Below, piece by piece: positions 1 to 64,000 of a DNA stretch of 64,000 bases; position 1 is the stretch's first letter, and each line of letters begins with the position of its first letter. The DNA is taken from contig JACPLG010000008.1 of the NCBI GenBank assembly GCA_016186625.1, positions 147,142-211,141 on the forward strand, in the 5' to 3' direction. The position numbers and the translations under genes were made by a program. This stretch comes from Candidatus Levyibacteriota bacterium (GTDB taxonomy: Bacteria > Patescibacteriota > Microgenomatia > Levybacterales > UBA12049). The notes beneath the pieces were generated by a model that was not told the DNA's origin, made no database searches, and saw only the letters and a program-made list of their open reading frames with translations.

Positions 1-263
1 TTAGGCCAGTTCTAAATTTATTTTCACTTCCCCTAAATGCAGTAACTCTTGGACTTTTTTCTTTTATTGCAAATGCGATTATTCTCTATATCCTAACAGT
101 TTTAGTCCCCGACATTTCTGTCTCAGAGTTTACTTTCAACGGCTTCTCTTTTGCCGGTTTTGTTGTTCCGGTAATTCACTTTAGCACTCTTTATGCCTTT
201 ATAGTCTCGGCCGCAGTCCTTTCACTCATAATCAACTTCTTCGACTGGTTGATTAAAAAATAA
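1..263 (+). CDS. C-terminal fragment of a small multi-pass membrane protein (holin-like/DUF360-like); 5' end lies outside the window
   Basis: Open frame from the window edge to TAA at 261-263. The translation (…LGLFSFIANAIILYILTVLVPDISVSEFTFNGFSFAGFVVPVIHFSTLYAFIVSAAVLSLIINFFDWLIKK) is strongly hydrophobic. Confidence 0.3.
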   Translation, partial: RPVLNLFSLPLNAVTLGLFSFIANAIILYILTVLVPDISVSEFTFNGFSFAGFVVPVIHFSTLYAFIVSAAVLSLIINFFDWLIKK

Positions 264-264
264 T

Positions 265-289
265 TAGCTTCCCACTTGACATGTGGGAA
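265..289. repeat. Palindrome family P copy 1: AGCTTCCCAC-TTGACAT-GTGGGAAC
   Basis: Inverted repeat of 7-8 bp arms with a 7-nt spacer, read directly. Near-identical copies are at 8146, 26783, 56276 and 63018. Confidence 0.6.
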
Positions 290-431
290 CGTAGACTTCC
301 GAAAAAGAAAAATAAAATAATAAACATCCCGACGTGCAAAGCTATTCCACATCGGAAGTGGAACAGCTCTACACCTAAGAATTGAAGCCCTGAACTTGCA
401 AAAAAAACCCATTTGGTAGATAATAAACCTC

Positions 432-641
432 GTGATTTTGATTATCCTTGAATCTTTTGTTGCGGTTGCTCTTATTGTGGTAATTCTCCTTCAAGCTCAG
501 GGTTCAGGACTCTCTGCAAGCTTTGGCGGAACAGGCGAATCGTTCAGAAGCAGACGAAGCGTTGAGAAATTACTGGTTGCGGCAACTATTATTTTGGCAA
601 TTGTTTTTGCGTTTTTATCAATATTACTTCTGATCCCCTAA
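432..641 (+). CDS. secG: Preprotein translocase subunit SecG
   Basis: 69 aa with two TM helices flanking a Gly/Ser-rich loop (QAQGSGLSASFGGTGESF), as is typical of SecG. Confidence 0.7.
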   Translation: MILIILESFVAVALIVVILLQAQGSGLSASFGGTGESFRSRRSVEKLLVAATIILAIVFAFLSILLLIP

Positions 642-653
642 AGCTTAGGACTT

Positions 654-2024
654 ATGATTTTTTTAAAGAGAAAAAGACTCATTTTTTGGCTCCTCAGAGC
701 GTATTTAAAAAAATGGGGAAAGACAATTGGGGCTTTTTTTATTTTTGGATTTTCCATAATTTTTTTACTTTTTTTTAATAGAAATCTTTTGTTTTCAAAA
801 ATACCTGTTGTGAATAGTCAAAGAGTAGGGGTGGCTGGAATCTATTCTTCACGGGACGTCCCGAGTAATTTACCGGAGATTATACTATCCAAATCATCAA
901 GGGGTCTAACAAAAATTTCGGAAAAAGGAGAGGTCACGGCTGATATTGCAAAATCATGGGAAATAAAAGACGACGGGAAAACTTTTGTTTTTTATTTAAA
1001 AGAAGGAATACGTTTTTCCGACGGGGAGGAACTGGACTCATCCGCCATCAACTATAATTTTGAGGACGCTACAATAGAGCGGCCTGCCAAGCAAGTTATA
1101 ATCTTTAAACTGAGGCATAAATATTCCCCGTTTTTAGTAACCCTTGCAAACCATAGAATATTCAAAGAAAATTACGTTGGAATTTCCGACTATAAAATTA
1201 AAAAAATTAAAAAAAACGACGAATTTATCAGAAGCATTGAGCTTGTTAATGCTTTGGACAAACAAAAAATAGAATATATTTTTTACGATACTCAGGAAGC
1301 GCTCAAGCATGCATATGTTTTGGGTGAAATCACTTCAATTATTGATATTAATGATTTGAATTATAAAAACAAAATAAGCTTTGAGAATTTTAACAATACA
1401 ACTACATCAAAAAATATAAATTACAATAAAATTGTTACGATTTTTTTCAATAATTCCGATCCGGTGCTTTCAGATAAAAAGATAAGAAAAGCTCTTGCAT
1501 ACTCTCTTCCCGACACATTTCCTGACGGCCAAAGAACCCGCACCCCTTATGTAAATGAATATTGGTTTAGCGATAAATCGCAAGACTATGAAAGAGATAT
1601 TGAATACGCAAGGCTGCTACTTGAGCAAACAGAGGCCTCAAAAAGCGCCACTATTAAAATTGAAGTCAAAGCTCTTCCCCAATACAAAACTTTAGCCGAG
1701 TCAGTTTCCAAAGAATGGGAAAAAATAGGAATAAAAACTAAAATAGAGGTAGTATATGGCGTTCCTTCCTCCTACCAGGTATTTTTGGGAGAACTGCCGG
1801 TTCTTAGGGACCCGGACCAGTACACGCTGTGGCATACCGGACAAGACAGTAATATCACAAATTATAGAAATCTTAGAATAGATAAGCTTCTTGAAGACGG
1901 TAGAAGAACTTATAATACTTCGGAGCGAAGAAAAATATATTCTGATTTCCAGAAATATCTTCTTGATGACATGCCTGCGGCATTTCTATTTTTTCCATAT
2001 ACTTACACAATAAGCCGAAAGTAA
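654..2024 (+). CDS. Membrane-anchored solute-binding protein, family 5 (peptide/oligosaccharide ABC-type SBP)
   Basis: N-terminal TM segment. Block GLTKISEKGEVTADIAKSWEIKDDGKTFVFYLKEGIRFSDGEELDSSAINYNFE matches the SBP_bac_5 signature region. Confidence 0.55.
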   Translation: MIFLKRKRLIFWLLRAYLKKWGKTIGAFFIFGFSIIFLLFFNRNLLFSKIPVVNSQRVGVAGIYSSRDVPSNLPEIILSKSSRGLTKISEKGEVTADIAKSWEIKDDGKTFVFYLKEGIRFSDGEELDSSAINYNFEDATIERPAKQVIIFKLRHKYSPFLVTLANHRIFKENYVGISDYKIKKIKKNDEFIRSIELVNALDKQKIEYIFYDTQEALKHAYVLGEITSIIDINDLNYKNKISFENFNNTTTSKNINYNKIVTIFFNNSDPVLSDKKIRKALAYSLPDTFPDGQRTRTPYVNEYWFSDKSQDYERDIEYARLLLEQTEASKSATIKIEVKALPQYKTLAESVSKEWEKIGIKTKIEVVYGVPSSYQVFLGELPVLRDPDQYTLWHTGQDSNITNYRNLRIDKLLEDGRRTYNTSERRKIYSDFQKYLLDDMPAAFLFFPYTYTISRK

Positions 2025-2057
2025 ATGGGACAAACCTCTCAAGTTTCGCAATATTCT

Positions 2058-2110
2058 GAGGTGTAAACTTAATTTCACCCCGGGTGTGAATTTCTCTTTA
2101 CACGCCAGGA
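2058..2110. repeat. REP-like nested hairpin family R copy 1 (GGTGTAAA…CACCCCGGGTGTG…TTTACAC), spanning the convergent 3' ends of the SBP gene and uvrC
   Basis: Outer arms GGTGTAAA/TTTACAC enclose the palindromic core CACCCGGGTG. Related copies are at 26824 and 55006. It overlaps the uvrC stop codon. Confidence 0.5.
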
Positions 2111-3390
2111 GTGAGGATAAATTTACTTCTTAGTTTTCGATGGTATACTAGTGCAAACCTATGTGCCTCATCACGAATTCTTCTAACGAGTATTAGCGCC
2201 GGTGAACTGTGAGAAAACCGAATTATTTTAAAATCAGATGTGATTAATAATTCTTCTCTTTTGGCAATTCCTATAACAGGAATAGATACGTTTTCCTCAA
2301 ATAAAGCTTTATTTACTACCGATACTTGTCCCTTTCCTCCATCAACAATAATCAAATTTGGAAACTCCCAATCTTTATGGTTAAGCCGTCTTTTAATAAC
2401 TTCCCTGATCATGGCAAAATCATTTGGGATTACCCTTGGCGGTCTTTTAATTTGAAATCTTCTGTATTCTTGGACATCTTTCTCCCCGTTTATAAAAACC
2501 ACCATAGAACCCGTAGCATGGATTCCTCCAATATTTGAGATATCATAACACTCGATTCGAAATAAACTTTTAACACCAACTCCGTTTAACTGAAGCGTTT
2601 TTTGAAGCTCGCTGAGTTCTTTGGTTCTTAAATCAGACCTTAGATTAGGATTTTGTTCATATTCAAAAGGACTTCTTCTTGGAGACGTGATTAACAATAT
2701 TGCATCAATTTTTTGCTGAATCTGCGCTGCCTTTTCAAAGTTTTCAGACCTACTTTGCTTATCTCGATCTTTTTCAAGGTCTTTTATTATTTTTTTTGCT
2801 TTACCTTCAAAAAAGTGGATGATATGCTTGATATTTTTGCGGTATTCTCTTAACTCTTGTTTATTTTTAAACATGGGAGGGCATGGACAAAGATCTAAGT
2901 GGTGGTAAAGACAGTATCTCTTAGGATGATTTACAACTGACTGGTACGGGAAAATTTTTCTGATCAGTTTCATGACTACTTTTAGATCATTTGAGCTAGG
3001 ATATGGTCCAAAATATATTGACTTCCCGTCTTCTTCTCTTCTTGCCAGTAAAACTTTTGGAATCTTCTCTCCATTTGTAATTTTTGCGCGAATATAACTC
3101 TTTCCGTCCGTTAGTCTTGCGTTATATTTTGGATTATATTTTTTAATAAGGTTTGCTTCCAGAAGAAGTGCCTCAATCTCGGAATCAACGGGAACTGTTT
3201 TTACCTTTTTTATTTTGCCGACTAAAGCCTGAGTTTTTGGTCCGAGATCCTTATTGAGAAAGTAAGACGAAACACGTTTTTTTAAATTCTTAGCTTTACC
3301 AACATAAAGAACTTCCCTATTTTCATCGATGAATAGATAAACCCCTTCTTTTGAAGACAATGATTGATATAGCTGCTGTTGTTGTAACAA
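2098..3390 (-). CDS. uvrC: Excinuclease ABC subunit C (short form lacking the C-terminal HhH)
   Basis: N-terminal GIY-YIG motif (GVYLFIDENREVLYVGKAKNLKKRVSSYF). Central UvrC domain with CxxC. C-terminal RNaseH-like endonuclease region (IIVDGGKGQVSVVNKAL…IPVIGIAK). Confidence 0.85.
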   Translation of the reverse strand: MLQQQQLYQSLSSKEGVYLFIDENREVLYVGKAKNLKKRVSSYFLNKDLGPKTQALVGKIKKVKTVPVDSEIEALLLEANLIKKYNPKYNARLTDGKSYIRAKITNGEKIPKVLLARREEDGKSIYFGPYPSSNDLKVVMKLIRKIFPYQSVVNHPKRYCLYHHLDLCPCPPMFKNKQELREYRKNIKHIIHFFEGKAKKIIKDLEKDRDKQSRSENFEKAAQIQQKIDAILLITSPRRSPFEYEQNPNLRSDLRTKELSELQKTLQLNGVGVKSLFRIECYDISNIGGIHATGSMVVFINGEKDVQEYRRFQIKRPPRVIPNDFAMIREVIKRRLNHKDWEFPNLIIVDGGKGQVSVVNKALFEENVSIPVIGIAKREELLITSDFKIIRFSHSSPALILVRRIRDEAHRFALVYHRKLRSKFILTPGV

Positions 3391-5194
3391 TTATGAGCCC
3401 TCCAACTAATGCGGCAATAAAATATATATGTTTGTAAAAAGGAAGAATAACTACCCCTTTTTCCAAAATATCTTTGCCGATTGCAATTCTAATTGTATCG
3501 GTTTCGTTTGTCAAAAAAGGTCTCGGATTAAATTTTACTGGAATAACTTTCCTGCCATATGGAGGAATTTTCTCAAAATATAAATTTTGAGAAAAGGGGT
3601 TAAGCTTTTCAGATGTCACCTTAACGTTTTGATCAGGAGCAAGAACCCCGGAATTATTAGTAAGGATAATTTCTCCGTTAATGGATAGTCCTCCAAAATA
3701 GGTTTTAGAAAAATTTGTTGAAGCGCTAAGAACTGGCATTTTCTTAACAAAAACTTTTGACACACTTACTTTGACGTCTTGAGCGCTTTTTTTACCTGGA
3801 ATTTTATAACCTCCAGCTGGGATAGGGTACTGACTGTCAACGCCCTTTACTACAAAAGCGAAATGGTCAAAATCAAAGACATTAAAGTAGTCAATTCCTC
3901 CTGTGGTGTTTTGCCAGGTTGGGTCAACCATAATCCATGCCTCCTTTTCAAAATCGTAATACTGCGGCCAACTATGCAAAACGTCTTTATATAAGGACAG
4001 AGGGCGCTTTGCGGAATTAGTTGTGTTTGCATATCCCTCAACGGAGCGTGCAGGAATTCCGGCAGCGCGCACAAGAGCTATGAAAAGATCTGTAAACTCA
4101 AGACACACCGCTGAATTTTTATTTTTTAAAACTCCTGCAGCTCCTGCCCTTACCTGGACATCCTTTACTCTTCCTTCATCATATTTCAGATTCTCAACAA
4201 CCCAGTTGTAGATTTTTTCAGGAGTTTTGAGCTCCGAAGCGAGCTTTTTTATTTCCGCGTCATTTGTATTCCAATACTCTTGAGATTTTAGAAAAGTTTG
4301 TTTTTGAACCTGGGTTAAAGGTTCTTTTCTGGGTTTATAAGAAACCCTAGCTACACCTTTTACCAAAACGTCCAAATCTTTTGATGGAAGGAGTCTATAT
4401 TTTGCAAGCCAGTTGCCATCCCCATCAACATAGACATCAATTGGCCTTGGGTTAATATCATCAATAAAAACGGTTTGATAATTATTATCAGACGGTATTG
4501 CAATCTCTGTTACTATTGGATACAAATTTTTATTCTGGAGATGATAGGTAAGTTCAAAGGAATAATTCTGGGTCTGCCCATATGCGATTGATATTCCACC
4601 ACTTCCCAAGTCATTTTTTGAAAAAGATAGGGAATTTGCGGAGGTTTTTACGTTTTTTACAAGAGGCTTTATGATGCTAGGACTACCAAAAGTTTGCGGA
4701 ACGGCTACAGTTGAGCTAAAGGTTTCATAATCTTGCTGATCCGAAATTCCGGGAATATTTATTTCCCAAATATCGCCGAAATTTTTTGCAATTTCGGAGG
4801 TTTCAAAATTTATTTTAAACTTTTGGGAATTGTTAATTCCTACAACTTTCTGATTAAAACTAAATGATAAAAGTGTCCCTTTGTTGTTTTTGCTAAGTTT
4901 GGGTTTCAACTCTCCTATTAAATCCGACCCTTTTATATTTTTGATTTCTTCAAAACCTGTCTGGATACTATATGAGTTTGCATAGAATTCCGATGTTTTA
5001 TTTTTTAGCTCAACATCAATTCCTACATTCGTAGTCCCATTTTCCGACACTTGGTAGGTAATGTTATAAAAGGTGGAAAAATTATTAGAGGCTAGAGCAC
5101 TCTTAGCAAATATAAGAGAAAGGATGAATATCGTAAATACCAGAGTAAACAGTCTCGCGAAGCGAGATCTGGCTTCGCCAGAATTTTTTTTCAT
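3323..5194 (-). CDS. Transglutaminase-like domain membrane/secreted protein
   Basis: N-terminal signal/TM. Transglutaminase core motif with catalytic Cys (AVCLEFTDLFIALVRAAGIPARSVEGY). C-terminal TM segment. Confidence 0.6.
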   Translation of the reverse strand: MKKNSGEARSRFARLFTLVFTIFILSLIFAKSALASNNFSTFYNITYQVSENGTTNVGIDVELKNKTSEFYANSYSIQTGFEEIKNIKGSDLIGELKPKLSKNNKGTLLSFSFNQKVVGINNSQKFKINFETSEIAKNFGDIWEINIPGISDQQDYETFSSTVAVPQTFGSPSIIKPLVKNVKTSANSLSFSKNDLGSGGISIAYGQTQNYSFELTYHLQNKNLYPIVTEIAIPSDNNYQTVFIDDINPRPIDVYVDGDGNWLAKYRLLPSKDLDVLVKGVARVSYKPRKEPLTQVQKQTFLKSQEYWNTNDAEIKKLASELKTPEKIYNWVVENLKYDEGRVKDVQVRAGAAGVLKNKNSAVCLEFTDLFIALVRAAGIPARSVEGYANTTNSAKRPLSLYKDVLHSWPQYYDFEKEAWIMVDPTWQNTTGGIDYFNVFDFDHFAFVVKGVDSQYPIPAGGYKIPGKKSAQDVKVSVSKVFVKKMPVLSASTNFSKTYFGGLSINGEIILTNNSGVLAPDQNVKVTSEKLNPFSQNLYFEKIPPYGRKVIPVKFNPRPFLTNETDTIRIAIGKDILEKGVVILPFYKHIYFIAALVGGLIIVTTTAAISIIVFKRRGLSIHR

Positions 5195-5228
5195 TTAATA
5201 TATTGTTTATCCCACCTAGATTATATAT

Positions 5229-8108
5229 CTAACGGGGTAAAACTTTTTTTAAAAATTGTCCAGTATAGGATTTGGAATTAGTAGAAATTTCTTTTGGTGT
5301 CCCTTCTGCTACGATTTGTCCGCCTCCTTCTCCACCATCAGGACCTAAGTCTATTATATAATCGGCGTTTTTAATAATATCAAGATTGTGCTCGATTATT
5401 ATTACCGTATTTCCCATATCAACGAGACGGCGCAGCACTTGCAGAAGTTTTTCAAGGTCTGCAAAATGAAGACCGGATGTCGGTTCATCAAGTAGATAAA
5501 GAGCATTGGACCCTCTTTTCGAAAGCTCTGTTGCCAATTTTACACGTTGTGCTTCACCTCCTGAAAGAGTCGGTGCAGGCTGTCCAAGTTTTATATAAGA
5601 TAGCCCTACGTCATTTAAAGTTTGGAGTCTATTGTTAAGAGCCGGAATAAAATTAAAGAATCCTGCTGCCTCAAAAACGCTCATAGAAAGAACGTCTGCA
5701 ATATTTTTTCCGCTAAATTGTACTTCCAAAGCCTCTTTATTGTATTGTTTTCCCTCACAAACCTCGCACTTTATATAAACGTCAGGTAAGAATTGCATTT
5801 CAATTTTGATCTGACCCTCGCCTTCACAAGCCTCACACCGTCCTCCTTTAACATTAAAAGAAAATCTTCCCGGTCCATAACCCTTAAGCCGGGCAGACTT
5901 GGTTTTGGCAAAAATATCTCTTATATAATTAAAAGCTCCGGTATAGGTTGCAGGGTTGCTCCTGGGAGTTCTTCCAATCGGGCTTTGGTCAATTAAATAA
6001 ATATGCTTAACGTGTTCAAACCCTTGAATACTTTTATACTTTCCGGGTTTTTGCCTATGGAACGGATTTTCAATCTGCATAAGCCCGTGGTACAAAATAT
6101 CATTGATAAGGGTTGATTTTCCCGATCCCGAGACTCCAGTCACCACAATTAGTTTTTTAAGGGGAAAAGTAACATCTATGTTTTTAAGATTATGCTCAGA
6201 AGCACCCCTTATGATTAATTTTTCTGAAATTCCGTTTGTTTGAACGCTTTCTATTTTTATTTTCCGTCTTCCCGAGAGATACTGTCCTGTTAGAGAATCT
6301 TTGTTTCTCTTTATTTGATCAATTGTTCCCTGAAAAACAATTCTCCCTCCCTCTTCTCCGGCAAGAGGCCCAAAGTCTATAACCTCATCCGAAGAGCGCA
6401 TTGTTTCCTCATCATGCTCAACAACAAGAACTGTATTTCCCAGATTTTTAAGCTTAATAAGTGTTTCAATTAGTTTTTTGTTGTCTTTCTGGTGAAGACC
6501 GATTGAAGGCTCGTCCAAAACATAAAGTACGCCGGTCAAGCCTGAGCCAATCTGAGATGCAAGTCTTATTCTTTGGGCTTCTCCACCAGCGAGTGTTTCA
6601 GCCCCCCGGGAAAGAGTTAAGTAATTGAGTCCAACATCAGTCAGAAAAGTCAGGCGCTCTTTAATCTCTTTTATAATCAAGCGTCCTATTGTATTTTCGC
6701 GTCCAGTTATTACTTTGTGAAGATTATCTACAAAAGCAAGCGACTCATCAATTGAAGTATCACAAGCCTCAATTATTGATTTATTATTTATAGTTACGGA
6801 TAATGCCTCTTTTTTAAGACGAGAGCCATTACACTGCGGACAAATTTCATATCTCATAAATTTTTCAATTTGAGATTTGAAAAACATCGACTCTGTATTT
6901 TGATATCGGTTCTTAAGCTCTTGTAAAATTCCAGGGAAAGTTTCGGTAATTGTGGTTCCTCTTCCCCATCTATTTTGCCCATGAACAGAGTACTGTCTAT
7001 CCCCTGTTCCTTTAAGAAGAAGATCTTTTTTAGTGCTGTGAATTTCCGATAGTCTTTGGTTTAGGGGAATTGCGTTTTCCTCACAAAAAGTTTTAAAGGT
7101 GCGGGAAAACCAGGTATCATGGGAGAGTAAATTTGAAAACGGCAATATTCCTCCTTCAAGAATTGTCAGATTGTTGTTAAAAATCAGGCCCGGATCAACG
7201 GTTAGAATTGTTCCCAGTCCGTCACATGTTGGACATGCACCGTGTGGAGTGTTAAATGAAAAGATTCTGGGTTCTATCTCTGGAAGTGAAATATTATCAA
7301 CCGGGCATGCGAATTTTGTCGAAAATAAATGATCTTCCATTTTCTTAGGACTGTCTGGTATCTCAAAACCGGAATCTTTAATAACACTTAAAACTGCCTC
7401 TCCATCGCCAAACTTTAGTGCCTGCTCAACATCTGTAGATAAGCGGGATCTGTCTGTTTTATTATTCAACATTAATTTATCAACAATAAGCTCAATTGAA
7501 TGCTTGTTTGTTTTAATTAAAACCAGCTCTTCTGAAAGATCATAAATAACCCTGTCAACTCGTACTTGTTTGTACCCGCGTTTTCTCAAATCTTCAAAAA
7601 GCTGTCCATACTCACCTTTTCTGTCTTTAACAATCGGGGCAAGAATCATAGCTTTAACGTTTTTTGAATTATTGTTCGAAGGAAAAGCCATTATCATATC
7701 TGTGATTTGTTCGGGAGCAAGATGTGAGATTTCCCTACCACATATCGGACAGTGGGGATGACCAATTCTGGCAAAAAGCAGGCGCAGATAATCATAGATT
7801 TCAGTAACTGTCCCAACAGTGGACCGGGGATTTCTGGAAGTTGATTTTTGGTCAATTGAAATTGCCGGCGAAAGTCCTTCAATAAGGTCCACGTCCGGCT
7901 TTTTCATTACTCCTAAAAATTGCCTTGCATAAGAAGAAAGACTTTCTACATATCGGCGCTGACCTTCTGCGTAAATCGTGTCAAATGCAAGAGAGGATTT
8001 TCCACTTCCTGAAAGTCCTGTAAAAACAACAAGTTTATTCTTGGGAATCTCAAGGTCTATATTCTTTAGATTATGCTCTCTTGCCCCTTTGATAATTATC
8101 TTATCCAT
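5229..8108 (-). CDS. uvrA: Excinuclease ABC subunit A
   Basis: 959 aa with two ABC ATPase modules ([12 protein letters not shown] and [11 protein letters not shown] Walker A motifs), zinc-finger CxxC pairs and signature LSGGE motifs. Confidence 0.95.
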
Positions 8109-8145
8109 ATTACTTTCCCTACGGTACTACGCATCTAAATCTAGC

Positions 8146-8166
8146 TTCCCACTTGACAAGTGGGAA
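8146..8166. promoter_or_regulatory. Palindrome family P copy 2 (TTCCCAC-TTGACAA-GTGGGAA), 38-58 bp upstream of the uvrA start codon
   Basis: Read directly. The spacer contains the -35-like hexamer TTGACA (8153-8158). It sits between the CAP-domain gene's 3' end and the uvrA start. Confidence 0.5.
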
Positions 8167-8316
8167 CACACTTCATACTTATGTGTTGATGAAAAATAAA
8201 CGGTTTTGCCGAAGAAATATTATAGAGGAAAAAATCTCCAGCGTCTAGGGTGTGGGTTGTAGGGCGTAGGACAACGATCTAAAACTAATCCCTAAACGCT
8301 ACACCCTACTCCCTAG

Positions 8317-8895
8317 TTAGGGTTTCCATGCTTCAAAGACAAAGTGATTTCCATTACTAACTACACATCCGTATGGCACGTCTTTACTTAAATTTTCGTT
8401 GTGGCCGGAAGAGGTGATCCAGCCGGGGACTACTTTATCCGGATCAGAATTCATGGCAATATTTTCTGCAACTTCTGACCAGGATGGATATGGAAGAGTT
8501 TTTGAGTCAATTCGCTGACGAAACTCGTCATGAGAAAAATTTGACATAATTTCAAAGACCCGAGTCTTGGCAAAAAAACATGTCTCGGAATTTGCAGCCA
8601 AAGGTGGAAGACCTTTTCCTGCCCGAAATGAATTAATTTGTTGTAGTAAGTCCGTGACACCAGCTTCTGGAGATTTTGACGGGTATACTAGTATATCCGT
8701 AACAGTTGGAGTTTGTTTGGGAGTGATTGTGGGCCTCCGGCTCGGAGAAGCCTCCGGCTCGGAGAGACTTATTGTTGGAGTTATGAATACTTCTTCACTG
8801 GTTATTCCCGCAATGTTTTGTTGGGGCGCGTTGGCTGAGGTTACAAATCCTATTAAAGCAGTTAAAATTGGTAAAGTTCCGAGGATAAAAAACAC
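8317..8895 (-). CDS. Secreted CAP/SCP (YkwD-like) domain protein with a Pro/Thr-rich linker
   Basis: Signal peptide, then PT-rich linker. CAP-like blocks (LLQQINSFRAGKGLPPLAANSETCFFAKTRVFEI … SSGHNENLSKDVPYGCVV). Confidence 0.5.
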   Translation of the reverse strand: MFFILGTLPILTALIGFVTSANAPQQNIAGITSEEVFITPTISLSEPEASPSRRPTITPKQTPTVTDILVYPSKSPEAGVTDLLQQINSFRAGKGLPPLAANSETCFFAKTRVFEIMSNFSHDEFRQRIDSKTLPYPSWSEVAENIAMNSDPDKVVPGWITSSGHNENLSKDVPYGCVVSNGNHFVFEAWKP

Positions 8896-8997
8896 CTTAT
8901 AGATCTTATTAAAAAAATCTTCTTAAATCAATCAGAAAAATTATGATTTTTTTTAATATTTATGGGATTTGTATTTTTCTGATCTATTTTGTCCGTA

Positions 8998-9026
8998 TTG
9001 ACTTGTAGTTTTTCACAACATAATAT
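8998..9026 (+). promoter_or_regulatory. Candidate sigma70-type promoter (TTGACT-17 nt-TAATAT)
   Basis: -35 TTGACT at 8998-9003, a 17-nt spacer, and -10 TAATAT at 9021-9026, read directly. Confidence 0.35.
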
Positions 9027-9103
9027 GTTGAAAATAATTAAGAGTTGGTTATCTAACTATATCAAGGTATATATAAAGCAATTCTGACCGCAAACGGAGG
9101 AAT

Positions 9104-9199
9104 ATGATAAATGTCCTAATTAGTTTAGACGGCAAAAAGACTTGTATAGAAATATACAGGTCTTTTTTGTTGCGTTTTAAAGACGCTGCCCATCTTTAA
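9104..9199 (+). CDS. Candidate 31-codon leader/small ORF (MINVLISLDGKKTCIEIYRSFLLRFKDAAHL) with a strong SD
   Basis: GGAGG at 9096-9100, four nt before the ATG. The ORF overlaps the terminator hairpin at 9138-9169. It is not in the six-frame track because it is under 60 aa. Confidence 0.25.
   Translation: MINVLISLDGKKTCIEIYRSFLLRFKDAAHL
9138..9169 (+). terminator. Intrinsic terminator (11-bp stem, GAAA loop, T6 tail)
   Basis: AGACTTGTATA-GAAA-TATACAGGTCT followed by TTTTTTG. Confidence 0.55.
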
Positions 9200-9250
9200 A
9201 AAAGCATTGTGAAGTGAAGTCCCGCACCCGTTCAGGTTTACATAAATGAT

Positions 9251-9508
9251 ATGTATTACGTTTATGTTTTGAGAAGTAAAAAAGACGGAAAGCTTTATAC
9301 AGGTTTTACAGACAATCCTGAAAAAAGACTTAAAAAACACAATGCAGGTGAAGTTTTATCAACAAAGGTAAGAGTTCCTTTTGAGATAGTTTATTTGGAA
9401 GGGTGCAAAAACAAAACTGATGCATTGCATAGAGAAATTTATTTAAAAACAAGTTGGGGAAAAAGATACGTGAAAAATAGAATTAAAAATTATCTTAGAT
9501 CCCATTGA
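9251..9508 (+). CDS. GIY-YIG nuclease superfamily protein (UPF0213-like)
   Basis: MYYVYVLRSKKDGKLYTGFTDNPEKRLKKHN matches the GIY-YIG core. Confidence 0.75.
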   Translation: MYYVYVLRSKKDGKLYTGFTDNPEKRLKKHNAGEVLSTKVRVPFEIVYLEGCKNKTDALHREIYLKTSWGKRYVKNRIKNYLRSH

Positions 9509-9541
9509 ATGGCTTTGAAGCCTATTCAATTGGGATAGAGG

Positions 9542-9605
9542 CCACAGTTGGATAGCTAACGCATCCAACGTGGTCCCATGAAGTGCTCCATAGGAGCTAC
9601 TTCAT
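9542..9605 (+). promoter_or_regulatory. Two adjacent hairpins in the 5' leader of the TasA-like gene, immediately before its SD
   Basis: CCACAGTTGGAT…ATCCAACGTGG and ATGAAGTGCTCC-ATAGG-AGCTACTTCAT, then AGGGAGGGGGTGA and ATG at 9626. Confidence 0.3.
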
Positions 9606-9625
9606 AGGGAGGGGGTGAGAAAATT

Positions 9626-10519
9626 ATGACAAATTTAATAAACACAAAAATAATTCTTTCAGGAGCAACAATTCTGGCAGCTGTAGCGCTCATTATAGGC
9701 GCCACATTTGCCTTCTTTAGCGACTCCGAAACTTCAATTGGAAATATATTTGCAACAGGTGAGCTGGATTTACAAATTGATGCAGAAGCACACTACGCAG
9801 GTTTAACTTGCGATGGGAGTGTTTGGGATGAAGATGTCCCGGATCAATCGACGAGACCCGATTTAATCGGCGATGACTGCGATGGCACATGGGCATTGAC
9901 CGATTTGGATGAAACTCATAAATTCTTCAATCTTACTGATATAAAGCCTGGAGATACAGGTGAGAATACAATCAGCATTCACGTGTTTGATAACGATGCT
10001 TGGGTTTATTTTGAAGTTAATCCAACATCCACTCCAAATGCCTTACAAAATGCACTGTTATTTAATGTATGGCTAGATCAAGGAGGTACACCTGGTTTTC
10101 AAGGACAAATAAACGATCCAACTGAGGGTGATAATATTAGACAACCAGTTACAGAACCTTTGTTAGCAAGTCCAGGAACTATCGATGTGGGCGGAGAGGC
10201 ATATGTATTAGGTCCAATTTTAGCTGCTGTAAGATCGTCTATTGATGCTGCAAGTGACGTATGTGATGATTCTGATACAGGAAGTGATCCAGATGGAGAC
10301 GGAGTAACAGATGGAAATGTGGGTGCATGTCAGGGGCTACCGATAGATGGTCATCTTGTTGGAAGCACAACTTATTACTTTGGTGTAGGCTGGGAATTGC
10401 CTAGCAGCACGGGAAATGAAGCACAAGCGCTAAGTTTTGTAGCGGATATGATATTCCAAGCAGTCCAATACAGAAACAATCCATCACCGGTATTTCCATT
10501 ACCAACGCCAACACCGTGA
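9626..10519 (+). CDS. TasA/camelysin (peptidase M73)-family secreted protein with a SipW-cognate signal peptide
   Basis: N-terminus …ATFAFFSDSETSIGNIFATGELDL is the SipW-dependent signal/cleavage-region motif. The downstream block DIKPGDTGENTISIHVFDN is characteristic of TasA/CalY. Confidence 0.65.
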   Translation: MTNLINTKIILSGATILAAVALIIGATFAFFSDSETSIGNIFATGELDLQIDAEAHYAGLTCDGSVWDEDVPDQSTRPDLIGDDCDGTWALTDLDETHKFFNLTDIKPGDTGENTISIHVFDNDAWVYFEVNPTSTPNALQNALLFNVWLDQGGTPGFQGQINDPTEGDNIRQPVTEPLLASPGTIDVGGEAYVLGPILAAVRSSIDAASDVCDDSDTGSDPDGDGVTDGNVGACQGLPIDGHLVGSTTYYFGVGWELPSSTGNEAQALSFVADMIFQAVQYRNNPSPVFPLPTPTP

Positions 10520-10530
10520 TGGTTAATTAA

Positions 10531-10600
10531 GGGTGGGGATGTTGGGAATTTGGCCACCGGCTCAGAGAGCCTTTGGCTCGGAGAGGAAGATTCCCCACCC
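10531..10600. repeat. Structured intergenic element (outer stem GGTGGGGA/TCCCCACC) containing a tandem CCGGCTCGGAGAG-like motif also found inside the CAP gene (8734-8765)
   Basis: Read directly. About 85% identity over 34 nt between 10557-10590 and 8741-8775. Confidence 0.3.
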
Positions 10601-10719
10601 TAGGGCTGAGAGAAAAAATAAACGTGTGATTTGCATAGAAGTTTATTGTTCGAGCATGTTAAGAATACGTTGGTGATGCTCAGCGCAAGCTTCTCGACTC
10701 TCCTTCGATAGACTCAGGA

Positions 10720-12069
10720 TTGCTCGAAGAAGAATTAGACAACGCTAAAAATATGAAAAGTATATTTAAAGTTATAAATTTAACTATTGCGGGTGTACTT
10801 ATTGCTGTTGCAATTGGAGTTGCCTATATTGCACTTCCCTTTTTTGGCAATCAGGCTTTAATTGTCCGCTCAGGATCCATGAGTCCTGCAATTGATGTGG
10901 GATCTGTAGCAGTTGTTTCTGCAAAGCAGAACCTTCTACCATTTAGTAAACCTGCTATTGCGCAAGTATATAAAACCGGAGATGTTATTGCATTTCGTTC
11001 AGAAAAAAACAAGGAGATAATAGTAACTCATAGAATTGTCAATGTAATTACAGAAAATAATAAAACGCTTTATAGGACTCAGGGGGATGCAAATGATGAT
11101 CCGGACGCTGGACTTGTAAAAAGTGAAAATGTTTTGGGAAAAGCCAACATAGTTATTCCGTATGTTGGAAAAGTCCTGGCTTTTGCCAAGTCAGACATAG
11201 GATTCCCTGCTCTTATATTATTTCCGGCGGTTCTTGTAATACTATTTGAGACCTGGTCAATCATAAAAGAAATTCGCAAACGAAAACAGCTAAATGACAG
11301 ATTTGGATTTGTGAATTTTGATCTTAGAAAGAAAAATAAAGTTAGCTTTTTTGGGCTTAGAGTTTTAATTCCTCTTTTAATATTCAGTCTTTTTATCCCA
11401 AGCACTATTGCCTTTTTCAGCGATTCAGAAACCTCAACCGGAAATGTCTTCCAAGCCGCGGAGAATTTTCCGCCGCAAACTGATCATCTTGTAATTAGTG
11501 AAGTTCAAATAGACGGAGGTATTGCTCAAAACAAAGACAATGATTTCATAGAATTGTATAATCCCACTTCGTCACCAATTAATTTAGAGGGATATAGACT
11601 TGTAAAAAGAACAGGCAATTCCCCTAATGACACAAATATAATTACTTTTACCTCATCACACATAATACCTGCTCATGATTATTTTTTATGGGCTCATGTG
11701 TCTGGAGGTCAAAATCCTAATAATTTTGGCATAAATATTGGGGCTGATGTAACATCATCAGATACGCTTTCTGCAAGCAATAGTGTCGCGATTAGGTTTG
11801 GAGATCTTAATACTGGAACCATCGTAGACGCATTAAGCTGGGATCCTGGCGCGTCATCACTGAAAGAAGGCTCTCAGTTTCCATCAAATCCTTCAGCAAA
11901 TCAAAGCATGGAAAGGAAGGCTTATTCAACATCAACACAGGCAACAATGGAAGGCGGAGCAGATGCTTCAAAGGGAAATGGATTTGATTCAAATGATAAT
12001 TCAGTTGATTTTATCTTAAGATTAGTTTCGCAGCCGCAAAATTCAAGTAGCACGCCTGAAATACCATGA
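10720..12069 (+). CDS. sipW: Signal peptidase I (SipW/archaeal type, S26) fused in-frame to a second TasA-type signal plus a lamin-tail domain (LTD)
   Basis: Residues 1-190 carry TM, SGSMSP catalytic box, …THRIVNV…, TM. Residues 198-449 start at in-frame GTG 11311 (VNFDLRKKNKVSFFGLRVLIPLLIFSLFIPSTIAFFSDSETSTGNVF), then HLVISEVQIDGG…DFIELYNPTSSPINLEGYRL, which is the LTD signature. Confidence 0.7.
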   Translation: MLEEELDNAKNMKSIFKVINLTIAGVLIAVAIGVAYIALPFFGNQALIVRSGSMSPAIDVGSVAVVSAKQNLLPFSKPAIAQVYKTGDVIAFRSEKNKEIIVTHRIVNVITENNKTLYRTQGDANDDPDAGLVKSENVLGKANIVIPYVGKVLAFAKSDIGFPALILFPAVLVILFETWSIIKEIRKRKQLNDRFGFVNFDLRKKNKVSFFGLRVLIPLLIFSLFIPSTIAFFSDSETSTGNVFQAAENFPPQTDHLVISEVQIDGGIAQNKDNDFIELYNPTSSPINLEGYRLVKRTGNSPNDTNIITFTSSHIIPAHDYFLWAHVSGGQNPNNFGINIGADVTSSDTLSASNSVAIRFGDLNTGTIVDALSWDPGASSLKEGSQFPSNPSANQSMERKAYSTSTQATMEGGADASKGNGFDSNDNSVDFILRLVSQPQNSSSTPEIP

Positions 12070-13166
12070 AAAAAAGAAGTATTAAAAAAAGATTATTAAC
12101 GATTGTTTCGTTGTCTTTGATTGTATTAGTAGCTTTGCAGACTAACCTTTTTGGACTTCTTGAGAGGAAAACCGCTTATGCCGTTGGGGATCTTAATGTC
12201 ATCTGGGGAGTGCCTGACGGGGATCCAATATTTGTAGTTGAAAATATGCTTCCCGGGGACATGGAGGATAGAAATGTTGATGTTATTAACGGTGCTTCTT
12301 CATCAAGAGACGTTGGAGTAAGAGGCGTTAAGACTGAGGAAATTGCAAGTTTTTCCGGGATTTTAGATTTTGTAATTTCAGAGAATGGTTCGCCTATTTA
12401 CGGAACAGGAAGTTCTACTGGTCCTAAAACCTTGCAGCAGTTTTTTGATGAGTCCGCTGGACCAAATGGACTTTTTCTTTCAACACTAAGTTCCGGAGAT
12501 ACAACTACATATAACTTTAAAGCTACTTTTCCAGAAGGATCTGGAAATGAATATCAGGGAGCAAGAGTTGTATTTGATCTTATTATAGGTATCTCAATTC
12601 CAATCCAGGGGTGTGAGGGCATTGATCTTTTACCAAATCCCATAATTGGAACTGAGAAAGCAGAAACTATCAGAGGAACGCCGGGAAATGATCTAATTCT
12701 GGGACTTGAGGGAGCGGACATAATTTATGGTATGGGCGGGCACGACTGCATAATCGGTGGTCCTGGAGCAGAGAATTCTATTTTTGGGGGTCCCGGGAAT
12801 GATGTTATTTTTGGAAATGAAGGCGCAGATTCAATTTATGGGCAAGGAGGAGACGATACTATGTTTGGAGGAGAGGGAGCAGATAAAATCAGTGGCGGAA
12901 CGGGGAACGATCACCTGATAGGAGGAGATGATGCAGACGTTTTGGAAGGAGGTCCTGGAAATGACCATCTTGAGGGAGGAGACGGACCGGATGATTTGAG
13001 AGGAGGGGCTGGAAATGATTTACTTGAAGGTCAAGACGGAGCAGACACAATGCGGGGTAACTCAGGACAGGATAACTTGATAGGAGGTGCAGGAAATGAC
13101 TTTGCTCATGGAGGCGGGGGCACTGATACCTGCGATGCCGAAACAGAGATAAGCTGCGAACTCTAA
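12066..13166 (+). CDS. Secreted protein with a TasA-like N-domain and C-terminal RTX-type Ca-binding nonapeptide repeats
   Basis: Signal peptide. ENMLPGDMEDRNVDVING block. About ten GGxGxDxL-type repeats (GGPGNDVIFGNEGADSIYGQGGDDTMFGGEGADKISGG…). ATGA overlap with the upstream gene. Confidence 0.55.
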   Translation: MKKRSIKKRLLTIVSLSLIVLVALQTNLFGLLERKTAYAVGDLNVIWGVPDGDPIFVVENMLPGDMEDRNVDVINGASSSRDVGVRGVKTEEIASFSGILDFVISENGSPIYGTGSSTGPKTLQQFFDESAGPNGLFLSTLSSGDTTTYNFKATFPEGSGNEYQGARVVFDLIIGISIPIQGCEGIDLLPNPIIGTEKAETIRGTPGNDLILGLEGADIIYGMGGHDCIIGGPGAENSIFGGPGNDVIFGNEGADSIYGQGGDDTMFGGEGADKISGGTGNDHLIGGDDADVLEGGPGNDHLEGGDGPDDLRGGAGNDLLEGQDGADTMRGNSGQDNLIGGAGNDFAHGGGGTDTCDAETEISCEL

Positions 13167-13729
13167 CTTATGGCCTCTGCAAAAACTAATAACCTTTTAA
13201 GAGTTGTCCCCACTGGCCAGCAGGTTTGGAGAATCAGCTGGTCTTTTGTTTGCTCCGTTAAGTATCTTACCTCATTAGGCCAAACATTTTTTTTGTCAAC
13301 AACAGCGTATCTATAAATTTTTCCGTCTTTTTTAATTTCTACCTCATCCCCTTTCTCAAGTTCACCAAGTCTAAAGAAAATTGTATTATAGCTTGCTATT
13401 TCTATTGGATTTCCGGAGGAATGGGCAAAAATAAATACACTTCCCCTTTCTCCTGGAAGAGGTGTTCCTTTTGCATGAGCAACTCCCCTTTTAAGAGCTT
13501 TTTTATATTCTCCTTCATTAAATGGATCAACTCCAAAAATGATTGGAGCCTGCGCCTTTATCTTAGAGACAGTAAGATAACTTCCTTTAAGCTCAGCCTC
13601 ACTTTTAATAGTTTTAGGAAGCAAATAAATTGAAATTATAGGGTAACCTATCAGGAAAAGAATGAGCAAAGACAAAACTATAAATAAGTTTCCAACGTGA
13701 TAGGATAATGGCTTGGTTTTTGTTTTCAT
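13163..13729 (-). CDS. Sortase (class D/E-like transpeptidase)
   Basis: N-terminal TM anchor. His in FIFAHSSGNP. Catalytic TLxTC as LILQTCWP. Conserved Arg (TTLKRLLV). Confidence 0.75.
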   Translation of the reverse strand: MKTKTKPLSYHVGNLFIVLSLLILFLIGYPIISIYLLPKTIKSEAELKGSYLTVSKIKAQAPIIFGVDPFNEGEYKKALKRGVAHAKGTPLPGERGSVFIFAHSSGNPIEIASYNTIFFRLGELEKGDEVEIKKDGKIYRYAVVDKKNVWPNEVRYLTEQTKDQLILQTCWPVGTTLKRLLVFAEAIS

Positions 13730-13777
13730 GGGTTGTATTATATAAAAAATCCCGATTGTAAAACCGGGATAATTTAG

Positions 13778-14893
13778 TTAAGCTGCCACAAGAAAATTTG
13801 GGGATCTTCCTGATCGCAACCGCAGGTACCACCCAAAGAAGAACATCATTATGCTTCCTATTATCATAAGTATTGTCCATAAGCCGCCGGTTACCGGAAG
13901 AATATCACCGGGACTAATTGCAGCGGCAAGCACTTCCCCTGCTTTTCCAACGCCATTACCTGCGCCATTTGCTCCATTTTGAGTGGGAACCTGGGGTGGA
14001 GCTGCGCCCGGAGGAATTTCTTTTTCTTTTTCTTTTTCACAGCACTCAACGTCAACTAAAGTTACATTTATCGGGCCATTTTCAATTACTGATTCAAAAA
14101 TTATATCACCGGTTGTTATTGAGACGCTTCCTCCGCTATTGTCATTTGCGCGATTTCCGCCTGTGTTTAGGTCCCAATTACTGTTATTTACAATAGTAGC
14201 GGAGTTATTAACCGAGATATCAATCAAGCTATCTATGTTTAGATTTATAGTGTTTACAGAGTCCGAGCCATTGCCATCGACTTTTAGAAAAACACTTTGG
14301 CCACCGTCTGCTATTCTAAGACTGGATATGTTGATCCATTTATTTTTAATAGTGTCCGTTGCATAAATGCTTCCAGTTGAAATTGAGACATTTCCTCCTG
14401 TGTTTCCATTTGCCTGGTTGTTACCTGTATTGACATACCCGTTAACATAATTTGAGATATTGGCATTTTGATTGATATTAATTGTAACTTGATTGTTTTG
14501 GGTTGAGCTGACAGAGTTCTGTGAGCCTGATCCATTTCCTGACACGCTGATATTTGTCCCCGGGGCACAGCAAACATTTGAAGCTACGGAGTTATTGATA
14601 TTCGAATTGTCGATTGAGGAATTTACCGAAGCATCTCCAGTGGTAATTGCCGTATTTCCACCTGTGTTATCATTTGCTTTATTGTTGCCGGTATCGGCAT
14701 TAATATCTACGTTGTTATTAACGTCTGCTTCATTGTTCTGATTAAGAGCGGTTGTGGATGTATTATTAACTGAGACATTGCTTTGCGAGTCGCTTCCGTT
14801 TCCAGAAACAGTAATCTCATCAGCATTTGCTAAAGCTGTTGTGAACAAAGTCGGCAGAAGAGCCAAGCATATAATTAAAATTTTCCTTGTCAT
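13778..14893 (-). CDS. Sortase-substrate surface protein with N/T/G-rich ~90-aa repeats and a C-terminal LPVTGG sorting signal
   Basis: Signal peptide. Repeats (VSGNGSDSQSNV…ADTGNNKANDNTGGNTAITTGDAS…CC). LPVTGG encoded at 13883-13900, followed by a hydrophobic segment and RLRSGRS tail. Confidence 0.65.
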   Translation of the reverse strand: MTRKILIICLALLPTLFTTALANADEITVSGNGSDSQSNVSVNNTSTTALNQNNEADVNNNVDINADTGNNKANDNTGGNTAITTGDASVNSSIDNSNINNSVASNVCCAPGTNISVSGNGSGSQNSVSSTQNNQVTININQNANISNYVNGYVNTGNNQANGNTGGNVSISTGSIYATDTIKNKWINISSLRIADGGQSVFLKVDGNGSDSVNTINLNIDSLIDISVNNSATIVNNSNWDLNTGGNRANDNSGGSVSITTGDIIFESVIENGPINVTLVDVECCEKEKEKEIPPGAAPPQVPTQNGANGAGNGVGKAGEVLAAAISPGDILPVTGGLWTILMIIGSIMMFFFGWYLRLRSGRSPNFLVAA

Positions 14894-14995
14894 TTTTTAT
14901 GGATGTTCACCCTGAGGCAGACTAGTGGACACCTGTAATTCTACTATTATTTATTATTTTTTGAATTACTGGCAAAAGAGTGTAAGAACTTTGTG

Positions 14996-17155
14996 TTAAA
15001 ACTTACTACTTTCTCTTGCTCTTATAATTTTCAACCCTCTTCTAATAAGTATTATTAATGCTAAGACGGGTGTTGCTAACAGCAACCAGGCCAAATTAAT
15101 TCTGGTTTTATCTTTATCTGCCAGGATCCCAAGGTTAGTATTTTGTGTTCCTGCAATAAGTTCGGCTGGAACACTTAGGTTTTCGTCACTTGACGGCCCA
15201 AAAGAGAAACTTGGATAAGAGAATGGTCCCGCAGCCGCAATGACATTGCTACTTCCCGCAACCGCCGTATTAGTGTTATTTGAATTTGCGGATACCCAAC
15301 CCCCACCGTTATTATCAGACGAGTTATTGCCAGAGGAGCTATTACTGGTTTGCGGACCTCCTTGGGCAAGCACTTCTCCCGAATCTTTGTGAGCCCCGGG
15401 AGTCAGGAAATCACCAGCCCAACTCCCAAAGACATTAACCATTGTTACAAGTAATTTTCCGCCAACTATATTGTTATTCACAAAGTTTACAATATTGGCT
15501 ATAACTCCCGCATCTCCTGTTGTAATTGAGGAGCTGCCTCCTGTATTGTCATTTGCGCTATTTCCTCCGGTGTTTGCCGAAAGATTGACATTATTTACCA
15601 CATTTGCGGTGTTGGTTTGATTGGTATTATTGTTGACTTCGGAGCTAACAGTGCCATTATTTGTTGATCCTGTCCCATTTCCCTCATTTGTGACTGTAAT
15701 TGCTCCAAACACGTCTTCGCTAAACTGTGTTCCGTCAGATCCTGCATAAAGAGATCCGGCCGGTGCTCCAAAGAGTTTTCCAACCCAATTTCCTGCCTCG
15801 TTTATGATGACCAGCCACATATTTCCACCTAGAAGATTCATATTTGCAATATTAAGAAGATTGGCATCAATTTTTACATTCCCTGTGCTAATAGTACTGC
15901 TTCCTCCGGTATTTCCGCTTGTTGAGTTGTCTCCTGTGGTTGCATCAATAGTGAGATGATTATCAATATTTGCCGTATTAAATTGATTTATAGTGTCATT
16001 AATATTCTGGGCAACATTAGCATTATTATCGGAATTACTTCCATTCCCTATGTTGGCCAGGCTAATATTCCCGCAAACCGGGCAAATTGTTCCAAAAACG
16101 CCCTCGGGAAGAATAATATCTCCTACCAAGTTTCCGAAAATGTTTACTACGCCATATACTACATTTCCAGAAAGATTATTGTTGAGGAATGTTAATAAGT
16201 TAGCAGCTACGTTAGCATCACCTGTTGTGATTGAGGAATCACCACCGGTATTTCCGCTGGCGGTATTATCACCAGAATTTGCCAAAAGATCCATGTTGTT
16301 AATTACTGTGCCATAATTTGTTTGATTAGTATCATTATTAACAGTGGAGTCTATATTCGCGCTGTTATCCGAGTTTGAGCCATTCCCAATGTTTGATGCT
16401 TCAAATACTCCGCAGCCTAAAATACAACTTGCCCCATAATCAAGTAGATAATCTCCAATGTGGTCATCTACTATATTAAACTCAGAGACTGCAACGCCAG
16501 CAACATTTGTATTTGCAGCTGTAATTATTGTTCCCGACGTATTAGCATCTCCTGTATTTATTGTAGAATTTCCTCCAGTATTATTTGATGCTGAGTTCTG
16601 TCCGCTTACTGCAGCGCCTGTCAAATCATTATTGATATTTGCGCTGTTATTCTGATTAGTATTATTGTTCTGGGCGAGTGTAGCCGAGCCGCTGTTGTTG
16701 GAATTTGATCCGTTCTCCGAATTCACAACTGAGACTGCGGGGCTAGATCCTGTTCCAGTCCCATTGCAGCATGGATTAGTTGTAGCAACATTTGTATTTG
16801 CGTTTGTCAGGATATTTCCATCGCTTGTTGCCGTTCCTGTATCAACAGTAGTGTCGCCAGTATTGCCATCATAATTGGTTCCTGTCTGGTTCTGTGGCTG
16901 GGTGCTTGTTGTATTCTCCGAAGACGTGGGACTTATCTCCTGGATCGTTTGGTTTTGTGTTGTATCAACAGATTGGCTTGTTGGCTCAGGGTTACTGCTT
17001 ATAGCTTGACTGGCCGATTGTCCACTTTGGGCCTGTTGTCCACTTTGGGCCTGTTGTGCTTCTTGGGCCAAGACATAAGATGAACCAAATATACCAAGGT
17101 TTAGAAAAAGGACTGTAATTAGAACTATTGATACAATTTTTTTTATCTTCCTCAT
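14996..17155 (-). CDS. Large secreted repeat protein, paralog of the 13778 and 17274 genes (NTGGxSxIxTGDA modules, paired Cys), with C-terminal TM plus basic tail
   Basis: Signal peptide. QQAQSGQ tandem. Repeated …GNGSNSDN…NTGGSSTISTGN… modules with CC/CxxC. C-terminus …INLAWLLLATPVLALIILIRRGLKIIRAR. Confidence 0.55.
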   Translation of the reverse strand: MRKIKKIVSIVLITVLFLNLGIFGSSYVLAQEAQQAQSGQQAQSGQSASQAISSNPEPTSQSVDTTQNQTIQEISPTSSENTTSTQPQNQTGTNYDGNTGDTTVDTGTATSDGNILTNANTNVATTNPCCNGTGTGSSPAVSVVNSENGSNSNNSGSATLAQNNNTNQNNSANINNDLTGAAVSGQNSASNNTGGNSTINTGDANTSGTIITAANTNVAGVAVSEFNIVDDHIGDYLLDYGASCILGCGVFEASNIGNGSNSDNSANIDSTVNNDTNQTNYGTVINNMDLLANSGDNTASGNTGGDSSITTGDANVAANLLTFLNNNLSGNVVYGVVNIFGNLVGDIILPEGVFGTICPVCGNISLANIGNGSNSDNNANVAQNINDTINQFNTANIDNHLTIDATTGDNSTSGNTGGSSTISTGNVKIDANLLNIANMNLLGGNMWLVIINEAGNWVGKLFGAPAGSLYAGSDGTQFSEDVFGAITVTNEGNGTGSTNNGTVSSEVNNNTNQTNTANVVNNVNLSANTGGNSANDNTGGSSSITTGDAGVIANIVNFVNNNIVGGKLLVTMVNVFGSWAGDFLTPGAHKDSGEVLAQGGPQTSNSSSGNNSSDNNGGGWVSANSNNTNTAVAGSSNVIAAAGPFSYPSFSFGPSSDENLSVPAELIAGTQNTNLGILADKDKTRINLAWLLLATPVLALIILIRRGLKIIRARESSKF

Positions 17156-17273
17156 TTATTTAAAACCTCTAATCTGAAATTTAATGTTTAAATTTTAAGT
17201 TATAAGTTTTAAATTTATCTTTTCGGGTAGGGTATCTTGCAAGTGCTAACAAGACACCCTACTCCATAAAAGA

Positions 17274-18515
17274 TTAAAGACCTAACAAGGCTAACAGATC
17301 CGAAAGACTAAAGTTGAAACTAAAGTCGAAATCGAAATCGAAATCTGGTAGTTCAAAGTCAGAGTCTTCTCCGAAAACATTGACATTTCCTGATGTGGAT
17401 ACGTCAACATTTGTCTCGGAATCGCCGGTTTCGATGGATGGATCTCCATCACCGCCGGACGTGTTATCCTCGGCATCGTTTTTGCCTGTGTCTGCATCAA
17501 CGTTTACGTCATTATTAACGTCAGCATCATTATCTTGATCTACATCCAGGTCAGAATTTAGATTGACATTAACAGTGTTATCGGAGTTGGACCCATTCCC
17601 GTCAACCTTAACGGTTAGGTCTCCAAATAGACATCCGCAATCTGCTGCAGCGTGATTAAAGTTAACCCATGTGTCAACATTAACGTTTGCTTCAGCATCT
17701 CCGGTGTCTATGACAACGTCACCGTCTCCGGTGTTATTGTTAGCGTCGTTGTTTCCTGTATCTAAGTCAACATCAACGTAATTTCTAACATCCGCGTCAT
17801 TGTCTTGATCAATATCAATATCGCTTTTAAGATTTGCGATTATGTCGTTGTCTGAGTTGGAGCCGTTTCCGGTTATCCAGAGGCTTAATGACCCTCCTCC
17901 TCCGTTGTTTCCTCCAACCACTGCGTGATTGAAGTTGGCTACGGTGTTAAGAGAAACATTGCCCTTCGCATTCCCGGTTTTGATAGAAACTCCTCCGTCT
18001 CCTGTATTACCGTTGGCGTCGTTTCTTCCTGTGTCAAGATCAACATTTACGTTATTGCGAACGTATGCGTCATTATTCTGATCAATGTTTATGTCGTTGT
18101 TTGAGTTAAGATTAACGGTATTATCAGAATTTGATCCGTTATTGCTGATTTTGACCTCAGTGTTGCCGTTATCGCAACAATCAACGCTTGCCCAGTTTCC
18201 ATTAAGGGTGTTGTTAACGCTAACATCTGCCTTCGCGTTTCCAGTCTCAATTGAGACCTCTCCGTTACCAGTGTTATTGTTGGCATCGTTGTTACCTGTG
18301 TCGGCATCAACGTTGACATTATTTCTAACATTGGCGTCGTTATTTTGGTCTACATTAACATCTCTATTAAGATTTACGACTGCATCATTGTTAGAGTTAG
18401 ACCCATTACCGTTTATGATAATGGTGGTTTCGGCAAAAGCTAATGGCAAAAGCGCATTAGCAAGTACTGCTCCGGTTGCGATTCCTGTAGCTAGTTTTGT
18501 TTTTAAATCTAACAT
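17274..18515 (-). CDS. Secreted repeat protein, paralog (GNGSNSxN…ADTGNNDANNNTGxGxVSIxTGNA modules with paired Cys; C-terminal DFDFDF)
   Basis: Start re-set to the in-frame ATG at 18513-18515 (MLDLKTKLATGIATGAVLANALLPLAFA signal). It is preceded by SD AGAGAGGGGGTGA. The track ORF extends to 18602 without a signal peptide. Confidence 0.5.
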   Translation of the reverse strand: MLDLKTKLATGIATGAVLANALLPLAFAETTIIINGNGSNSNNDAVVNLNRDVNVDQNNDANVRNNVNVDADTGNNDANNNTGNGEVSIETGNAKADVSVNNTLNGNWASVDCCDNGNTEVKISNNGSNSDNTVNLNSNNDINIDQNNDAYVRNNVNVDLDTGRNDANGNTGDGGVSIKTGNAKGNVSLNTVANFNHAVVGGNNGGGGSLSLWITGNGSNSDNDIIANLKSDIDIDQDNDADVRNYVDVDLDTGNNDANNNTGDGDVVIDTGDAEANVNVDTWVNFNHAAADCGCLFGDLTVKVDGNGSNSDNTVNVNLNSDLDVDQDNDADVNNDVNVDADTGKNDAEDNTSGGDGDPSIETGDSETNVDVSTSGNVNVFGEDSDFELPDFDFDFDFSFNFSLSDLLALLGL

Positions 18516-18732
18516 TAAGTAATTCACCCCCTCTCTTTTATTTATTTCTCCAGAATTTGGAGATTTATTCGTCGCCTGAGGCGACAGCACTTTTTTCCGC
18601 ACGTCCTAAACTCTCGTCTAAAACAAAAACGGAGGCCATTCCTCGTCCATACTACTAGGACAAGAAAAAGCCTCCGTTTGCGGTCAGCCATCTAGTTCTA
18701 CACCCTACGATATAACACTAAATAAGCAATTG

Positions 18733-18990
18733 TCAATACTTAAAATTTAAGTTTATCCCAGATCCGCTTCCTTTTCTAAGAACTAACCCTGCAATTTTTT
18801 TATTTTCTTTTAAAGAAACCTTTGTTTTTTTGATTATTCTAGTAGAGATTTGAGTTATATGTCCGTCCTGTACTATTATTTCAACACTGCCGTATTTAAT
18901 ACCACCAAGTGCTTTTAGGATTTCTTTTAATGCATCGGCATTGACTTCGCTTACATTCATATTTTTTATGGCAGCTTTAACAATTCTCAT
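18733..18990 (-). CDS. YezD/DUF2292-like small protein
   Basis: …LKALGGIKYGSVEIIVQDGHITQISTRIIKK pattern resembles the YezD family. Confidence 0.35.
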   Translation of the reverse strand: MRIVKAAIKNMNVSEVNADALKEILKALGGIKYGSVEIIVQDGHITQISTRIIKKTKVSLKENKKIAGLVLRKGSGSGINLNFKY

Positions 18991-19083
18991 ATAGGATGTC
19001 CTATATGAGCTATATATTAAAACTTATAAGCAGTAAAAGTAAACAAGAAAAATGCTTGAAAGAAGCAAGAATTATGTAAATTC

Positions 19084-19794
19084 TTACCTTTCAAGAGTTA
19101 GCTTTACCGCATCTTTTCTTCCTGTTATTTCTCCAACCATTAATATTATATTTTTGTCCGAATCATTAATTGGAAGACCAATCCTTGTATATTTTGTTGA
19201 ATTTGCCTGAATTTCAACCGGATCATTGTGAATCTCAGGAGCGAGTTGTTCCGCTGAATTATTTAATCTAACTCTAATATAGTCTTTTGCATTTATTTCA
19301 ATAGATTGTCTATAAGGATTTGTAATCTTAAGGTTCAGGATTAGAAATGTTCTTCCTTTTACGGCTCTGGCCAATTTTCCTTGATAGATAAATGCATCTT
19401 GAATATTTGCATTCTCAACCACATATTCAATTCTGCTTACTTCTTTTCCTTCAGAATCTCTAAGCGGAAATTCAAACTTTTTATTTAGCGTTTGAGTTGC
19501 TATGGGCTTTGGTGCATTTGCGCGCTCATCTAAGGAAATAGTGCCGCCTTGCGGAAAAAATCTTCCTCCTGCATAAAAAGCAACAGCCAAAAGAATGATA
19601 ATTAAAATAACAGGTCCTAGATTCTTTGGACGATTAAGTCCGTTTGAGTTAAAAGAGGGTTTTCTTATTCTTGAAGTAGCATATCGAAATCTGTTAGAAA
19701 AATCAGATCTTAAATTTATATTGTCAATCATTTCAAAAAAAAACTCCTGACGGACAGAAGCAAATGTAAGTGAATGTGATATTAACACTAGCAA
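19084..19794 (-). CDS. Membrane-anchored beta-sandwich-like protein (DUF4352-like)
   Basis: Single TM (VILIIILLAVAFYAGG), then a soluble domain with an FLILNLKITNPYRQSIEINAKDY block. Confidence 0.3.
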   Translation of the reverse strand: MLVLISHSLTFASVRQEFFFEMIDNINLRSDFSNRFRYATSRIRKPSFNSNGLNRPKNLGPVILIIILLAVAFYAGGRFFPQGGTISLDERANAPKPIATQTLNKKFEFPLRDSEGKEVSRIEYVVENANIQDAFIYQGKLARAVKGRTFLILNLKITNPYRQSIEINAKDYIRVRLNNSAEQLAPEIHNDPVEIQANSTKYTRIGLPINDSDKNIILMVGEITGRKDAVKLTLER

Positions 19795-19873
19795 TTCTAT
19801 CCTGTCAAGAGGTAGAAATATACAGTTGATATTAGATAAATATATTCCTTAGGCAACTTCATGTTATAATGCT

Positions 19874-21391
19874 TTGCCTATGAACATTCTAAATATTAAG
19901 GTGCTTAGAAATATTATTGAAGTGCTCCCTTTTGTTGCCGTTTTTTTTGCTTCACTTTATAGACCAACTGATCCTGATCTGGGATGGCATTTAAAATACG
20001 GAGAATATTTTGTCAGGACTGGCGGGGTACTTAGGGATAACATTTTTGCAACCATGATGCCGGATTACAAGTGGGTTAATCATTCATGGGCATCAGATGT
20101 TCTCGTTTTTCTAGCATATAATCTTTGGGGATTTTTAGGAGTAACCTTGTTGGGAGCTGCAATTGTTACCCTGACTTTTATATTTGTGTCTAAGGCATTC
20201 AATCTTTCTTTTTGGGACAAAGCATTCATTTTCCCAATTGTCTTATTCATTGTTAGTAATGTAAATGCCATCTCTTTCAGATCACAGCAAATGTCTTATC
20301 TTTTTACAGCACTTCTCTTTTACATCATTTCTCTTTATAACAAGAATCCAAAATATCTCTTTCTTACAATTCCGTTGTTTTTAATCTGGGCAAATTTCCA
20401 CGGCGGGTTCATTTTAGGCCTGACACTTCTTGGCGGATATGTTTTTCTTAAAAAAATTGTCGAAATTTATAAGAAATTTGAAATAAGAAAAGCAATTCTT
20501 GCTTTTAAATTTGAGTCAATTGTCATAACTGGAGTTGTAATTGCGACTCTTATTAATCCGTTTGGTTACGGGGTTTATCTTGAGACTTTCCGCCATTTCG
20601 GAAACCCTTGGTTAAAATACATTGCAGAGTGGGCACCATTTGTTGATATGTCGCGCCAATGGTGGAATCTTATAATTTTTGTCAATTTATTTTTAGCATC
20701 TGTTTTAATTTTATTTTTTACCGGAAGACTAGGAAAGGAAAAACTTCCTGTTGTGGGGCTCATAATTTTATTTATTCTACTCTCATTTTATGAGAGACGT
20801 TATGCATGGTCAATGTACTATATTTCCTTTCCAATACTTGTTGGAATCTCCGGCTTCTTTAAACCTAACTCAAAATCGAAACAATTTTTTATAGCAGGAG
20901 GAGTTTCAATTATTTTTCTTCTTATTGTTATATCAACAAAAGAACCGATTAAAAATTATCAGACAATGAATTGGCAAACATATTGCCAAACCCAATCAAA
21001 TCTATGCTCGTACAATGCTGTTCTTTTTTTATCAAAAAACAATCTGACAACCAATCTTTCCACACCATATAGCTGGGGCGGCTGGATGATCTGGAATTTT
21101 CCGGACGTTATGCCAAGCGTAGATGGCAGAATGGTTGCCTGGAAAGATGAAGAGGGTTATAGCGCTTTTGCAGAGTATTACACAAATGTGACGGATTGGG
21201 AAAGCATAGATAAATCAAAGTACGATGTTGTACTAGTACTCAAACAAAAACCAATGTTTAAAAGACTTAAGAGCTTAACAGCAGAAGGAAAATGGCGCTG
21301 GCTCTATGAGGATCCGATTTCTGCAGTTTTTGTTCGCAAGAATCCGAAAGAAATTACTCTTCCCAAAAAACTCATAATTCCTGAAAATTAA
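19874..21391 (+). CDS. Polytopic membrane protein, putative GT-C-type glycosyltransferase
   Basis: More than ten predicted TM helices. Acidic motif in the first loop (RPTDPDLGWHLKYGEY). Large C-terminal extracytoplasmic domain. Confidence 0.35.
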   Translation: MPMNILNIKVLRNIIEVLPFVAVFFASLYRPTDPDLGWHLKYGEYFVRTGGVLRDNIFATMMPDYKWVNHSWASDVLVFLAYNLWGFLGVTLLGAAIVTLTFIFVSKAFNLSFWDKAFIFPIVLFIVSNVNAISFRSQQMSYLFTALLFYIISLYNKNPKYLFLTIPLFLIWANFHGGFILGLTLLGGYVFLKKIVEIYKKFEIRKAILAFKFESIVITGVVIATLINPFGYGVYLETFRHFGNPWLKYIAEWAPFVDMSRQWWNLIIFVNLFLASVLILFFTGRLGKEKLPVVGLIILFILLSFYERRYAWSMYYISFPILVGISGFFKPNSKSKQFFIAGGVSIIFLLIVISTKEPIKNYQTMNWQTYCQTQSNLCSYNAVLFLSKNNLTTNLSTPYSWGGWMIWNFPDVMPSVDGRMVAWKDEEGYSAFAEYYTNVTDWESIDKSKYDVVLVLKQKPMFKRLKSLTAEGKWRWLYEDPISAVFVRKNPKEITLPKKLIIPEN

Positions 21392-21422
21392 AGTATTGCT
21401 AAAAGCCTATGTATGCAATACT
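21392..21422 (+). terminator. Hairpin AGTATTGC…GCAATACT downstream of the membrane protein gene
   Basis: 8-bp inverted repeat with a 15-nt loop, followed by ATTCTTGT. Confidence 0.3.
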
Positions 21423-21563
21423 ATTCTTGTAATGGCGCTACATGAAGATAGTTACTCCGCGGTTTTTGTGAGAAAATAATCAGCCTCAATAGATACATAT
21501 TGACAAGACATAGGTTTAGCTGAGATGCTGATATCAGGATAAAAAATCTGCTTAATTAGGTAA

Positions 21564-23378
21564 GTGGATCTTATTTTGGTGAGAAACAAATCGATTTCAA
21601 AGCTTTTGACAGTTGTTGGAATATCAGGCAGTACTTATCACTTCAAAAAAGAAAACGGACAAATCAATATTTATCAGGAGATTTCGGAAAATAAATTTCA
21701 AAAAATAAACAAAAAAATCGTCATTCAGAATTTGGTCGAAAATAAAGAAGATTTATCTGGAATTGATTTTTTATCCATCTCTTCCTTTAATAAGACTTTT
21801 ATGGGAGTGATTGGATTTGAGAATAATTTTTACGTTGCTAAGTCAAAAGACGGATTTATTTGGGCTCTTGGTAAAAAACTTTTAAAAAATTTAAAAAGCG
21901 CATACGTTGTCCCGGAGTACGAATTTGAAGGGGGAAAAGTTATATATTGGTCGGATGATGCCCTCCACGTTGGATTTTCCCAAGATTCGACCTGGACGCT
22001 TTATGATGACCCAATTTATGATCCTCGAAGCAAATCAAGAAATTTACTTGATATTCTGGGAGTATTTAATGGAAAAGACTTGTTATTTGTTCCATACGCC
22101 TCAAACATTAGCATAAACGGTATAGATCATTTCAGTCTTTCAGTTGCTCTGTTTTCAAAACAAGACCCAAGAAGGACAGAGTTTAGACTTTATTATCCAA
22201 TATGGAATATCCCAATGGATCTAGTTGATCAAATAGTTTCGCCAATTGCAGTACTGGAGATCAAAAACAAGATTTATTCTTTTTGGAGAGGAAAAGAGAA
22301 AATTTACAGCTTCCGCCATCCGCTTCTTGAACAAATAGTTTTTGATTATCCCAAAAATATCATAGCCGCCAATCTGCAGAAGTCAGCCCATAATCCTATC
22401 CTTTCACCTGATCCCAAAAACGGCTGGGAGTCATTGGCTGTATTTAATCCGGCAGCTTACTATGACGAAGATAAAAAAAAACTTCATCTTATGTATAGAG
22501 CTGTTGGATCCAACTGGCGGTCTGTCTTTGGACACGCAACAAGCGATGACGGCATCACTATTAATTCAAAAAGCAATCTTCCCGCCTATGTTCCCAGATC
22601 TTCATTTGAAGGACAGGAAGTTATGTTTAATCCAAATTCTCAATTTACATCAGGACCGGGAGCAGGAGGATGCGAAGACCCAAGGCTTACGAAGATCGGT
22701 GATAAAGTATACCTTACTTACGTTGCATACGATGGATGGTCTCAGCCTCGTGTCGGACTATCTTCAATCGCCTATGACGATTTCATAACAGAGTCCTGGA
22801 ATTGGTCACCTCCCGTTATAATTTCAAAACCCGGAGTTATTGATAAAAATGCAGTTATTTTCCCAGAGAAAATCCGCGGAAAGTATGTAATTATGCATAG
22901 AATTTTTCCGGATATACTAATTGACTTTGTGGATAGTCTTGATTTTGACGGACAAACGTTCCTTAAGGGTGAGTTTAAAATTTCGCCAAGAAGCTTTGGA
23001 TGGGACAGTAGGAAAATTGGCGCAGGTCCGCCTCCCATAAAAACAAAAGAAGGGTGGCTCCTTATTTACCACGCCGTTGACGATGCCAAGAGCCACCAGT
23101 ATCAGATCGGCGCAATGATCCTGGATCTTCTTGATCCTACGAAAGTTATTTGTAGGTCAAGCCAACCTCTGATAAGTCCTACTAACTGGTATGAAAATGA
23201 GGGATATAAATCCGGAGTGGTTTATCCGTGCGGAGCAGCATTGATTGATAGGAAACTTCACGTTTACTACGGTGGGGCAGATACATACATTTGCGTTGCA
23301 ACAGCGCCATTTGATTCTTTTCTAAACACCCTAAAAGCAGAAAGAAATCATAAGATGCGTGAGTTTTTCCTTAACTAA
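21564..23378 (+). CDS. Glycoside hydrolase family 130 (beta-mannoside phosphorylase-like) protein with two GH130/DUF377 beta-propeller domains
   Basis: HNPILSPDPKNGWESLAVFNPAAYY…, CEDPRLTKIGDKVYLTYVAYDG, GWLLIYHAVDD…YQIGAMILDLLDPTKV. Confidence 0.7.
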   Translation: MDLILVRNKSISKLLTVVGISGSTYHFKKENGQINIYQEISENKFQKINKKIVIQNLVENKEDLSGIDFLSISSFNKTFMGVIGFENNFYVAKSKDGFIWALGKKLLKNLKSAYVVPEYEFEGGKVIYWSDDALHVGFSQDSTWTLYDDPIYDPRSKSRNLLDILGVFNGKDLLFVPYASNISINGIDHFSLSVALFSKQDPRRTEFRLYYPIWNIPMDLVDQIVSPIAVLEIKNKIYSFWRGKEKIYSFRHPLLEQIVFDYPKNIIAANLQKSAHNPILSPDPKNGWESLAVFNPAAYYDEDKKKLHLMYRAVGSNWRSVFGHATSDDGITINSKSNLPAYVPRSSFEGQEVMFNPNSQFTSGPGAGGCEDPRLTKIGDKVYLTYVAYDGWSQPRVGLSSIAYDDFITESWNWSPPVIISKPGVIDKNAVIFPEKIRGKYVIMHRIFPDILIDFVDSLDFDGQTFLKGEFKISPRSFGWDSRKIGAGPPPIKTKEGWLLIYHAVDDAKSHQYQIGAMILDLLDPTKVICRSSQPLISPTNWYENEGYKSGVVYPCGAALIDRKLHVYYGGADTYICVATAPFDSFLNTLKAERNHKMREFFLN

Positions 23379-25318
23379 TGATTTCAGTAAAACGATATGG
23401 TGGCAATCCGATTCTAGTTCCCAGCAAAGATAATCTTTGGGAGTCCTACGCCGTTTATAACGCAAGCGTTATTAAAAAAGACGGAATTTACCATATGCTT
23501 TATAGAGCTATTTCAGAGCCAAAAGAATGGCAGAGTGAATATTTAAGAGTTTCTTCTATTGGACACGCAACAAGTACTAACGGACTCACGTTTGATAATA
23601 GGTCCCAGTTACTCACTCCGCAGTACGATTGGGAAAGATTTGGTTGTGAAGACCCAAGAGTTGAGATGTTGGAGGATACATATTTTATTTTTTATACAGC
23701 AATTTCAACTAATCCCCCATCACCTTCAGGAATAAAAATTGGGGTTGCGCTCACGCATGATTTCTCAAAAATTACGGAGAGACATCTTGTAACTCCTTTT
23801 AATGCAAAAGCAATGACACTTTTTCCGCAGAAGTTAAACGGTAAATACGTCGCAATATTAACTGCAGACACAGATAATCCTCCTGCAAAAATAGCAATAG
23901 CGCAATTTGATGAGATTTCAAACCTTTGGGATAAATCTTTCTGGACTGATTGGTACCAAAACATTGCTAATTATACGCTGCCATTACAAAGACGATCACA
24001 AGATCAGGTTGAGGTGGGTCTTAATCCTATAAAAACTGATAAAGGATGGGTGTTAGTGTATTCATATATACAAAACTACTTTACCCAAAATAAAGTTTTC
24101 GGCTTAGAGTCGGTTCTTCTTGATCAGGACAATCCCCTTTTAATACTTGGTAAAACAAATGGTCCCTTTATGGTTCCTGAGGCTTATTATGAAAAATATG
24201 GATTAATCCCGGATATTATTTTCCCATCAGGCGGAGTAGTTAAGGATGACAGACTCAGGCTATATTATGGTGCATCTGACACAACAGTTTGCAGTGCCGA
24301 TATCTCCATCAAAGAGCTGATAAACCAGACGTTATTAGGAGCTTTGCAAATTCCAATTGTAAGCGTACACTCCGGCCTCCATCTTGTCAGGTTTGATGGG
24401 AACCCAATTTTAACTCATATAGAAAATCATGAATGGGAAGAAAAAGCAGTTTTAAATCCCGGTGTTTATGAAAAAGATGGAAAAATTTACCTTTTTTATC
24501 GTGCGATGAACAATGATTTTGTGTCCAAAATAGGACTCGCAACAACACAAGACGGATTTCATATAGATGAAAGGCTCACTGATCCTATATATTCCCCAAG
24601 GGCTTTTTTTGAAAAAAACGATCAGGGTGCATTTGGCTGTGAGGATCCTCGTATTACACAAATCGATGACATGATCTATATGTTTTACACTGCTTATGAC
24701 GGAAAGTCTTCAAAAGTAGCATTCACTAGCATTCCTGTTTCCGATTTTACAAATAGAAATTGGACATGGAAAACTCCTGTTCCGATTTCAGACCCAAGTG
24801 TTATGGACAAAAATGCGGCGCTTTTTCCGCAGAAGTTAAAAGGGAAATTTGCAATCTTACATAGGCTTGATGTTAGAATTTGGATTGATTTTGTTGATAA
24901 ATTATCGGATTTTTCCGGAGATAAATGGTTGGGAGGAAAGCCGCTTTGTGAGCCAAGAAAAGATAAATGGGACAGTGAAAAAGTGGGAATCGGGGGACCT
25001 CCCATAAAAACAAAACTTGGCTGGCTTCTTTTATACCATGGAATATCTGCGCATGATAAAAAATACAGGCTTGGCATTATGGTTTTGGACAAGAAAGACC
25101 CAACAAAAATAATTCTTAGATTGGACAACCCGGTCCTGGAGCCAAAACTTAAGTATGAAAAAGAAGGAGTCCGCCCGGATGCGGTATTTTCCTGCGGAAG
25201 CGCATTACTTGACGACAGACTATTTGTTTATTATGGAGCAGCTGATTCTTCAATTGGAGTTGCCCAGATTGATTATTCTTCGCTCCTGTCAAAATTGGAA
25301 GAGATAATTTCTGCATGA
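23378..25318 (+). CDS. Second tandem GH130-family protein with two GH130 domains
   Basis: GNPILVPSKDNLWESYAVYNASV, CEDPRVEMLEDTYFIFYTA, GNPILTHIENHEWEEKAVLNPGVY, GWLLLYHGISAHDKKYRLGIMVLDKKDPTKI. TAATGA overlap with the upstream gene. Confidence 0.7.
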   Translation: MISVKRYGGNPILVPSKDNLWESYAVYNASVIKKDGIYHMLYRAISEPKEWQSEYLRVSSIGHATSTNGLTFDNRSQLLTPQYDWERFGCEDPRVEMLEDTYFIFYTAISTNPPSPSGIKIGVALTHDFSKITERHLVTPFNAKAMTLFPQKLNGKYVAILTADTDNPPAKIAIAQFDEISNLWDKSFWTDWYQNIANYTLPLQRRSQDQVEVGLNPIKTDKGWVLVYSYIQNYFTQNKVFGLESVLLDQDNPLLILGKTNGPFMVPEAYYEKYGLIPDIIFPSGGVVKDDRLRLYYGASDTTVCSADISIKELINQTLLGALQIPIVSVHSGLHLVRFDGNPILTHIENHEWEEKAVLNPGVYEKDGKIYLFYRAMNNDFVSKIGLATTQDGFHIDERLTDPIYSPRAFFEKNDQGAFGCEDPRITQIDDMIYMFYTAYDGKSSKVAFTSIPVSDFTNRNWTWKTPVPISDPSVMDKNAALFPQKLKGKFAILHRLDVRIWIDFVDKLSDFSGDKWLGGKPLCEPRKDKWDSEKVGIGGPPIKTKLGWLLLYHGISAHDKKYRLGIMVLDKKDPTKIILRLDNPVLEPKLKYEKEGVRPDAVFSCGSALLDDRLFVYYGAADSSIGVAQIDYSSLLSKLEEIISA

Positions 25319-25382
25319 CAAATGCTCCGAAGTTTTTTTAATCGACCTTGAAAAATAACCAAAATTAATGTCATACTAAAGT

Positions 25383-26777
25383 ATGGCGCTAAAACCTCTT
25401 GAAGTCCAATCACTTCCTTCCGCTCCACCATTCAAAAAGTTAATCGGTCCTAGCTTCATATTCCTAGGCCTTGGGCTTGGAAGCGGGGAGGTAATTCTCT
25501 GGCCGTATCTAAGTGCAAATTACGGTCTGGGAATCATTTGGGCGGCGATTCTTGGAGTGACTTTCCAATTCTTCATGAACATGGAGATCGAGCGCTATAC
25601 TTTGGTACACGGGGAAAGTGTTTTTGTTGGACTTGCCAGAAAGCTTAGATGGATTCCTTTTTGGTTTCTCTTATCAACTTTTATTCCCTGGATTTGGCCG
25701 GGCATTATAGCATCTTCTGCAAAATTATTTGGAGGTGCTGTTGGAGTTTCTGAAACGACAAATCTGACAATAATGCTTCTTGTTCTGATAGGCATCATTC
25801 TTTCATTTGGCCCAATTTTGTATAAAACTGTTGAATCATTTCAAAAAATTTTAGTGGCAATAGGAATTCCTAGTATTCTTGCATTGTCTTTAGTTCTTGC
25901 CCAAAAAAATGATTTTGTGGATCTTGCCAAAGGGGCTGTCGGGATCGGAAACGGTTATTTCCTTTTTCCCGAGGGAATAATTATGGCCTCATTTCTGGCC
26001 GCTTTTGCTTACGCCGGAGCAGGGGGAAATCTTAATCTTGCCCAGTCTTTTTATGTAAGAGAAAAAGGATACGGAATGGGTAAATACTCAGGGAGAATCA
26101 CAAGTTTATTTACCGGAAAGAAAGAAAGCGTATCACTTACCGGAACAAAGTTTGAAATGAACAGTTCAAATCTTTCAGAATTTAAAAGGTGGTGGAAAAA
26201 CATAAATATAGAACACTTCATAATTTTTTGGTTTATGGGAACAATTACGATATTGTTTTTAACACTCCTTTCCTACTCGACTGTTTTTGGCCTTGCGGGA
26301 AATGAGCAAGGAATTTCATTTGTTTTAAATGAAGGGAGAGTTATAGGAGAGAGGTTATTTCCAATTGCAGGGACTTTTTTTCTTATTATTGGCGGACTAA
26401 TGCTTTTTGGAACACAGCTTACTGTTTTTGATGCAACAAGTAGAATTCTTTCAGAAAATATCGTCATAGCCGCCCACTCAAAATTATCAGAAGTTCATAT
26501 TCCAAAGATGTATTATTTTGTTCTTTGGTTTCAAATTGCTGCAGGAATTGTTGTTCTTCTTCTAGGCTTTACAGAACCCTTAGCTCTTCTTGTGACCGCA
26601 GCAGTCTTAAACGCAATTGCCATGTTTGCCCACATAGGCTTGACTCTCTTTTTAAACCTAACTAGCCTTGAAAAGCCCGTCAGGCCGAGTTTTGTTCGCA
26701 TCAGCGCAATGTCTCTCGCCCTACTCTTTTACGGAGGCTTCAGTCTATTTGTTTTATATGACAGATTTTTAAGGTAA
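25383..26777 (+). CDS. Nramp-family transporter homolog lacking the canonical DPGN motif (possibly NRMT-like)
   Basis: 11-12 TM helices. N-terminal GPSFIFLGLGLGSGEVILWPYLSANYGLGIIWAAIL aligns to the Nramp TM1 region but without DPGN. Confidence 0.45.
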   Translation: MALKPLEVQSLPSAPPFKKLIGPSFIFLGLGLGSGEVILWPYLSANYGLGIIWAAILGVTFQFFMNMEIERYTLVHGESVFVGLARKLRWIPFWFLLSTFIPWIWPGIIASSAKLFGGAVGVSETTNLTIMLLVLIGIILSFGPILYKTVESFQKILVAIGIPSILALSLVLAQKNDFVDLAKGAVGIGNGYFLFPEGIIMASFLAAFAYAGAGGNLNLAQSFYVREKGYGMGKYSGRITSLFTGKKESVSLTGTKFEMNSSNLSEFKRWWKNINIEHFIIFWFMGTITILFLTLLSYSTVFGLAGNEQGISFVLNEGRVIGERLFPIAGTFFLIIGGLMLFGTQLTVFDATSRILSENIVIAAHSKLSEVHIPKMYYFVLWFQIAAGIVVLLLGFTEPLALLVTAAVLNAIAMFAHIGLTLFLNLTSLEKPVRPSFVRISAMSLALLFYGGFSLFVLYDRFLR

Positions 26778-26782
26778 CCGAG

Positions 26783-26803
26783 TTCCCACTTTCCATGTGG
26801 GAA
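26783..26803. repeat. Palindrome family P copy 3 (TTCCCAC-TTTCCAT-GTGGGAA)
   Basis: Read directly, 6 bp after the transporter stop codon. Confidence 0.55.
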
Positions 26804-26823
26804 GCTACTTTTTAATAAATACC

Positions 26824-26892
26824 CTGAGATGTAAACTTATTTCCACCCCGTATTTCCACCCCGGGTGTGGATTATCCTTTACACCCCAGGAC
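26824..26892. repeat. REP-like family R copy 2 (GATGTAAACTT…CCACCCCGGGTGTGG…TTTACACCCC)
   Basis: Read directly. It has an internal CCACCCCG duplication. Confidence 0.5.
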
Positions 26893-27033
26893 TATCCTAA
26901 GTTTTTTATAAATTTCTCAATCTCGTCCAAAAATCCGCTTTTGTTGATTCTATGCATAAGCCAGCAGTAAATAAAATTGTCAGGATTGTGTCGGGTAAAA
27001 AATCAAATTTAGAAATAAAATGTTTGGGAATTT

Positions 27034-27606
27034 ATGGAAAGATTAAGACATCTTGAAGTACCTTTGAATGGGCATCATTATGCTTCCGATGGTTCTGAGA
27101 TCGATACAGAGACCAAAGATCCTTATGAGAGAGTTTGCATCAGTAGCGTTGCTTTCCATGAAGGAGTTCATGCATTTTTAGCTATTAAAAGAGGAGTTGG
27201 GGTAAAACAGGCAAGTAGAATCCCTGGGCCCGGATACTTGGGGAAAACAGAGCCTTATGATTTTGATGGGGTAGCTGCAGTAGGACCTGCTGCCCTAGGA
27301 CTCGAAGGATGTGGGCATGATTTAAGACTCGCCTCTTATAAGGGAGTCAATATTGGTGCTGCAAAAGCAACAGGAAGACAGATGGTATCCGAAGACCCGA
27401 GAGGATTAAGAAGAGTATCAGCAGTAATTGAACAGAAAGGAAGCGCAACAGGAGGAGAATTAGAAGAAGCGCTCAATAAAGGAGAAAATGTCTTAGTAAG
27501 AATTAGAAGGCGCGATGGCACTACGGAAGAAAGACTTGAAGAGGACGTTAGAGGAGAGACTGTAATGGTTCCTTTCCAAGAGTACAAGCTTCCTAAAGCT
27601 GCTTAA
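27034..27606 (+). CDS. Hypothetical protein with HEGVH (HExxH-like) motif; GC content above local average
   Basis: SSVAFHEGVHAFLAIKRG. GC about 45% versus about 35% for the flanks. No recognisable family. Confidence 0.3.
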   Translation: MERLRHLEVPLNGHHYASDGSEIDTETKDPYERVCISSVAFHEGVHAFLAIKRGVGVKQASRIPGPGYLGKTEPYDFDGVAAVGPAALGLEGCGHDLRLASYKGVNIGAAKATGRQMVSEDPRGLRRVSAVIEQKGSATGGELEEALNKGENVLVRIRRRDGTTEERLEEDVRGETVMVPFQEYKLPKAA

Positions 27607-27762
27607 CTTGTTTTGTGCTATAGTTTTATTAGGTTAGGGGGTGATAAATATTAAAATCGCTCTTGTTGTAATTTTAGTACTTTTGGGATTTTACTTTCTT
27701 TTGTTTCACACTTCCCCATTTCCGTTAAGCCATGAAAGCTTAGGGTTTTATAACCACACCAT

Positions 27763-28299
27763 TCATAGAATTATAGGTGTTGTACTTTTTGTTGTAGCAC
27801 TACTTGCGTTTTGGAAGTGGAAGTAGTTAATCAAGAAACTTGAGAACACTTGCTCTAAAGTTTGCAAAATAAAGATTTTAAACTGTCCGGATCTTGAAAG
27901 CTGGGCCCCAACATATGTCGGATCTTGCCAGAAAAGTTTGAAGGCAGCAATTGCTAAGAATTGATGAGCTATAAATGATCCCGAAACCAAGTAAATAAAT
28001 TGGTAAGTAAACTTTTTTCGAAGATATAAAACAACTTCCGCCAGACCAAAAACGAGTATCGGGAGACTGCTGACAAAATACCTGATAGTATATCCTGCCG
28101 CATTCCAGGCATCATAGCTTGATATTAGAAGAAAATTTAATAGAAAAATTGTAATAAATATATTGCCAAAAAGCTTAAAACGTTTTCTATATAAAAATAA
28201 TCCTAAGAAGGCAATAAGTAAGATCGGCATATAAAAAATTACCCCTTGCTTGGTGTCAAAAATAGGATTATAAAGAGCAATAGAAAGAAAATTTTCCAC
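27763..28299 (-). CDS. Hypothetical multi-pass membrane protein
   Basis: Four or five hydrophobic helices. No recognisable motif. Confidence 0.3.
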   Translation of the reverse strand: MENFLSIALYNPIFDTKQGVIFYMPILLIAFLGLFLYRKRFKLFGNIFITIFLLNFLLISSYDAWNAAGYTIRYFVSSLPILVFGLAEVVLYLRKKFTYQFIYLVSGSFIAHQFLAIAAFKLFWQDPTYVGAQLSRSGQFKIFILQTLEQVFSSFLINYFHFQNASSATTKSTTPIIL

Positions 28300-28423
28300 A
28301 GACGAGGAATCTTTTTAAGCTTTTCTACCACAATGTAGTGAGTATACAACGAGGAAAGTCAAAGCCACAAGTTTTAATTAGGTCGCTTACTCGCAAGGAT
28401 ACTGCAGGAATTTTTCTCCAATA

Positions 28424-31078
28424 TTAAGCAGATAATGCTTTTATGAAGGATTTTACTTTTTCGCTGGGAAGTGACTTAAATATATCCTGTATAAGAAGTA
28501 TTATAAATGCAGAAAAAAGCGGCAACAACCATAAGGCTGGAGATAAAGGAGCAGTGGAAAATACAGTCCTTGCCGGAGTATAAAGTATTAAAATTGTGGC
28601 GGAGATGGATAAAATTGATGCTATAAAAAGGTATTTATTTATGAAAAGCGAACGCGTAAGGACTCTTTTTCTGAAAGAGCGGAAGCTGTATGCGTTCACA
28701 ACCTCAAGAAGTATTATGGTAACCAGGGCTGAGGTTCTTGCAACATCGGTACTCTGGCCAAAAATATTAAAAGTTATGTAATAAACCAAAAGCGCCGAGA
28801 CTGCCATAAAGCTTCCTAAAAAAATGATTACTCCAATATGGAGCTTATTAAGAATTGACGATCTTTTTCTGGGAGGGTAAGTCATAATATCCCCCGAAGA
28901 CGGGTTTAGCCCCAGGGTGATAGCCGGCATATTGTCTGTAACTAAATTTAAAAATAATATCTGAAGCGCAAGAAGGACCGGCACCTCCCAACCAAGAATA
29001 GGAGAGAGGAGAACTCCGACAAAGATTATACTCAGCTCCGCAAAATTATCACAAAGCTGATAGGTCACAAATTTTCTTATGTTATTAAATATAGTCCTGC
29101 CTTCTCTTATGGCGCTTACTATGGTTGCGAAATTATCATCTTTGAGCGTTAGGTCGGCAACAGATCTTGTCACATCTGTTCCGTTTTTACCCATTGCAAC
29201 GCCTATATGAGCCTCCTTTAGCGCTGGGGCATCATTAACCCCGTCTCCTGTCATAGTTACTATTTCCCCGTTTTTCTTAAGAGAGCGGACAAGTCTTAGC
29301 TTATGTTCCGGATTCACTCTTGCAAATATGGCCGTATCCAAAACCGCGGATTTCAATTCCTCATCCGACATCTTATCAATTTGCTCTCCGGTTAATATGT
29401 TTCCCGTGATATCCACCTGTTTTCCTATGGCCTCAGCTGTCTCACTACTATCACCGGTAATCATTTTTACTTTTATTTGCGCTTTTCTGCAGATATCTAT
29501 TGATTCTTTTATTTCATCTCTGGGGGGATCTTCAAGTGCCACAATTCCTAAGAAAACAAGATTTTCTTCCGAATAGTCGGTGGCACTGCCATCATTTGGT
29601 TTGTACGCTATTGCAAGCGTTCTCAATGCTTTTTCCGAAAGTTGCGAGTTAATTCTAAGGATATCTTTTTTCCTTTCTTCGGTAAGTCCTACCTCTTGGC
29701 CATTTTCAATAGTTTTTTTGCATTTGCCGATAATTATTTCTGTTGCTCCTTTTGCGTAAACAAAATTTCCGCTCCCTTCTTTTATCAGAACCGACATCAT
29801 TTTCCTCTCAGGGCTAAACGGTGTTTCTTGTTTCCTTTCTGCATTAAAGCTGTCGGCAAAAATTCCCGCCTTAATACCAAGGATCAAAAGCGCACCCTCA
29901 GTTTGATTTCCCAAAACGCTATATTCATCCCCGTCTTTCTCCTTTTCTATCTTTGAGTCATTGCATAAAATTGATGCTCTTATAAGAAGGCTCAAATATT
30001 TATCATTTTTAATGTCAATACTATTATTGTTTTTTTCGATTCTGCCCTCAGATTTATATCCAACGCCGCTCACTAAATATATGTCTTTATCAATAATAAT
30101 TTTCCTTACTGTCATCTCTCCTACTGTGAGAGTGCCTGTTTTATCTGTACAGATAATGGTGGTTTCCCCAAGAGTTTCAATTATAGACATTCTGTTTACT
30201 ATGGCGTTTTGTTTTGCCATGCGCTGTGCTCCTACGGCAAGTGTTGTAATTAAAACCACAGGAAAACCTTCAGGAAAGGCCGAAACGGAAAGGGCAATAA
30301 TAAGTATGAGTATCTCGGTTATGTGTTCCGCGGATAATGACGGAACCCGCATAAGCATTATCGCGCCGGTTGCTAAAGAAATAGAAATTGCAATTCCCAC
30401 CATAACTTTTGAGATGCTGTTAACTTTATCTTGGAGCGGCAATTCTTTTTCTACGGTTGAAATAAGTCCCGCTATTTGACCGAATTTGGTATCCATACCG
30501 GTATGAATAACTTTGGCAAAACACTTTCCGTTTACGAGGAAAGAGCCCATATACAACATATTTTTCTTGTCGTATTTATCCTCGGAAAGAACTTCCCGTT
30601 TTTCTATATCAGCCGACTCACCGGTAAGCACAGCCTCATTAACCTCTACATCTTCCCCCTCAATTAGTATGCAGTCCGCGGGAATTTTTTCTCCGCTTCT
30701 TAGAACAAGAATATCTCCAACTACTATCTCTGTTGTTGAAATCTCTTTCTCCTCCCCGTTTCTTACAACAGCGGTTAAGGGAAGTATCATCTTTTTAAGA
30801 GCCGCTATTGCTTTTTCCGCTCTATATTCCTGTATAAACCCCGTTGATACAACCAAAAAAACAACACCCAATATAACTGCACCTGTTATTTGTTTTCCTA
30901 CGGCAAAAGAAATTATTGCAGCAGCCAAAAGAAGATAGAAAATAAAATTTTTTCTAATTTGCCTGAAAAGAATCCTAAAAGGAGAAGTCTTTGAAACTTC
31001 CTTTATTTCATTGGGACCGTATTCCTTGAGTCTTTTAGCAGCCTCTATATCTGATAGGCCTATGATTTCTTTCTTCAT
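28424..31078 (-). CDS. P-type ATPase, type IIA-like (Ca2+/cation transporting)
   Basis: ICTDKTGTLT phosphorylation motif, TGES, MITGD, GDGVNDAPAL and 10 TM segments. Confidence 0.9.
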   Translation of the reverse strand: MKKEIIGLSDIEAAKRLKEYGPNEIKEVSKTSPFRILFRQIRKNFIFYLLLAAAIISFAVGKQITGAVILGVVFLVVSTGFIQEYRAEKAIAALKKMILPLTAVVRNGEEKEISTTEIVVGDILVLRSGEKIPADCILIEGEDVEVNEAVLTGESADIEKREVLSEDKYDKKNMLYMGSFLVNGKCFAKVIHTGMDTKFGQIAGLISTVEKELPLQDKVNSISKVMVGIAISISLATGAIMLMRVPSLSAEHITEILILIIALSVSAFPEGFPVVLITTLAVGAQRMAKQNAIVNRMSIIETLGETTIICTDKTGTLTVGEMTVRKIIIDKDIYLVSGVGYKSEGRIEKNNNSIDIKNDKYLSLLIRASILCNDSKIEKEKDGDEYSVLGNQTEGALLILGIKAGIFADSFNAERKQETPFSPERKMMSVLIKEGSGNFVYAKGATEIIIGKCKKTIENGQEVGLTEERKKDILRINSQLSEKALRTLAIAYKPNDGSATDYSEENLVFLGIVALEDPPRDEIKESIDICRKAQIKVKMITGDSSETAEAIGKQVDITGNILTGEQIDKMSDEELKSAVLDTAIFARVNPEHKLRLVRSLKKNGEIVTMTGDGVNDAPALKEAHIGVAMGKNGTDVTRSVADLTLKDDNFATIVSAIREGRTIFNNIRKFVTYQLCDNFAELSIIFVGVLLSPILGWEVPVLLALQILFLNLVTDNMPAITLGLNPSSGDIMTYPPRKRSSILNKLHIGVIIFLGSFMAVSALLVYYITFNIFGQSTDVARTSALVTIILLEVVNAYSFRSFRKRVLTRSLFINKYLFIASILSISATILILYTPARTVFSTAPLSPALWLLPLFSAFIILLIQDIFKSLPSEKVKSFIKALSA

Positions 31079-31148
31079 CTATCTATCGTATATAAATACT
31101 GGGACTAAATTCAAGGTTAGTTTGATTTTTTTGCAGTTAGTAATACAC

Positions 31149-32201
31149 TTACCAATTTCTTAAGAAAAAGGAAGCTACAGTAAAATAAACAACAATGCTT
31201 AATATATCCCGAATTACAGTAGCAAGAGGACCCGATCCTATTGCAGGATCAACCTTAAATCTGTCAAATACAAGGGGCAGGATAATCCCAACAATAGAGG
31301 ATAAAATAATCGTAAGAATAAATGATACTGAGATAATTAAGGCAAGTGTTAGGTTTCCCCAAAAAATTTGGGATATAACACCCGCCGCAGCGCCAATAAT
31401 AACTCCAATCAAAATACTTATGGCCAGCTCACGCCACATATATTTCATGAATGAGAGGTTTTTATCAAGCACAAGGCTTCTTATTATGATTGTTTGCGAC
31501 TGAACTCCTACGGCATCTCCTATATAAACAACCGCAGGTAAAAAAGCTGTAAGCAAAATCATTTGCCTAATTAAAGAATCAAATCCGCTGACAATTATTG
31601 CAGCAAAAATTCCGCCAATCAGTCCAACAATTAACCATGGAAGTCTTACTTTTATGTGGTCTGATACCGATGCATCAATTAGCTTAATCTCAGGATTGTT
31701 AAGTCTTCCGATTCCAGCAGTGTAGAGCATGTCCTCAACATTTTCCTCATGTAAAATATTAAGTATAGTATCAGATGTAATAACACCTAAAAACTTACCA
31801 TCCTTATCAATTACCGGTACAGCTTTTATGTTGTTTTTTACGGCCAGTAGTGCAGCTTTCTCCTGCGGGGAATGACCTCTCACAGTGATTAAATCAGTTG
31901 TCATTATGCCGGACAGTCGTGTATCACTCGCGTTTCTGAATATTTCCTTAATCGAAACTATTCCTCTTAGGTTATTTTTTTCATTCAGGATGTATATATA
32001 ATTTACGGAGTCATACTGATCAATTTTTTCAGTACTGAGAAGTTTTTCCGCTTCTCCAACTGTTGTAGTTGAAGATACTGTTGGAACTTTGCTTGTAGCA
32101 ACAAGATTGGCCATTTTTTTACCAACAGCGCTCCTATCATTGTCCATGATTTTAGTATAACAAGTTTTTTGGTACACTAAATGTCTAAAAATTGATAGCA
32201 A
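31149..32201 (-). CDS. mgtE: Magnesium transporter MgtE (CBS pair plus MgtE TM domain; short N-terminus)
   Basis: Two CBS domains followed by five TM helices with a conserved acidic/Gly-rich pore region. Confidence 0.7.
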   Translation of the reverse strand: MLSIFRHLVYQKTCYTKIMDNDRSAVGKKMANLVATSKVPTVSSTTTVGEAEKLLSTEKIDQYDSVNYIYILNEKNNLRGIVSIKEIFRNASDTRLSGIMTTDLITVRGHSPQEKAALLAVKNNIKAVPVIDKDGKFLGVITSDTILNILHEENVEDMLYTAGIGRLNNPEIKLIDASVSDHIKVRLPWLIVGLIGGIFAAIIVSGFDSLIRQMILLTAFLPAVVYIGDAVGVQSQTIIIRSLVLDKNLSFMKYMWRELAISILIGVIIGAAAGVISQIFWGNLTLALIISVSFILTIILSSIVGIILPLVFDRFKVDPAIGSGPLATVIRDILSIVVYFTVASFFLRNW

Positions 32202-32207
32202 GTTCAG

Positions 32208-33209
32208 ATGGATTGTTATAATCGTTCTATGAAAAACGTTACTAAAAAAAGAGCTTCACTAAATAGAATTAATTATGCAGGAAGCTTAGAGCCTGTAGTC
32301 GAACGTCTAGGTAAATTTTTTAAAATAGGCCAAGTCCAGGATTACTTGGTGATTGATATAGGATATGGTGACTGCAACGTAATAGTTAAAACAAATAAAG
32401 GCAAGTTTCTCGCAAAAATCTTTCAAAAAGAAAGAACACAACAAAACATAGTCCGTTATGTAAAGATCATGCAAAAGGTTTTAGAAGCCGGTGTTAAACA
32501 CCCATTTTTAGTCAAAAATCAACTGGGGAAAATAATATTTTATGATAGACACTTTAGTGGATTAAAACTTGTCTTAATGGATTATATTGAAGGTAAAACA
32601 CTTTACGAGTTAAATCGTAAGCCTAATTCTAACGAACTTAAAAAAATTGTTGAGCAGACAGCTAAAATTAACAGTATTAGTTACCGACCAAGTTATATTT
32701 TTGATTCATGGGCTATACCAAATATAGGAAGAATTTTTAATAATACAAAAAAATTTATTGACAGAAGTGATTTACCGTTAATTGAAAGAGTTATTAAGAG
32801 ATTTAATATAATTCCCATTAACTTACTGCCGAAGTGTTTTGTACATGGAGATCTTACAAAGACCAATGTTTTAAAGTCTGATAATGGTGATATTTATATT
32901 TTAGATTTCTCCATTGCTAACTGGTATCCAAGAATACAAGAACTTGCAGTTATAATCACTAATCTCTTGTATGATGAGCATGAATCTAGCAATTTGAAAG
33001 AAAAATCCGAACTTATTATAAAAGAATATGGAAAATTTAAGCGGTTAACTACAGAAGAACATAAATGGTTATATGATTACTCCCTAGCAGCTTTAGCAAT
33101 GGAAATTTTAGGAGCGCTCCAGGAAAAGTATATAAATAATAATGACACAGAAGAAACAGACTATTTACTAAAACTTGGTAGAGTAAGCTTGCGAAGGGAA
33201 TTTAACTGA
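32208..33209 (+). CDS. Phosphotransferase (APH/choline-kinase-like protein kinase fold)
   Basis: Brenner motif CFVHGDLTKTNVL and DFS (IYILDFSIANW). Confidence 0.6.
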   Translation: MDCYNRSMKNVTKKRASLNRINYAGSLEPVVERLGKFFKIGQVQDYLVIDIGYGDCNVIVKTNKGKFLAKIFQKERTQQNIVRYVKIMQKVLEAGVKHPFLVKNQLGKIIFYDRHFSGLKLVLMDYIEGKTLYELNRKPNSNELKKIVEQTAKINSISYRPSYIFDSWAIPNIGRIFNNTKKFIDRSDLPLIERVIKRFNIIPINLLPKCFVHGDLTKTNVLKSDNGDIYILDFSIANWYPRIQELAVIITNLLYDEHESSNLKEKSELIIKEYGKFKRLTTEEHKWLYDYSLAALAMEILGALQEKYINNNDTEETDYLLKLGRVSLRREFN

Positions 33210-33240
33210 AATACCTCTGAATAGAGTCTTCTGCCTTACA

Positions 33241-33400
33241 GTACCGCGTAGGGGAGTTCCTTCGGCTCCGCTCAGGGTAAACTTCTCATCTCCCAGCACT
33301 TCGCCAAAACTCAGCTTGCACTGAGCCGATTCGGTCTGAGCGGGTTCGACGTCCTGAGCTCACCGTCGAAGGACTCACGGTCGAATGACTTGCCGAAGTG
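33241..33400. other. GC-rich (~55%) non-coding block; candidate structured RNA of unknown class. Its first 16 nt are an inverted copy of the tRNA-Glu 3' end
   Basis: No ORF. Strong composition contrast. Local hairpins GGAG-TTCCTTCGG-CTCC and CTCAG…CTGAG. GTACCGCGTAGGGGAG (33241-33256) is the reverse complement of tRNA-Glu 34452-34467. Confidence 0.25.
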
Positions 33401-33472
33401 TGAGCCGTGGGGGATTCGAACCCTCGACCAAGAGCTTAAAAGGCTCCTGCTCTACCACTGAGCTAACGGCCC
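33401..33472 (-). tRNA. tRNA-Lys (anticodon UUU)
   Basis: Manual fold of GGGCCGTTAGCTCAGTGGTAGAGCAGGAGCCTTTTAAGCTCTTGGTCGAGGGTTCGAATCCCCCACGGCTCA. Anticodon loop is CTTTTAA. Confidence 0.85.
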
Positions 33473-33672
33473 TAAACGGGACAAAACTATTATACTATTT
33501 TGAGCGCAAACTTGACAAGCTTAAGTATAAAGGAATATATTGCCTTTAAGATATAAACGGTCCTCCTGCTTTTGCCGTTCGCCTTTTCAGTTCTATTCGA
33601 ACACGGCTCACGGAGCAAGCTTTGAAGGACATAAGATACTCTAGAAACTCATAAATTCGTTAAGAGTTTCTA

Positions 33673-34353
33673 ATGAAAGGGGGTGATAAAATGCTAGAAG
33701 AGACGAGAAATGCCCTAATTAGCTCTCTTAATACAAATATACAAGCTGTTGTAAATTTTGTTCCCGGACTCATTGCAGGACTTCTGATACTTCTAATAGG
33801 AATCGTAATTGGATCTATTGCAAAACAGTTAATTTTAAGCGCAGCAAAATCACTAAGAATTGATACATATCTAAAAAGATATGGAGTCCCTGAGCTCCGA
33901 GAAAATTATACATGGAGCAATATTTTGGCTGAAATTACAAGGTGGTTTGTAATAATCGTATTCTTAATTCCAACAGCTGATGTTTGGAGACTTCCCAGAA
34001 TAGGTACACTTCTTAACGAATTGTTATTCTATCTCCCAAACGTATTTGTTGCAGTAATAATTGCTCTTGTTGGATTTGTCCTTTCACGACTTGCGCATGA
34101 CGTAATCCTTGCCTCCGTTAAAGGAATTACAAAAGAATCTGCCAATATGGTTGCAACATCTGCTCAATGGGTAATTAATGGATTCGTAATTCTGGCTGTC
34201 TTAAACCAACTGGGAGTAGCATCGGATTTAATTAGAATATTATTTACCGGAATTGTTGCCATGGTGGCACTAGCAGGAGGAATTGCGTTTGGTCTAGGCG
34301 GACAAGAGAACGCGAGAGACATTCTTGATGGCATCCGTAAAAGACTTAGGTAA
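33673..34353 (+). CDS. Conserved-TM-helix repeat membrane protein (mechanosensitive-channel-like helix repeats)
   Basis: Repeated amphipathic TM modules (…IAGLLILLIGIVIGSIAKQLIL… / …VIIALVGFVLSRLAHDVIL…). Confidence 0.4.
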   Translation: MKGGDKMLEETRNALISSLNTNIQAVVNFVPGLIAGLLILLIGIVIGSIAKQLILSAAKSLRIDTYLKRYGVPELRENYTWSNILAEITRWFVIIVFLIPTADVWRLPRIGTLLNELLFYLPNVFVAVIIALVGFVLSRLAHDVILASVKGITKESANMVATSAQWVINGFVILAVLNQLGVASDLIRILFTGIVAMVALAGGIAFGLGGQENARDILDGIRKRLR

Positions 34354-34392
34354 TTTGTTTGAAGCTACCGTTTTAGAGTATAATATGAGTGC

Positions 34393-34466
34393 GCCGCGTT
34401 CGTCTAGTGGTCTAGGACACCTGGTTTTCAGCCAGGGAATCAGGGGTTCGACTCCCCTACGCGGTA
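34393..34466 (+). tRNA. tRNA-Glu (anticodon UUC)
   Basis: Manual fold. Acceptor GCCGCGT/ACGCGGT, D-stem GTCT/AGGA, anticodon stem CCTGG/CCAGG with loop TTTTCAG, T-arm AGGGG-TTCGACT-CCCCT. Confidence 0.85.
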
Positions 34467-34515
34467 CTTAATCCTATAGTTTGATTAACTTCTGAGTTTT
34501 TGATAAAATTCATTC

Positions 34516-34893
34516 ATGAGTAATCCGGAAAATGTTTCAAATTTCCCGCCTTCAAAAGTTATGCCCATGCAAGATTTGAGGTCGGCTCTATGGAGTCATG
34601 ATGCAGATAGAGCAACACGGGCATTGGTGCAGCTGGATAGAGTTTTAGTCCCTGATTACGAAAGCGTACACAGAGAAAGACTACTAGACCCTTTGTTCAT
34701 TGACGAAGTTAGGGAAATGGTTGCTGAGTGCCTAGATTCTGCAAGAAGGCGAAAAAAGTTAGGATATCTATTTTTTCTCACAGATGCAACTTTTTCATCT
34801 ATTGTCTTAAGGACTAAAGGTACAAGGCTGAACCCGGTTTTATCGGATTTTTCATCAGAAAGCGTCAAATCAAGATGGGAGAAAATAGCATAA
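34516..34893 (+). CDS. Hypothetical protein (first gene of the island downstream of tRNA-Glu)
   Basis: ORF only. No recognisable motif. Confidence 0.3.
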   Translation: MSNPENVSNFPPSKVMPMQDLRSALWSHDADRATRALVQLDRVLVPDYESVHRERLLDPLFIDEVREMVAECLDSARRRKKLGYLFFLTDATFSSIVLRTKGTRLNPVLSDFSSESVKSRWEKIA

Positions 34894-34965
34894 ATATTGC
34901 GGGACTTATCCCGTCAGAGCAAGGAAAGGAGGTGAAAAGTTCAATATAGAAAATGATGGATTAGA

Positions 34966-35871
34966 TTGGGATTGTGCTATAATGCGCTCATGGCAAGAAG
35001 AGGAAGACCCAGAAAAACACCAATTAATCCTGTTGTGCCAGCCCAAACTCAGCAAACTTCTATTCCAACAGAAGCATTTCTGTATTTTCTAATCCCAGAT
35101 GGAAAATCAATTAATGCAGATTCTGTGAATAGTGTAAAAAATGCAATCAGATCCGCTACTCTAAAAAAACTAAACTTTGTGGTCCAATCTGGTGGTGGCG
35201 ATCTTTATTCCGCAGTTAAGGTAATTCGCATTTTGAGGACAAAATTTACAAATATAATTGGTGTAGTTCCCACAAAAGCCATGAGCGCTGCGACGTTAAT
35301 GCTTCTGGGAACTGACGAGATTTATATGAGTGAAGAATCGCAATTAGGTCCTTTAGATTTACTTATGGAGCACCCAGTTGATGGTAGTATCATATCGGCA
35401 GTAGATGTTGTAGATACCCTCAACCACTTATCATCTACTACCATGAATAATGCTGTTGAAATGTATGAAAAAATGAGAGATTTACCTAATGGGGAGATTA
35501 TTGGAAAAAACCATGCGATGAAATTTGCTCTTGAGTCTACTATCGAGATAATTAAGGAAATATCAGCACAAATAGATCCTTATCATCGACAGAAAGCATT
35601 AAGAAAGCTTAAAATTGCTCAATGGTATGCTTACGATCTCCTTAGAACTGGTATGATGAAAACAGGAGCGAATCCTATGCGAACTGCAATAACATTTGTT
35701 TATAGCTTTCCAGACCATAACTATGCTATTTTTAAGGAAGATGCCAGAGACATGCTCCAATTAATAATAAAAGATTCAACGAGTTATCCATTTTGGAACG
35801 ATGTATGTACGGAAACTGAAAATTTGCTTCGTGGAGCAAAAAAACCAATAATAAACTATATTGAAAAATAA
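34966..35871 (+). CDS. ClpP/crotonase-fold serine protease of the SDH (serine dehydrogenase proteinase, PF01972-like) type
   Basis: …LNFVVQSGGGDLYSAVKVIRILRTKF…VVPTKAMSAATLMLLGTDEIYMSEESQLGPLD matches the SDH_sah/ClpP-like active-site region. Confidence 0.5.
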   Translation: MGLCYNALMARRGRPRKTPINPVVPAQTQQTSIPTEAFLYFLIPDGKSINADSVNSVKNAIRSATLKKLNFVVQSGGGDLYSAVKVIRILRTKFTNIIGVVPTKAMSAATLMLLGTDEIYMSEESQLGPLDLLMEHPVDGSIISAVDVVDTLNHLSSTTMNNAVEMYEKMRDLPNGEIIGKNHAMKFALESTIEIIKEISAQIDPYHRQKALRKLKIAQWYAYDLLRTGMMKTGANPMRTAITFVYSFPDHNYAIFKEDARDMLQLIIKDSTSYPFWNDVCTETENLLRGAKKPIINYIEK

Positions 35872-36059
35872 AATGCTATTTAATTTTTTGGAAGATACTA
35901 ATAAAGAAAAAAAGAAAAAAGAAAAGAAATTGCCTATAAGTGCTGAAATTACGAAGGATGCAGATAGGGTAACAGCCAGAGAGTTAGATGAATTTTTTAG
36001 AGAAGGAAAGGGTTTGGATGATGAAAAAGAAAAAACTTCTGCCTAAAGACAAAAAACTT

Positions 36060-37060
36060 AAAAACTGGCTCAAACAGGGTGGTCGGGAGAACTCTAAAAA
36101 AGACTTCTTTACTTTACTAAAACGGGCTGTATCGCTTTAACTTCCGCCACTTGCTTTAATAATCTTTCAAACATCAATCCTAAATATAATCGGTTATTGT
36201 ATCTCCAAGTGTATTCGTCAATGTAAGCCTGTAAATACTTTTTGCTAACTTTTCTATAAACTCCGTATATTCCTCTTTTCAAGTGAGACCACAAGTTCTC
36301 AACGCTGTTTGTGTGAAATAAATGCTGTCTGACATATTCTTTATTGGAATGATTTACGGTGTAGTGTTTATCAAATCCATGCTCGTATAGGTTTTTATAT
36401 GAACCAAGCTCATCGGTCATTATATGGGCTTTAGGGTCTACGTTCTGTTTTATTTGATTGATTAAAGTCCACTTACCAGTATTAGGAATACGCTTTGCAA
36501 AAGCTGTTCCTTTTCTTTTAACTATACCCATTACAATTTCTTTCTCTTCTACTCCGCCGTGCCATTCATAAGCTCGGTTTTTTCCTTTACCGCCGATATA
36601 TGTTTCGTCTATTTCAACAATCCCGTCTAAAAGCGAGGGTTCTTGTACCATTAAGGTTCTTATTTGCTTAAACATACGCCATGCGGTCTTATAGGTAACG
36701 CCCAACAATCTCTCTAGCTGTTTGGCGGATATTCCGCTTCTAGTCTGAACTATAAGGTACATAGCAAAAAACCATAAGTCTAAAGGAGTCGTAGATTTCT
36801 CAAAGATTGTTCCTGCTAACGGATAGATTTGATAACCACAAAACTTACAAGCAAATGAGGTTCTGCCTGTTACTGGATAGAAAACTGATAGCCTTTTGCA
36901 AGAGGGGCAATCCATGTCATCGGGGTATTTGAGCTTTTTAATAGCTTCAAGGCACTTTTCGTGTGTACCATATTTCCATTTGAATTGTCGGAGGCTAAAT
37001 CTACTCGTCATTGAAGCTAGTATAGCATACTATTTACTTGTTGTCAAGGGATAAGTGCCA
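36060..37060 (-). mobile_element. IS1595-family insertion sequence (approximate; terminal inverted repeats not resolved)
   Basis: Single transposase ORF. Boundaries estimated from flanking non-coding sequence only. Confidence 0.4.
36109..37011 (-). CDS. IS1595-family transposase (N-terminal zinc ribbon plus ISXO2-like DDE domain)
   Basis: CPSCKR…CKFCGYQ zinc ribbon. …GIVEIDETYIGGKGKNRAYEWHGG… DDE_Tnp_IS1595 signature. Confidence 0.8.
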   Translation of the reverse strand: MTSRFSLRQFKWKYGTHEKCLEAIKKLKYPDDMDCPSCKRLSVFYPVTGRTSFACKFCGYQIYPLAGTIFEKSTTPLDLWFFAMYLIVQTRSGISAKQLERLLGVTYKTAWRMFKQIRTLMVQEPSLLDGIVEIDETYIGGKGKNRAYEWHGGVEEKEIVMGIVKRKGTAFAKRIPNTGKWTLINQIKQNVDPKAHIMTDELGSYKNLYEHGFDKHYTVNHSNKEYVRQHLFHTNSVENLWSHLKRGIYGVYRKVSKKYLQAYIDEYTWRYNNRLYLGLMFERLLKQVAEVKAIQPVLVK

Positions 37061-37160
37061 ATATTGCTATCTTTTGACATATTTTGCCCTATTGACTTGG
37101 CCTTAGATTATATGTACCATGTATTTTACCCTCTAATACGAAAGTATTAAAAGGCAGGAA

Positions 37161-37211
37161 GTCTGGAGCAATCCAGACCGCCCCGAAAAAGCCCCGCAAG
37201 GGGTTTTTTTG
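37161..37211 (+). terminator. Tandem hairpins GTCTGGAGCAATCCAGAC and CCCCGCAAGGGG followed by T7 (bidirectional terminator-like)
   Basis: Read directly. GNRA-like GCAA loop and a U-tract on the + strand. Confidence 0.5.
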
Positions 37212-37271
37212 ATGGGAAAATAGCAACTTTTTGTTTGTTCCAATTTTCTCTTTCAACTATAATTAGATGTC

Positions 37272-38426
37272 ATGAGAAAAATGTTTAGGTATTTCCTTAT
37301 TGTTTCATTGTTAACGATTGTTGGATTGATTAATCCTATAAATATTAAACACGCACAGGCAATCTACGATCCCCTATCAGTTCCCAACAACAAAATTGGA
37401 ATTCATATTTTGTTTCCTGACGAAATTGACAAAGCAAAAGAACTAATTAATTCAAACGGCGGTGACTGGGGTTATGTGGTTATTCCCATAAGATCTGATG
37501 ATAAAGATTTAGAAAAGTGGCAAAAGTTTATGGATAGGGCAGCGGAGCTTCATATAATTCCTATCATAAGAATTGCCACCCACGGAGATTTTTTTGAATT
37601 ATCATCTTGGAAAAAACCCCAAGACGCAGACATATTAGACTTTGCAAATTTTCTTGATTCGCTTGATTGGCCTGTAAAAAATAGATACGTAATAATTTTT
37701 AATGAAGTGAATAGGTCTGATGAGTGGGAAGGGGAAGCCAACCCTGGGGAGTATGCAAGATTACTTTCCTACGCGGTAATTGTCTTCAAAGCAAAAAACC
37801 CAGACTACTTTATTATTTCAGCAGGCCTTGATAATGCGGCCGAAACTGACGGGGAAACGTATAACCAATTTGATTTCCTGCGTAGTATGAATCAGGAAGT
37901 TGCGGGTATCTTTAACCAGATTGACGGGATATCTTCTCACTCATATCCCAATCCCGCCTTTTCTCAACCTCCCTCAGTCCTAACACCAAAAAGCATATCT
38001 AGCTTTCAGTATGAAATCTCATATATCAGAAAATTCACAAATAAAAGCTTACCAGTTTTTATTACTGAAACAGGTTGGGATCAGACTAAATTTTCCGATC
38101 AGGCCATTTCAAATTTTTTTAAAGAGGCTCTTTATGGAGTTTGGAGCGATCCTTCGGTTGTAACAGTTTCACCGTTTCTTCTTAAAGCGGGAGCAGGGCC
38201 CTTTGAGAAATTCTCTTTTATAAAAGATAGGGATATAGAGAATGGAATTTATAGATCTTTTTTGGAGATTCCTAAGACAAAAGGTATTCCAGGAGAGAGC
38301 ACAAGAAGCGCTATCTTGGGAAATGTTCAGGTTGACATTCCGATAAAGGATTTTTCAGATTCCAACAAAAAAAACAATGACAAAAGCATAAAAAAAGTAA
38401 TAAAGTGGTTTATTCTTGGATTCTAG
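37272..38426 (+). CDS. Secreted/membrane-anchored TIM-barrel glycoside hydrolase (clan GH-A-like)
   Basis: Signal/TM. Putative acid/base IIFNEVN and nucleophile VFITETGW motifs at the expected spacing. Confidence 0.4.
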   Translation: MRKMFRYFLIVSLLTIVGLINPINIKHAQAIYDPLSVPNNKIGIHILFPDEIDKAKELINSNGGDWGYVVIPIRSDDKDLEKWQKFMDRAAELHIIPIIRIATHGDFFELSSWKKPQDADILDFANFLDSLDWPVKNRYVIIFNEVNRSDEWEGEANPGEYARLLSYAVIVFKAKNPDYFIISAGLDNAAETDGETYNQFDFLRSMNQEVAGIFNQIDGISSHSYPNPAFSQPPSVLTPKSISSFQYEISYIRKFTNKSLPVFITETGWDQTKFSDQAISNFFKEALYGVWSDPSVVTVSPFLLKAGAGPFEKFSFIKDRDIENGIYRSFLEIPKTKGIPGESTRSAILGNVQVDIPIKDFSDSNKKNNDKSIKKVIKWFILGF

Positions 38427-38453
38427 CTGTGGTATAATTGTCTTTTCTTATTT

Positions 38454-38978
38454 ATGAATCCGACTCTAGATATCTTTAGACTTAAATTTGAAAATATTAC
38501 ACATGGAGTTCTAACCTCTGAGGGCGTATTGGAAATAATAAAAAATTTCCTCGAAGAAGTGCCTGACGGGAAATACAGCCTTGTAATAGGGACTGATTCT
38601 CATGAGAAAAACGGATCAGGCTTGAGTAGTAAAAATATAAGTCTTGTTACTGCTATTATTGTACACAGACGAGGATTTGGCGGAAAATATTTCTGGAACA
38701 AAAAACATGTCTCAAATATTCATTCTCTTCGTGAAAAAATATACGCTGAGACTATGACATCTCTTGATTTTGCGGCAAGTTTTGTGCCGCTTCTTAAGAA
38801 AAACCTCAATGGCCACTCGCCTACTTACAATCTTGAAATTCACATTGATGTAGGAGAGCACGGAGACAGCCGAGATATGATAAAAGAAGTTGTTGGGTTA
38901 GTTACCGGAAACGGCTTTGTAGCCAAAACCAAACCTGAAGCGTATGGTGCTTCATATGTTGCAGACAAACACACCTAG
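38454..38978 (+). CDS. YkuK/DUF458-family RNase H-like protein
   Basis: …YSLVIGTDSHEKNG…IIVHRRGFGGKYFW… resembles the YkuK family. Confidence 0.5.
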   Translation: MNPTLDIFRLKFENITHGVLTSEGVLEIIKNFLEEVPDGKYSLVIGTDSHEKNGSGLSSKNISLVTAIIVHRRGFGGKYFWNKKHVSNIHSLREKIYAETMTSLDFAASFVPLLKKNLNGHSPTYNLEIHIDVGEHGDSRDMIKEVVGLVTGNGFVAKTKPEAYGASYVADKHT

Positions 38979-38988
38979 TCATTGGTTT

Positions 38989-39047
38989 GTCATCCTGAAC
39001 GTACGTGAAGGATCTTAAAGATTCTTCGTTTCGCTCAGAATGACAAA
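38989..39047. repeat. Hairpin element family H copy 1 (GTCATCCTGA…GAAGGATCTT…AGATTCTTC…CTCAGAATGACAAAG)
   Basis: Read directly. Second copy at 61878-61950. It overlaps the annotated ATG of the next gene. Confidence 0.45.
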
Positions 39048-39453
39048 GTGGTTTATGAGAACGAGAAAACTGGAGTGGGAGGATGCCCCTGATGTAAAAA
39101 GAGATATTGTAAAAATCGTTGATGCGCTGGACCTCAACCACATTAGGGCCTCAAGAGTCTTTACCTACAGGACGCAAGGAGGAAGGGCACGAGCATATGC
39201 CAGGACTTGGATGATGCCAAAAATTTTTCAACATGCATTAGGAATTGGTCCGGCATATGTTATTGAAGTTTTGACCAGATATTACGACAGACTAAGCGAG
39301 GATGAAAAATCAAAGGTTTTAATTCATGAACTGCTCCACATTCCAAAAAACTTCTCAGGGACTCTTTTATCTCATCGCGGAAGGTCAAGACATATAGGTA
39401 GAGATGCTAACGCCCTTTTTAAAGAATATAAAAGTAAAGTGTCAAATCGATAA
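39040..39453 (+). CDS. DUF45/YgjP-like metal-dependent hydrolase (HExxH…H)
   Basis: VLIHELLHIPKNFSGTLLSHRG resembles the YgjP/SprT-like zincin motif. The true start may be the downstream ATG at 39055. Confidence 0.5.
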   Translation: MTKWFMRTRKLEWEDAPDVKRDIVKIVDALDLNHIRASRVFTYRTQGGRARAYARTWMMPKIFQHALGIGPAYVIEVLTRYYDRLSEDEKSKVLIHELLHIPKNFSGTLLSHRGRSRHIGRDANALFKEYKSKVSNR

Positions 39454-39460
39454 AATTTGA

Positions 39461-40393
39461 ATGCCAAGAGGAAATGCAAAGTTAAGAATCAGCATTGGAG
39501 TCACCTCATTTAATGAGGAACAAAACATCGAAAGACTTATTCATTCTCTTCTTTTTCAAAAATTAAAATCTTCATCCATTTCTGAAATTTTGGTGGTATC
39601 TAGTGGATCAACGGATCAAACAAATAGCATTATAAAAAAAATACATAAAAAGAATCCAAAGGTAAAACTAATTACGCAAAAAAAGCGTCTTGGGAAGGCA
39701 TCAGCTGTGAACTTATTTCTTACTTCTGCAAAAGAAGATGTAGTAATTCTTTCAAGCGCCGATCTTCTAATTCCCTCTGACACGATCGAAAAAATGATAA
39801 AGCCTTTTAAAAGTAAGGATATTGGAATTGTGGGTTCCCGACCTATCCCAGTCAATGATCCGAAAACTTTCTTTGGATTCGCATCTCATCTTATTTGGGA
39901 TCTTCATCACCATATTTCGTTGAACAGCTCTAAAATGGGTGAATTTATTGCCTTTAGAAAAATTTTCAAAAGAATTCCAGTAACTTCAGCAGTGGACGAA
40001 GCAAGTATTGAGGCTTTGATTCGAGGACAAGGATACAAGGCATATTATGTTTCAAATGCAAGAGTTTACAATAAGGGCGCAGAGAATTTAAGAGAATTTA
40101 TTGCAAGAAGAAGACGTATATATGCCGGGCATCTGGAAACCAAGAACAAATACAGCTATAAAGTATCTACTATAAGTAACTCTAAGATATTGTTAGCGCT
40201 TCTTAAAAATTTTAAATTTACAAGAAGATTCATTATTTGGACACCTTTAGTAATAGCTCTTGAAATACTAAGTAGATTTCTTGGTTTAATTGATTATAAA
40301 TTTTATCCTAAGAAACATACTGTATGGAAAATAACGCCAAGCACAAAGACCTTAATAAATAGACAAACTCTAGAAAGAAAAAGATATACGTAA
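39461..40393 (+). CDS. Glycosyltransferase family 2
   Basis: ISIGVTSFNEEQNIERLIHSL…VVSSGSTDQT…, the GT-A DxD region. Confidence 0.7.
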   Translation: MPRGNAKLRISIGVTSFNEEQNIERLIHSLLFQKLKSSSISEILVVSSGSTDQTNSIIKKIHKKNPKVKLITQKKRLGKASAVNLFLTSAKEDVVILSSADLLIPSDTIEKMIKPFKSKDIGIVGSRPIPVNDPKTFFGFASHLIWDLHHHISLNSSKMGEFIAFRKIFKRIPVTSAVDEASIEALIRGQGYKAYYVSNARVYNKGAENLREFIARRRRIYAGHLETKNKYSYKVSTISNSKILLALLKNFKFTRRFIIWTPLVIALEILSRFLGLIDYKFYPKKHTVWKITPSTKTLINRQTLERKRYT

Positions 40394-40397
40394 CAAA

Positions 40398-41003
40398 CTA
40401 CCGTTTTTTAAAGCCGAGATCCTTTTGTTGTTTTTTTACAGTTAATTTTACTTCTATCTCTTCAAATCCTCCAAACCAATATGACCATAATCTTTCACAT
40501 AACTCTTGAGAAGTTCTATTTAGATTTGCGATGTAGGTTAATGTTGTACTTATGAGTCTTGGAATTCGAGAATTATTATCTGTGGTAACATAATTTAGCT
40601 TGATCTCGTCCAGGGCAAAATTTGACGTGGTATAAAAAGACCATTTAGAATCTTGCGAAAAATAATCAGTAAACATCCGAATACTTAGACCCCGCTTGTG
40701 AGTAGGATCAATCCATACAGTACTGTTGCAGGAACAATGAGGACCACGGATATATACTTTACAATTGTTCTTCCCAATTCTATATATCTCATTCATAACT
40801 TTTATGAGGTCGTCAACATGTTCTAAGATGTGATAGCAGTAGATCTTGTCATATGTATTAGTTTTTATGGGATATGGAAATTTATTTGCGTCATGGACAA
40901 TTTGTACTGTTGGAAGGGGTAAAACATCCATTCCGTCGGCGTTTGGGATCTTACTAAGTCCGCAACCTATATCTAGCGCCTTTATTTTTCTCATTAAAAT
41001 CAA
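40398..41003 (-). CDS. Class I SAM-dependent methyltransferase
   Basis: ALDIGCGLSKIPNADGMDV (motif I) and YDKIYCYHILEHV (Methyltransf_11-like). Confidence 0.65.
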   Translation of the reverse strand: MILMRKIKALDIGCGLSKIPNADGMDVLPLPTVQIVHDANKFPYPIKTNTYDKIYCYHILEHVDDLIKVMNEIYRIGKNNCKVYIRGPHCSCNSTVWIDPTHKRGLSIRMFTDYFSQDSKWSFYTTSNFALDEIKLNYVTTDNNSRIPRLISTTLTYIANLNRTSQELCERLWSYWFGGFEEIEVKLTVKKQQKDLGFKKR

Positions 41004-41044
41004 TATAGTATAACAAAAAAATAACTGTAGTTTTCAAAAAATCA

Positions 41045-41986
41045 ATGATTAAAAGAACTTTCAAAAAAGTAGGAGTAGTAATTGTTACATACAATTCAGA
41101 GAAATACATTAGGATGTGTTTGAAGTCAATACAAAGCAACTCCTATCCTAATTTTGAAACACTTGCTGTTGATAATTCCTCACAAGACAAAACAGCGCAG
41201 GTAATTAAAAAAGGATTTAAGAAGGTTGGATTTATTGAAAATAAAAAAAATTTGGGTTTTTCGGCAGCTAATAACATAGGAATAAAATATCTTCTTAATA
41301 AGAAATGTGACTATATTCTTCTTATTAATCCCGACACAGTCTCATCCCCCACTTTGATTGAAAAGCTTGTAAATTCATTTGAAATAAATAAAAAAATAGC
41401 AGTTGCGGGTTGTATCATAACCTATGCGAAAGATCGTAAAAAAATCTGGTTTGGAGGAGGGTATTTCAATAATTTTTTTTGTTATTCAAGACATAAATAC
41501 ATGAATAAGTCTCTTAAAAATGTTGAGATTAAATCAGGATACGTTGATTTTATAACCGGTGCATGCATGATGATAGACTCAAAGATATTTAAAAAAATGG
41601 GATTTTTGCCGGAAGATTATTTTTTATATTTTGAAGACTTATTTTTTTGTCAAAAAATAAAAGAGAAAGGATTTTTGTGCTATCTCTTAGCTCTTCCTCT
41701 TGCCTATCATTATGTTTCTACCTCAACAGGAGTAGCCCAAACAAATATTATGAGTCCACTTCGCGCTTACTTTTTTGCTCGAAATCCAATAATTTATATT
41801 AAAAAAAATGTAAAAGGATTCCGAAAAATTACAAATTTAGCCGGACAATTTTTGATCAGACTCCCCTTTTATGCATTCAAAATTATTTTTCAAAAAGAAA
41901 AAACCAGACCTTTTTTTTACTACTGTAGGGGAATTTTTGATGGGATACTTGGTAAATCTCCTAATCCAGTCCTAAATAATCGTTGA
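41045..41986 (+). CDS. Glycosyltransferase family 2
   Basis: VGVVIVTYNSEKYIRMCLKSI…LAVDNSSQDKT…FSAANNIG. Confidence 0.7.
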   Translation: MIKRTFKKVGVVIVTYNSEKYIRMCLKSIQSNSYPNFETLAVDNSSQDKTAQVIKKGFKKVGFIENKKNLGFSAANNIGIKYLLNKKCDYILLINPDTVSSPTLIEKLVNSFEINKKIAVAGCIITYAKDRKKIWFGGGYFNNFFCYSRHKYMNKSLKNVEIKSGYVDFITGACMMIDSKIFKKMGFLPEDYFLYFEDLFFCQKIKEKGFLCYLLALPLAYHYVSTSTGVAQTNIMSPLRAYFFARNPIIYIKKNVKGFRKITNLAGQFLIRLPFYAFKIIFQKEKTRPFFYYCRGIFDGILGKSPNPVLNNR

Positions 41987-43947
41987 TATTCAAATTTAAG
42001 ATCGTTAATTTCTTTCTGAGACGCTCCGCACTTTGAATATACCATCATAAGTATAGAATAAAATCGTCTGTTAATGGGATTTAACTTAATTCCCTTTTTG
42101 ATATTATCAATTGAACTTTCACAGTCATTTTCGAGGTTTAAATTGAGAACTCCGAGCTTTATATAAGCTGTTGAATATGAATTATCAGTTTTGACTGCTT
42201 CTCTAAAAAAGTTTATCGCTAAATTCGGATCTTGATAGTAATCATTAAGAATTGTGCCTACACTGGTAAAACCGAAAGAGTATGTTCTAGTGATACTGGG
42301 AGTAATCAAGTTTTGCTCTGAAGGAAGAAGGGTCTCTCTTTGCGAAATATGGAGTTTTTCTATATTTTCACCAACTGAGGTAATGTACTCATCTTTTTGA
42401 GGGATGTTCTTTTTATCAATAACCTCATAATAAATCCCTCTTGGAATAAAAAATAGATTGGTATCATAAGTTTCAAAAAAGAATGTTGAAAAGAAGCGTT
42501 GTTTTTTAATTATTTCCGGAAGTTTTATCTTTAGTGCGTCTTCTTGGGTAAATTTAGTATCAAGATTTTTTTCAAGAAATTCCTGATATAACTTTTTTTG
42601 AAAATAGTCGTTCCCTGCTCCTTTATTGTTGACTATTGTGACGTCAGGCCGAAAACCTAATACGAAGTGTACATACCAGCTGTTAAAAGTGTTTGAATCC
42701 GCATGAAGTAGTATTATCGCGTCTTGAGGAAGTGCGGATAAAAGATCAAGCCCCAGGTTATTTCCAATATTTGTTTTTGATAAATTGTTTTTTTCAAAAT
42801 TGTAAAAAAGCATTTGAGCGGGAACAATCAAAAAAACCATGAGAAAAATAGTTGGATCAATTTTTTTTGGTACTAATCGCTTGGTAATATTTCGAACAAA
42901 TAAAAATCCGTATGGTAAAAAAAATAAAAAAACTACAAATGACTCCATGTAAAATCTTTCAATAACCCCAAGCGAATCTGCATCAACAATTGGAGGTACA
43001 ATATAAAATATAAAGATCGGTCCTGAAACCAAAACAGCTGAAATCAGACTAATAAACTTTAATTTGTTGTCATTAATTAGGTAGAAAATTCCTCCGATGC
43101 AGATTAGTACAATTAAAATTGAATAATTGCTAAGAATTGAAGTGAAGTAAAAATCGAGTATTGGCAGCCTTTCAGAAATAGTTAAAACGCCTTTGGTAAA
43201 AGTCACATAATCCCCTCTTGTAACTAAATGAATAAAGTTTTGAAGATTTGAAGCATTATCCCAGTTAACAACCGGGTTTCTTGAAGCCGCAACCGGCACA
43301 TAAATGTACGGAGTAAGACCTAATATAAAGAAAAGAAATGACTTTAAAATTACTCTAAATTCTTTAATTAATTTTTTAAGAGATGGCAGAAAGAGGAGGA
43401 AAAGGGAGGGGAAAATTAAAATTATCTGATGCTGGTTTGTTACAGATAAACCTATCAAAAAAGATGAAATATATAGAAACTTTTTTTGCTTTGTTTCATA
43501 AAATCTTATAGCAAAATAAAAAAGTGCAGTTATAAAGAAATTGTTAAGAGCAAAAACTTCCGGGATTTCCGCAAAAAACCAAAACATATAAGAAAACGCA
43601 AGAATTGAGGTTGACAATAGGGCAATAAAAAAACTCTTAGTTTCCCTTTTGCAAAATTTATAGAAGAAAATAAGCGCTAGAAGTGATGATATTACTGATA
43701 TTAGAGCCACTTTACTTACCGGAGGAATCATTAACGGAAGGTGTGACAGAATAAATCCGGAAAAAGAAAATAGCGGGTATCCGGGAGGGTGTGGGACTCC
43801 AAATACAAAAGAAGCAGTTACAAGGTCACCTATATCCCCACTATAAATGTCTCTTGTAACATTGTTGAGATATACTAATGATGTAAAAATAAAAAAGGAG
43901 ACGAGAATTATTTTTTTCAGCAAGATTTGATTAACTCTGCCCATCAA
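41920..43947 (-). CDS. Large polytopic membrane protein with C-terminal TPR repeats (DUF2723/GT-C-like putative glycosyltransferase)
   Basis: About 12 TM helices at the N-terminus. C-terminal TPR-like repeats (…YSTAYIKLGVLNLNLENDCESSIDNIKKGIKLNP…). Confidence 0.45.
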   Translation of the reverse strand: MMGRVNQILLKKIILVSFFIFTSLVYLNNVTRDIYSGDIGDLVTASFVFGVPHPPGYPLFSFSGFILSHLPLMIPPVSKVALISVISSLLALIFFYKFCKRETKSFFIALLSTSILAFSYMFWFFAEIPEVFALNNFFITALFYFAIRFYETKQKKFLYISSFLIGLSVTNQHQIILIFPSLFLLFLPSLKKLIKEFRVILKSFLFFILGLTPYIYVPVAASRNPVVNWDNASNLQNFIHLVTRGDYVTFTKGVLTISERLPILDFYFTSILSNYSILIVLICIGGIFYLINDNKLKFISLISAVLVSGPIFIFYIVPPIVDADSLGVIERFYMESFVVFLFFLPYGFLFVRNITKRLVPKKIDPTIFLMVFLIVPAQMLFYNFEKNNLSKTNIGNNLGLDLLSALPQDAIILLHADSNTFNSWYVHFVLGFRPDVTIVNNKGAGNDYFQKKLYQEFLEKNLDTKFTQEDALKIKLPEIIKKQRFFSTFFFETYDTNLFFIPRGIYYEVIDKKNIPQKDEYITSVGENIEKLHISQRETLLPSEQNLITPSITRTYSFGFTSVGTILNDYYQDPNLAINFFREAVKTDNSYSTAYIKLGVLNLNLENDCESSIDNIKKGIKLNPINRRFYSILMMVYSKCGASQKEINDLKFEYQRLFRTGLGDLPSIPSKIPLQ

Positions 43948-43984
43948 TTTCTATAATACCTACTTGGAGTGGTAAAATACAATT

Positions 43985-44662
43985 ATGGTAACAGTTGTTC
44001 ACGGTTCTGATCAGATCTCATCAAGAAACTTTTTTTTAGAACAAAAAGATAAAGATTCATTAACATTTGATGCTGAAAATATTAATGTAGTGGATCTTGA
44101 GCAGTCTCTTCAAGGGGGAGGATTATTTGGTGCAACGACTAAAGTTTTTATTGAAAACCTATTTACCAAAAAAGGTCTCAAAAGCCTAGAAGATGTCGCT
44201 GAAGTTATCAATAAATCGAAAAATGCTGACATTTACCTTTGGGCCGATAGAGAGCAGGGAGTGAAAAATCTTTCTGCTTTTCCTAAATACCTGAACCAAA
44301 ACTTCAAAATTCCCCAAAATATCTGGCTTTTCCTTGATGGGATAAGACCTCATAATCCAGATAATGTTTTGCATTTTCATGAAACAATTTTAACGACCGA
44401 GCCTGAGATTGTTTTTGCAATGGTTATAAGACAATTCCGACTGATGTTGGGCCTGATGGAAAATTCAGACAATACAATTGATGAAGTAAAAAGACTTGCA
44501 CCGTGGCAAAGAGGAAAACTTACAAGGCAAGCTTCTATCTTTGGTTTGGAAAAACTTAAAAAAACATACAAAAAACTCTATAAAATTGACAAGTCTCAAA
44601 AAACCGGAACATCCAAATTAAGTCTTACCCAGAATATTGACATTCTGATGCTTGAAATATAA
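43985..44662 (+). CDS. Possible DNA polymerase III delta subunit (HolA-like, short)
   Basis: N-terminal pattern VVHGSD…SLQGGGLFGATTKVFIENL resembles the HolA N-domain. Weak. Confidence 0.35.
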   Translation: MVTVVHGSDQISSRNFFLEQKDKDSLTFDAENINVVDLEQSLQGGGLFGATTKVFIENLFTKKGLKSLEDVAEVINKSKNADIYLWADREQGVKNLSAFPKYLNQNFKIPQNIWLFLDGIRPHNPDNVLHFHETILTTEPEIVFAMVIRQFRLMLGLMENSDNTIDEVKRLAPWQRGKLTRQASIFGLEKLKKTYKKLYKIDKSQKTGTSKLSLTQNIDILMLEI

Positions 44663-44671
44663 GATACTTTT

Positions 44672-46066
44672 ATGCCGAAGCTAAAACGAACAATGTTTCG
44701 GGAGTATGATCTCCGCGGAAAGGAATCTGATGACGAGTTAAATGACTCGTCAATGTATTTTATCGGCAGGGGTTTTGGTACATTTCTTCGAAAAAGAAAT
44801 ATTGACACCGCAATCGTTGGCCACGATGCAAGAGGTACTTCAGAAAGCTTTCATGCAAATGCAATAAAGGGATTAACGCAGTGTGGAATTGATGTAATTG
44901 ATATTGGAACAGTAACAACCCCTATGGGGTATTGGGCACAATATTTTTTAAAAGTGAAAGGACTAGTAACCGTTACCGCATCTCACAATCCTGTTGGATG
45001 GAATGGTGTAAAACTTGGATCAGACCTTTCCTATACGCTTCTTACAGATGAACTTGTGGAAGTTTACAATACTATTGAAAAAGAAGAGTTTGAAAATGGC
45101 AATGGTACTGTTACAAAAAAAGAGATACTTGAAGACTACATAAAAGACCTTTTGTCTCGTGCGAAAATCACAAAAAAATTCAGGATTTTGGTAAATACGG
45201 GCAATGGCACTGCTGGGATTCTAATGCCAGAGCTTTTGAGAAGAGCGGGATGTGATGTTGTTGAGCATTTTACGAACATTGATCCCACTTATCCTAACTA
45301 CACTGCAAATCCTGACGGAACGGCCATGATGGAAGACACAGGTAAGCAAACTGTTGCTAATAAATGCGATTTAGGTATGGCATTTGATGGGGATTGTGAT
45401 AGGCTTGGCTTAACAGATGAGAAAGGAAATACTATTTGGCCTGATAGATATATAATACTGCTATCTCGATTAGTTCTATCTAAAAAACCTGGGGCAAAAA
45501 TTGTTTTTGACGTTAAAGTCTCAGAAGCGCTGCCAGAAGATATTAAAGCTCATGGGGGCGTACCAATTATGTGGAAAACAGGACATTCTTATATAAAGTC
45601 AAAGCTTGCTGAAGAAAAAGCAGCTATGGCAGGAGAAATGTCAGGACACATATTTTTTGTTGAAGATTTCTATGGATTTGATGATGGGGCATTTGCAGCA
45701 CTAAAAATGCTTGAATATCTTTCTACTCAAGATAAACCACTGTCTGAAATAGTTGCCGGGACACCCTATTATGTTTCAACACCAACGATTCAAGTAAAGG
45801 CTACGGATGAAGACAAATATAAAATTGTTGAAGATCTTACAAAAGAGTTTAAAGACGACGGGTATAAAGTAGTCGACATTAATGGAGCCAGAGTGTATTT
45901 TGGCGACGGATGGGGTTTGGTTCGTGCTTCTTCCAATACTCCGACACTTGTTTTAAGATTTGAATCAAAAACACAGGAAGGCTTAGACAGAATTCAAAAA
46001 TTGTTTAAAGAAAAACTTGATAAATTTGACGTAGTTAGTAAAGATTGGGATACTTCAGGTCACTGA
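44672..46066 (+). CDS. Phosphohexomutase (phosphomannomutase/phosphoglucomutase family)
   Basis: Active-site TASHNP (VTASHNPVGWNGVK), metal-binding DGDCDR and sugar-binding GEMSGH loops. Confidence 0.85.
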   Translation: MPKLKRTMFREYDLRGKESDDELNDSSMYFIGRGFGTFLRKRNIDTAIVGHDARGTSESFHANAIKGLTQCGIDVIDIGTVTTPMGYWAQYFLKVKGLVTVTASHNPVGWNGVKLGSDLSYTLLTDELVEVYNTIEKEEFENGNGTVTKKEILEDYIKDLLSRAKITKKFRILVNTGNGTAGILMPELLRRAGCDVVEHFTNIDPTYPNYTANPDGTAMMEDTGKQTVANKCDLGMAFDGDCDRLGLTDEKGNTIWPDRYIILLSRLVLSKKPGAKIVFDVKVSEALPEDIKAHGGVPIMWKTGHSYIKSKLAEEKAAMAGEMSGHIFFVEDFYGFDDGAFAALKMLEYLSTQDKPLSEIVAGTPYYVSTPTIQVKATDEDKYKIVEDLTKEFKDDGYKVVDINGARVYFGDGWGLVRASSNTPTLVLRFESKTQEGLDRIQKLFKEKLDKFDVVSKDWDTSGH

Positions 46067-46067
46067 T

Positions 46068-47111
46068 ATGATTGATTTAAATAACCCAAAAACTTTCAAA
46101 CATTTGGATCCAAAAGATGTTTTTGGTTCAACTGGTTTGCTTGCAGATCAAGTCAAACAAGTAGTATCGGATTTCAAATCTATAAATGCGCCCGAAGATT
46201 ATAAAAAAATTGACAACATTGTTATTTCAGGAATGGGAGGATCTGCATATGGCGGACATGTTGCTTCCTCTCTTCTCAAAGACCAGCTTTCAGTCCCTCT
46301 TTACGTAAATAATAATTACACGCTCCCTGAGTTTGTTAACGAACAAAGTTTGGTCATCTTAATCAGTTATTCAGGCTCAACAGAAGAAACATTAGCGTCA
46401 GTAGAAGATGCAAAAAATAGAGGAGCTAAGATTTCAGGACTCACAAGCGGTGGGAAACTCGCAGAGTCGTTAAAGGAATACTCCAGTTTTTACTATATTT
46501 TTGATCCCAAAAATAACCCTTCAGGCCAACCCAGACTTGGAACTGGGTACACTGTTTTTGGAACACTCTCAATAATAAATAAGCTTGGATTTTGTTCGGA
46601 TATTAATGAACAAGTAAATGAAGGAATTATAGAACTTGAAAATAATTCTGAAAATATTAAAAAAAAGTCTATTTCGCTTGCCAAAAAAATTCAGGGAAAC
46701 ATTCCGGTTATTTTTACCGCAGATTTTCTAGAAGGAAACTCCCATATCATTAGAAATCAATTTAACGAAACTAGCAAATCTTTCTCAAGCTTCTCCCCTG
46801 TTCCAGAGCTAAACCACCATTTGATGGAAGGACTTAAATATCCAAATGATAAGAAATTAACAATCCTCTTTCTCGACTCAGATTTGTACCCTCCCATAAT
46901 AAGGAAACGAATTAGACTTACTCAAGATGTTGTTTCGAAAAATAATATCCCTTTCGAAACCTATTCACCTTCCGGTAGCTCAAAACTTTCTCAAGTACTT
47001 GATGTTTTGTCGCTCGGAGGATATCTCACGTTTTATCTTGGAATTTTATATAACGAAGATCCAAGTTTAATTCCTTGGGTAGATTACTTCAAAGCGGAGC
47101 TTGCGAAATAA
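46068..47111 (+). CDS. Bifunctional phosphoglucose/phosphomannose isomerase (SIS-domain, archaeal type)
   Basis: SGMGGSAYGGHVASSLL SIS motif. Two SIS sub-domains. Confidence 0.7.
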   Translation: MIDLNNPKTFKHLDPKDVFGSTGLLADQVKQVVSDFKSINAPEDYKKIDNIVISGMGGSAYGGHVASSLLKDQLSVPLYVNNNYTLPEFVNEQSLVILISYSGSTEETLASVEDAKNRGAKISGLTSGGKLAESLKEYSSFYYIFDPKNNPSGQPRLGTGYTVFGTLSIINKLGFCSDINEQVNEGIIELENNSENIKKKSISLAKKIQGNIPVIFTADFLEGNSHIIRNQFNETSKSFSSFSPVPELNHHLMEGLKYPNDKKLTILFLDSDLYPPIIRKRIRLTQDVVSKNNIPFETYSPSGSSKLSQVLDVLSLGGYLTFYLGILYNEDPSLIPWVDYFKAELAK

Positions 47112-47137
47112 GTTCATACCTCACTATAATATAGGCA

Positions 47138-49402
47138 ATGCCTCAAGGAAATGTTGTTTGGTTTGATCAGGTAGACAAGGATGATGTTGGTTTAGTAGGT
47201 GGAAAAGGAGCTAATCTTGGCGAAATGACCAAAGCAGACTTTCCTGTTCCTCCCGGCTTCATTGTAACTTCCCATGCTTTCTTTGATTTTATTAAGGAAA
47301 ACAATCTTGAGCGGAAAATAAAGCATCTTTTAAATACACTTGACTTAAAAAATCCCCACTCTCTAAAACAAGTCTCGGAAATGATACAAAAGCTTATTGT
47401 TGCTTCCGACCTTTCAGATGAGCTAAAAAAGGGAATTTACCTTTCATATAAAACTTTGGGAGGAGTGCTTAAAGACCCTCTTGTTGCCGTTCGCTCCTCC
47501 GCAACAGCCGAAGATTTACCAAATGCTTCCTTTGCCGGACAGCAGGAAACTTTCTTAAACGTAAGAGGAGAAGCAAATTTAATTATTAAAATTAAAGAAT
47601 GCTGGGCGTCTTTGTATGAAGAGCGGGCAATTTTCTATAGGCACGAAAATAAATACGACAACATTAAAATCGGGATTGCTGTACCTGTGCAAAAAATGGT
47701 GGAATCGGAAAAGTCAGGCGTTATGTTTACAATTGATCCTGTTACCAATGACAAAACAAAAATAATAATAGAAGCAGTTTATGGCCTCGGAGAAATGATC
47801 GTTCAAGGAATCGTAAAACCAGACCATTATGAAGTAAACAAGTCAACAGATAAAATAATTCTTAAGGAAGTATCTTCTCAGGACAAAATGCTTAAGAAAG
47901 CAGGAGGAACAAATAAAGTTGTTAATGTTTCATTTTTGTCGAGAAGGAAACAAAAAATTTCAGACTCGGAAATCTTGGAACTTTATAAACTCGGTAAAAA
48001 ACTGGAAAGACACTATTACTTCCCCCAAGATGTGGAGTGGGCAATTGAAAATGGTACTGTTTATCTTGTGCAAACAAGACCCATCACGACAATAAGACCT
48101 AAAAAGGAAACGCAAAAAACTGAAAAAGTAAGCTTTGGAGAACTTATATTAAAAGGAGACGGTGCGAGCCCCGGAATTGTTACGGGTCACGTAAGAATTA
48201 TAAAAAACGCTTCGCAAATTGGAAGTGTTGAACCGGGAGAAGTTCTTGTTGCGCCCCAGACAAATCCAGACTACGTTCCTGCCATGAAAAAAGCATCGGC
48301 AATAGTCACCGATTCGGGAGGCAGAACTTCCCATGCAGCGATTGTTTCAAGAGAACTTGGAATTCCGGCAGTAGTAGGAGCGCAAACGGCTACAAAAGCA
48401 CTTAAGAACGGTGAGGTTATTACGGTTAACGGCGAAACAGGAGAAATTTTTAAAGGCGGAGACCTCACGCTCTCAACCCGGGCCGGCGAAACCTTTCCGG
48501 AAGAGGAGGAAATAAAAACAGCAACAAAAGTTTATATGAATCTTGCGGAGCCGGAGCTTGCATTAAAACAATCGCAAAGAAAAGCTGACGGCGTAGGACT
48601 TCTCCGAGCCGAGTTTATGATGGCAGGTATCGGAACCCACCCTAAAAAAATGATAAGAGACGGAAAAAAAAGCGTTTTCGTACGAGAGCTTGCGCAAAAC
48701 CTCGAAAAATTCTGCGATGCGTTTAGTCCCCGACCAGTTGTATATAGAGCTTCCGATTTTAAAACCAATGAATACAGAAATCTTACCGGAGGGAAAGAAT
48801 TTGAGCCCGTTGAGCCAAATCCAATGCTGGGATACAGGGGTGCTTTCCGCTACATTCACGACCCGAAAGTCTTTGAAATGGAACTAGATGCCATAAAGTA
48901 CGTCAGAAATAAAAAGGGTTTTAAAAATTTGTGGCTGATGGTGCCATTTGTCAGGAGTCCGAAAGAGCTCGTTGGTGTGCGGAAAATAATTTCTGAGTCT
49001 GGTCTTATCCGTTCTTCCACTTTTAAACTCTGGATGATGGTTGAAATTCCAAGTAACGTTATAATTCTTGAAAAATTTATTGAAGTTGGAATTGACGGAG
49101 TTTCAATAGGTACTAATGATTTAACAATGCTCATACTTGGAACCGATAGAGATAACAGTGAAGTTGCTCACGAGTTTGACGAAAGAGATGAGGCTGTTCT
49201 TTGGGCAGTTGAACGGACGATTAAAACCGCCGGAAAAATGGGCGTTACATCCTCGATATGCGGACAGGCTGCATCGTATCCAGAAATCTTAGAAACTGCA
49301 ATCAGGTCTGGCGTAACAAGCGTTTCAGTCAGCCCCGATTTGGTTGGTGCGGTTAGGAAGATCATTGCCGAAAAGGAAGAAAGAATATTTGAAAAACACT
49401 AA
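47138..49402 (+). CDS. ppsA: Phosphoenolpyruvate synthase (PEP-utilising enzyme family)
   Basis: N-terminal ATP-grasp. Phosphohistidine domain GGRTSHAAIVSRELGIPAVVG. C-terminal PEP-binding TIM barrel. Confidence 0.85.
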   Translation: MPQGNVVWFDQVDKDDVGLVGGKGANLGEMTKADFPVPPGFIVTSHAFFDFIKENNLERKIKHLLNTLDLKNPHSLKQVSEMIQKLIVASDLSDELKKGIYLSYKTLGGVLKDPLVAVRSSATAEDLPNASFAGQQETFLNVRGEANLIIKIKECWASLYEERAIFYRHENKYDNIKIGIAVPVQKMVESEKSGVMFTIDPVTNDKTKIIIEAVYGLGEMIVQGIVKPDHYEVNKSTDKIILKEVSSQDKMLKKAGGTNKVVNVSFLSRRKQKISDSEILELYKLGKKLERHYYFPQDVEWAIENGTVYLVQTRPITTIRPKKETQKTEKVSFGELILKGDGASPGIVTGHVRIIKNASQIGSVEPGEVLVAPQTNPDYVPAMKKASAIVTDSGGRTSHAAIVSRELGIPAVVGAQTATKALKNGEVITVNGETGEIFKGGDLTLSTRAGETFPEEEEIKTATKVYMNLAEPELALKQSQRKADGVGLLRAEFMMAGIGTHPKKMIRDGKKSVFVRELAQNLEKFCDAFSPRPVVYRASDFKTNEYRNLTGGKEFEPVEPNPMLGYRGAFRYIHDPKVFEMELDAIKYVRNKKGFKNLWLMVPFVRSPKELVGVRKIISESGLIRSSTFKLWMMVEIPSNVIILEKFIEVGIDGVSIGTNDLTMLILGTDRDNSEVAHEFDERDEAVLWAVERTIKTAGKMGVTSSICGQAASYPEILETAIRSGVTSVSVSPDLVGAVRKIIAEKEERIFEKH

Positions 49403-50664
49403 TGAAAATCAAACAAATTTTCGCCCGAGAAATATTAAATTCTAAAGGTTTTCCTACAGTTGAGACAACTGTAATTCTTGAAAATGGGATTTCCGAAACC
49501 TCATCCTGCCCAACCGGCACATCTGTTAGTAAATATGAAGCAGTTGAGCTTCGTGACAATGATCCGCAAAGATTTAACGGCTTTGGAGTTTTAAAAGCTG
49601 TTAATAATGTTTTAAACGTCATTGCGCCAAAACTTATTGGAAAAGATGTAGAAAACCAAGCAGAAATTGACAATACGCTAATAAGTCTTGATAGTAGTTC
49701 ACAAAAATCAAATCTAGGTGCAAATTCAATACTTCCTGTATCTATGGCCGTAGCTAAAACTGCAGCAAAAAATTTAAACATGCCCTTATTTGCATATCTG
49801 AGACATTATACGAGCCTTAGTAACGCTCAATTTAAGATTCCCACCCCAGCATTTAATATTATAAACGGCGGAAAACACGCAGGAAATAATCTTGATTTTC
49901 AGGAATTTTTGCTCATTCCCGCATCATCAATTCCCTATCAGGATGCTCTAAACATGGTTGTTACGATTTACCACTATCTTAAAAAAAGCTTAAAGGATAA
50001 AGGGGCTTCGACTCTTGTTGGAGATGAAGGAGGATTTGGTCCTAGCCTTAGAACAAATAGGGATGCTTTGATAATGTTAAGTGAGGCCATTGGAGAAACC
50101 GGCTATAGAATTTCCTATGATGTTTTTCTTGGAATTGATGCATCGGCAAATAATTTTCGGCAGGATGGAGCTTATATTATTAAAGACAAGGAAGGAAACT
50201 TAACATCAGAGGAACTAATAACAGTATACGAAGGGTTAAATGAAGAATATAACCTTTTCTATCTTGAAGATCCTCTTTCAGAAGATGACTGGGACGGTTG
50301 GGAAAAATTAAATAATGTCATTTCAAAAAATACGGTTATTATTGGAGACGACTTAATTGCAACCAATTTCAACAGGCTTCAAACCGCAATTAGCAAAAAT
50401 GCAATAGGTGGAGTAATCATAAAACCAAATCAGATTGGGACAGTTATAGAAGCACTGGCAGTAGTTGAGGCTGCAAGGCAATATGGACTTAAAATTATAG
50501 TATCTCATAGGTCTGGAGAAACAAATGATGATTTTATTGCGGACTTTGCTGTAGGGGTTGGTGCCGATTACGCTAAGTTGGGAGCGCCAACAAGAGGTGA
50601 GCGTGTTGCAAAATACAACAGACTTTTGGAAATTGAAAACCTAATCAGAGGATCTTCGGGCTAA
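49402..50664 (+). CDS. eno: Enolase
   Basis: SHRSGETND, IKPNQIGT and GAPTRGERVAKYN signatures. Confidence 0.95.
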   Translation: MKIKQIFAREILNSKGFPTVETTVILENGISETSSCPTGTSVSKYEAVELRDNDPQRFNGFGVLKAVNNVLNVIAPKLIGKDVENQAEIDNTLISLDSSSQKSNLGANSILPVSMAVAKTAAKNLNMPLFAYLRHYTSLSNAQFKIPTPAFNIINGGKHAGNNLDFQEFLLIPASSIPYQDALNMVVTIYHYLKKSLKDKGASTLVGDEGGFGPSLRTNRDALIMLSEAIGETGYRISYDVFLGIDASANNFRQDGAYIIKDKEGNLTSEELITVYEGLNEEYNLFYLEDPLSEDDWDGWEKLNNVISKNTVIIGDDLIATNFNRLQTAISKNAIGGVIIKPNQIGTVIEALAVVEAARQYGLKIIVSHRSGETNDDFIADFAVGVGADYAKLGAPTRGERVAKYNRLLEIENLIRGSSG

Positions 50665-51340
50665 ATAAGATAACAAATTCTCCGCGGACAGCTTCAGTTT
50701 CGTATTTTTTCTTCAAGTTTTCAACATTATCATTTATTCTTTCTTCATGAATTTTGGTAAGCTCTCGCATTAGAGTTATTTCCAAATTGCCAAAAACTTC
50801 CTGCAAGCTTTTTAAAGTTTTGACAAGTTTGTGAGGGGCTTCATAAATAACTGCTGTTGCCTCCAAGTTACTGTTTGCTTCTTTAAGATTCCTAAGTAGC
50901 TTAAGCCTTTTCCCCTCTTTTTTTGGTAAAAATCCTAAAAAAATAAATTTGTCGGTTGGAAGCCCTGAAGAGACTAGAGCTGACACCACGGCTGAAGGGC
51001 CAGGAATAGAAATGACATTAATTCCCTCTTCCAATGCTAAGCGAACAAGCCTAAAACCCGGATCGGAAATTCCCGGCGTCCCGGAATCAGAGATAAGAGC
51101 TAGGTCTTGCCCGTTTTTTAAAATATTTAAAATATTAGGAATTCTTGCCATTTCTACCTGCTCATAGTAAGAAACTAGCATATGGTGATTCTCAATTCCT
51201 AAACTTTTTAGAAGCGTGCCGGTCTTTCTTGTGTCCTCACAGGCGATGTAGTTCACCTTTTTCAAAATATTGATTGCTCGCAATGTTATGTCTTGCAAGT
51301 TTCCAATAGGCGTTGCTACAATGAAAAGAGTGCCAAACAT
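50645..51340 (-). CDS. rsmI: 16S rRNA (cytidine1402-2'-O)-methyltransferase RsmI (tetrapyrrole methylase fold)
   Basis: LFIVATPIGNLQDITLRAINILKKVNYIACEDTRKT. Confidence 0.85.
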   Translation of the reverse strand: MFGTLFIVATPIGNLQDITLRAINILKKVNYIACEDTRKTGTLLKSLGIENHHMLVSYYEQVEMARIPNILNILKNGQDLALISDSGTPGISDPGFRLVRLALEEGINVISIPGPSAVVSALVSSGLPTDKFIFLGFLPKKEGKRLKLLRNLKEANSNLEATAVIYEAPHKLVKTLKSLQEVFGNLEITLMRELTKIHEERINDNVENLKKKYETEAVRGEFVILFSPKIL

Positions 51341-51389
51341 GGTTATAATGATTGAATTGTTAAATGGTCTTTAGCCATTTTTTTCTTTT

Positions 51390-52028
51390 ATGCATCAAAT
51401 TGTTGAAATTCTAACAAGCTTAATTATACAGTTTATAGAAGGGACTGGCTACATGGGTATTTTTATCCTAATGACCTTGGAATCCGCTCTTATACCGCTT
51501 CCCTCGGAAATTACAATGCCTTTTTCTGGATTTCTTGTACAGCAGGGCAAACTCAATTTTTGGCTAGTTGTTTTGGCTGGTACATTTGGTAATCTGGTCG
51601 GTTCTTTAATTGCTTATGGAATTGGTTATTATCTTGAAGAACATGTAATTTTAAAGTGGATTAGAAAATGGGGCAAGCTCCTACTTCTTACAGAACATGA
51701 ATATGAGAGATCGCTTAGGTGGCTTAGAAAATACGGAGATGCTGTTGCTTTTTTCTCAAGACTACTTCCTGCTATTAGAACATTTATTTCCCTCCCAGCA
51801 GGTCTTTCAGAGATGAATGTTTGGAAATTTTCTTTCTATACATTTGTTGGTTCGCTCCTTTGGTCAATTGCCCTAACCTACATTGGTGTACGCTTCGGTT
51901 CCCAATGGGATAAGCTAGAGCCTTACTTCAGACAGTTCCAGATAGCGTTAGGAGCAATATTCGTAATCGGCCTACTCTGGTACATCAACCACAAGTTGAA
52001 GATCATCAAACTTCCAAAAATTCGCTAG
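51390..52028 (+). CDS. DedA/SNARE-associated family membrane protein
   Basis: …LPSEITMPFSGFLVQQGKLNFWLVVLAGTFGNLVGSLIAYGIGYY… DedA core. Confidence 0.8.
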   Translation: MHQIVEILTSLIIQFIEGTGYMGIFILMTLESALIPLPSEITMPFSGFLVQQGKLNFWLVVLAGTFGNLVGSLIAYGIGYYLEEHVILKWIRKWGKLLLLTEHEYERSLRWLRKYGDAVAFFSRLLPAIRTFISLPAGLSEMNVWKFSFYTFVGSLLWSIALTYIGVRFGSQWDKLEPYFRQFQIALGAIFVIGLLWYINHKLKIIKLPKIR

Positions 52029-52660
52029 TATGATTTGAAGCGGCGGACTATTCCTACAGCTATTCCTTGGATTTTGATCTGACTCGGATAAATTGGCTCC
52101 ATACTCGAATTAGCAGGCCTAAGTATTACCCTGTCCCCTTCTTTATAGAATTTCTTAAGAGTTGAAAGGCTGTCATCAACTAGGGCAACTACTATGTCCC
52201 CGTTGTTGGCTACATCTGATTTTTCAATCACCACAAAATCTCCATCCAATATCCCTTCTTCAATCATGGAGTCTCCTTTTACCTGAAGAACGTATGCTGT
52301 TTTTTTGCCGGATATCATAGAAGCTGAAATTTGAAATGTGGCATTTGGGTCTGTGTGAGGTTCAAGCGGTTTTCCTGCAGCAATAAACCCCATTAGCGGA
52401 AGCTCAATTGAAGGAGGTTGTCCTATTAATCCTTGAGCAGCTTTTTCATCAATAATTTTTAAAACCCTAGTATTTCCTTCAACTTTCTGGACATAACCTT
52501 TTTCAACAAGAGCTCTTATTATAGAGTGGACTGTTGAATTACTTTTGTGTCCCGTTGCATTGGAAATTTCCGAAAGAGTTGGAGAATATCCGTGAGTTTT
52601 TTGGAACTGAGCCAAAAACTCCAAAACATCCCTTTCTTTTCTATATAGTACTCCTGGCAT
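52025..52660 (-). CDS. lexA: LexA repressor (wHTH plus S24 autopeptidase)
   Basis: N-terminal wHTH (LSEISNATGHKSNSTVHSIIRALVEKGYV). Cleavage-site AAG. S24 Ser/Lys (GDSM…K). Confidence 0.85.
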   Translation of the reverse strand: MPGVLYRKERDVLEFLAQFQKTHGYSPTLSEISNATGHKSNSTVHSIIRALVEKGYVQKVEGNTRVLKIIDEKAAQGLIGQPPSIELPLMGFIAAGKPLEPHTDPNATFQISASMISGKKTAYVLQVKGDSMIEEGILDGDFVVIEKSDVANNGDIVVALVDDSLSTLKKFYKEGDRVILRPANSSMEPIYPSQIKIQGIAVGIVRRFKSY

Positions 52661-52968
52661 ATTTATTCACACTGAGCTAAGTCGAATGTGTGTATATTTT
52701 ATACGAAAAAAAATAGAATTTTGCAAGAGGACGTAATGAATCAATCTATGTCAATTTTATAATTTTGTCATGTGTGATAAAATTAATGTTCGTATTTCCT
52801 CTCTCGAATAAATATAAAATAGTAAATATTAAAAATATATATAAAAATCAAAATCAAAATCACCAAGCGTTCTAGGGAATATTTGATATTTACTATGTAT
52901 ATTTGCTATTTGCTTTTTAATATTTGAAATTAATGACGCTGACAAATAATAAGTAGTAACGATAATTA

Positions 52969-55005
52969 TTGTTTATGGATTTTAAACTCGTATCAGACTT
53001 TGCGCCTGCCGGTGATCAACCACAGGCAATTGAAAAACTTACCAAAAGCATTGAGTCGGAAAACAGGCACTCTGTCCTTCTTGGTGTTACCGGTAGTGGA
53101 AAAACGTTTACAATGGCAAATGTAATTCAAAATCTCCAGCGTCCAACTCTAATTATTTCTCACAACAAAACATTGGCAGCCCAACTTTATCAGGAGTTTA
53201 GAGACTTTTTTCCGCAAAATACGGTAAGCTATTTTGTTTCATATTACGATTATTACCAGCCCGAGGCATATATGCCAACAACTGACACATATATTGAAAA
53301 AGAATCAGAAGTAAATGAGGAGATTGACAAGCTTAGACTTCTTGCTACAACTTCCCTCCTGACAAGAAAAGACGTTATAGTTGTTGCCTCAGTTTCTTGC
53401 ATCTATAATATCGGTTCTCCTTTTGAGTACAGAAAATTTGTAGCCTTACTTGAGATTGGGACAGAAACTGACCAGAAAGACATGATGCTTAAGCTTGCTG
53501 ATCTTCAATACTCAAGAAACGATTACTCATTCCAGCGAGGAACTTTTCGCTCCCGTGGTGAGTCAATTGATGTCTTCCCGGCTTACATGGACAACGGAAT
53601 CAGAATTGATATAGCAAACAATAAAATAATAGGTCTTGAAGAGTTTGATCCACTTTTAGGAAAGACGGTAAGTAAACTTGACCATGCAGTAATTTATCCT
53701 GCCAAGCATTATATGACAGATCCCAGGACTTATGGTGATGTGTTCAAACATATCCGAGCCGATATGGAAAAGAGAGAAAAAGAACTTAAAAAAAAAGGTA
53801 AGCTTCTGGAAGCACAGAGGATAAGGCAGCGGACAACATATGATCTAGAAATGATTCAAGAGCTTGGATTTGTTAACGGTATTGAAAACTATTCAAGGTA
53901 TTTTGACGGTAGAAAGCCCGGAGAACCTCCCCACACTCTTCTTGATTATATGGAAGAATGTTCAAGTAAGTGGCTTTGTTTTATTGACGAATCTCATATG
54001 AGCCTTCCTCAGATTCGGGGAATGTATAACGGGGACAGAGCTAGAAAACAAATGCTAATCGATTATGGTTTTAGGTTACCTTCAGCGCTTGATAATAGAC
54101 CTTTGCGCTTTGATGAATTTATGCAGCGTACTCATCAAATGGTTTATGTTTCGGCAACACCCGATGAATATGAAATATCTCTTGCCACAGAAGCACGCCT
54201 GCCAGCGCCTGAGCGCAGCGATGGCGGGCAGGAAAAAAATGCAATAGTTGAGCAGTTGGTGCGCCCAACCGGCTTAGTTGACCCAACTATAACCGTTAAA
54301 CAAACAAAAGGGCAAATTGAAGATCTTATATCTGAAATTGGCAAGCGAGTTAAGAAACACCAAAGAGTTTTGGTTACAACGCTAACAAAACGTATGTCTG
54401 AGGATTTGGCAACTTATTTATCAGAACGGGGAATCTTGGTGTCTTACCTTCATTCTGATATAGAAACGCTAGAGCGCCAGGATGAGCTTGATCGGTTGCG
54501 CTCAGGAAAATACGATGTTTTAGTCGGAATTAACCTTCTTAGGGAAGGATTGGACCTTCCGGAAGTTTCTCTTGTTACTATTTTAGACGCTGATAAAGAA
54601 GGGTTTTTGAGAAGTAGAACTTCACTCATTCAGATTATGGGACGAGCCGCAAGAAATGTTGATTCAGAAGTCATAATGTATGCAGATAACATTACGGGAT
54701 CAATGAAAGAGGCAATTGCAGAGGTTGAAAGGAGAAGAAAAGTGCAACTTAAATATAATAAAAAGCATAAAATTACTCCTAAATCCATACAAAAAGCTAT
54801 CAGGGCAAGATTGGTTGAAGAGATAGAAGAAGACCAGAAATCTGCGGATTTTCTTTTAAGGCTGCAGGAAAAAGAAGTCTTAATGCCGGATGAGAAAGAA
54901 AGGCTGGTTAAGCAGCTTCGTCAGCAAATGCTCCAAGCTGCAAAAGAACTAGACTTCGAAACCGCAGCAATTTTAAGAGATCAAATTAAGGTCCTAAGGC
55001 AATAG
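52969..55005 (+). CDS. uvrB: Excinuclease ABC subunit B
   Basis: GVTGSGKTFTMANVI Walker A, helicase motifs, beta-hairpin and C-terminal UVR domain (…ETAAILRDQIKVLRQ). Confidence 0.95.
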   Translation: MFMDFKLVSDFAPAGDQPQAIEKLTKSIESENRHSVLLGVTGSGKTFTMANVIQNLQRPTLIISHNKTLAAQLYQEFRDFFPQNTVSYFVSYYDYYQPEAYMPTTDTYIEKESEVNEEIDKLRLLATTSLLTRKDVIVVASVSCIYNIGSPFEYRKFVALLEIGTETDQKDMMLKLADLQYSRNDYSFQRGTFRSRGESIDVFPAYMDNGIRIDIANNKIIGLEEFDPLLGKTVSKLDHAVIYPAKHYMTDPRTYGDVFKHIRADMEKREKELKKKGKLLEAQRIRQRTTYDLEMIQELGFVNGIENYSRYFDGRKPGEPPHTLLDYMEECSSKWLCFIDESHMSLPQIRGMYNGDRARKQMLIDYGFRLPSALDNRPLRFDEFMQRTHQMVYVSATPDEYEISLATEARLPAPERSDGGQEKNAIVEQLVRPTGLVDPTITVKQTKGQIEDLISEIGKRVKKHQRVLVTTLTKRMSEDLATYLSERGILVSYLHSDIETLERQDELDRLRSGKYDVLVGINLLREGLDLPEVSLVTILDADKEGFLRSRTSLIQIMGRAARNVDSEVIMYADNITGSMKEAIAEVERRRKVQLKYNKKHKITPKSIQKAIRARLVEEIEEDQKSADFLLRLQEKEVLMPDEKERLVKQLRQQMLQAAKELDFETAAILRDQIKVLRQ

Positions 55006-55048
55006 CTTTACACCCCGGGTGTGAATTTACCTTTACACCCTAGGGAGA
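55006..55048. repeat. REP-like family R copy 3 (TTTACACCCCGGGTGTGAATTTACCTTTACACCC) between the convergent uvrB and DUF763-like genes
   Basis: Read directly. It starts 1 nt after the uvrB stop. Confidence 0.5.
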
Positions 55049-55052
55049 CGAT

Positions 55053-56282
55053 TTATTTTAGGAGCCGATGCAAGGCCTTGTCTTTTTCGGATGGGGAGAT
55101 TTTGGATCTTCGAACTGCATGCTGGAGTATTCCAATTGTTTGATCATAAGTTGTGCGATCGATTGGATATGGAGTTACATCTTTACCCCCGTGGGCAAAA
55201 GAATAGCGGGCCGGATCTTGGTAAGATGGCTCTGCCCCATAAATTATTTCGCTAACTAAACTTAAAGCTCGAATTGTTTTTCCTCCGACTCCTTTTATAG
55301 AAAGTAAACTTTCAAAATCCTCTGGATTCTCATAAGTAACTCTTTGCAGAATCCTTTCAAGATATTTGCTTTTTGTGAAATCCTCCATCTCAACTGCATG
55401 ATGCTTAAACTCTACCCCATCAAACTCGGCAAATACAAACACTTGTTGCTGGTTTTTCAAGGCGTCCCCTTGAAAAGCTTGATATGGCGATGTTTTTAAT
55501 GCTATCATACGAGAGACTGCCCCCGAGTGTTTTCGAAGTAGCTCAATGTCTTTCATTAAAGTTTTATATCCTGATTCAACTAATTCAATTGAAATATCTT
55601 TATTCTTTTTACTCTTCTTATCAACTAAATTTCTGGTTGATTTCCTAAATAACTGAGATACAATTCCTTTGTGAGGTTCCTGCGTAAACTCAATATCGGC
55701 CGGATTATCACTATACCAGTGGTAACGGCGGGCAGTTGCATTCTGGGTATTCATTCCCTGTTGGACAACAGTCCAGGCGCCATTTTTACTAAAGAAAAAA
55801 GCGTGATGATAAAGAGTGTAATCGTCCTGAATTAGGGAACTATCTACCTTTGCAGACATTTTTGAGGAATAAACAAGGTTATTCGTTGTTTTTTCAGGCA
55901 AGCTCAAAACTCCTCCCCACTGCTCGATTTCGTCTGGAGTTTTTCTGCTAGTAGCTCCTTTTCCGCCAGCAATAAATACACCCAGTTCTAACTCTCTTCC
56001 GCGAATGGCCTCTTTTAAAGCTGCAGTTAAAATAGTCGTAAGACCTGAAGCATTCCAGTCAAACGCCAGGACTGTTCCCAAGGACTGAAACCACACCGGA
56101 TCAGCTACCCTTTTTATATATTCATCTGGCCCATACTCCTCAATTAAAACATCTGTCATGCTCCTGCCGAGCTTGACCATCCTCTCAAAGAGCCACGGAG
56201 GACATTTCCCAGCATCAAGTGTCATTGTTGCAATACCGCGTTTCATATTTTGGAAAAGAATATTTAAACTCTTCCTTCCCAC
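55053..56282 (-). CDS. Conserved hypothetical protein (DUF763-like)
   Basis: Family assignment is from memory of the DUF763 pattern (…DPVWFQSLGT…). The annotated GTG start lies inside palindrome P copy 4, and the real start may be Met13 (56244-56246). Confidence 0.3.
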   Translation of the reverse strand: MGRKSLNILFQNMKRGIATMTLDAGKCPPWLFERMVKLGRSMTDVLIEEYGPDEYIKRVADPVWFQSLGTVLAFDWNASGLTTILTAALKEAIRGRELELGVFIAGGKGATSRKTPDEIEQWGGVLSLPEKTTNNLVYSSKMSAKVDSSLIQDDYTLYHHAFFFSKNGAWTVVQQGMNTQNATARRYHWYSDNPADIEFTQEPHKGIVSQLFRKSTRNLVDKKSKKNKDISIELVESGYKTLMKDIELLRKHSGAVSRMIALKTSPYQAFQGDALKNQQQVFVFAEFDGVEFKHHAVEMEDFTKSKYLERILQRVTYENPEDFESLLSIKGVGGKTIRALSLVSEIIYGAEPSYQDPARYSFAHGGKDVTPYPIDRTTYDQTIGILQHAVRRSKISPSEKDKALHRLLK

Positions 56283-56296
56283 ATGTCAAGTGGGAA
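56276..56296. promoter_or_regulatory. Palindrome family P copy 4 (TTCCCAC-ATGTCAA-GTGGGAA); on the minus strand the spacer reads TTGACAT
   Basis: On the minus strand: TTGACA, a 17-nt spacer, TAAATA, then ATG (Met13 of the DUF763-like ORF) 14 nt later. Confidence 0.45.
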
Positions 56297-56308
56297 CGCA
56301 ATTTATAA

Positions 56309-56674
56309 TCAAAAACCGCTAATGTTCTCTACATGCTCTATGTTACTCGCATCTCCAGAATAATCAAGCAGAACCGAAATTGCGTCTATTCTTAGGGACT
56401 GCGGAAGTTTCGGATTTAGGACTTTATAAAACTGGGCAGTTTTGACAAGGGAATGTAGTTTAAAAGGCGTAATTTGTTCAAAGGGTGCTCCAAACTGATA
56501 TGACGTTCTGGTCTTCACTTCAACGAAAACCAAGGTCCGACCTTGAAGCGCGATAATGTCAATTTCTCCGTAACCTTTGCGGAAATTCCTGTCAATTATT
56601 TTATAACCTCGTTTCCGCAGAAACTGTACGGCTAACTCTTCACCCAATTTGGCAGTGGGATTAGAGATTTTCAT
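56309..56674 (-). CDS. YraN/UPF0102-family endonuclease
   Basis: GEELAVQFLRKRGYKIIDRNFRKGYGEIDIIA…VFVEVKTR. Confidence 0.75.
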   Translation of the reverse strand: MKISNPTAKLGEELAVQFLRKRGYKIIDRNFRKGYGEIDIIALQGRTLVFVEVKTRTSYQFGAPFEQITPFKLHSLVKTAQFYKVLNPKLPQSLRIDAISVLLDYSGDASNIEHVENISGF

Positions 56675-56678
56675 CTTT

Positions 56679-56969
56679 TTACGGATTAAGCCTTGGGGAT
56701 TTAAGAAAATTAAGTTTTGCCCGCCTTATGTTCATTTTTGGTTTTGCTTTAAAATCTACTTTATCTACATTCGGGTTTCCTACGTGCCAAATTCTCTCCA
56801 CCGCAACATCACCTACGTGTTTTTGAACAGTATAGCTTTTATTTTCTCCGCGTCCTCTTATTTGAAGAACCTGACCCTCAAAAATCTGCGTCCTTGTCTT
56901 TTCTCCCTCTTTAATTTTAGTGTGAACCTTAACAATATCCCCAACCTTGAAATTAATTGAATTTAACAT
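56679..56969 (-). CDS. rplS: 50S ribosomal protein L19
   Basis: …FKVGDIVKVHTKIKEGEKTRTQIFEGQVLQIRGRG…. Confidence 0.9.
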   Translation of the reverse strand: MLNSINFKVGDIVKVHTKIKEGEKTRTQIFEGQVLQIRGRGENKSYTVQKHVGDVAVERIWHVGNPNVDKVDFKAKPKMNIRRAKLNFLKSPRLNP

Positions 56970-57048
56970 AGCACCTAATTATAGCTGATAAAAATACTTT
57001 GTTCAATAATATTACCATTACGGGTATACTAGTATATCCGTAAAATCA

Positions 57049-58650
57049 TTAATTTCTATTTTTAAATACCGATTCGATGAATCCCAGAAAAATAGGATGT
57101 GGATTTAGAGGTCGGCTTTTGTATTCGGGATGGCCTTGGGTACCTAGATAAAATGGGTGTTTACTTTCCGATAATTCAATTATTTCAGCCAACCCTTCTT
57201 CTACAGACTTGGCTGCAACAATAAACCCGGATTTTTCAAACTTCTCCGCGTAATCATTATTAAACTCATATCTATGCCTATGGCGTTCAGAAGTCAGGCA
57301 TTTTGATTTGTCAATAAAATCATTGTATCTATCATAAAGCTTAAAAGCTCTCGTCCCCTTTTTAACCGTTGCTTCCCAGCGTCCAAGCCTCATCGTCCCT
57401 CCATAAGCGCGTCTTTGCATAAATTCTTTTTGCTTGGGCATAAGATGGATTACTAAATTCTTTCCACTGGGATCATTTTCCTCGGTATTCGCATCTTTCA
57501 ACTCCAAAACATCCCGAGCATAGGATATTACTGCCAGCTGCATTCCATAACATAGCCCAAGATATGGAATTTTTTTCTGCCTGGCATACCCTGCAGTCTT
57601 AATCATCCCCTCAGCTCCCCTCGATCCCCATCCTATTGGGACAATTATGCCGTCTGGTTTTCCGATTAGTTTTTCTAAATCAGGATTTTCTTCTGCTTTT
57701 TCCGCGTTAATCCAGTGTGTTTTAACATGGACTCCAAGCTCATATGAGGCGTGATCAATTGCGTCAAAAAGAGCAGCGTAGCTATCTCTTAACTGATAAT
57801 CACCTGTCCCAAAATACTTACCTACAATGGCAATTTCAACAAATTCATTTTGATTTTGAACTTTTTTAACCTTGCCAACAAATCTTTGCCATTTTGACAA
57901 ATTTGAATCTTTAACTTTTAAATTTAATTTTCTTAAAATTTTTTTCCCTAGACTTTGTTTGTCTAAGATTAATGGAACCTCATAAACAGATGGAAGGTCT
58001 GGACTAGAGATCACATTTTCGGAAGGAACATTACAAAAAAGAGCTAAGCGGTCTCGTCTTCTTTGGTCAAGATATTTTTCTGAGCGGCAAATTATAAAAT
58101 CTGGCTGTATTCCCAAAGAATTTAACGTCCTGACAGATAGTTGCGTTGGTTTGGTTTTGGGTTCCCCAAGGTGTTTTGGTGTTGGGACGTAGCTGACGTG
58201 AACGTGAATCACGTCACCTGGGTTTTTCAACGTCATTATACGTGAGGCCTCGTAGTAAAAAACGTTTTGATACTCCCCGGCAGTTCCGCCGATGAAGTTA
58301 TCCTTTCCCATGTCTTCACCCAGAAATTTTTCATATGTCCCTATATCCATATCAGCCTCAGTCCCATCTTCGCAAAGGAAAGTATCACCATGCTCAATTG
58401 GATTAATTGTTCCTGCGTCAAGATTTAAGTAGTTTTCAAATTTTATTGGAGCGATCTTGTATCCTGCAGCTTTTAGAAGGAGTGATATTGAAGCTGATGT
58501 AATGCCTTTCCCGATACCTGAAATGACTCCCCCGGAGACAAATATATACTTTGTTCGCCTTAAGTTCCTATTACTATCGGGCACGATTAATAATACCACA
58601 ATTTGATATACTTGACAACATCTTAATAAAGGAGTAAAAATAAACTGCAA
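57049..58650 (-). CDS. pyrG: CTP synthase
   Basis: …KYIFVSGGVISGIGKG… synthetase domain. GATase domain with LGLCYGMQ. The ~37-aa N-terminal extension in the track ORF is probably spurious or starts at a non-ATG codon. Confidence 0.9.
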   Translation of the reverse strand: MQFIFTPLLRCCQVYQIVVLLIVPDSNRNLRRTKYIFVSGGVISGIGKGITSASISLLLKAAGYKIAPIKFENYLNLDAGTINPIEHGDTFLCEDGTEADMDIGTYEKFLGEDMGKDNFIGGTAGEYQNVFYYEASRIMTLKNPGDVIHVHVSYVPTPKHLGEPKTKPTQLSVRTLNSLGIQPDFIICRSEKYLDQRRRDRLALFCNVPSENVISSPDLPSVYEVPLILDKQSLGKKILRKLNLKVKDSNLSKWQRFVGKVKKVQNQNEFVEIAIVGKYFGTGDYQLRDSYAALFDAIDHASYELGVHVKTHWINAEKAEENPDLEKLIGKPDGIIVPIGWGSRGAEGMIKTAGYARQKKIPYLGLCYGMQLAVISYARDVLELKDANTEENDPSGKNLVIHLMPKQKEFMQRRAYGGTMRLGRWEATVKKGTRAFKLYDRYNDFIDKSKCLTSERHRHRYEFNNDYAEKFEKSGFIVAAKSVEEGLAEIIELSESKHPFYLGTQGHPEYKSRPLNPHPIFLGFIESVFKNRN

Positions 58651-58743
58651 GGAGGCAGGATCATGATGACTTTAAAGAACTGGGCTGGGACCCAGTTTTT
58701 TGTTGGAGGAAAGCTTCTTTAATTGATATAATTTCGGTTACTG

Positions 58744-58814
58744 CGGGATTGGTTCAGTGGTAGAACGTTTCCTTCCCAAGGAAGAAATGCGAGTTCGATT
58801 CTCGTATCCCGCTC
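58744..58814 (+). tRNA. tRNA-Gly (anticodon CCC)
   Basis: Manual fold. Acceptor GCGGGAT/ATCCCGC, anticodon stem TTTCC/GGAAG with loop TTCCCAA, T-arm GCGAG-TTCGATT-CTCGT. Confidence 0.8.
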
Positions 58815-58816
58815 AA

Positions 58817-59227
58817 CTATTTTGCGTTGGGGATTATGAGCTGTGTTCCCGGAGGAACATAATCAGGATTTTCAAGTTTGTTTGCCTCAACAATTTCAAC
58901 ATACCTGTATCCGTCACCATAGAATCTGACTGCTACGTCCCAGATAGACTCACCTTCTTTTAAAATATACGTTCTTTGGGATATGGGAGTTGTTGACTGC
59001 GGAATGTTAGTTGTGTCAAGATCTGACGGAGCTTGTATACGAGTTTCTCTTATCAGTAGAAAAAAGACCACAACAAGTCCAATAACAACTACAGCTCCCA
59101 GAATAAGACTTACATAAGACTCACTTAAGCGGATTTTTGAAGATATATCCTGATAAAGGTTTCCTTTTGTATCTTCTAACTGTCCCGTTTCAACCGGAGT
59201 TATTTTCTTTGTTCTCTTCTTTGCCAT
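58817..59227 (-). CDS. LysM-domain membrane-anchored protein
   Basis: N-terminal TM. C-terminal LysM (YILKEGESIWDVAVRFYGDGYRYVEIVEANKLENPDYVPPGTQLIIP). Confidence 0.7.
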   Translation of the reverse strand: MAKKRTKKITPVETGQLEDTKGNLYQDISSKIRLSESYVSLILGAVVVIGLVVVFFLLIRETRIQAPSDLDTTNIPQSTTPISQRTYILKEGESIWDVAVRFYGDGYRYVEIVEANKLENPDYVPPGTQLIIPNAK

Positions 59228-59349
59228 TTCCGTGACAGTTTGACTATATTACAACAACTAAATTAAAAAATGCAAGCCCTAATTTGAAGCAAAAATATTT
59301 GACCGTGTATCCACTCTTCTGTTAAAATACGACTGCGGCAATTCAAATT

Positions 59350-59423
59350 TGGGTTCGTAGTGAAGAGGCCTATCACGCCTCCCTGTCACGGAGGAGATCG
59401 CCGGTTCGAATCCGGTCGGACCC
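59350..59423 (+). tRNA. tRNA-Asp (anticodon GUC)
   Basis: Manual fold. Acceptor GGGTTCG/CGGACCC, anticodon stem CCTCC/GGAGG with loop CTGTCAC, T-loop TTCGAAT. Confidence 0.85.
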
Positions 59424-59452
59424 GCAAAGATAATTTAGAGTAATAATTTAAC

Positions 59453-61213
59453 GTGACAAACAAAGAGATTGCAAAGCTTTTTCGCGCTGTTGCTGCTTCT
59501 TATTCCATAAAAAACGAGAAGAAATTTCGTTTCCAAATTATCGCCTACCAAAAAGCAGCAGACGCTGTTGATGGACTAACTACTCAACTTGAAGATCTTT
59601 ATAAAGAGGGCGAACTTGAAGAAATCCCAGGAATCGGAGCAACGATTAAAGGAAGACTTGAAGAACTCTTTAAAAAAGGGAAAGTTAAACACTTTGAAGA
59701 TGTTATGAAAGGTATTCCTCCGTCTGTTTTTGTTTTAATGGAGATACCTTCAATTGGACCAAAGAAAGCATTTAGAATTTCCTCCCACTTCCATATTAAA
59801 AATCCGCAGACTTGCATAAATGAGGTTGAAAAATTAGCAAAAAGTGGAAAAATTGCAAAACTTGAAGGATTCGGAGAAAAGTCCGAAGCCGATATTCTCC
59901 GAGCGATTTCGGAGTTTAAAGAAGGGAAAGGAAAAACTACAAGAATACTCCTTTCTTATGCGGGTGAGGTTGCTGATCAAATTTTAGATTATCTTAAGAA
60001 ATTTGAATACGTTAAAGATGCAGCGCCTTTGGGAAGCTTAAGAAGGATGAAGCCACTTGTAGGAGACATAGATATTGCCGCAACAACAACAAAACCAAAG
60101 CAACTGATTGAACATTTTATAAAATACAAAAGAGTTGATCGTATAATAGAAAAAGGGCCAACTACTGCTTCAATTTTAACAACAGCCGGGAACCAGATAG
60201 ATCTTATGGTTTTATCCCCTAAAAAGTGGGGTTCCCTTCTTCAACATTTTACAGGAAGCAAAGATCATAATGTTGCTTTAAGAGAATATGCCTTGAAGAA
60301 AAGTTTATCGCTCTCAGAAAAAGGAATAAAAAATTTAAAAACAGGAAAAATGAATGAGTTTTCCAAAGAAGAGGAATTTTATAAAAGTCTTGGACTCTCC
60401 TGGATCCCTCCTGAGATGAGAGAAAACACAGGTGAAATAGAACTTGCGTTAAAAAACAAACTACCAAAGATTGTTGAACTAGGAAACATAAAAGGAGACT
60501 TTCATATTCACACAAGTTTTCCTGTTGAACCAAGCCATGATCTTGGAAAAAATTCAATTTCCGAAATGCTTCAAAAAGCCAAGGAATTAGGATACGAGTA
60601 TCTTGGTTTTTCAGAGCACAATCCATCCCAAAGCAAACACACAAAGCAAGAGATAATTGACCTTATTTTAAAAAGAAACGAAGAAGTTGAGAGGCAAAAC
60701 AATCTACACGGAGTAAAAACATTTAAGCTTATGGAAACAGACATTCTCCCTAACGGAGAGCTAGCGCTGCCTGAAGAAGCTTTGGAAAAACTGGACGCAA
60801 CAATTGTTTCGATCCATTCTGTTTTTAAGATGGGCAGAACCGAGATGACCAAACGGGTTCTTACCGGACTCTCCCACCCAAAAGCAAAAATATTAGCTCA
60901 TCCTACAGGAAGACTTTTAAATGAAAGATACGGCTATGATCTGAATTTTGATGAAATTTTTGAATTCTGTAAAAAAAATAATAAAGCTCTGGAAATAAAT
61001 GCTTATCCAAACCGTCTTGATCTCTACGATGAGTTGATACGAAAAGCAGTTGATGGGAAAGTTTTGCTTTCTATAGACACGGACAGTCACGCGGTCTACC
61101 AAATGGAACTTATGAGATACGGAGTCGCACAGGCTCGCCGTGGCTGGGCAACAAAATCTGATATAATAAATGCACTTTCATACGATGAGGTTAAAAAATG
61201 GTTCAGTTTGTAA
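59453..61213 (+). CDS. polX: DNA polymerase X family protein with C-terminal PHP domain
   Basis: HhH motifs. Pol-beta-like nucleotidyltransferase GDIDIAATT. PHP metal site GDFHIHTSF. Confidence 0.85.
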   Translation: MTNKEIAKLFRAVAASYSIKNEKKFRFQIIAYQKAADAVDGLTTQLEDLYKEGELEEIPGIGATIKGRLEELFKKGKVKHFEDVMKGIPPSVFVLMEIPSIGPKKAFRISSHFHIKNPQTCINEVEKLAKSGKIAKLEGFGEKSEADILRAISEFKEGKGKTTRILLSYAGEVADQILDYLKKFEYVKDAAPLGSLRRMKPLVGDIDIAATTTKPKQLIEHFIKYKRVDRIIEKGPTTASILTTAGNQIDLMVLSPKKWGSLLQHFTGSKDHNVALREYALKKSLSLSEKGIKNLKTGKMNEFSKEEEFYKSLGLSWIPPEMRENTGEIELALKNKLPKIVELGNIKGDFHIHTSFPVEPSHDLGKNSISEMLQKAKELGYEYLGFSEHNPSQSKHTKQEIIDLILKRNEEVERQNNLHGVKTFKLMETDILPNGELALPEEALEKLDATIVSIHSVFKMGRTEMTKRVLTGLSHPKAKILAHPTGRLLNERYGYDLNFDEIFEFCKKNNKALEINAYPNRLDLYDELIRKAVDGKVLLSIDTDSHAVYQMELMRYGVAQARRGWATKSDIINALSYDEVKKWFSL

Positions 61214-61324
61214 GGCCTCCGGCCCGGTAGCCAACTTAGAGAAGTCTCTGACTCACAGAGTTGGGATTTCTGCAAACCGAAAGGTTCTCGGAACCGTAGG
61301 TCTGGTCATGAGGGAGGTGATTTT

Positions 61325-61876
61325 ATGAATTCTACAATAATTATTGCGGCTATTGTGGGAGCTTTGGTTCTTTTTGCTCTTTACTTATACAATACTTTAA
61401 TTTCGGCAAGGCTACGAGTTAGTGAGGCATTTTCCCAGATTGACGTCCAGCTTAAAAGAAGAACAGACCTAATTCCTAATTTAATAGAAACAGTCAAGGG
61501 ATATGCAAAACATGAAAAGAGTACTTTTGAAAAAGTAACAGAACTAAGAACCAGCTTAATGCAGGCAAAAACACCTGAAAAAAAATCTGAGGTAAATAAT
61601 ATGCTAACTGATGCGCTCAAGTCAATTTTTGCTGTAGCGGAAGGATATCCACAGCTTCGCGCCAGTGAGAATTTTAAGGAGTTACAAGAGGAGCTGGAGG
61701 ATACAGAGAATAAAATTGCTTACTCAAGACAGTTTTATAACAGCAATGTTTTGGATTACAATACCAAACTTCAAATTTTTCCAAATGTAATCTTTGCCAG
61801 GATTTTAAATTTCAAGCCCGCCCAGTTCTTCGGAACGGCTGAGGAGGAAAGAAAACCTGTTAAAGTTACATTTTAA
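61325..61876 (+). CDS. lemA: LemA-family membrane protein
   Basis: N-terminal TM, then the LemA pattern …[37 protein letters not shown]…. Confidence 0.8.
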
Positions 61877-61877
61877 T

Positions 61878-61950
61878 GTCATCCTGAGGGATGGTGAGCA
61901 TAGTCTAACCATAGTCGAAGGATTCTTCGGAATGTCCTCAGAATGACAAA
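61878..61950. repeat. Hairpin element family H copy 2 (GTCATCCTGAGG…CGAAGGATTCTTCG…CCTCAGAATGACAAAATG)
   Basis: Read directly, between the lemA stop (61876) and htpX start (61958). Confidence 0.45.
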
Positions 61951-61957
61951 ATGACCT

Positions 61958-62845
61958 ATGAATATTTACAGCGCAATCTCTTCCAACAAATGGAAGACTT
62001 GGATAATAATGGTGCTTTTCGTAGTGTTTGTCACAACTCTGGTATATGTTATGAGTAAAGCCCTTGGGCTAAGCGCATTTGGAACGGCCGGTATTGCGCT
62101 AATCTTTGCGGGCCTTATGAGCATTGGAAGTTATTATTATTCTGATAAACTTGTACTTGCAACAACAGGCGCACGCCCCGCAACAAAGAAGGAGTTTCCG
62201 GATTATTATAGAACTGTCGAAAACCTCTCTATTGGAGCAGGACTTCCTATGCCTAAAATATATGTCATCAATGATCCTTCTCCAAATGCTTTTGCAACAG
62301 GCCGTGATCCAAAACACGCTGTAGTTGCTGCTACTACAGGGCTTTTAGGCATGATGAAAGAATCAGAGCTCGAAGGTGTAATTGCCCATGAACTTTCCCA
62401 TATTAAAAATTATGATATAAGACTTATGGGGATTTTGGCTATACTTGTTGGATTTGTAGTGATTCTTTCTGATCTTTTTATAAGAGCCACTTTCTTCTCA
62501 AGATCCGACAGAAATCAAGGAGGTGCTATTTTTTTAATAATAGCAATTGTCCTTGCAATCCTCTCCCCTATTGCCGCAATGCTTATTCAAACAGCGGTAT
62601 CCAGAAAAAGAGAATTTTTGGCAGATGCATCAGGAGTTCTATTAACACGTTATCCTGAAGGTCTTGCGTCCGCCCTTGAGAAGCTCAGGAACGATCATAC
62701 CCCCCCAAAAACAGCAAGCAATGCTACAGCGCATTTATTTATAGAGAACCCATTTGAGCATAAAAAAGTAAAAAACTTTTTTACAGGGCTTTTTAATACT
62801 CACCCACCACTTGATGAAAGGATCAAAATCCTCCGAAACATGTAG
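61958..62845 (+). CDS. htpX: Zn-dependent protease HtpX (M48)
   Basis: HELSHIKNYD HExxH motif, four TM helices, C-terminal …FNTHPPLDERI…. Confidence 0.85.
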   Translation: MNIYSAISSNKWKTWIIMVLFVVFVTTLVYVMSKALGLSAFGTAGIALIFAGLMSIGSYYYSDKLVLATTGARPATKKEFPDYYRTVENLSIGAGLPMPKIYVINDPSPNAFATGRDPKHAVVAATTGLLGMMKESELEGVIAHELSHIKNYDIRLMGILAILVGFVVILSDLFIRATFFSRSDRNQGGAIFLIIAIVLAILSPIAAMLIQTAVSRKREFLADASGVLLTRYPEGLASALEKLRNDHTPPKTASNATAHLFIENPFEHKKVKNFFTGLFNTHPPLDERIKILRNM

Positions 62846-62880
62846 TTTCAATTTTGGAATTTTAATTTTCATTGAAAATT

Positions 62881-64000
62881 ATGATTAATGTAATTTCAAT
62901 AATCCTCGGCAAAGCAATTATTTTTCTATCAAATACTCTTAATCTGGGTTCAGGCTCTACCTGGCCGGGACATATTGCGCTGAGTATCAATCCGAATTTT
63001 ATAAAAGATATTCTACGTTCCCACATGGAAAGTGGGAAGCTAAAAGTTATAATTATTGCAGGGACTAACGGTAAGACAACAACAGGCAGACTTGTTACTT
63101 CAATTATTAGGGAAAACGGAAAAACTTATCTTCAAAATAAAGCCGGTGCCAACCTTATAAATGGCCTTGCCTCTGCAATAATAAAAGGTGCATCAATCTT
63201 TAGCCTTGCAAGGAGAGACCCTGGAAGGCTAAATCAGGACTATTTAATTTTTGAATCGGATGAAAATGCACTTCCTGAAGTATTACAACAAACAAATCCC
63301 GATTATGTTATTGTTCTAAACCTCTTCCGTGATCAACTGGATAGATACGGTGAAGTAAACACTATTGCCAAAAAATGGCAAAAAGCTTTTGAAAAACTAG
63401 ATAATAAAACAGTTTTGATTTTAAATACAGATGATCCTCAGGTTTCATTTCTCTCAAAAAAAACAAATGCAAAAGTACTGTTTTTTGGACTTGACAAAAC
63501 AAATGGTGAAAATAAGTTAAAACACGGAGCAGATAGTATTTATTGCCCTAAGTGTTTCCATATGTTGGATTTCACAGAAGTTCACTTTTCGCATCTTGGA
63601 TCGTGGTCATGTACAAATTGCAATCTCAAAAGGCCCAAACCTGACCTGTCAAATCTTTCATACTACCCTCTTCCCGGAACATACAATAAATATAATAGTC
63701 TCGCAGCAGCACTTTTTGCCAAAGCGGAAAAAATTTCTTCTAAAAAAGTAAAAAAAGCTTTTAAGTCTTTTACTCCTGCTTTTGGAAGACAGGAGAAAAT
63801 AAAATATAAAGGAAGATATGTTCAATTATTTTTATCTAAGAATCCGACAAGCTTTAATGAGTCTCTTTCAACCGTAAAGGAGCTTGGAGGTAAAAATTTT
63901 CTGCTTGTACTAAATGACAGAATTCCTGACGGACTGGATGTCTCATGGATTTGGGATATAAATTTCGAAGAAATCTTAGATAAAAATTTTAATATAACTG
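62881..64000 (+). CDS. murT: Mur-ligase-family protein, MurT-like (lipid II isoglutaminyl synthase subunit). 3' end lies outside the window
   Basis: GTNGKTTT P-loop. Cys4 ribbon CPKCFHMLDF…CTNCNLKRP. It contains palindrome P copy 5 in-frame (RSHMESGKL). Confidence 0.55.
   Translation, partial: MINVISIILGKAIIFLSNTLNLGSGSTWPGHIALSINPNFIKDILRSHMESGKLKVIIIAGTNGKTTTGRLVTSIIRENGKTYLQNKAGANLINGLASAIIKGASIFSLARRDPGRLNQDYLIFESDENALPEVLQQTNPDYVIVLNLFRDQLDRYGEVNTIAKKWQKAFEKLDNKTVLILNTDDPQVSFLSKKTNAKVLFFGLDKTNGENKLKHGADSIYCPKCFHMLDFTEVHFSHLGSWSCTNCNLKRPKPDLSNLSYYPLPGTYNKYNSLAAALFAKAEKISSKKVKKAFKSFTPAFGRQEKIKYKGRYVQLFLSKNPTSFNESLSTVKELGGKNFLLVLNDRIPDGLDVSWIWDINFEEILDKNFNIT
63018..63038. repeat. Palindrome family P copy 5 (TTCCCAC-ATGGAAA-GTGGGAA), located inside the murT-like coding sequence
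   Basis: Read directly. The same extended consensus (AGCTTCCCAC…GTGGGAAC on the minus strand) as the intergenic copies. Confidence 0.55.

Follow-up and report, generated by a model that had tools for sequence, protein, structure and literature searches.

What is a perfect inverted repeat, TTCCCAC-N7-GTGGGAA, doing at five scattered places in the 64-kb stretch of DNA analysed here (the window)? The preliminary description offered two answers, an operator for a dimeric transcription factor joined to a promoter element or a small mobile palindromic unit. The five exact matches that it reported were all recovered, with none expected from 100 shuffles, although the core of copy 1 starts at 269 rather than at 268. 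There are no copies in the window with one or two mismatches, and allowing up to three adds just three 3-mismatch matches, which is the chance level. In 307 kb of relatives (the family-A loci), there are 73 exact copies, 8 with one mismatch, and 7 with two, compared with 5, 0, and 0 in the window. Among the 7-bp-stem palindromes that are repeated in the window, TTCCCAC is the sole family. The five copies (as putative repetitive extragenic palindromes, REPs) and the one gene needed for orientation are as follows.

262..296, strand (.): REP copy 1; core 269-289, TTCCCAC-TTGACAT-GTGGGAA; feet AATTAGC and CGTAGAC
5229-8108, minus strand: uvrA; ATG at 8108
8139..8173, strand (.): REP copy 2; core 8146-8166, TTCCCAC-TTGACAA-GTGGGAA; left foot ATCTAGC
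26776..26810, strand (.): REP copy 3; core 26783-26803, TTCCCAC-TTTCCAT-GTGGGAA, then GCTACTTTTT
56269..56303, strand (.): REP copy 4; core 56276-56296, TTCCCAC-ATGTCAA-GTGGGAA
63011..63045, strand (.): REP copy 5; core 63018-63038, TTCCCAC-ATGGAAA-GTGGGAA; feet TTCTACG and GCTAAAA

The copies conform to a unit of about 35 bp, ATYTASS-TTCCCAC-WTNNNAW-GTGGGAA-SSTARAT, with the half-site consensus A-T-Y-[TA/CG]-S-S-TTCCCAC, and in most of them a symmetric mismatch of 2 nt lies at the foot of the 7-bp stem. On the normalised strand, the loops read TTGACAT, TTGACAA, and TTTCCAT; the loop of copy 4 (ATGTCAA) is the reverse complement of the first of these and that of copy 5 (ATGGAAA) the reverse complement of the last, so the two spacer classes originally proposed hold once the strand is normalised. 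The extended asymmetric consensus proposed with them survives in part: an AGC...C flank, read on one strand, occurs in four copies but not in the fifth. An unpaired 5' GT[AG]G tetranucleotide does not occur as such at the foot of the hairpin in the half-site consensus; in some copies (2/5 in the window), there is a GTAG one base beyond the stem on its 3' side, where it pairs in part with the CTA of the opposite foot. No inverted doublets of the REPIN or BIME type exist in the window, where the five copies are all singlets, with no two closer than 6.7 kb, and the density is 1 per 12.8 kb.

The non-coding 7.6% of the window holds four of the five copies (P = 1.6e-4), and three of these four intergenic copies start 5-12 bp past a stop codon. 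The core of copy 1 begins 5 nt past the stop of a holin-like gene (3-263, plus strand), and secG (432-641, plus strand) begins 143 bp beyond it; the energy of the corresponding RNA hairpin is -10.7 to -11.6 kcal/mol. Copy 3 likewise begins 5 nt past the stop of a gene for a 464-aa membrane protein (25383-26777, plus strand). Copy 4 follows the stop of YraN/UPF0102 (56309-56674, minus strand) by 12 nt and lies some 30 nt upstream of the likely start of a DUF763 gene (Met13 of the ORF 55053-56282, minus strand). It had been placed over the start of this gene, but the overlap is limited to a mechanical GTG start; since the DUF763 Pfam match starts at residue 16, the real start is probably Met13, which makes copy 4 intergenic. 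In each of these three cases, the genes before and after the copy are on the same strand, and copies 1, 3, and 4 probably serve as stem-loops at 3' ends or as weak terminators.

A partner for the palindrome was found in related genomes. At 16 loci, the hairpin is located 42-94 bp (about 43) upstream of a Y1 gene of 215-235 aa, and it occurs again inside this gene at +438 and at its 3' end at about +650. The +438 copy codes for FPLxxWE directly after the YIHRN tyrosine motif, and this +438/+650 pair in the gene region is the only regular pair of copies. At 79 loci, with homologs that are 38-73% identical, each clade has its own perfect palindrome at comparable positions, and TTCCCAC stems or their one-base variants are confined to a clade with at least 59% identity. 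The neighbours of the Y1 gene are the same in five genomes (55-94% identical), which supports its vertical inheritance, probably at a single locus. No such gene lies within the window. The source contig (238,547 bp, from a Levybacteria MAG) encodes both the MurT of the window (MBI2621704.1) and, 96 protein accessions away, a REP-associated tyrosine transposase, or RAYT (P0189, MBI2621608.1), whose internal site reads FPLSMCE and which is known here from its protein alone.

The Y1 protein scores 38-39 bits against Pfam Y1_Tnp (PF01797), for which the cut-off is 23. Its best and only NCBIfam match is the REP-associated tyrosine transposase model NF047646, with 38-40 bits, well under the cut-off of 80 for the RAYT equivalog. 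Judged by its sequence, the protein is a divergent relative of RAYT and not the equivalog. H81 and H83 of the HUH motif and Y141 are invariant in 20 sequences. With the AlphaFold model as the query, the best 30 Foldseek matches in the PDB are all TnpA of IS608, ISDra2, or IS200 or the E. coli RAYT 4er8, which gives the top TMq among them (0.47); a profile search of PDB sequences gave an E of about 0.09 at best. Residues 146-155, the segment in which the in-gene hairpin sits, are disordered in the structure model (pLDDT below 50).

Copies also lie in genes other than that of the transposase. In the relatives, 43 of 60 copies are in long open frames, and one frame, L-[AR]-SH-x-x-SG-[NK], accounts for about 29 of the 31 copies in host genes; these include MurC, MurT, HolB, Alr, and UvrC, which are called essential, and the encoded peptide is 7-12 aa long. 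Copy 5 was rightly described as lying in frame in MurT (from 62878, plus strand), where it codes for RSHMESG within I-L-R-S-H-M-E-S-G-K-L-K, in the linker ahead of the GTNGKTT P-loop, and it would add a short Ser/Gly-rich loop to the protein. In about 97 of 116 homologs, this linker is 4 aa shorter (K-NS-KTK). One MurT that is 80% identical (L184) has TTCCCAC-CTTCCAG-GTGGGAA at the same codons; another, also 80% identical (L183), has no palindrome at the site, and a third (L185, 67% identical) has a decayed one. On the MurT tree, the distribution of filled and empty sites is patchy, with 11 state changes compared to 18 for random labels. Both filled and empty versions of sites exist in Alr, UvrC, a MurD-like protein, and MurT; the filled sites are longer by a variable amount, about +2 to +9 aa, and no target duplication distinguishes them from the empty ones. 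Intergenic sites vary too: one relative (L267) has the orthologous copy after the holin stop, with one stem mismatch and the same loop and feet as copy 1, and another (L268) has the copy 1 site without a hairpin. In MurT, MurC, HolB, and further proteins, the perfect stems at orthologous codons have loops that differ between genomes, and some of these sites hold a palindrome of another family.

We consider it well supported, at a probability of roughly 0.85, that the five palindromes are a REP family whose partner is a RAYT-type HUH/Tyr (Y1) single-stranded DNA transposase encoded elsewhere on the contig. The second of the two original suggestions, the small mobile palindromic unit, thus gains support: the hairpin flanks and lies inside the RAYT gene of relatives, a RAYT of the same clade is on the source contig, and related genomes differ in which sites are filled or empty. 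If it works like IS608 TnpA and the TnpA(REP) of E. coli, the enzyme would recognise the 7-bp stem, together with its feet, when folded into a hairpin on single-stranded DNA and would nick and rejoin at the foot, such that copies could spread and persist. The central 3-5 nt of the loop would be free, being variable and occurring in both orientations, and the stem would be perfect because it is the part that is recognised.

A further proposal goes beyond this reading. Within genomes as reduced as these, particular protein loops and gene ends might be fixed landing sites, the occupant of which is repeatedly overwritten by the REP family of the resident RAYT, either via RAYT-driven replacement or via hairpin strand exchange. 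The idea stems from the perfect stems with differing loops at orthologous sites, the palindromes of other families at such sites, the patchy MurT tree, and the variable lengths without target duplication; we regard it as tentative and on balance unlikely. If it were true, the hairpins would be more than decaying selfish insertions.

The first of the original suggestions was a dimeric operator with a promoter element. It is considered here as a reading in which the regulator is possibly an SOS-type repressor, given the copy ahead of uvrA, and in which the loop TTGACA also serves as a -35 box. Copy 2 does lie where it was said to lie, 38-58 bp from the uvrA ATG, and a position just 38 bp upstream of a repair gene, together with the identity between the loop of copies 1, 2, and 4 and the sigma70 -35 hexamer, speaks for such an operator. 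However, a promoter scan of the window found no sigma70-like site that uses the loop TTGACA as its -35, and the -10 proposed near copy 4 fails the consensus scan. The promoter-like site upstream of uvrA is at 8247-8219 on the minus strand, and copy 2 is downstream of it and hence in the likely 5'UTR. In three syntenic relatives (UvrA 83-88% identical), CTATAAT is 14-26 nt ahead of the uvrA ATG and none of the three has the palindrome there; in the window, the interval from TATAAT to ATG is 111 nt, copy 2 included. Copy 2 would thus add a hairpin to the uvrA 5'UTR, and the supposed conservation of position upstream of genes is not seen, since this copy is missing from the relatives and the others follow stop codons (three copies) or lie in coding sequence (the one in MurT). 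The preponderance of a single reading frame in relatives and the shift in the sequence of the palindrome with the clade of the adjoining transposase gene also argue against an operator. One part of the promoter idea may survive at the RAYT gene: in 14 of the 15 loci with an upstream copy, the loop has the TTGA(C/A) sense orientation, and in most of them its distance from the start is constant at 42-43 bp, so that this copy might supply a putative -35 element there. Overall, the positional data largely refute the operator, to which we give almost no credence.

Another possibility is that the hairpin is a DNA-uptake signal, akin to DUS or USS, by which the competence machinery of these nucleotide-scavenging bacteria would tell self DNA apart. 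A strong bias of in-gene copies to one frame and host genes in repair, replication, and cell-wall synthesis (UvrC, HolB, MurC, Alr) resemble what has been reported for DUS and USS, and the stems are highly conserved across genera. Such signals, however, have a density of about 1 per kb, and in the window there is one copy in about 13 kb; moreover, the element here is a hairpin of fixed architecture, and there is no reason for an uptake signal to flank and invade a Y1 gene and to co-vary with its clade. This makes it very improbable. The copies could instead be ordinary host hairpins, intrinsic terminators or mRNA-stabilising 3' stem-loops, selected for their role and never mobile. The location of copies 1, 3, and 4 between stops and same-strand genes fits this, as do the folding energies of the copies (-10 to -14 kcal/mol; z-scores of -1.8 to -4.5) and the T-run after copy 3, with which it meets a terminator-like filter on the sense strand. 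Yet copy 3 is alone in having a sense-strand T-tract, some copies are in coding sequence and one is in a 5'UTR, filled sites vary between related genomes, the hairpin is linked to the RAYT gene, and one 14-nt stem recurs at unrelated loci and across genera, which ordinary terminators do not show. As an origin for the family, this is improbable; a terminator or stem-loop function is better understood as a side use of certain copies of a REP family than as a rival origin.

REP and RAYT have been studied almost only in Proteobacteria, and here the arrangement occurs in bacteria of the candidate phyla radiation (CPR), the genomes of which are about 1 Mb with a coding density of about 92%. With so little non-coding DNA, most copies of the relatives are inside essential genes and locked to one Ser/Gly-rich-loop frame, so the case shows a hairpin repeat persisting where almost no other landing place exists. 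Its perfect 14-nt stem, free loop, and many pairs of filled and empty sites make the family tractable for testing the maintenance of repeats by RAYT. For annotation, these motifs should not be called operators, and inserts of 7-12 residues with SHxxSG in CPR proteins should be taken as DNA-level artefacts and not as functional motifs.

The closest parallel is the REP/RAYT system (REPtron; REPIN-RAYT) of Gammaproteobacteria, exemplified by the TnpA(REP) of E. coli with REP/BIME and by the REPINs of Pseudomonas (PMC3116915, PMC3479197, PMC6006769). In those systems, the HUH/Tyr Y1 gene is single and vertically inherited, as it appears to be here, and in both the gene has on its flanks a hairpin that is dispersed in the genome and specific in sequence for the transposase lineage; as with uni-REPs (PMC3733652), the window copies are mostly intergenic and near the 3' ends of same-strand genes. 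The differences are that the host belongs to the CPR/Microgenomates (none of the papers in the literature searched ties REP or RAYT to CPR), that the divergence of the protein puts it outside the NCBIfam RAYT equivalog, that its C-terminus is extended by about 60 aa, that the stem is merely 7 bp, with the symmetric foot mismatch in most copies, and that singlets without an unpaired 5' GT[AG]G foot replace REPIN doublets. Within TnpA(Y1), Quentin et al. (2018) described a subclass 2.4 with 'double-foot' REPs and in-frame REPs within the tnpA(REP) gene (PMC6006769). The present family shares the foot on both sides and the in-frame copy within the transposase gene, but the order of the feet is CTAC...GTAG rather than GTAG...CTAC, and the in-gene copy comes just after the Y motif, whereas in other clades it comes before HuH, at +116 to +180.

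The in-frame copies resemble the Rickettsia palindromic elements (RPE) and the intragenic REPs of Opitutus terrae and others (PMC3733652), which are also short palindromic inserts, often in repair or replication genes, where the peptide loop is tolerated. Here, however, the peptide is much shorter than the 20-50 aa of RPE dimers, the frame is almost exclusively a single one, and a very high share of the copies in relatives is intragenic; a cognate transposase can also be identified, which is not so for the CGTC-type Rickettsia repeats. The enzyme has the fold and catalytic motifs of IS200/IS605 (the TnpA of IS608 and ISDra2), in which the recognition of a subterminal hairpin in single-stranded DNA is established; for the present enzyme, we infer it. 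In contrast to IS200/IS605, the gene stays in one syntenic place, the hairpin alone is dispersed, and the protein is about 70 aa longer. The family is a further case of the known REP/RAYT arrangement, with some unusual traits.

A motif scan of the 64 kb of the window found exactly five matches to TTCCCAC-N7-GTGGGAA, against none expected in shuffled sequence, which confirmed that the dispersed palindrome of the preliminary description is real. A tolerance of up to three mismatches gave merely chance-level additions, so that the window contains five perfect copies and no near-copies, and TTCCCAC is its sole repeated family of palindromes with a 7-bp stem. The loops are TTGACAT, TTGACAA and TTTCCAT, copy 4 carrying the reverse complement of the first and copy 5 that of the last; read in this way, the two spacer classes initially proposed, TTGACA(T/A) and TTTCCAT, hold. 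Each copy, whether RNA or single-stranded DNA, is predicted to form a hairpin with seven stem base pairs and a loop of 7 nt (-10 to -14 kcal/mol; z-score -1.8 to -4.5).

Positions of the five palindromes (REP copies) in the window
REP copy 1, core start 269: 5 nt past the stop of a holin-like gene; next gene on the same strand
REP copy 2, core start 8146: 38 nt ahead of the uvrA ATG
REP copy 3, core start 26783: 5 nt past the stop of a membrane protein gene; next gene on the same strand
REP copy 4, core start 56276: 12 nt past the yraN stop; next gene on the same strand
REP copy 5, core start 63018: in frame within MurT, encoding RSHMESG, in the linker preceding the P-loop

The positions first given for copy 2, 38 bp upstream of uvrA, and copy 5, in frame in a murT-like gene, were thus borne out. 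The window has a G+C content of 37% and genes typical of the candidate phyla radiation (CPR)/Microgenomates, and its MurT and UvrA are 100% identical to proteins encoded by a Candidatus Levybacteria metagenome-assembled genome; open reading frames and tRNAs cover about 92.4% of it, and four of the five copies are nevertheless intergenic (P = 1.6e-4). Copy 3 meets the terminator filter. An Rfam scan of the window at gathering thresholds returned four tRNAs and no other RNA family. Copies 1 and 4 may have a secondary role as 3' stem-loops, and secondary roles are likely for some of the copies.

A second family of repeats in the window, about 55 bp long (CTGAGGTGTAAACTTAATTTCACCCCGGGTGTGAATTTCYCTTTACACCCCAGGA) and containing nested inverted repeats, lies at 2056-2110, 26824-26892 and 55003-55047. 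Its core, CACCCCGGGTGTGRAT, occurs in three exact copies (0.2 expected at up to three mismatches). Each of the three repeats lies immediately past the 3' end of a gene; two are flanked by convergent genes, and one, 40 bp from REP copy 3, has a 13-bp tandem duplication (TATTTCCACCCCG twice). It could serve as a bidirectional terminator or represent a further REP-like family.

The five palindromes had been read either as a transcription factor operator fused to a promoter or as a small mobile palindromic unit. The former reading is not supported: nowhere in the window does a sigma70-like site use the loop hexamer as its -35, and the best promoter-like site for uvrA, TAGACG-17-TATAAT (8247-8219), is upstream of copy 2. 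In three syntenic relatives (UvrA 83-88% identical), CTATAAT is found 14-26 nt ahead of the ATG with no hairpin there, whereas in the window the interval from TATAAT to ATG is 111 nt and includes copy 2, making this leader 4 to 8 times longer than those of the relatives. This comparison indicates that copy 2 is a lineage-specific addition to the 5'UTR. The copy 1 site, on the other hand, is filled in the related locus L267, with loop and feet (the bases flanking the stem) as in the window and one stem mismatch, so some copies are old and others recent. An SOS/LexA box, raised by the presence of uvrA, was dropped on position, since the copies of relatives are mostly in open frames and the uvrA copy is missing in syntenic relatives. 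Around uvrA, the gene order CAP - uvrA - transglutaminase - uvrC - SBP - secG is conserved, as is an element, TTT(C/T)NNCTATAAT, ahead of uvrA in 4/4 genomes (window 8108-8250; L266 4465-4655; L267 9790-10010; L268 9950-10010).

The mobile-unit reading proved right. With each species represented by a single genome, a search for the motif carrying loops found in the window gave 62 loci, among which two groups were prominent: one with feet as in the window, from Microgenomates (Daviesbacteria, Shapirobacteria, Levyibacteriota) and low-GC metagenome-assembled genomes (MAGs) labelled 'uncultured Gammaproteobacteria', and one from Campylobacterota with different feet (CTCG...TGCA/CGAG). In the first group, seven loci have hairpins that flank and enter a gene of 215-235 aa, which belongs to the Y1_Tnp family (Pfam 38-39 bits, cut-off 23) and whose best NCBIfam match is the REP-associated tyrosine transposase (RAYT) model, at a score far under its cut-off. 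Across 20 homologs, neither the HuH histidines nor the SKYIHRN tyrosine varies. A RAYT profile had no match among PDB sequences at E <= 0.01 (ISDra2 TnpA alone at E ~0.09); the AlphaFold model of P0189, the RAYT of the source genome (pLDDT 66, pTM 0.67), had as its 30 best PDB matches exclusively IS608, ISDra2 and IS200 transposases and the E. coli RAYT 4er8.

The hairpins occupy three positions at these genes: 42-43 bp (maximum 94 bp) upstream of the start, with a loop that reads TTGA(C/A) in the sense direction at 14 of the 15 loci for which such a copy was found; at +438, encoding FPLxxWE immediately past the catalytic tyrosine; and around +650, at the gene's 3' end. Searching metagenomes with the RAYT protein alignment gave 79 loci (38-73% identity), in which the palindromes at comparable positions are perfect and differ from one RAYT clade to the next (CTATTGAAGTCSGACTTCAATAG, CCTGCGAGGAGACTCCTCGCAGG and TCCACCCTTGGGGTGGA among them); TTCCCAC stems or one-base variants are restricted to the clade of at least 59% identity. 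The neighbours of the gene are the same in five genomes (55-94% identical), which suggests that the RAYT gene is inherited in place and that the hairpin alone has dispersed. No RAYT homolog was found within the 64-kb window. The source contig encodes one of the same clade (P0189, MBI2621608.1), 96 protein accessions from the window's MurT (MBI2621704.1) and assigned to a contig of equal length (238,547 bp); the internal hairpin site of P0189 reads FPLSMCE. Together, the hairpins bracketing the RAYT gene, the clade-specific palindromes, the conserved neighbours and the RAYT on the source contig argue against a chance association and for a REP/RAYT system. We put at about 0.85 the probability that the five palindromes belong to a REP family of CPR bacteria whose cognate RAYT is a divergent one.

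Copy pairs 479-482 bp apart were seen in unrelated genes (RAYT, holB, alr), as in L131 (5171/5651), L134 (2885/3364) and the RAYT loci. A composite element was rejected as their explanation; the stretch between the copies outside the RAYT locus is true HolB or Alr sequence, and the spacing is probably a coincidence.

Pooling 60 non-redundant copies gave a half-site consensus, A-T-Y-[TA/CG]-S-S-TTCCCAC, and hence a full unit of about 35 bp. The two bases adjacent to the stem are mostly non-complementary, CG...GC being the most frequent pair, and the outer CTA/TAG bases of the feet can often pair. Loops follow the pattern [T/A]T-NNN-A[T/A], with a variable central triplet found in both orientations; loop and foot orientation show only a weak association (10 against 6), so that no strand can be assigned to the element. 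In 307 kb of relatives, exact copies (73) far outnumber those with one (8) or two (7) mismatches. L267 has one exact and three degenerate copies, which hints that perfect copies are kept where the cognate RAYT is intact and decay where it is lost.

Of 60 copies in relatives, 43 fall within long open frames, and about 29 of 31 intragenic copies outside the RAYT locus use one frame, L-[AR]-S-H-[MLI]-x-S-G-[NK]-[VL]; the host proteins include HolB, Alr, MurC, a MurD-like ligase, UvrC and MurT. Filled and empty sites differ by a net gain of about +2 to +9 residues, with no target duplication, and the window itself has empty sites in its uvrC and in a glycosyltransferase gene (41069-41389). The MurT site takes several forms.

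The MurT site in the window and in relatives (identity to the window MurT)
Window: CGT TCC CAC ATG GAA AGT GGG AAG CTA
L184 (80%): stems as in the window; loop inverted and C-G-closed
L185 (67%): palindrome decayed
L183 (80%): AAA AAC TCA AAG ACA in place of the hairpin

The L184 hairpin is the one flanking the RAYT of L194/L195. An insert is present at this site in 19 of 116 MurT homologs, and its patchy pattern on a neighbour-joining tree with Fitch parsimony fits repeated gain or repeated loss alike. In other genomes, certain orthologous positions are taken by palindromes from different families, ACACCC-CAA-GGGTGT being one. L140 (peptide NLSSHSSSSPREAGGNTDQ) and L153 (LGSHSLREASPKGVNVRI) show a further palindrome, nested in a REP or located at a REP site; that of L153 is a perfect 16-mer, TCGCTTCGCGAAGCGA, while L140 has just a related imperfect GC-rich stretch, GCTCGCCTCGCGAAGCGG, which extends the loop of a TTCCCAC hairpin with the frame kept.

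Campylobacterota (Sulfuricurvum, Sulfurovum and related MAGs; L137, L141, L144, L145, L162 and others) have the identical 7-bp stem; their loop is fixed and their feet differ, the form being tgCA-TTCCCAC-TTGGAAA-GTGGGAA-CGag (18 copies). In L141, copies at 2200 and 2800 bracket a truncated Y1-like ORF (2438-2788, containing INYIHNNPVKRGYV). That a distant phylum with a distant RAYT shares this stem could reflect convergence or transfer. In a viral-contig scan, the matches listed belonged to unrelated families and included none of the window's loops. These matches include a large family in high-GC IMG/VR contigs (L006, L007, L036, L044, L049, L054, L078, L092, L096), (ctcg|tgca)TTCCCACGC-NNN-GCGTGGGAA(cgag|tgc), often in inverted pairs 75-110 bp apart with a REPIN-like look; its stem and CTCG/CGAG feet match the Campylobacterota family. 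A TCGAGAA-N5-TTCTCGA family is present in the closest Levybacteria relatives (L183 1295, 3135, 5908; L184 3078) and has no copy in the window. The 'uncultured Gammaproteobacteria' MAGs are binchicken co-assemblies (L123, L131, L140, L146, L153-L155, L158, L166, L168, L174-L176, L178, L179) with a G+C content of 34-39%; they share 60-90% identity with Daviesbacteria and Shapirobacteria in their genes, RAYT included, and their taxonomic label looks wrong.

By analogy with IS608 and the E. coli RAYT, the enzyme would bind the hairpin as single-stranded DNA, then nick and rejoin at its foot. Stem and feet, being recognised, would stay perfect; the loop, not being recognised, would drift and might flip via intra-strand template switching. 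Among the papers searched, none linked REP or RAYT to CPR. Earlier work has described REPs within genes, repair genes among them, as well as REPs lying in frame in RAYT genes (PMC3733652, PMC6006769); what is notable here is the very short repeat unit, the near-exclusive use of a single reading frame inside essential genes and the occupation of orthologous sites by different loops or families.

Follow-up and report, generated by a model that had tools for sequence, protein, structure and literature searches.

Do the cell-surface genes that lie together in a Levybacteria (Microgenomates, CPR) chromosome encode one apparatus or two neighbouring ones? The initial annotation had read eight consecutive genes of the window, the 64,000-nucleotide stretch of DNA analysed here, as one coordinated SipW/TasA, lamin-tail (LTD), RTX, sortase and repeat protein system. 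The open reading frames were found where it had placed them and seven of the eight (g2-g8) stood; the eighth encodes an unrelated GIY-YIG protein, and g9 and g10 had been missed. The features of the region are as follows.

9251..9508, plus strand: GIY-YIG domain protein, 85 aa (PF01541, 63.6 bits)
9626-13166, plus strand: module A, three genes (g2-g4) for TasA-like, SipW-LTD and TasA-like-RTX proteins
9626..10519, plus strand: g2, TasA/camelysin family protein with SipW-type signal, 297 aa (PF12389 and TIGR04088)
10720..12069, plus strand: g3, SipW-type signal peptidase I with second signal and LTD, 449 aa (TIGR02228, TIGR04088, PF00932)
12066..13166, plus strand: g4, Sec-signal TasA-like/RTX protein, 366 aa (PF00353, 133.6 bits; hhalign)
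13163-19794, minus strand: module B, six-gene cassette g10-g9-g8-g7-g6-g5
13163..13729, minus strand: g5, membrane-anchored sortase, 188 aa, last gene of module B (PF04203, 82.1 bits)
13749..13770, minus strand: terminator-like hairpin with a T-run after it, within the 48 nt between g6 and g5 (consensus scan only)
13778..14893, minus strand: g6, LPxTG repeat protein, 371 aa (repeat family; LPVTGG codons at 13886-13900)
14996..17155, minus strand: g7, membrane-anchored repeat protein, 719 aa (paralogue BLASTP, alignment)
17274..18602, minus strand: g8, secreted acidic paralogue, 442 aa (four repeat units)
18733..18990, minus strand: g9, small basic DUF2292/OscA-like protein without signal peptide (PF10055, 47.3 bits)
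19084..19794, minus strand: g10, single-pass membrane protein, 236 aa, first cassette gene (TM 59-77; alignment)

The GIY-YIG protein is a member of neither module, though it lies inside the region first annotated. Small GIY-YIG genes were also seen near modules in two related loci (L019 and L021), at other positions. Module B encodes, in order, a membrane protein, a DUF2292 protein, a secreted, a membrane-anchored and an LPxTG repeat protein, and a sortase; its conserved unit runs to 19794, about 1.2 kb beyond the previously assigned end at 18602, and thereby takes in g9 and g10. Because each module is conserved separately in relatives, we regard the two as merely adjacent: judged from sequence, a TasA-type fibre operon and a sortase/repeat cassette are probably neighbours on the chromosome and not one machine. 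Most likely, the products of module A build a donor-strand fibre and those of module B a coat or fibril of beta-solenoid proteins anchored by sortase.

The TasA/SipW module

Searches with profile models recovered the TasA, S26-type and LTD domains that had been proposed for this module. g2, described as a TasA/camelysin protein with a SipW-cognate signal, matched Pfam Peptidase_M73 (PF12389; 33.6 bits, cut-off 22.5) over residues 13-54 only, and the SipW-type signal model TIGR04088 (25.8 bits, cut-off 19). It contains the motif AFFSDSETSIGNIF, is likely cleaved between TFA and FFSD, and carries a large acidic insertion when compared with its relatives of 187-221 aa. Over the mature domain, the g2-family profile (A3) matched the B. 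subtilis TasA structures 8aur and 5of1 (E 1.4e-6 to 2e-6).

The proposed union of a SipW-type peptidase with a second signal and a lamin-tail domain was borne out in g3, which matched the archaeal-type signal peptidase I model TIGR02228 (92.6 bits, cut-off 51.85) and the LTD model PF00932 (49.3 bits, cut-off 34.3). Its second signal, TIAFFSDSETSTGNVF at residues 229-244, scored 18.1 bits with TIGR04088, slightly below the cut-off of 19, and is identical to the g2 signal at 14 of 16 residues. With the Bacillus SipW equivalog model g3 reached 114.9 bits, under the cut-off of 190. Hydropathy and motifs place TM1 at 21-39, followed by the catalytic domain (SGSM at 51, THR at 103, GDAN at 122), TM2 (164-182), a basic loop, TM3/SipW-type signal (215-233; AFFSDSETSTGN), a Pro-rich linker and the LTD (253-374). 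The protein has three TM segments, the second and third of which are separated by positively charged residues, and its Ser/His/Asp motifs are intact. NCBI places the start of g3 at an ATG at 10753. Of the 120 homologue clusters listed, most are SipW+LTD proteins of the same or similar length; further SipW fusions retain AFFSD..N.F but differ in their cargo. No description of a SipW fused in one polypeptide with its own substrate (LTD) was found in the literature searched. Topology and motif suggest that g3 is such a fusion and would cleave itself.

In g4 the predicted TasA-like N-domain with RTX repeats was likewise found: a Sec signal is followed by the N-domain (~35-175), the RTX beta-roll (~190-355) and a conserved C...CEL C-terminus. 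HMM searches gave no match for the N-domain, which lacks the FFSD...N.F extension; hhalign related it to the g2 family (A3 vs A4: 92% probability, E 6.5e-7, 164 columns), both alignments being shallow (4 and 6 sequences). The start of g4 overlaps the stop of g3 by 4 nt, as it also does in L022 and L023.

SipW is required where P2' of a signal is aromatic (PMC10269814), the donor strand of TasA comprises residues 28-38 and is mimicked by TapA (PMC9674648), and Patescibacteria have known TasA homologs (PMC9245690). In module A, a dedicated archaeal-type signal peptidase (SipW) would remove unusual signal peptides that have an aromatic residue right after the cut. g2 would be the main subunit, whose freed N-terminal strand FFSDSETSIGNIF would insert into the next subunit and so build a polymer. 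Cleavage at the second signal of g3, after TM2 and the basic cytoplasmic loop, would free the LTD with a g2-type N-terminal strand peptide, and this protein may act as a strand-donating, TapA-like starter or cap. g4, with a TasA-like fold that has no N-terminal strand and with a Ca-binding RTX beta-roll, may be an acceptor-only end subunit.

The arrangement of module A is like that of B. subtilis tapA-sipW-tasA, which encodes TasA donor-strand-exchange fibres. With this operon and with archaeal and bacterial TasA/AbpA/AbpX it has in common a jelly-roll subunit of the TasA family whose signal is of the TIGR04088 type, a dedicated archaeal-type signal peptidase whose gene is flanked by two TasA-related ones, and an accessory protein with a donor-strand-like N-terminus (PMC9674648, PMC9245690). 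Unlike there, SipW is here fused to a substrate LTD, the second TasA-like protein has an RTX beta-roll and no donor-strand extension, a TapA homolog is absent and the host is a CPR bacterium. The canonical GGxGxD nonapeptide beta-roll of g4 is that of type I-secreted RTX proteins (serralysins, CyaA, RTX adhesins); however, g4 has an N-terminal Sec-type signal, no T1SS genes lie nearby, and its RTX block, which follows the TasA-like domain on the C-terminal side, closes with a conserved C-x7-CEL motif. With RTX toxin and serralysin family models it scored far under the cut-offs.

The sortase and repeat protein cassette

The convergent sortase that had been noted is g5, which overlaps g4 by 4 nt. 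It matched TIGR01076 (63.1 bits, cut-off 39.35) and has the residues H102 (AHS), C170 (TC) and R179, and none of the sortase class models reached its cut-off. Sortase is near-ubiquitous in Microgenomates (PMC6744442). The hairpin upstream of g5 may reduce the transcription that continues into the sortase gene; over its whole region the scan counted 15 terminator-type sites, with 8.3 expected.

Three paralogous repeat proteins, one with LPVTGG, had been described, and the paralogy was confirmed by BLASTP of g6 with g8 (E 2e-10, 49.3 bits) and g7 (E 1e-6, 38.1 bits), both above the maximum of 23.5 bits in 200 composition-matched shuffles. The repeat unit of ~88-90 aa, longer in g7, occurs in 3, 4 and 4 copies in g6, g7 and g8. 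g6 consists of a signal peptide, three ~88-aa units each with a CC pair after it, a Pro/Gly-rich spacer, LPVTGG, a TM helix and the tail YLRLRSGRSPN; of the three proteins it alone has LPVTGG, TM helix and basic tail together. LPxTG is kept in 19/19 cassette g6 orthologs (with the YLRLRSGRSPN tail) and in 208/250 family representatives, and becomes LGLSAAAG where the sortase diverges. g7 has a signal peptide, a Q/S/T-rich stalk, four units each with a hydrophobic insertion of ~30-40 aa, a low-complexity stalk, a conserved INLAW motif, a TM helix and a basic tail, without LPxTG. g8, whose start is probably the ATG at 18515, has a pI of about 4 and lacks an anchor; the peptide F.F.L.DLL..LGL is conserved at its C-terminus.

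That the family is unannotated held: no Pfam or NCBIfam model matched, and named database entries were all 'hypothetical protein' or spurious names. The profile of g6-type repeats nevertheless found 3,076 cluster representatives, 859 of them at E <= 1e-30, and the units align position by position. With Asn at 16-20% of residues, the proteins could be taken for biased, unstructured low-complexity reading frames alike only in N/G/T richness. This idea, which retains practically no probability, is refuted by G, N, T, Q and CC positions that do not vary over 73-74 homologs, by the shuffles and the number of strong matches, by an AlphaFold2 model with pLDDT 82.8, and by strict synteny. The family models resemble beta-solenoids only; the unit-to-unit arrangement in the g6 model is uncertain (pLDDT 67, pTM 0.50).

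The cluster combines a sortase of its own with several secreted paralogues, and at class level g5 is most similar to class C sortases (63.7 bits); this would fit a SpaA-type pilus in which g6, g7 and g8 are pilins joined covalently by a class C sortase. However, the class C cut-off is 160 bits, only g6 has a sorting signal while g7 is TM-anchored and g8 without anchor, the predicted fold is a beta-solenoid and not CnaA/CnaB Ig-like, and L024 has a separate genuine SpaA-type gene with its own sortase; such a pilus is very unlikely. A curli-like reading, in which g8 as major subunit forms a templated, functional-amyloid-like beta-solenoid fibre and g6/g7 nucleate it as CsgB nucleates CsgA, is also unlikely, if less remote. 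Module B has in common with curli (CsgA/CsgB) and Fap the predicted fold class, Asn/Gln/Gly-rich rungs and secreted plus cell-bound paralogues, but hhalign against curli gave 0.3% probability, Curlin_rpt did not match, no sequence relationship was detectable, and the repeat is of 88 aa, compared with about 22 aa in curli. Discrete ~88-aa units bounded by Cys pairs suit a folded multi-domain rod no less than a polymer. Secretion machinery of the CsgG/E/F or FapF type is absent here because this monoderm organism relies on Sec and sortase.

The closest parallels of the preferred sortase-anchored coat or fibril are LPXTG beta-solenoid adhesins (the L. reuteri SRRP binding region, S. pneumoniae PfbA; housekeeping sortase). 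Both have a C-terminal LPxTG with TM helix and basic tail, a spacer rich in Pro/Gly that spans the wall, a passenger of beta-solenoid fold (predicted in g6) and an adjacent sortase. In contrast to them, g6 has no sequence homology and its passenger is a series of discrete units of ~88 aa, closed by Cys pairs; alongside it come two paralogues retained otherwise (TM helix, none), and DUF2292 and membrane protein genes complete a fixed six-gene cassette. g5 would link the beta-solenoid protein g6 covalently to the cell wall via LPVTG, g7 would be held in the membrane by its C-terminal helix on long stalks, and g8 would be secreted and associate with both, so that the three together may form a surface coat or fibril.

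Conservation of the modules in related loci

Gene neighbourhoods were compared in 25 related loci, 20 of which (19 distinct places) were retrieved via g6 homologs. The collinear g10-g8-g7-g6-sortase cassette was present on the sortase side in every g6-derived locus with enough flank, and the cassette was also present in L024 and L025; in L006 no sortase ORF was found. g9 (29.6 bits with NF033785, under the cut-off) lies at the matching position in 18/20 g6-derived loci (all except L001 and L002), and in L024 and L025. The g10 family, with a conserved extracytoplasmic domain of ~130 aa and no match in Pfam and NCBIfam searches, is present in every related locus with enough flank. Module B occurs in four Microgenomates lineages (Levy-, Davies-, Gottesman- and Woesebacteria), and module A does not usually accompany it.

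Among the g6-derived loci, SipW/TasA genes adjoin the cassette in only L003 and L006. Beside it, L007 and L014 carry just an RTX protein, whose N-domain is a different one, and the remaining loci have glycosyltransferase or other genes at the place of module A. No SipW or TasA gene was found within 10 kb of module B in L001, L004, L005, L015-L017 and L020, nor within the 8-kb flanks in L024 and L025. Conversely, L021-L023 contain the TasA-like / SipW-LTD / (RTX) trio, and neither a sortase nor a repeat gene lies within 10 kb of it there.

These data bear on the originally proposed single system, in which the sortase-anchored repeat proteins would serve SipW-processed TasA-like fibres as a base or point of attachment. 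The products of both modules include secreted structural proteins, the modules lie side by side in the window and in L003 and L006, and in L006 a SipW is fused to a SipW-type signal and one g6-g8-type repeat unit; this adjacency and fusion hint at some room for functional interaction. Each module was, however, found without the other in relatives, what lies between the sortase and the CAP/UvrA genes varies (nothing, a transposase, a 200-aa paralogue, or RTX proteins whose N-domains are of other kinds), and a SipW-type signal was present in 0/250 repeat-family representatives. The single-system proposal is already weakened by the neighbourhood data and appears improbable: the initial annotation had itself named a lack of co-conservation in related genomes as refuting it, and the related loci show two separately conserved modules. 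Two points are worth following: the fusion of a SipW to its own substrate and the Microgenomates-wide cassette.

Two modules in the surface-protein region

The genes named in the initial annotation were all recovered in the ORF list at the coordinates given there. Its domain calls, apart from the TasA-like N-domain of g4 and the second SipW-type signal of g3, were confirmed by Pfam and NCBIfam scans. The eighth gene it had counted (9251-9508) encodes an unrelated 85-aa GIY-YIG protein. The genes were assigned to module A (g2-g4, plus strand) and module B, a six-gene cassette (g10-g5, minus strand).

Genes of modules A and B, with protein sizes across related loci
9626-10519, + strand: g2, Peptidase_M73/TasA and TIGR04088
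10720-12069, + strand: g3, TIGR02228 and LTD PF00932
12066-13166, + strand: g4, RTX block PF00353 (133.6 bits)
13163-13729, - strand: g5, sortase, PF04203 and TIGR01076
13778-14893, - strand: g6, LPxTG repeat protein, ~365-398 aa
14996-17155, - strand: g7, repeat protein, ~705-783 aa
17274-18602, - strand: g8, repeat protein, ~400-445 aa
18733-18990, - strand: g9, cytoplasmic DUF2292 protein, 55-86 aa, not detected in L001 and L002
19084-19794, - strand: g10, single-pass membrane protein, 190-247 aa

Twenty-five related loci (L001-L025) were fetched, in part with the 12-sequence alignment A2, and every ORF was mapped against the proteins of the window. Several loci are titled 'uncultured Gammaproteobacteria' or 'Acidiferrales'; these labels were treated as generic or mis-binned, since the loci are syntenic with Levybacteria. 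On the sortase side a single gene order (g10-g9-g8-g7-g6-sortase) was obtained in every locus with enough flank. The conserved unit therefore comprises six genes and extends about 1.2 kb past the locus initially described. No sortase ORF was found in L006. L024 (Gottesmanbacteria) and L025 (Woesebacteria) keep the cassette, variations being a short g6 or a fusion of g7 and g6, and the six-gene architecture is present in four Microgenomates lineages.

Among the related loci, SipW/TasA genes adjoin the cassette only in L003 and L006. In L007 and L014 an RTX protein with a different N-domain is the only such neighbor, and in L001, L004, L005, L015-L017, L020, L024 and L025 glycosyltransferase or unrelated genes are found in place of SipW/TasA. 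The SipW-LTD homologs of L021-L023 lie within a TasA-like/SipW-LTD/g4-like operon, and in L022 and L023 the g4-like gene has RTX and overlaps SipW-LTD by 4 nt, just as g4 overlaps g3 in the window. Within 10 kb of the operon in L021-L023, neither a sortase gene nor a repeat gene was detected. The initial annotation had proposed one composite SipW/TasA and sortase system. Its genes were not co-conserved across the related loci, the outcome that the initial annotation had itself named as refuting: co-conservation is strong within each half and does not hold for the composite as a whole. At the level of sequence comparison, the 'composite system' is a juxtaposition of modules A and B.

The sole physical link observed between the modules is a 314-aa protein (L006:12618-13562, minus strand), in which the LTD is replaced by one unit of the g6-g8 type, joined to SipW through a SipW-type signal (AYFSDGKVLSGNIF). 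Such a fusion looks rare, because none of 250 family representatives carries a SipW-type signal.

Many relatives harbor a seventh gene, convergent and directly after the sortase, whose product is a Lys-rich (basic) paralogue of about 200-210 aa; it has a standard Sec signal and two repeat units. The gene is missing from the window, where module A takes the slot.

Seventh-gene paralogue in related loci
L003:12693-13316
L006:11884-12513
L007:8690-9322
L008:11813-12442
L010:11838-12440
L012:12666-13274
L014:11698-12324
L018:10416-11021
L024:12755-13354
L025:13004-13603

Module edges repeatedly carry small GIY-YIG and '23S rRNA intervening sequence protein' genes (window 9251-9508; L019:12268-12522; L021:11387-11695; L003:13372-13746; L021:8478-8852), in L003 together with a Y1 transposase; these may be selfish elements marking a variable slot. 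Genes of ordinary kinds flank the region, encoding UvrA, UvrC, a transglutaminase, a CAP-domain protein, GH130 enzymes and a P-type ATPase. The GH130 (mannoside phosphorylase-like) genes form an adjacent pair at 21564-25318 (plus strand), with N-terminal extensions of about 290-350 aa without family assignment. A 505-aa protein with at least eight TM segments, assigned to no family in Pfam or NCBIfam, is encoded at 19874-21391 (plus strand), divergent from g10; it could be a membrane enzyme, for example an envelope glycosyltransferase-like one. Its homolog adjoins the cassette in L008, L011-L014 and L019 and follows the sortase in L020. An Rfam scan of the window returned four tRNAs only, and a promoter scan gave no excess of sites (33, with 31 expected from shuffles).

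The sortase cassette and its repeat family

The sortase g5 scored above the cut-offs of PF04203 (82.1 bits, cut-off 26.6) and TIGR01076 (63.1 bits, cut-off 39.35), with catalytic residues in place (His in AHS at 102, Cys in TC at 169-170, and R179). It stayed below every class cut-off tested (C 63.7/160, D 57.1/165, E 36.9/160, F 28.5/166, GN 29.9/158). The only LPxTG protein within the 64-kb window is g6, with a Pro/Gly-rich spacer like those of wall-spanning segments, then LPVTG at 332-336, a TM helix (334-352) and the tail RLRSGRSPN. Across 74 sequences L332, P333, T335, G336 and most of the RLRSGRSP tail show little or no variation. Each of the 19 cassette orthologs whose paired sortase is close (168-247 bits) had LP[VITAS][TS]G, and 208 of 250 family representatives had an LPxTG-like motif; in many others LAETSG or LSDTS stands ahead of a TM helix.

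In some g6-type proteins LPxTG is replaced before the TM helix by LGLSAAAG, ILGLSATSSE, LSDTS or LAETSG. The g6-type genes L024:11470-12054 and L025:9311-12451 lie next to a far more divergent sortase (42-45 bits); in L024 the motif LGLSAAAG accompanies the divergent sortase (45 bits). Sortase specificity and sorting signal could thus co-evolve. The 48-nt spacer that separates g6 from the sortase holds a terminator-like hairpin with a T-run after it (13749-13770, minus strand), which may lower the sortase-to-substrate expression ratio.

The two other repeat proteins end differently. g7 has low-complexity stalks and, towards its C-terminus, a conserved INLAW motif together with a TM helix and a basic tail; in g7 and its orthologs (I/L)NLAW lies exactly where the C-terminal TM helix begins, with a conserved VAG(I/A)S about 25 residues upstream. 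With its motif, helix and basic tail, this C-terminus is reminiscent in sequence of a sorting signal whose type is unknown. g8 has no anchor and ends in the conserved peptide F.F.L.DLL..LGL. For g9, the DUF2292 literature gave no functional lead, and its similarity to OscA was weak and below the model cut-off.

The repeat unit of about 88-90 aa is present in three copies in g6 and four each in g7, where it is longer, and g8. It has the consensus I.V.GNGS.S.N.V.V......V.Q.N.A.V.N.V...A.TG.N.A..NTGG.V.I.TGDA...V.V.N..N.N and is usually closed by CC or C.C, which ends the first and last g6 units and most units of g7 and g8. Because of these closing Cys pairs, a DsbA/thioredoxin-family gene directly upstream of the cassette in two loci (L004:4236-4958, L005:4045-4695) is of note. 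Similarity caused by composition was considered. It was ruled out by composition-corrected BLASTP (g6-g8 E 2e-10, g6-g7 E 1e-6) and by 200 shuffles of g8, which gave at most 23.5 bits; the family is real. Autocorrelation revealed a period of 88-91 aa only, lag 9 being at background and lag 18 marginal and in g8 only, so that an RTX-like periodicity of 9 or 18 residues within the unit was rejected.

As the initial annotation had supposed, the family is unannotated, with no match in Pfam or NCBIfam even at E <= 10, and a 'hypothetical protein' from a Candidatus Levybacteria MAG matches g6 with 100% identity, which places the window on a CPR/Microgenomates chromosome. Homologs of g6 are end-to-end orthologs of 365-400 aa. 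A profile from 74 of them recovered 3,076 cluster representatives (50% identity, E <= 1e-3), 859 of them at E <= 1e-30; named members belong to Levy-, Davies-, Gottesman- and Woesebacteria. A g6-family profile gave zero matches to PDB sequences. The ectodomains of g6, g7 and g8 are all acidic (pI ~4). The repeat proteins were modeled as beta-solenoids: the AlphaFold2 model of g8 (73 sequences) reached pLDDT 82.8 and pTM 0.68, and that of g6 had an overall pLDDT of 67, its unit cores exceeding 90. The length of a beta-solenoid unit is estimated at about 2-2.5 nm. Foldseek searches with the models returned nothing significant.

Module B is most economically read as a surface coat or fibril composed of beta-solenoid rods. 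One component would be linked to the wall by the sortase, another tethered to the membrane, and a third secreted and associating with the other two. A SpaA-type pilus would likewise use a sortase, and was rejected given the single LPXTG protein, models that are beta-solenoids and not CnaA/CnaB, and the missed class C cut-off. The L024 (Gottesmanbacteria) cassette has a separate SpaA-type locus immediately upstream (L024:1-6296), which encodes a second sortase and a protein of >1,840 aa with SpaA_2 domains; sortase systems of the classical pilin type and of the cassette type therefore coexist. Curli were rejected for g6, g7 and g8, as Curlin_rpt (PF07012) gave no Pfam match at E <= 10 and hhalign of the profile A5 against E. 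coli CsgA returned 0.3% probability; the likeness of the repeat proteins to curli is one of fold class only. The Pfam and NCBIfam scans detected neither SLH nor any other S-layer domain. Compared with the known principle of sortase and LPXTG beta-solenoid proteins, what a coat or fibril of this kind adds is a repeat family without annotation and an architecture of six genes in fixed order. Sortase is near-ubiquitous in Microgenomates, substrates not being described (Méheust et al., PMC6744442), and no description of these loci was found in the literature on CPR/Patescibacteria sortase, LPXTG or S-layer.

The TasA-like proteins and the SipW-LTD fusion

g2 scored above the cut-offs of PF12389 Peptidase_M73 (33.6 bits, cut-off 22.5; aligned over residues 13-54 only) and of the SipW-dependent-type signal TIGR04088 (25.8 bits, cut-off 19), and the SipW gene g3 lies 200 nt downstream. 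The single sequence had no match among PDB sequences, and a family profile was needed: the profile A3 of six g2 orthologs matched B. subtilis TasA (8aur_A E 1.4e-6, 5of1_A E 2e-6) across the mature domain (profile positions 35-191, chain residues 5-207). For the N-domain of g4 no Pfam or NCBIfam match was obtained, and the BLASTP alignment was confined to the shared GNEYQ motif at the C-terminus (E 0.008). A comparison of the g4 and g2 families by hhalign (92% probability, E 6.5e-7, 164 columns) tentatively supports a TasA-like N-domain, on shallow alignments. g4 has an N-terminal signal peptide with predicted cleavage between AYA and VGDLNV. In contrast to RTX toxins and serralysins, it matches the repeat model PF00353 only, reaching neither NF033943 (79.7, cut-off 1000) nor NF035945 (61.7, cut-off 500), and no T1SS (ABC/MFP) genes were found near it.

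The N-terminal half of g3 is an archaeal-type signal peptidase I (TIGR02228, 92.6 bits, cut-off 51.85) and its C-terminal half an LTD (PF00932, 49.3 bits, cut-off 34.3, residues 253-374); the second signal TIAFFSDSETSTGNVF fell just below TIGR04088 (18.1 bits, cut-off 19). The cut-off of the Bacillus SipW equivalog NF046067 was not reached (114.9 bits, cut-off 190); judged by these scores, g3 and Bacillus SipW are the same kind of enzyme, g3 not being an ortholog-level member. The catalytic motifs SGSM (51), THR (103) and GDAN (122) are all preserved. Of three TM segments (21-39, 164-182 and 215-233), the second and third are separated by the Arg/Lys-rich loop KEIRKRKQLNDRFGFVNFDLRKKNK. This topology would place the active site and the segment after the third TM outside, so that g3 could cut its own C-terminal half between TIA and FFSD.

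Among the matches listed, SipW-LTD proteins of the same length from Curtiss- and Levybacteria make up most of 120 homolog clusters and are annotated merely 'signal peptidase I'. In other SipW fusions (P0156, P0168, P0180, P0209, P0224, P0226 and P0220, internal signal AFFSDSETSTGN) the internal AFFSD..N.F signal is kept and the cargo differs, being a ~110-aa Cys-containing domain ending VLRSTAVSF, a FVKYVRLTDL...GFDLDAVEA domain, a beta-helix-like region of 680 aa or a pair of LTDs. The pattern suggests a modular architecture of 'SipW + exchangeable cargo'. No description of a SipW-LTD fusion was found in the literature on SipW with lamin tail domain.

TasA polymerises by insertion of residues 28-38, the first after SipW cleavage, into the next subunit, and TapA mimics this donor strand (PMC9674648). 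SipW is required owing to an aromatic residue at P2' (PMC10269814), and Patescibacteria are known to have TasA homologs (PMC9245690). By analogy with TasA residues 28-38, we infer that the peptides FFSDSETSIGNIF of g2 and FFSDSETSTGNVF of the LTD cargo are counterparts of the donor strand, a peptide absent from g4. From this distribution, g2 would be the polymerising subunit, the released LTD protein a starter or cap donating a strand, and g4 a terminal subunit that acts as acceptor only and bears a Ca-binding beta-roll. Relative to the known TasA/SipW system, the peptidase of module A is fused in cis to its putative substrate, and an RTX-bearing, probably TasA-like protein is added.

Implications for CPR cell envelopes

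CPR bacteria represent a large share of bacterial diversity, the majority being thought to live attached to other cells, and an S-layer-like coat or fibrils have been seen on ultra-small CPR cells. To our knowledge, almost nothing is known of the composition of CPR envelopes. Neither module A nor module B is categorically new, and the finding of a juxtaposition should stop the composite from being propagated as a new multi-component machine. A joint reading, with the cassette as an envelope scaffold with templated assembly and the SipW-cargo fusions as plug-in fibre tips, appears rather unlikely.

On that reading, the SipW-cargo fusions would be self-processing enzyme-substrate polyproteins, whose released cargo (LTD or other domains) would keep the TasA donor-strand peptide and plug onto TasA-like fibres as interchangeable tips. 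They offer a compact, testable case of a signal peptidase in cis with its own substrate and suggest a modular means of decorating TasA-type fibres. For the cassette, the same reading would have the sortase-anchored and membrane-anchored paralogues template assembly of the secreted acidic paralogue, a curli-like logic in a monoderm. The analysis names a concrete conserved sortase substrate with five co-inherited partner genes, and defines a large protein family without a database model (3,076 representatives at 50% identity) as a specific target for cryo-ET, metaproteomics and recombinant work. On the joint reading the cassette would form the main proteinaceous envelope structure of Microgenomates, as an S-layer-like coat or as the fibrils of CPR cells, from a beta-solenoid family not recognised before. 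The cassette gives a major CPR lineage a concrete candidate for its envelope structure.

Follow-up and report, generated by a model that had tools for sequence, protein, structure and literature searches.

A single open reading frame (ORF) in the 64,000-nucleotide stretch of DNA analysed here (the window) encodes a SipW-like signal peptidase followed by a TasA-type signal peptide and a lamin-tail domain (LTD). The DNA comes from an uncultured groundwater bacterium, Candidatus Levybacteria. The occurrence of the peptidase and its substrate in one frame, first noticed when the DNA was read without database searches (the sequence-only reading), is confirmed by the ORF and by domain matches. We consider it probable that this is a genuine, conserved translational fusion of a SipW-like peptidase and its own substrate, most likely a self-processing polyprotein that would release a TapA-like accessory subunit of a fibre. 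The features of the locus are listed below; residue numbers of domains and sites refer to the 438-aa protein.

9626..10519, + strand: upstream TasA/camelysin-like secreted protein gene, with an N-terminal SipW-type signal peptide ...GATFA/FFSDSETSIGNIF
10753..12069, + strand: fused gene, 438 codons plus stop, likelier start at ATG 10753; 100% identity to P0001
10774..10845, + strand: TM1, aa 8–31, predicted N-in signal anchor (hydropathy; AF2 helix 2–27)
10846..11196, + strand: catalytic domain, ER/archaeal-type signal peptidase, predicted to be extracytoplasmic, aa 32–148 (TIGR02228, phmmer, Foldseek)
11197..11268, + strand: TM2, aa 149–172, C-terminal TM of the peptidase, predicted to run from out to in (hydropathy, AF2)
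11269..11361, + strand: basic, putatively cytoplasmic loop, aa 173–203, EIRKRKQLNDRFGFVNFDLRKKNKVSFFGLR; SipW tail plus n-region of the internal signal peptide
11362..11412, + strand: internal signal peptide; h-region aa 204–216, VLIPLLIFSLFIP; c-region aa 217–220, STIA
11413..11460, + strand: predicted new N-terminus of the released protein, aa 221–236, FFSDSETSTGNVFQAA; TasA-type motif, positional equivalent of the TasA donor strand
11482..12066, + strand: passenger, an extended lamin-tail (Ig-like) domain, aa 244–438, with a conserved extreme C-terminus ...SQPQNSSSTPEIP (alignment A1)
12066..13166, + strand: downstream RTX-type secreted protein gene, with a 4-nt overlap (ATGA) with the fused gene; HemolysinCabind, 133.6 bits
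13163..13729, − strand: sortase gene (Pfam Sortase, 82.1 bits), a recurrent operon neighbour

The frame is open without interruption from 10720 to 12069 on the + strand and would give 449 aa if read from TTG 10720, the mechanical start of the ORF listing. The single frame that had been proposed for the fused gene is upheld; translation more probably begins at ATG 10753 (438 aa) than at 10720. The 438-aa protein is 100% identical to a database entry, ‘signal peptidase I [Candidatus Levybacteria bacterium]’, and an identical protein is present on five contigs, the longest of 238,547 bp. Databases label the fused proteins only ‘signal peptidase I’. In the AF2 model of the full fusion (pLDDT 84.7), the SEC11-like and the lamin-type Ig domains are confident, and the segments joining them are of low confidence.

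Matches of sequence and of modelled structure point to an ER/archaeal-type (S26B, SipW-like) Ser-His-Asp signal peptidase that is predicted to be active. The key residues Ser42 (nt 10876–10878), His93 (11029–11031), Asp112 (11086–11088) and Asp118 (11104–11106) are contained in the boxes SGS(42)MSP (nt 10870–10887), T-H93-R and G-D112-A-N, then D118, and were kept in 217 of 218 homologous domains; Met43 was found in 218 of 218, and Glu166 in TM2 is nearly invariant. The SGSMSP, THR (His box) and IAFFSDSETSTGNVF motifs were located at the positions given by the sequence-only reading, and its account of a complete peptidase with a TM, SGSMSP, a His box and a second TM is correct, except that the enzyme part stops near codon 172 (438-aa numbering) and not near codon 190. 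The NCBIfam model TIGR02228 (sigpep_I_arch, archaeal-type signal peptidase I) scored 92.9 bits (cut-off 51.85), the bacterial P-type model TIGR02227 reached only 28.1 bits (cut-off 47), and Pfam Peptidase_S26 matched aa 15–96 (24.7 bits; cut-off 22.9). The NCBIfam equivalog for Bacillus SipW, NF046067, scored 114.8 bits, under its cut-off of 190, and the protein is therefore called SipW-like and is not to be filed as a Bacillus SipW equivalog. By phmmer, the peptidase domain matched human SEC11A/C, and its His and Asp boxes aligned with VHR and GDNN...D of human SEC11A. SEC11C and SEC11A (7p2q, 7p2p) were also the best Foldseek matches in the PDB for this domain (pLDDT ~90; E 2e-6). No second signal peptidase was detected besides the fused gene when all ORFs of the 64-kb window were searched for the catalytic box S-x-S-M-x-P, and a search with a sipw HMM likewise gave this gene only.

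The second half of the protein appears to keep all features of a cleavable SipW-type signal peptide, as the sequence-only reading had supposed, judging from site statistics, loop charge and the occurrence of TIGR04088 in the family. Among 170 fused homologs, the loop was net positive in 98%, with a median length of 28 aa; its length ranged from 11 to 130 aa and its sequence was very different, and it was always in frame. The predicted cut follows Ala220, between nt 11412 and 11413 (STIA/FFSDSETSTGN), which places Pro216 at P5, Thr218 at P3, Ala220 at P1, Phe222 at P2′ and Asp224 at P4′, after an h-region of 13 residues. In 87 internal sites, P1 was Ala (81) or Ser (6), P3 was Thr, Ser, Ala or Gly in every case, and P5 was Pro in 52. 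Thus, the −3/−1 rule holds at the internal site of 87/87 fusions, and the N-terminal signal peptides of stand-alone LTD preproteins follow the same pattern. The pattern in the fusions matches the cleavage site of TasA, T-W-A/A-F-N-D, with Phe at P2′ (PMC10269814). The model TIGR04088 (SipW-dependent-type signal peptide) matched aa 211–236 of the window protein with 18.1 bits (cut-off 19), and it matched 24 of the 64 members of alignment A2 (58 fused proteins and six stand-alone LTD preproteins) at E ≤ 0.01 (best, 1.6e-8). Unlike the N-terminal signal peptides of the TIGR04088 type, that of the fused protein is internal (aa 173–220) and follows a complete peptidase. The uncharged stretch up to P1 is tightly fixed at 17–18 residues; comparison of this span between internal and N-terminal signal peptides was uninformative, because the stand-alone preproteins have Lys or Arg at P5. 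The AF2 model gave pLDDT < 50 for aa 185–198 and 219–242, which fits a flexible, protease-accessible segment.

The lamin-tail domain described after the signal was verified. Pfam LTD (PF00932) matched aa 242–363 with 49.3 bits (cut-off 34.3), pLDDT was mostly > 90 over this part, and Foldseek matched it to the Ig folds of lamin B1, A/C and B2 (E 7e-5 to 1e-3). The LTD was the only family found in the passenger with Pfam and NCBIfam, and neither collection showed a TapA domain. LTDs have no known role in TasA-type fibres. P0034, the closest relative of P0001, belongs to the same operon type and is highly similar up to aa ~243, beyond which its passenger is unrelated; this suggests, from sequence comparison, that passengers have been exchanged onto a modular SipW unit. 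In a neighbor-joining tree of 218 peptidase domains, the passenger types were strongly interleaved (at least 55 Fitch changes); this tree rests on ~170 columns and some of its ‘other passenger’ entries may be truncated gene calls, so that the P0001/P0034 case alone is used as evidence of exchange.

Immediately upstream, at 9626..10519, is a gene for a secreted protein that matched Pfam Peptidase_M73 (PF12389; 33.6 bits, cut-off 22.5) and TIGR04088 (25.8 bits, cut-off 19) and is preceded by a strong Shine-Dalgarno sequence (GGGAGGGGGTGAG). Compared with the PDB, the AF2 model of this protein (pLDDT 86) was closest in fold to the TasA fibre 8aur (E 2.6e-4), and the archaeal bundling pilin 7ueg ranked fifth; TM-scores for the TasA match were low (0.31–0.38), which makes this a moderate fold assignment. 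Presumably, it is the main subunit of the fibre and is processed by the peptidase in trans, as an ordinary substrate. Its predicted mature N-terminus, which begins at Phe31, is identical in 13 of 16 residues to aa 221–236 of the fused protein. Moreover, such mature N-termini co-vary within genomes (8.73 versus 6.77 of 13; permutation p ~5e-5; n = 11 genomes). In TasA, residues 28–38 form the donor strand, the TapA N-terminus is similar, and the donor strand links fibre subunits in TasA and TapA of Bacillus subtilis (PMC9674648). The ‘cleavage-region motif’ of the sequence-only reading runs on into the segment that is the donor strand in TasA. Considering that the predicted new N-terminus is nearly the same as that of the TasA-like protein, by analogy the released LTD protein may serve a TasA-like fibre as an accessory subunit (initiator or adhesin), in the manner of TapA. 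The likeness to TapA is meant as one of function, and homology is not claimed. Conservation of the P1′–P11′ motif could serve SipW recognition alone, in which case a donor strand would not be required.

The gene is the sipW of a TasA-like fibre operon, a context that the sequence-only reading did not have. In relatives, the operon order is the TasA-like gene, sipW, LTD and the RTX-type gene, with a sortase nearby, and the operon, with its TasA-family gene beside a dedicated sipW, was conserved in 10 related loci. The RTX-type gene is a conserved third operon member, found at the same place in L083, L084 and L087–L090, and its product has a conserved ~190-aa N-terminal domain and RTX calcium-binding repeats (alignment A4). 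A TasA-like identity of this third gene was considered and is not sufficiently supported: profile–profile comparison of A4 with the TasA-like family (A3) gave a 31-column local match with a probability of 10%. A sortase gene is also near the operon in L081, L086, L089 and L090. A scan of 9300–13300 for promoters and terminators gave nothing above chance.

The search of other genomes for SipW–LTD fusions that had been proposed was carried out, and fusions were found in many independent assemblies and in diverged homologs. The enzyme-plus-substrate layout is kept in well over a hundred related protein clusters, including dozens of full-length fused homologs at 36–56% identity. When the peptidase domain alone was used as the query, an internal signal peptide and a passenger were present in 98 of the best 150 clusters (formed at 50% identity) and in 48 of the top 50. 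The best 120 full-length matches included 67 proteins of the SipW+SP+LTD type, 24 SipW+SP+other and 28 stand-alone SP+LTD; some of the SipW+SP+other matches may stem from truncated gene calls, in which case passenger diversity would be overcounted. A pattern scan of genome contigs yielded four relevant loci (L001–L004); because its patterns were taken from the LTD part, it returned mostly unrelated LTD proteins of Myxococcota, Bacteroidota and Neobacillus.

Homologs are not always split, as the fused forms are widespread; split forms do exist. In these, a separate sipW of 175–219 aa, ending 15–20 aa past TM2, is directly followed in the same operon by a gene for an LTD preprotein, with a 4-nt overlap (ATGA). 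The stand-alone LTD proteins begin exactly at the n/h-region, and the existence of split versions indicates that the C-terminal half is a complete preprotein by itself. Within the same operon, close relatives have now the split and now the fused form, so that both are expected to give one and the same mature product, which the split form makes as a free protein.

Based on these data, we propose the following course for the self-processing polyprotein. TM1 would insert N-in, with export of the catalytic domain, and TM2 would bring the chain back to the cytoplasm, where the basic loop would act as the n-region of a signal peptide. The short third hydrophobic segment would then re-export the chain like an ordinary signal peptide, and the cut after Ala220 would be made by a SipW active site belonging either to that chain or to a copy nearby. 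A peptidase with three TMs would stay in the membrane, and the LTD protein would be freed with a new N-terminus (FFSDSETSTGNVF) almost that of the TasA-like protein. The covalently kept signal peptide might inhibit the enzyme, which has the TasA-like subunit, presumably an abundant protein, to process as well. The probable origin of the fusion is a split operon that lost its ATGA stop/start overlap. The fusion would be tolerated because the SipW C-terminus and the n-region of the substrate are both predicted to be cytoplasmic, and cleavage would restore the two products.

A stricter form of this proposal, which we put forward tentatively and hold to be doubtful, is an obligate cis self-exporting module. 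Here the enzyme would make one self-cut and keep the used signal peptide as its third TM helix, with a possible gating or inhibitory effect on later activity, and an initiator bearing a donor strand would be placed exactly where the TasA-like subunits emerge. SipW, loop, signal peptide and donor strand would together form a portable export and fibre-docking cassette, on which CPR bacteria would exchange one passenger for another (LTD, Cys-rich domain or 450-aa domain). If true, monoderms would have, in such a module, a counterpart of the autotransporter with a signal peptidase at its core. In the AF2 model of the full fusion, the cleavage region was not docked into the active site and so does not support cis cleavage; at its low confidence (pLDDT < 50), it does not speak against it either.

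The third hydrophobic segment might instead be a permanent, uncleaved TM anchor, with which the peptidase would display the LTD at the surface beside its active site, as a membrane-tethered receptor, adhesin or fibre anchor. The model could be read in this way, as aa 200–223 form one continuous helix, of low confidence, through the predicted site; the cut at Ala220 is deduced from sequence, and the fusion is long-lived, such that the covalent link could itself be useful. We regard an anchor as unlikely, however, since the −3/−1 pattern (87/87) and Pro at P5 (52/87) are as in the stand-alone LTD preproteins, the h-region has only ~13 residues and the uncharged span is fixed. In addition, the split form, which alternates with the fused form in the same operon, gives a free LTD protein, and a donor strand that starts right at the membrane would be difficult to fit into a second subunit.

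Still less probable is the production of two proteins from one ORF, in which internal initiation at GTG 11311 would give the LTD preprotein and the read-through fusion would be incidental. The in-frame GTG at 11311–11313 pointed out by the sequence-only reading does exist, and no other in-frame start codon lies between TM2 and the third hydrophobic segment. It would yield a textbook preprotein (VNFDLRKKNKVSFFGLR-h-region), and the LTD gene of the split operons has its own ATG overlapping the sipW stop. As an initiation site, however, GTG 11311 finds no support: no Shine-Dalgarno sequence precedes it, in contrast to the strong one at the upstream gene, and the equivalent codon in the closest relative (L089) is GTA. 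In three of six fused loci (L089, L086 and L001), the loop lacks any in-frame ATG, GTG or TTG, and a loop Met was present in only 60 of 170 fused homologs, at no conserved position, indicating that translation as a fusion must be the general way in which this family makes its passenger. An assembly or sequencing artefact, in which a missed stop or a 1-nt indel joined two separate genes, is hardly credible: split relatives differ from fused ones only by the frame change at the ATGA overlap, so that a single indel error could fake a fusion in a metagenome-assembled genome, but the identical 438-aa protein was recovered on five contigs and other fused clusters on up to nine, from different projects, the fusion is kept down to ~36% identity with loops of 11–130 aa that are all in frame, and fusions make up 98 of the 150 nearest peptidase clusters.

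A search of the full-text literature that covered few subscription-journal papers found no description of a signal peptidase fused to its own substrate via an internal signal peptide; as far as could be found, the fusion is an undescribed layout within the known SipW/TasA system. As a self-processing polyprotein, it would provide a natural single-chain enzyme–substrate pair for an ER-type signal peptidase, in which cis and trans cleavage are directly testable; with Ser42Ala, the substrate could be caught bound to the active site, for structural studies. It also suggests a simple evolutionary route from a gene pair with a 4-nt overlap to a fusion that costs nothing, because both ends at the junction would be cytoplasmic and the enzyme would separate the products again. 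Furthermore, the locus suggests that Microgenomates have TasA-like fibre systems whose accessory subunits are exchangeable; these bacteria are ultrasmall, and their surface appendages probably mediate attachment. Secretome predictions that consider only the N-terminus miss such exported domains, and current annotations hide them.

The system most similar to the proposed polyprotein is SipW/TasA/TapA of Bacillus, in which a dedicated SipW-like Ser-His peptidase is likewise encoded among its substrates (PMC9674648, PMC10269814). In both, the substrates appear to share a signal peptide and an early mature motif (of the TIGR04088 type; small P3 and P1, aromatic P2′, Asp P4′), the major subunit resembles TasA in family and, with moderate confidence, in fold, and the minor substrate, as TapA, shares an N-terminal strand with the major subunit (PMC9674648). 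The Levybacteria system differs in that peptidase and minor substrate are one polypeptide joined via an internal signal peptide, in that the minor substrate is a lamin-tail domain and not a TapA domain, and in its gene order (tasA-like, sipW::LTD, RTX) and host (Patescibacteria/CPR). Eukaryotic SEC11 and the archaeal signal peptidases (S26B) are the closest solved structures (7p2p, 7p2q) and have the same fold, the same Ser/His/Asp residues and the SGSM.P, THR and GDxN...D boxes. SEC11 belongs to a multi-subunit complex and has one TM, whereas the fused protein has a second TM, like SipW, and a third that is the signal peptide of the substrate.

In the glycoprotein precursors of flaviviruses, hepaciviruses and bunyaviruses, internal signal peptides re-initiate translocation and are cut by signal peptidase to give several mature proteins. 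The signal peptidase comes from the host in these viral polyproteins, whereas in the fused protein it lies inside the polyprotein that it is predicted to cut. Weak Pfam matches to Peptidase_S24 in homologs reflect a related catalytic fold. The S24 members LexA and UmuD, Ser proteases of the same clan, self-cleave at an Ala-X bond, either in cis or in trans; they are soluble, use a Ser-Lys dyad and are cleaved for regulation and not for export, whereas the self-cleavage predicted for the fused protein would serve export. The SipA pilus protein has lost its catalytic residues and acts as a chaperone, whereas the fused peptidase keeps all of them. The likeness to the SipA/LepA-type signal-peptidase-like pilus chaperones of Streptococcus, which are encoded next to sortase genes, lies in the presence of a signal-peptidase-fold protein in a surface-fibre locus with a sortase nearby (PMC4049620), and 4n31 was among the fold matches.

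The open reading frame at 10720–12069 (+) runs without interruption from a mechanical start at TTG 10720. Translation from ATG 10753 gives a 438-aa protein, whose residue numbers are used throughout, that is 100% identical to the database protein 'signal peptidase I [Candidatus Levybacteria bacterium]' found on 5 contigs, the longest of 238,547 bp. The layout proposed in the sequence-only reading, a SipW-like peptidase continued by an internal signal peptide and a lamin-tail domain (LTD), is present in the sequence, and curated models and AlphaFold2 domains agree with it:

aa 15–96 (+): Peptidase_S26, Pfam match
P216-S-T-I-A220/F221-F-S-D-S-E-T-S-T-G-N231 (+): predicted internal cleavage site, from the sequence pattern
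aa 242–363 (+): LTD, Pfam match of 49.3 bits (cut-off, 34.3)

The protein scored 92.9 bits with the archaeal-type signal peptidase I model (NCBIfam TIGR02228; cut-off, 51.85) and 114.8 bits, under the cut-off of 190, with the NCBIfam Bacillus SipW equivalog model, while aa 211–236 scored 18.1 bits with TIGR04088 (SipW-dependent-type signal peptide; cut-off, 19). In the AlphaFold2 model (64 homologs as input; pLDDT 84.7), a confident N-terminal domain, with human SEC11C and SEC11A as top PDB matches, and a confident C-terminal domain matching the lamin Ig fold are separated by low-confidence linkers (aa 185–198 and 219–242). Because Ser42, His93, Asp112 and Asp118 were each kept in 217 of 218 peptidase domains, the peptidase part appears to be catalytically intact.

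Internal sites from 87 proteins were registered on the invariant Asn at P11′. P1 was Ala (81) or Ser (6), every site had Thr, Ser, Ala or Gly at P3, Pro stood at P5 in 52, P2′ was aromatic or Leu, and P4′ was Asp in 86. Stand-alone LTD preproteins showed this residue pattern in their N-terminal signal peptides. It also resembles that of the B. subtilis TasA site, T-W-A/A-F-N-D, where Phe at P2′ makes a poor LepB substrate and the ER-type peptidase SipW cuts (PMC10269814). The uncharged span before P1 was tightly fixed at 17–18 residues, and the loop before the signal peptide carried a net positive charge in 98% of 170 fusions, as expected if the loop stays cytoplasmic and serves as the n-region. 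TIGR04088 matched 24 of the 64 members (best E-value, 1.6e-8) of an alignment of 58 fused proteins and 6 stand-alone LTD preproteins. We therefore treat the internal site as a predicted cleavage site. TM1 would insert N-in, the catalytic domain would be exported, TM2 would bring the chain back to the cytoplasm, the basic loop would remain inside, and the third hydrophobic segment would re-export the chain. Cleavage after Ala220 by a SipW active site, acting in cis or in trans, would then set free an LTD protein that begins with a TasA-type strand, while the peptidase would stay membrane-bound with three TMs. The freed LTD protein would serve as TapA-like initiator or adhesin of a TasA-like fibre. 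Processing and function are both predictions from sequence, and their main rival is an LTD that stays uncleaved and tethered to the membrane.

Glu166 (11248–11250), inside TM2 near its cytoplasmic end, was nearly invariant among the fused SipW homologs of the 64-member alignment, and a Glu stood at a similar position, judged by eye, in 4 split-form SipW sequences. Lys or Arg usually directly precedes the h-region of the internal signal peptides (L-K/R-V; Arg203 at 11359–11361 in the window). It is conceivable that the two form a charge pair docking signal peptides against TM2.

The alignment of stand-alone LTD proteins (about 250 aa) to the fusion starts exactly at the n/h-region, and the C-terminal half of the fusion reads as a complete preprotein. 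Split loci, with a sipW of 175–219 codons followed by an LTD gene, were found in four related genomes (L004, L081/L082, L083 and L084/L085), and one of them, the arrangement with P0106, was found on 19 contigs. The two genes overlap by 4 nt, the TGA stop of sipW lying within ATGA, and one frame change there would interconvert the split and fused forms. Since the separate SipW proteins end 15–20 residues past TM2, the fused loop would correspond to a SipW tail plus the substrate n-region.

The sequence-only reading had suggested that an in-frame GTG at 11311 could start the substrate part separately. This codon is confirmed as the sole in-frame start codon within the window loop, and internal initiation may occur there in this one genome. 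However, no Shine-Dalgarno sequence lies upstream of it (the upstream gene carries GGGAGGGGGTGAG), and the loop of the closest relative, L089, has the GFVN(F/Y)DL stretch in common with the window but GTA at this codon. No in-frame ATG, GTG or TTG was present in the loops of L089, L086 and L001, three of the six fused loci inspected, and Met occurred in the loop in only 60 of 170 fusions, at no conserved position. With start codons in the loop missing or unconserved, the passenger in this family must as a rule be translated in one chain with the peptidase, which argues against internal initiation as a general mechanism.

Three HMMs (peptidase, internal signal peptide and LTD) were used to class the best 120 full-protein matches, of which 67 had all three parts, 24 had peptidase, signal peptide and another or short C-terminus, and 28 were stand-alone signal peptide plus LTD. 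Because a full-length query biases this census, 1.84 billion cluster representatives were also searched with the peptidase domain alone (aa 1–185). The best 150 clusters comprised 64 peptidase–signal peptide–LTD fusions, 34 with another passenger after the signal peptide, 22 with a C-terminal extension unrecognised by the signal-peptide HMM, and 30 plain peptidases. Fusions made up 48 of the top 50, so that homologs are not always split, although split forms also exist. As fusions are widespread and the loops that lead from TM2 into the third hydrophobic segment (11 to 130 residues, unrelated in sequence) are every one in frame, a missed stop codon or frameshift at the junction, where the window frame is unbroken, cannot, on these comparisons, account for the fusion.

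The passenger itself varies. P0034, whose peptidase domain is the closest to that of the window, is highly similar over the peptidase, loop, signal peptide and donor-strand motif to about aa 243, beyond which it carries an unrelated Cys-containing passenger; its operon neighbours are as in the window. The P0109 fusion has a 450-aa passenger, and some other fusions have a Pro/Thr-rich tail only. In P0070, P0076, P0087 and P0095, SipW and the internal signal peptide are followed by just 20–50 residues of Pro/Thr-rich linker; two of these come from long contigs of 12 and 45 kb. Such proteins may be true short-passenger forms, or a frameshift may have broken the fusion and left its passenger to the ORF that follows.

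In the LTD proteins, whether fused or stand-alone, conservation extends through the final residue of the C-terminus (...SQPQNSxSxxE-x-P; last 13 codons of the fusion, 12028–12066), with Glu436 invariant in their alignment; this end is not a sortase motif. Clear homologs of the extended LTD (aa 244–436, beyond the Pfam model too) form single modules within very large surface proteins, located by a scan of genome contigs (L005–L080): C-terminal in Myxococcota (about 1,400–1,900 aa), N-terminal in Bacteroidota and Ignavibacteriota (about 1,100 aa), and in Neobacillus proteins of about 2,000–2,200 aa.

The fusion lies in a conserved operon with these neighbours:

9626–10519 (+): TasA/camelysin-like gene, passing PF12389 and TIGR04088
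12066–13166 (+): third operon gene, conserved N-terminal domain and RTX repeats, 4-nt overlap with the fusion
13163–13729 (−): sortase gene, near the operon

The order TasA-like gene, fusion or sipW, third gene, with a sortase nearby, is repeated in L001–L004, L081, L083, L084 and L086–L090. The AF2 model of the TasA-like protein (pLDDT 86) matched the TasA fibre 8aur best and, in fifth place, the archaeal bundling pilin 7ueg, with modest TM-scores (0.31–0.38). Its gene has a strong ribosome-binding site and a 3′ stem-loop, and no Shine-Dalgarno sequence is evident before the fusion gene, a combination consistent with a plentiful major subunit and a peptidase–initiator pair made in small amounts. 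The stem-loop, long and GC-rich (GGGUGGGGA...UCCCCACCC, 10530–10600, +; −38.7 kcal/mol, z-score −2.4 against shuffles), lies directly 3′ of the TasA-like stop codon (10517–10519). The tract that follows it is A-rich instead of U-rich, which rules out a canonical intrinsic terminator; the stem-loop may determine how strongly the major subunit is expressed relative to the downstream sipW fusion.

In the third operon gene, an N-terminal domain of about 190 aa is conserved (AVGDLxVxWGVPxGDPIFxVxNMLPGD...) and the C-terminal module varies, being RTX repeats in most genomes and an LTD in L081 (5777–6778) and L086 (6376–7698). Compared with the TasA-like family by hhalign, it matched only weakly and locally, at the family's C-terminal GNE.Q...D strand (31 columns, probability 10%); the product is possibly an acceptor-only fibre subunit. 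Two Asn/Ser/Thr/Gly-rich repeat proteins adjoin the sortase (13778–14893 and 14996–17155, both −). The 371-aa protein ends in a classic sorting signal (LPVTG, hydrophobic stretch, basic tail), and the 719-aa protein in a TM helix and basic tail with no clear LPXTG; L089 repeats this arrangement, with a sortase followed by proteins of about 378 and about 718 aa. Immediately 5′ of the TasA-like gene there is, both here and in L086, a small GIY-YIG-domain ORF (9251–9508, +; 85 aa in the window), and that of L086 (3542–3787; 81 aa, annotated PF01541) lies between two TasA-like genes.

The mature N-terminus of TasA (28–38) is a donor strand inserted in the next subunit, and TapA, whose N-terminus is similar, is believed to provide the first such strand (PMC9674648). 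For the LTD protein released by cleavage, the predicted N-terminus, FFSDSETSTGNVFQAA, is identical at 13 of 16 residues to that of the upstream TasA-like protein, FFSDSETSIGNIFATG. Across 11 genomes, the passenger and TasA-like N-terminal segments were alike at 8.73 of 13 positions in same-genome pairs versus 6.77 of 13 in different-genome pairs (permutation p about 5e-5), which fits co-evolution with one peptidase, one acceptor groove, or both. TasA homologs in Patescibacteria have been noted previously, in a paper that makes no mention of any fusion (PMC9245690).

We found no description of a signal peptidase fused to its own substrate in the literature searched, whose coverage was incomplete. 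The layout is conserved and readily testable, and would represent a natural single-chain enzyme–substrate pair. Its system is a variant of SipW/TasA/TapA, in which the enzyme is of the ER/archaeal S26B type, short of the equivalog threshold for Bacillus SipW, and the passenger is an LTD instead of TapA. Viral polyproteins are a well-known case of internal signal peptides cleaved by signal peptidase, but there the peptidase is the host's, whereas here it is part of the chain. Proteins of the related S24 family (LexA, UmuD) are known to cleave themselves, in a setting quite different from that of the fusion.
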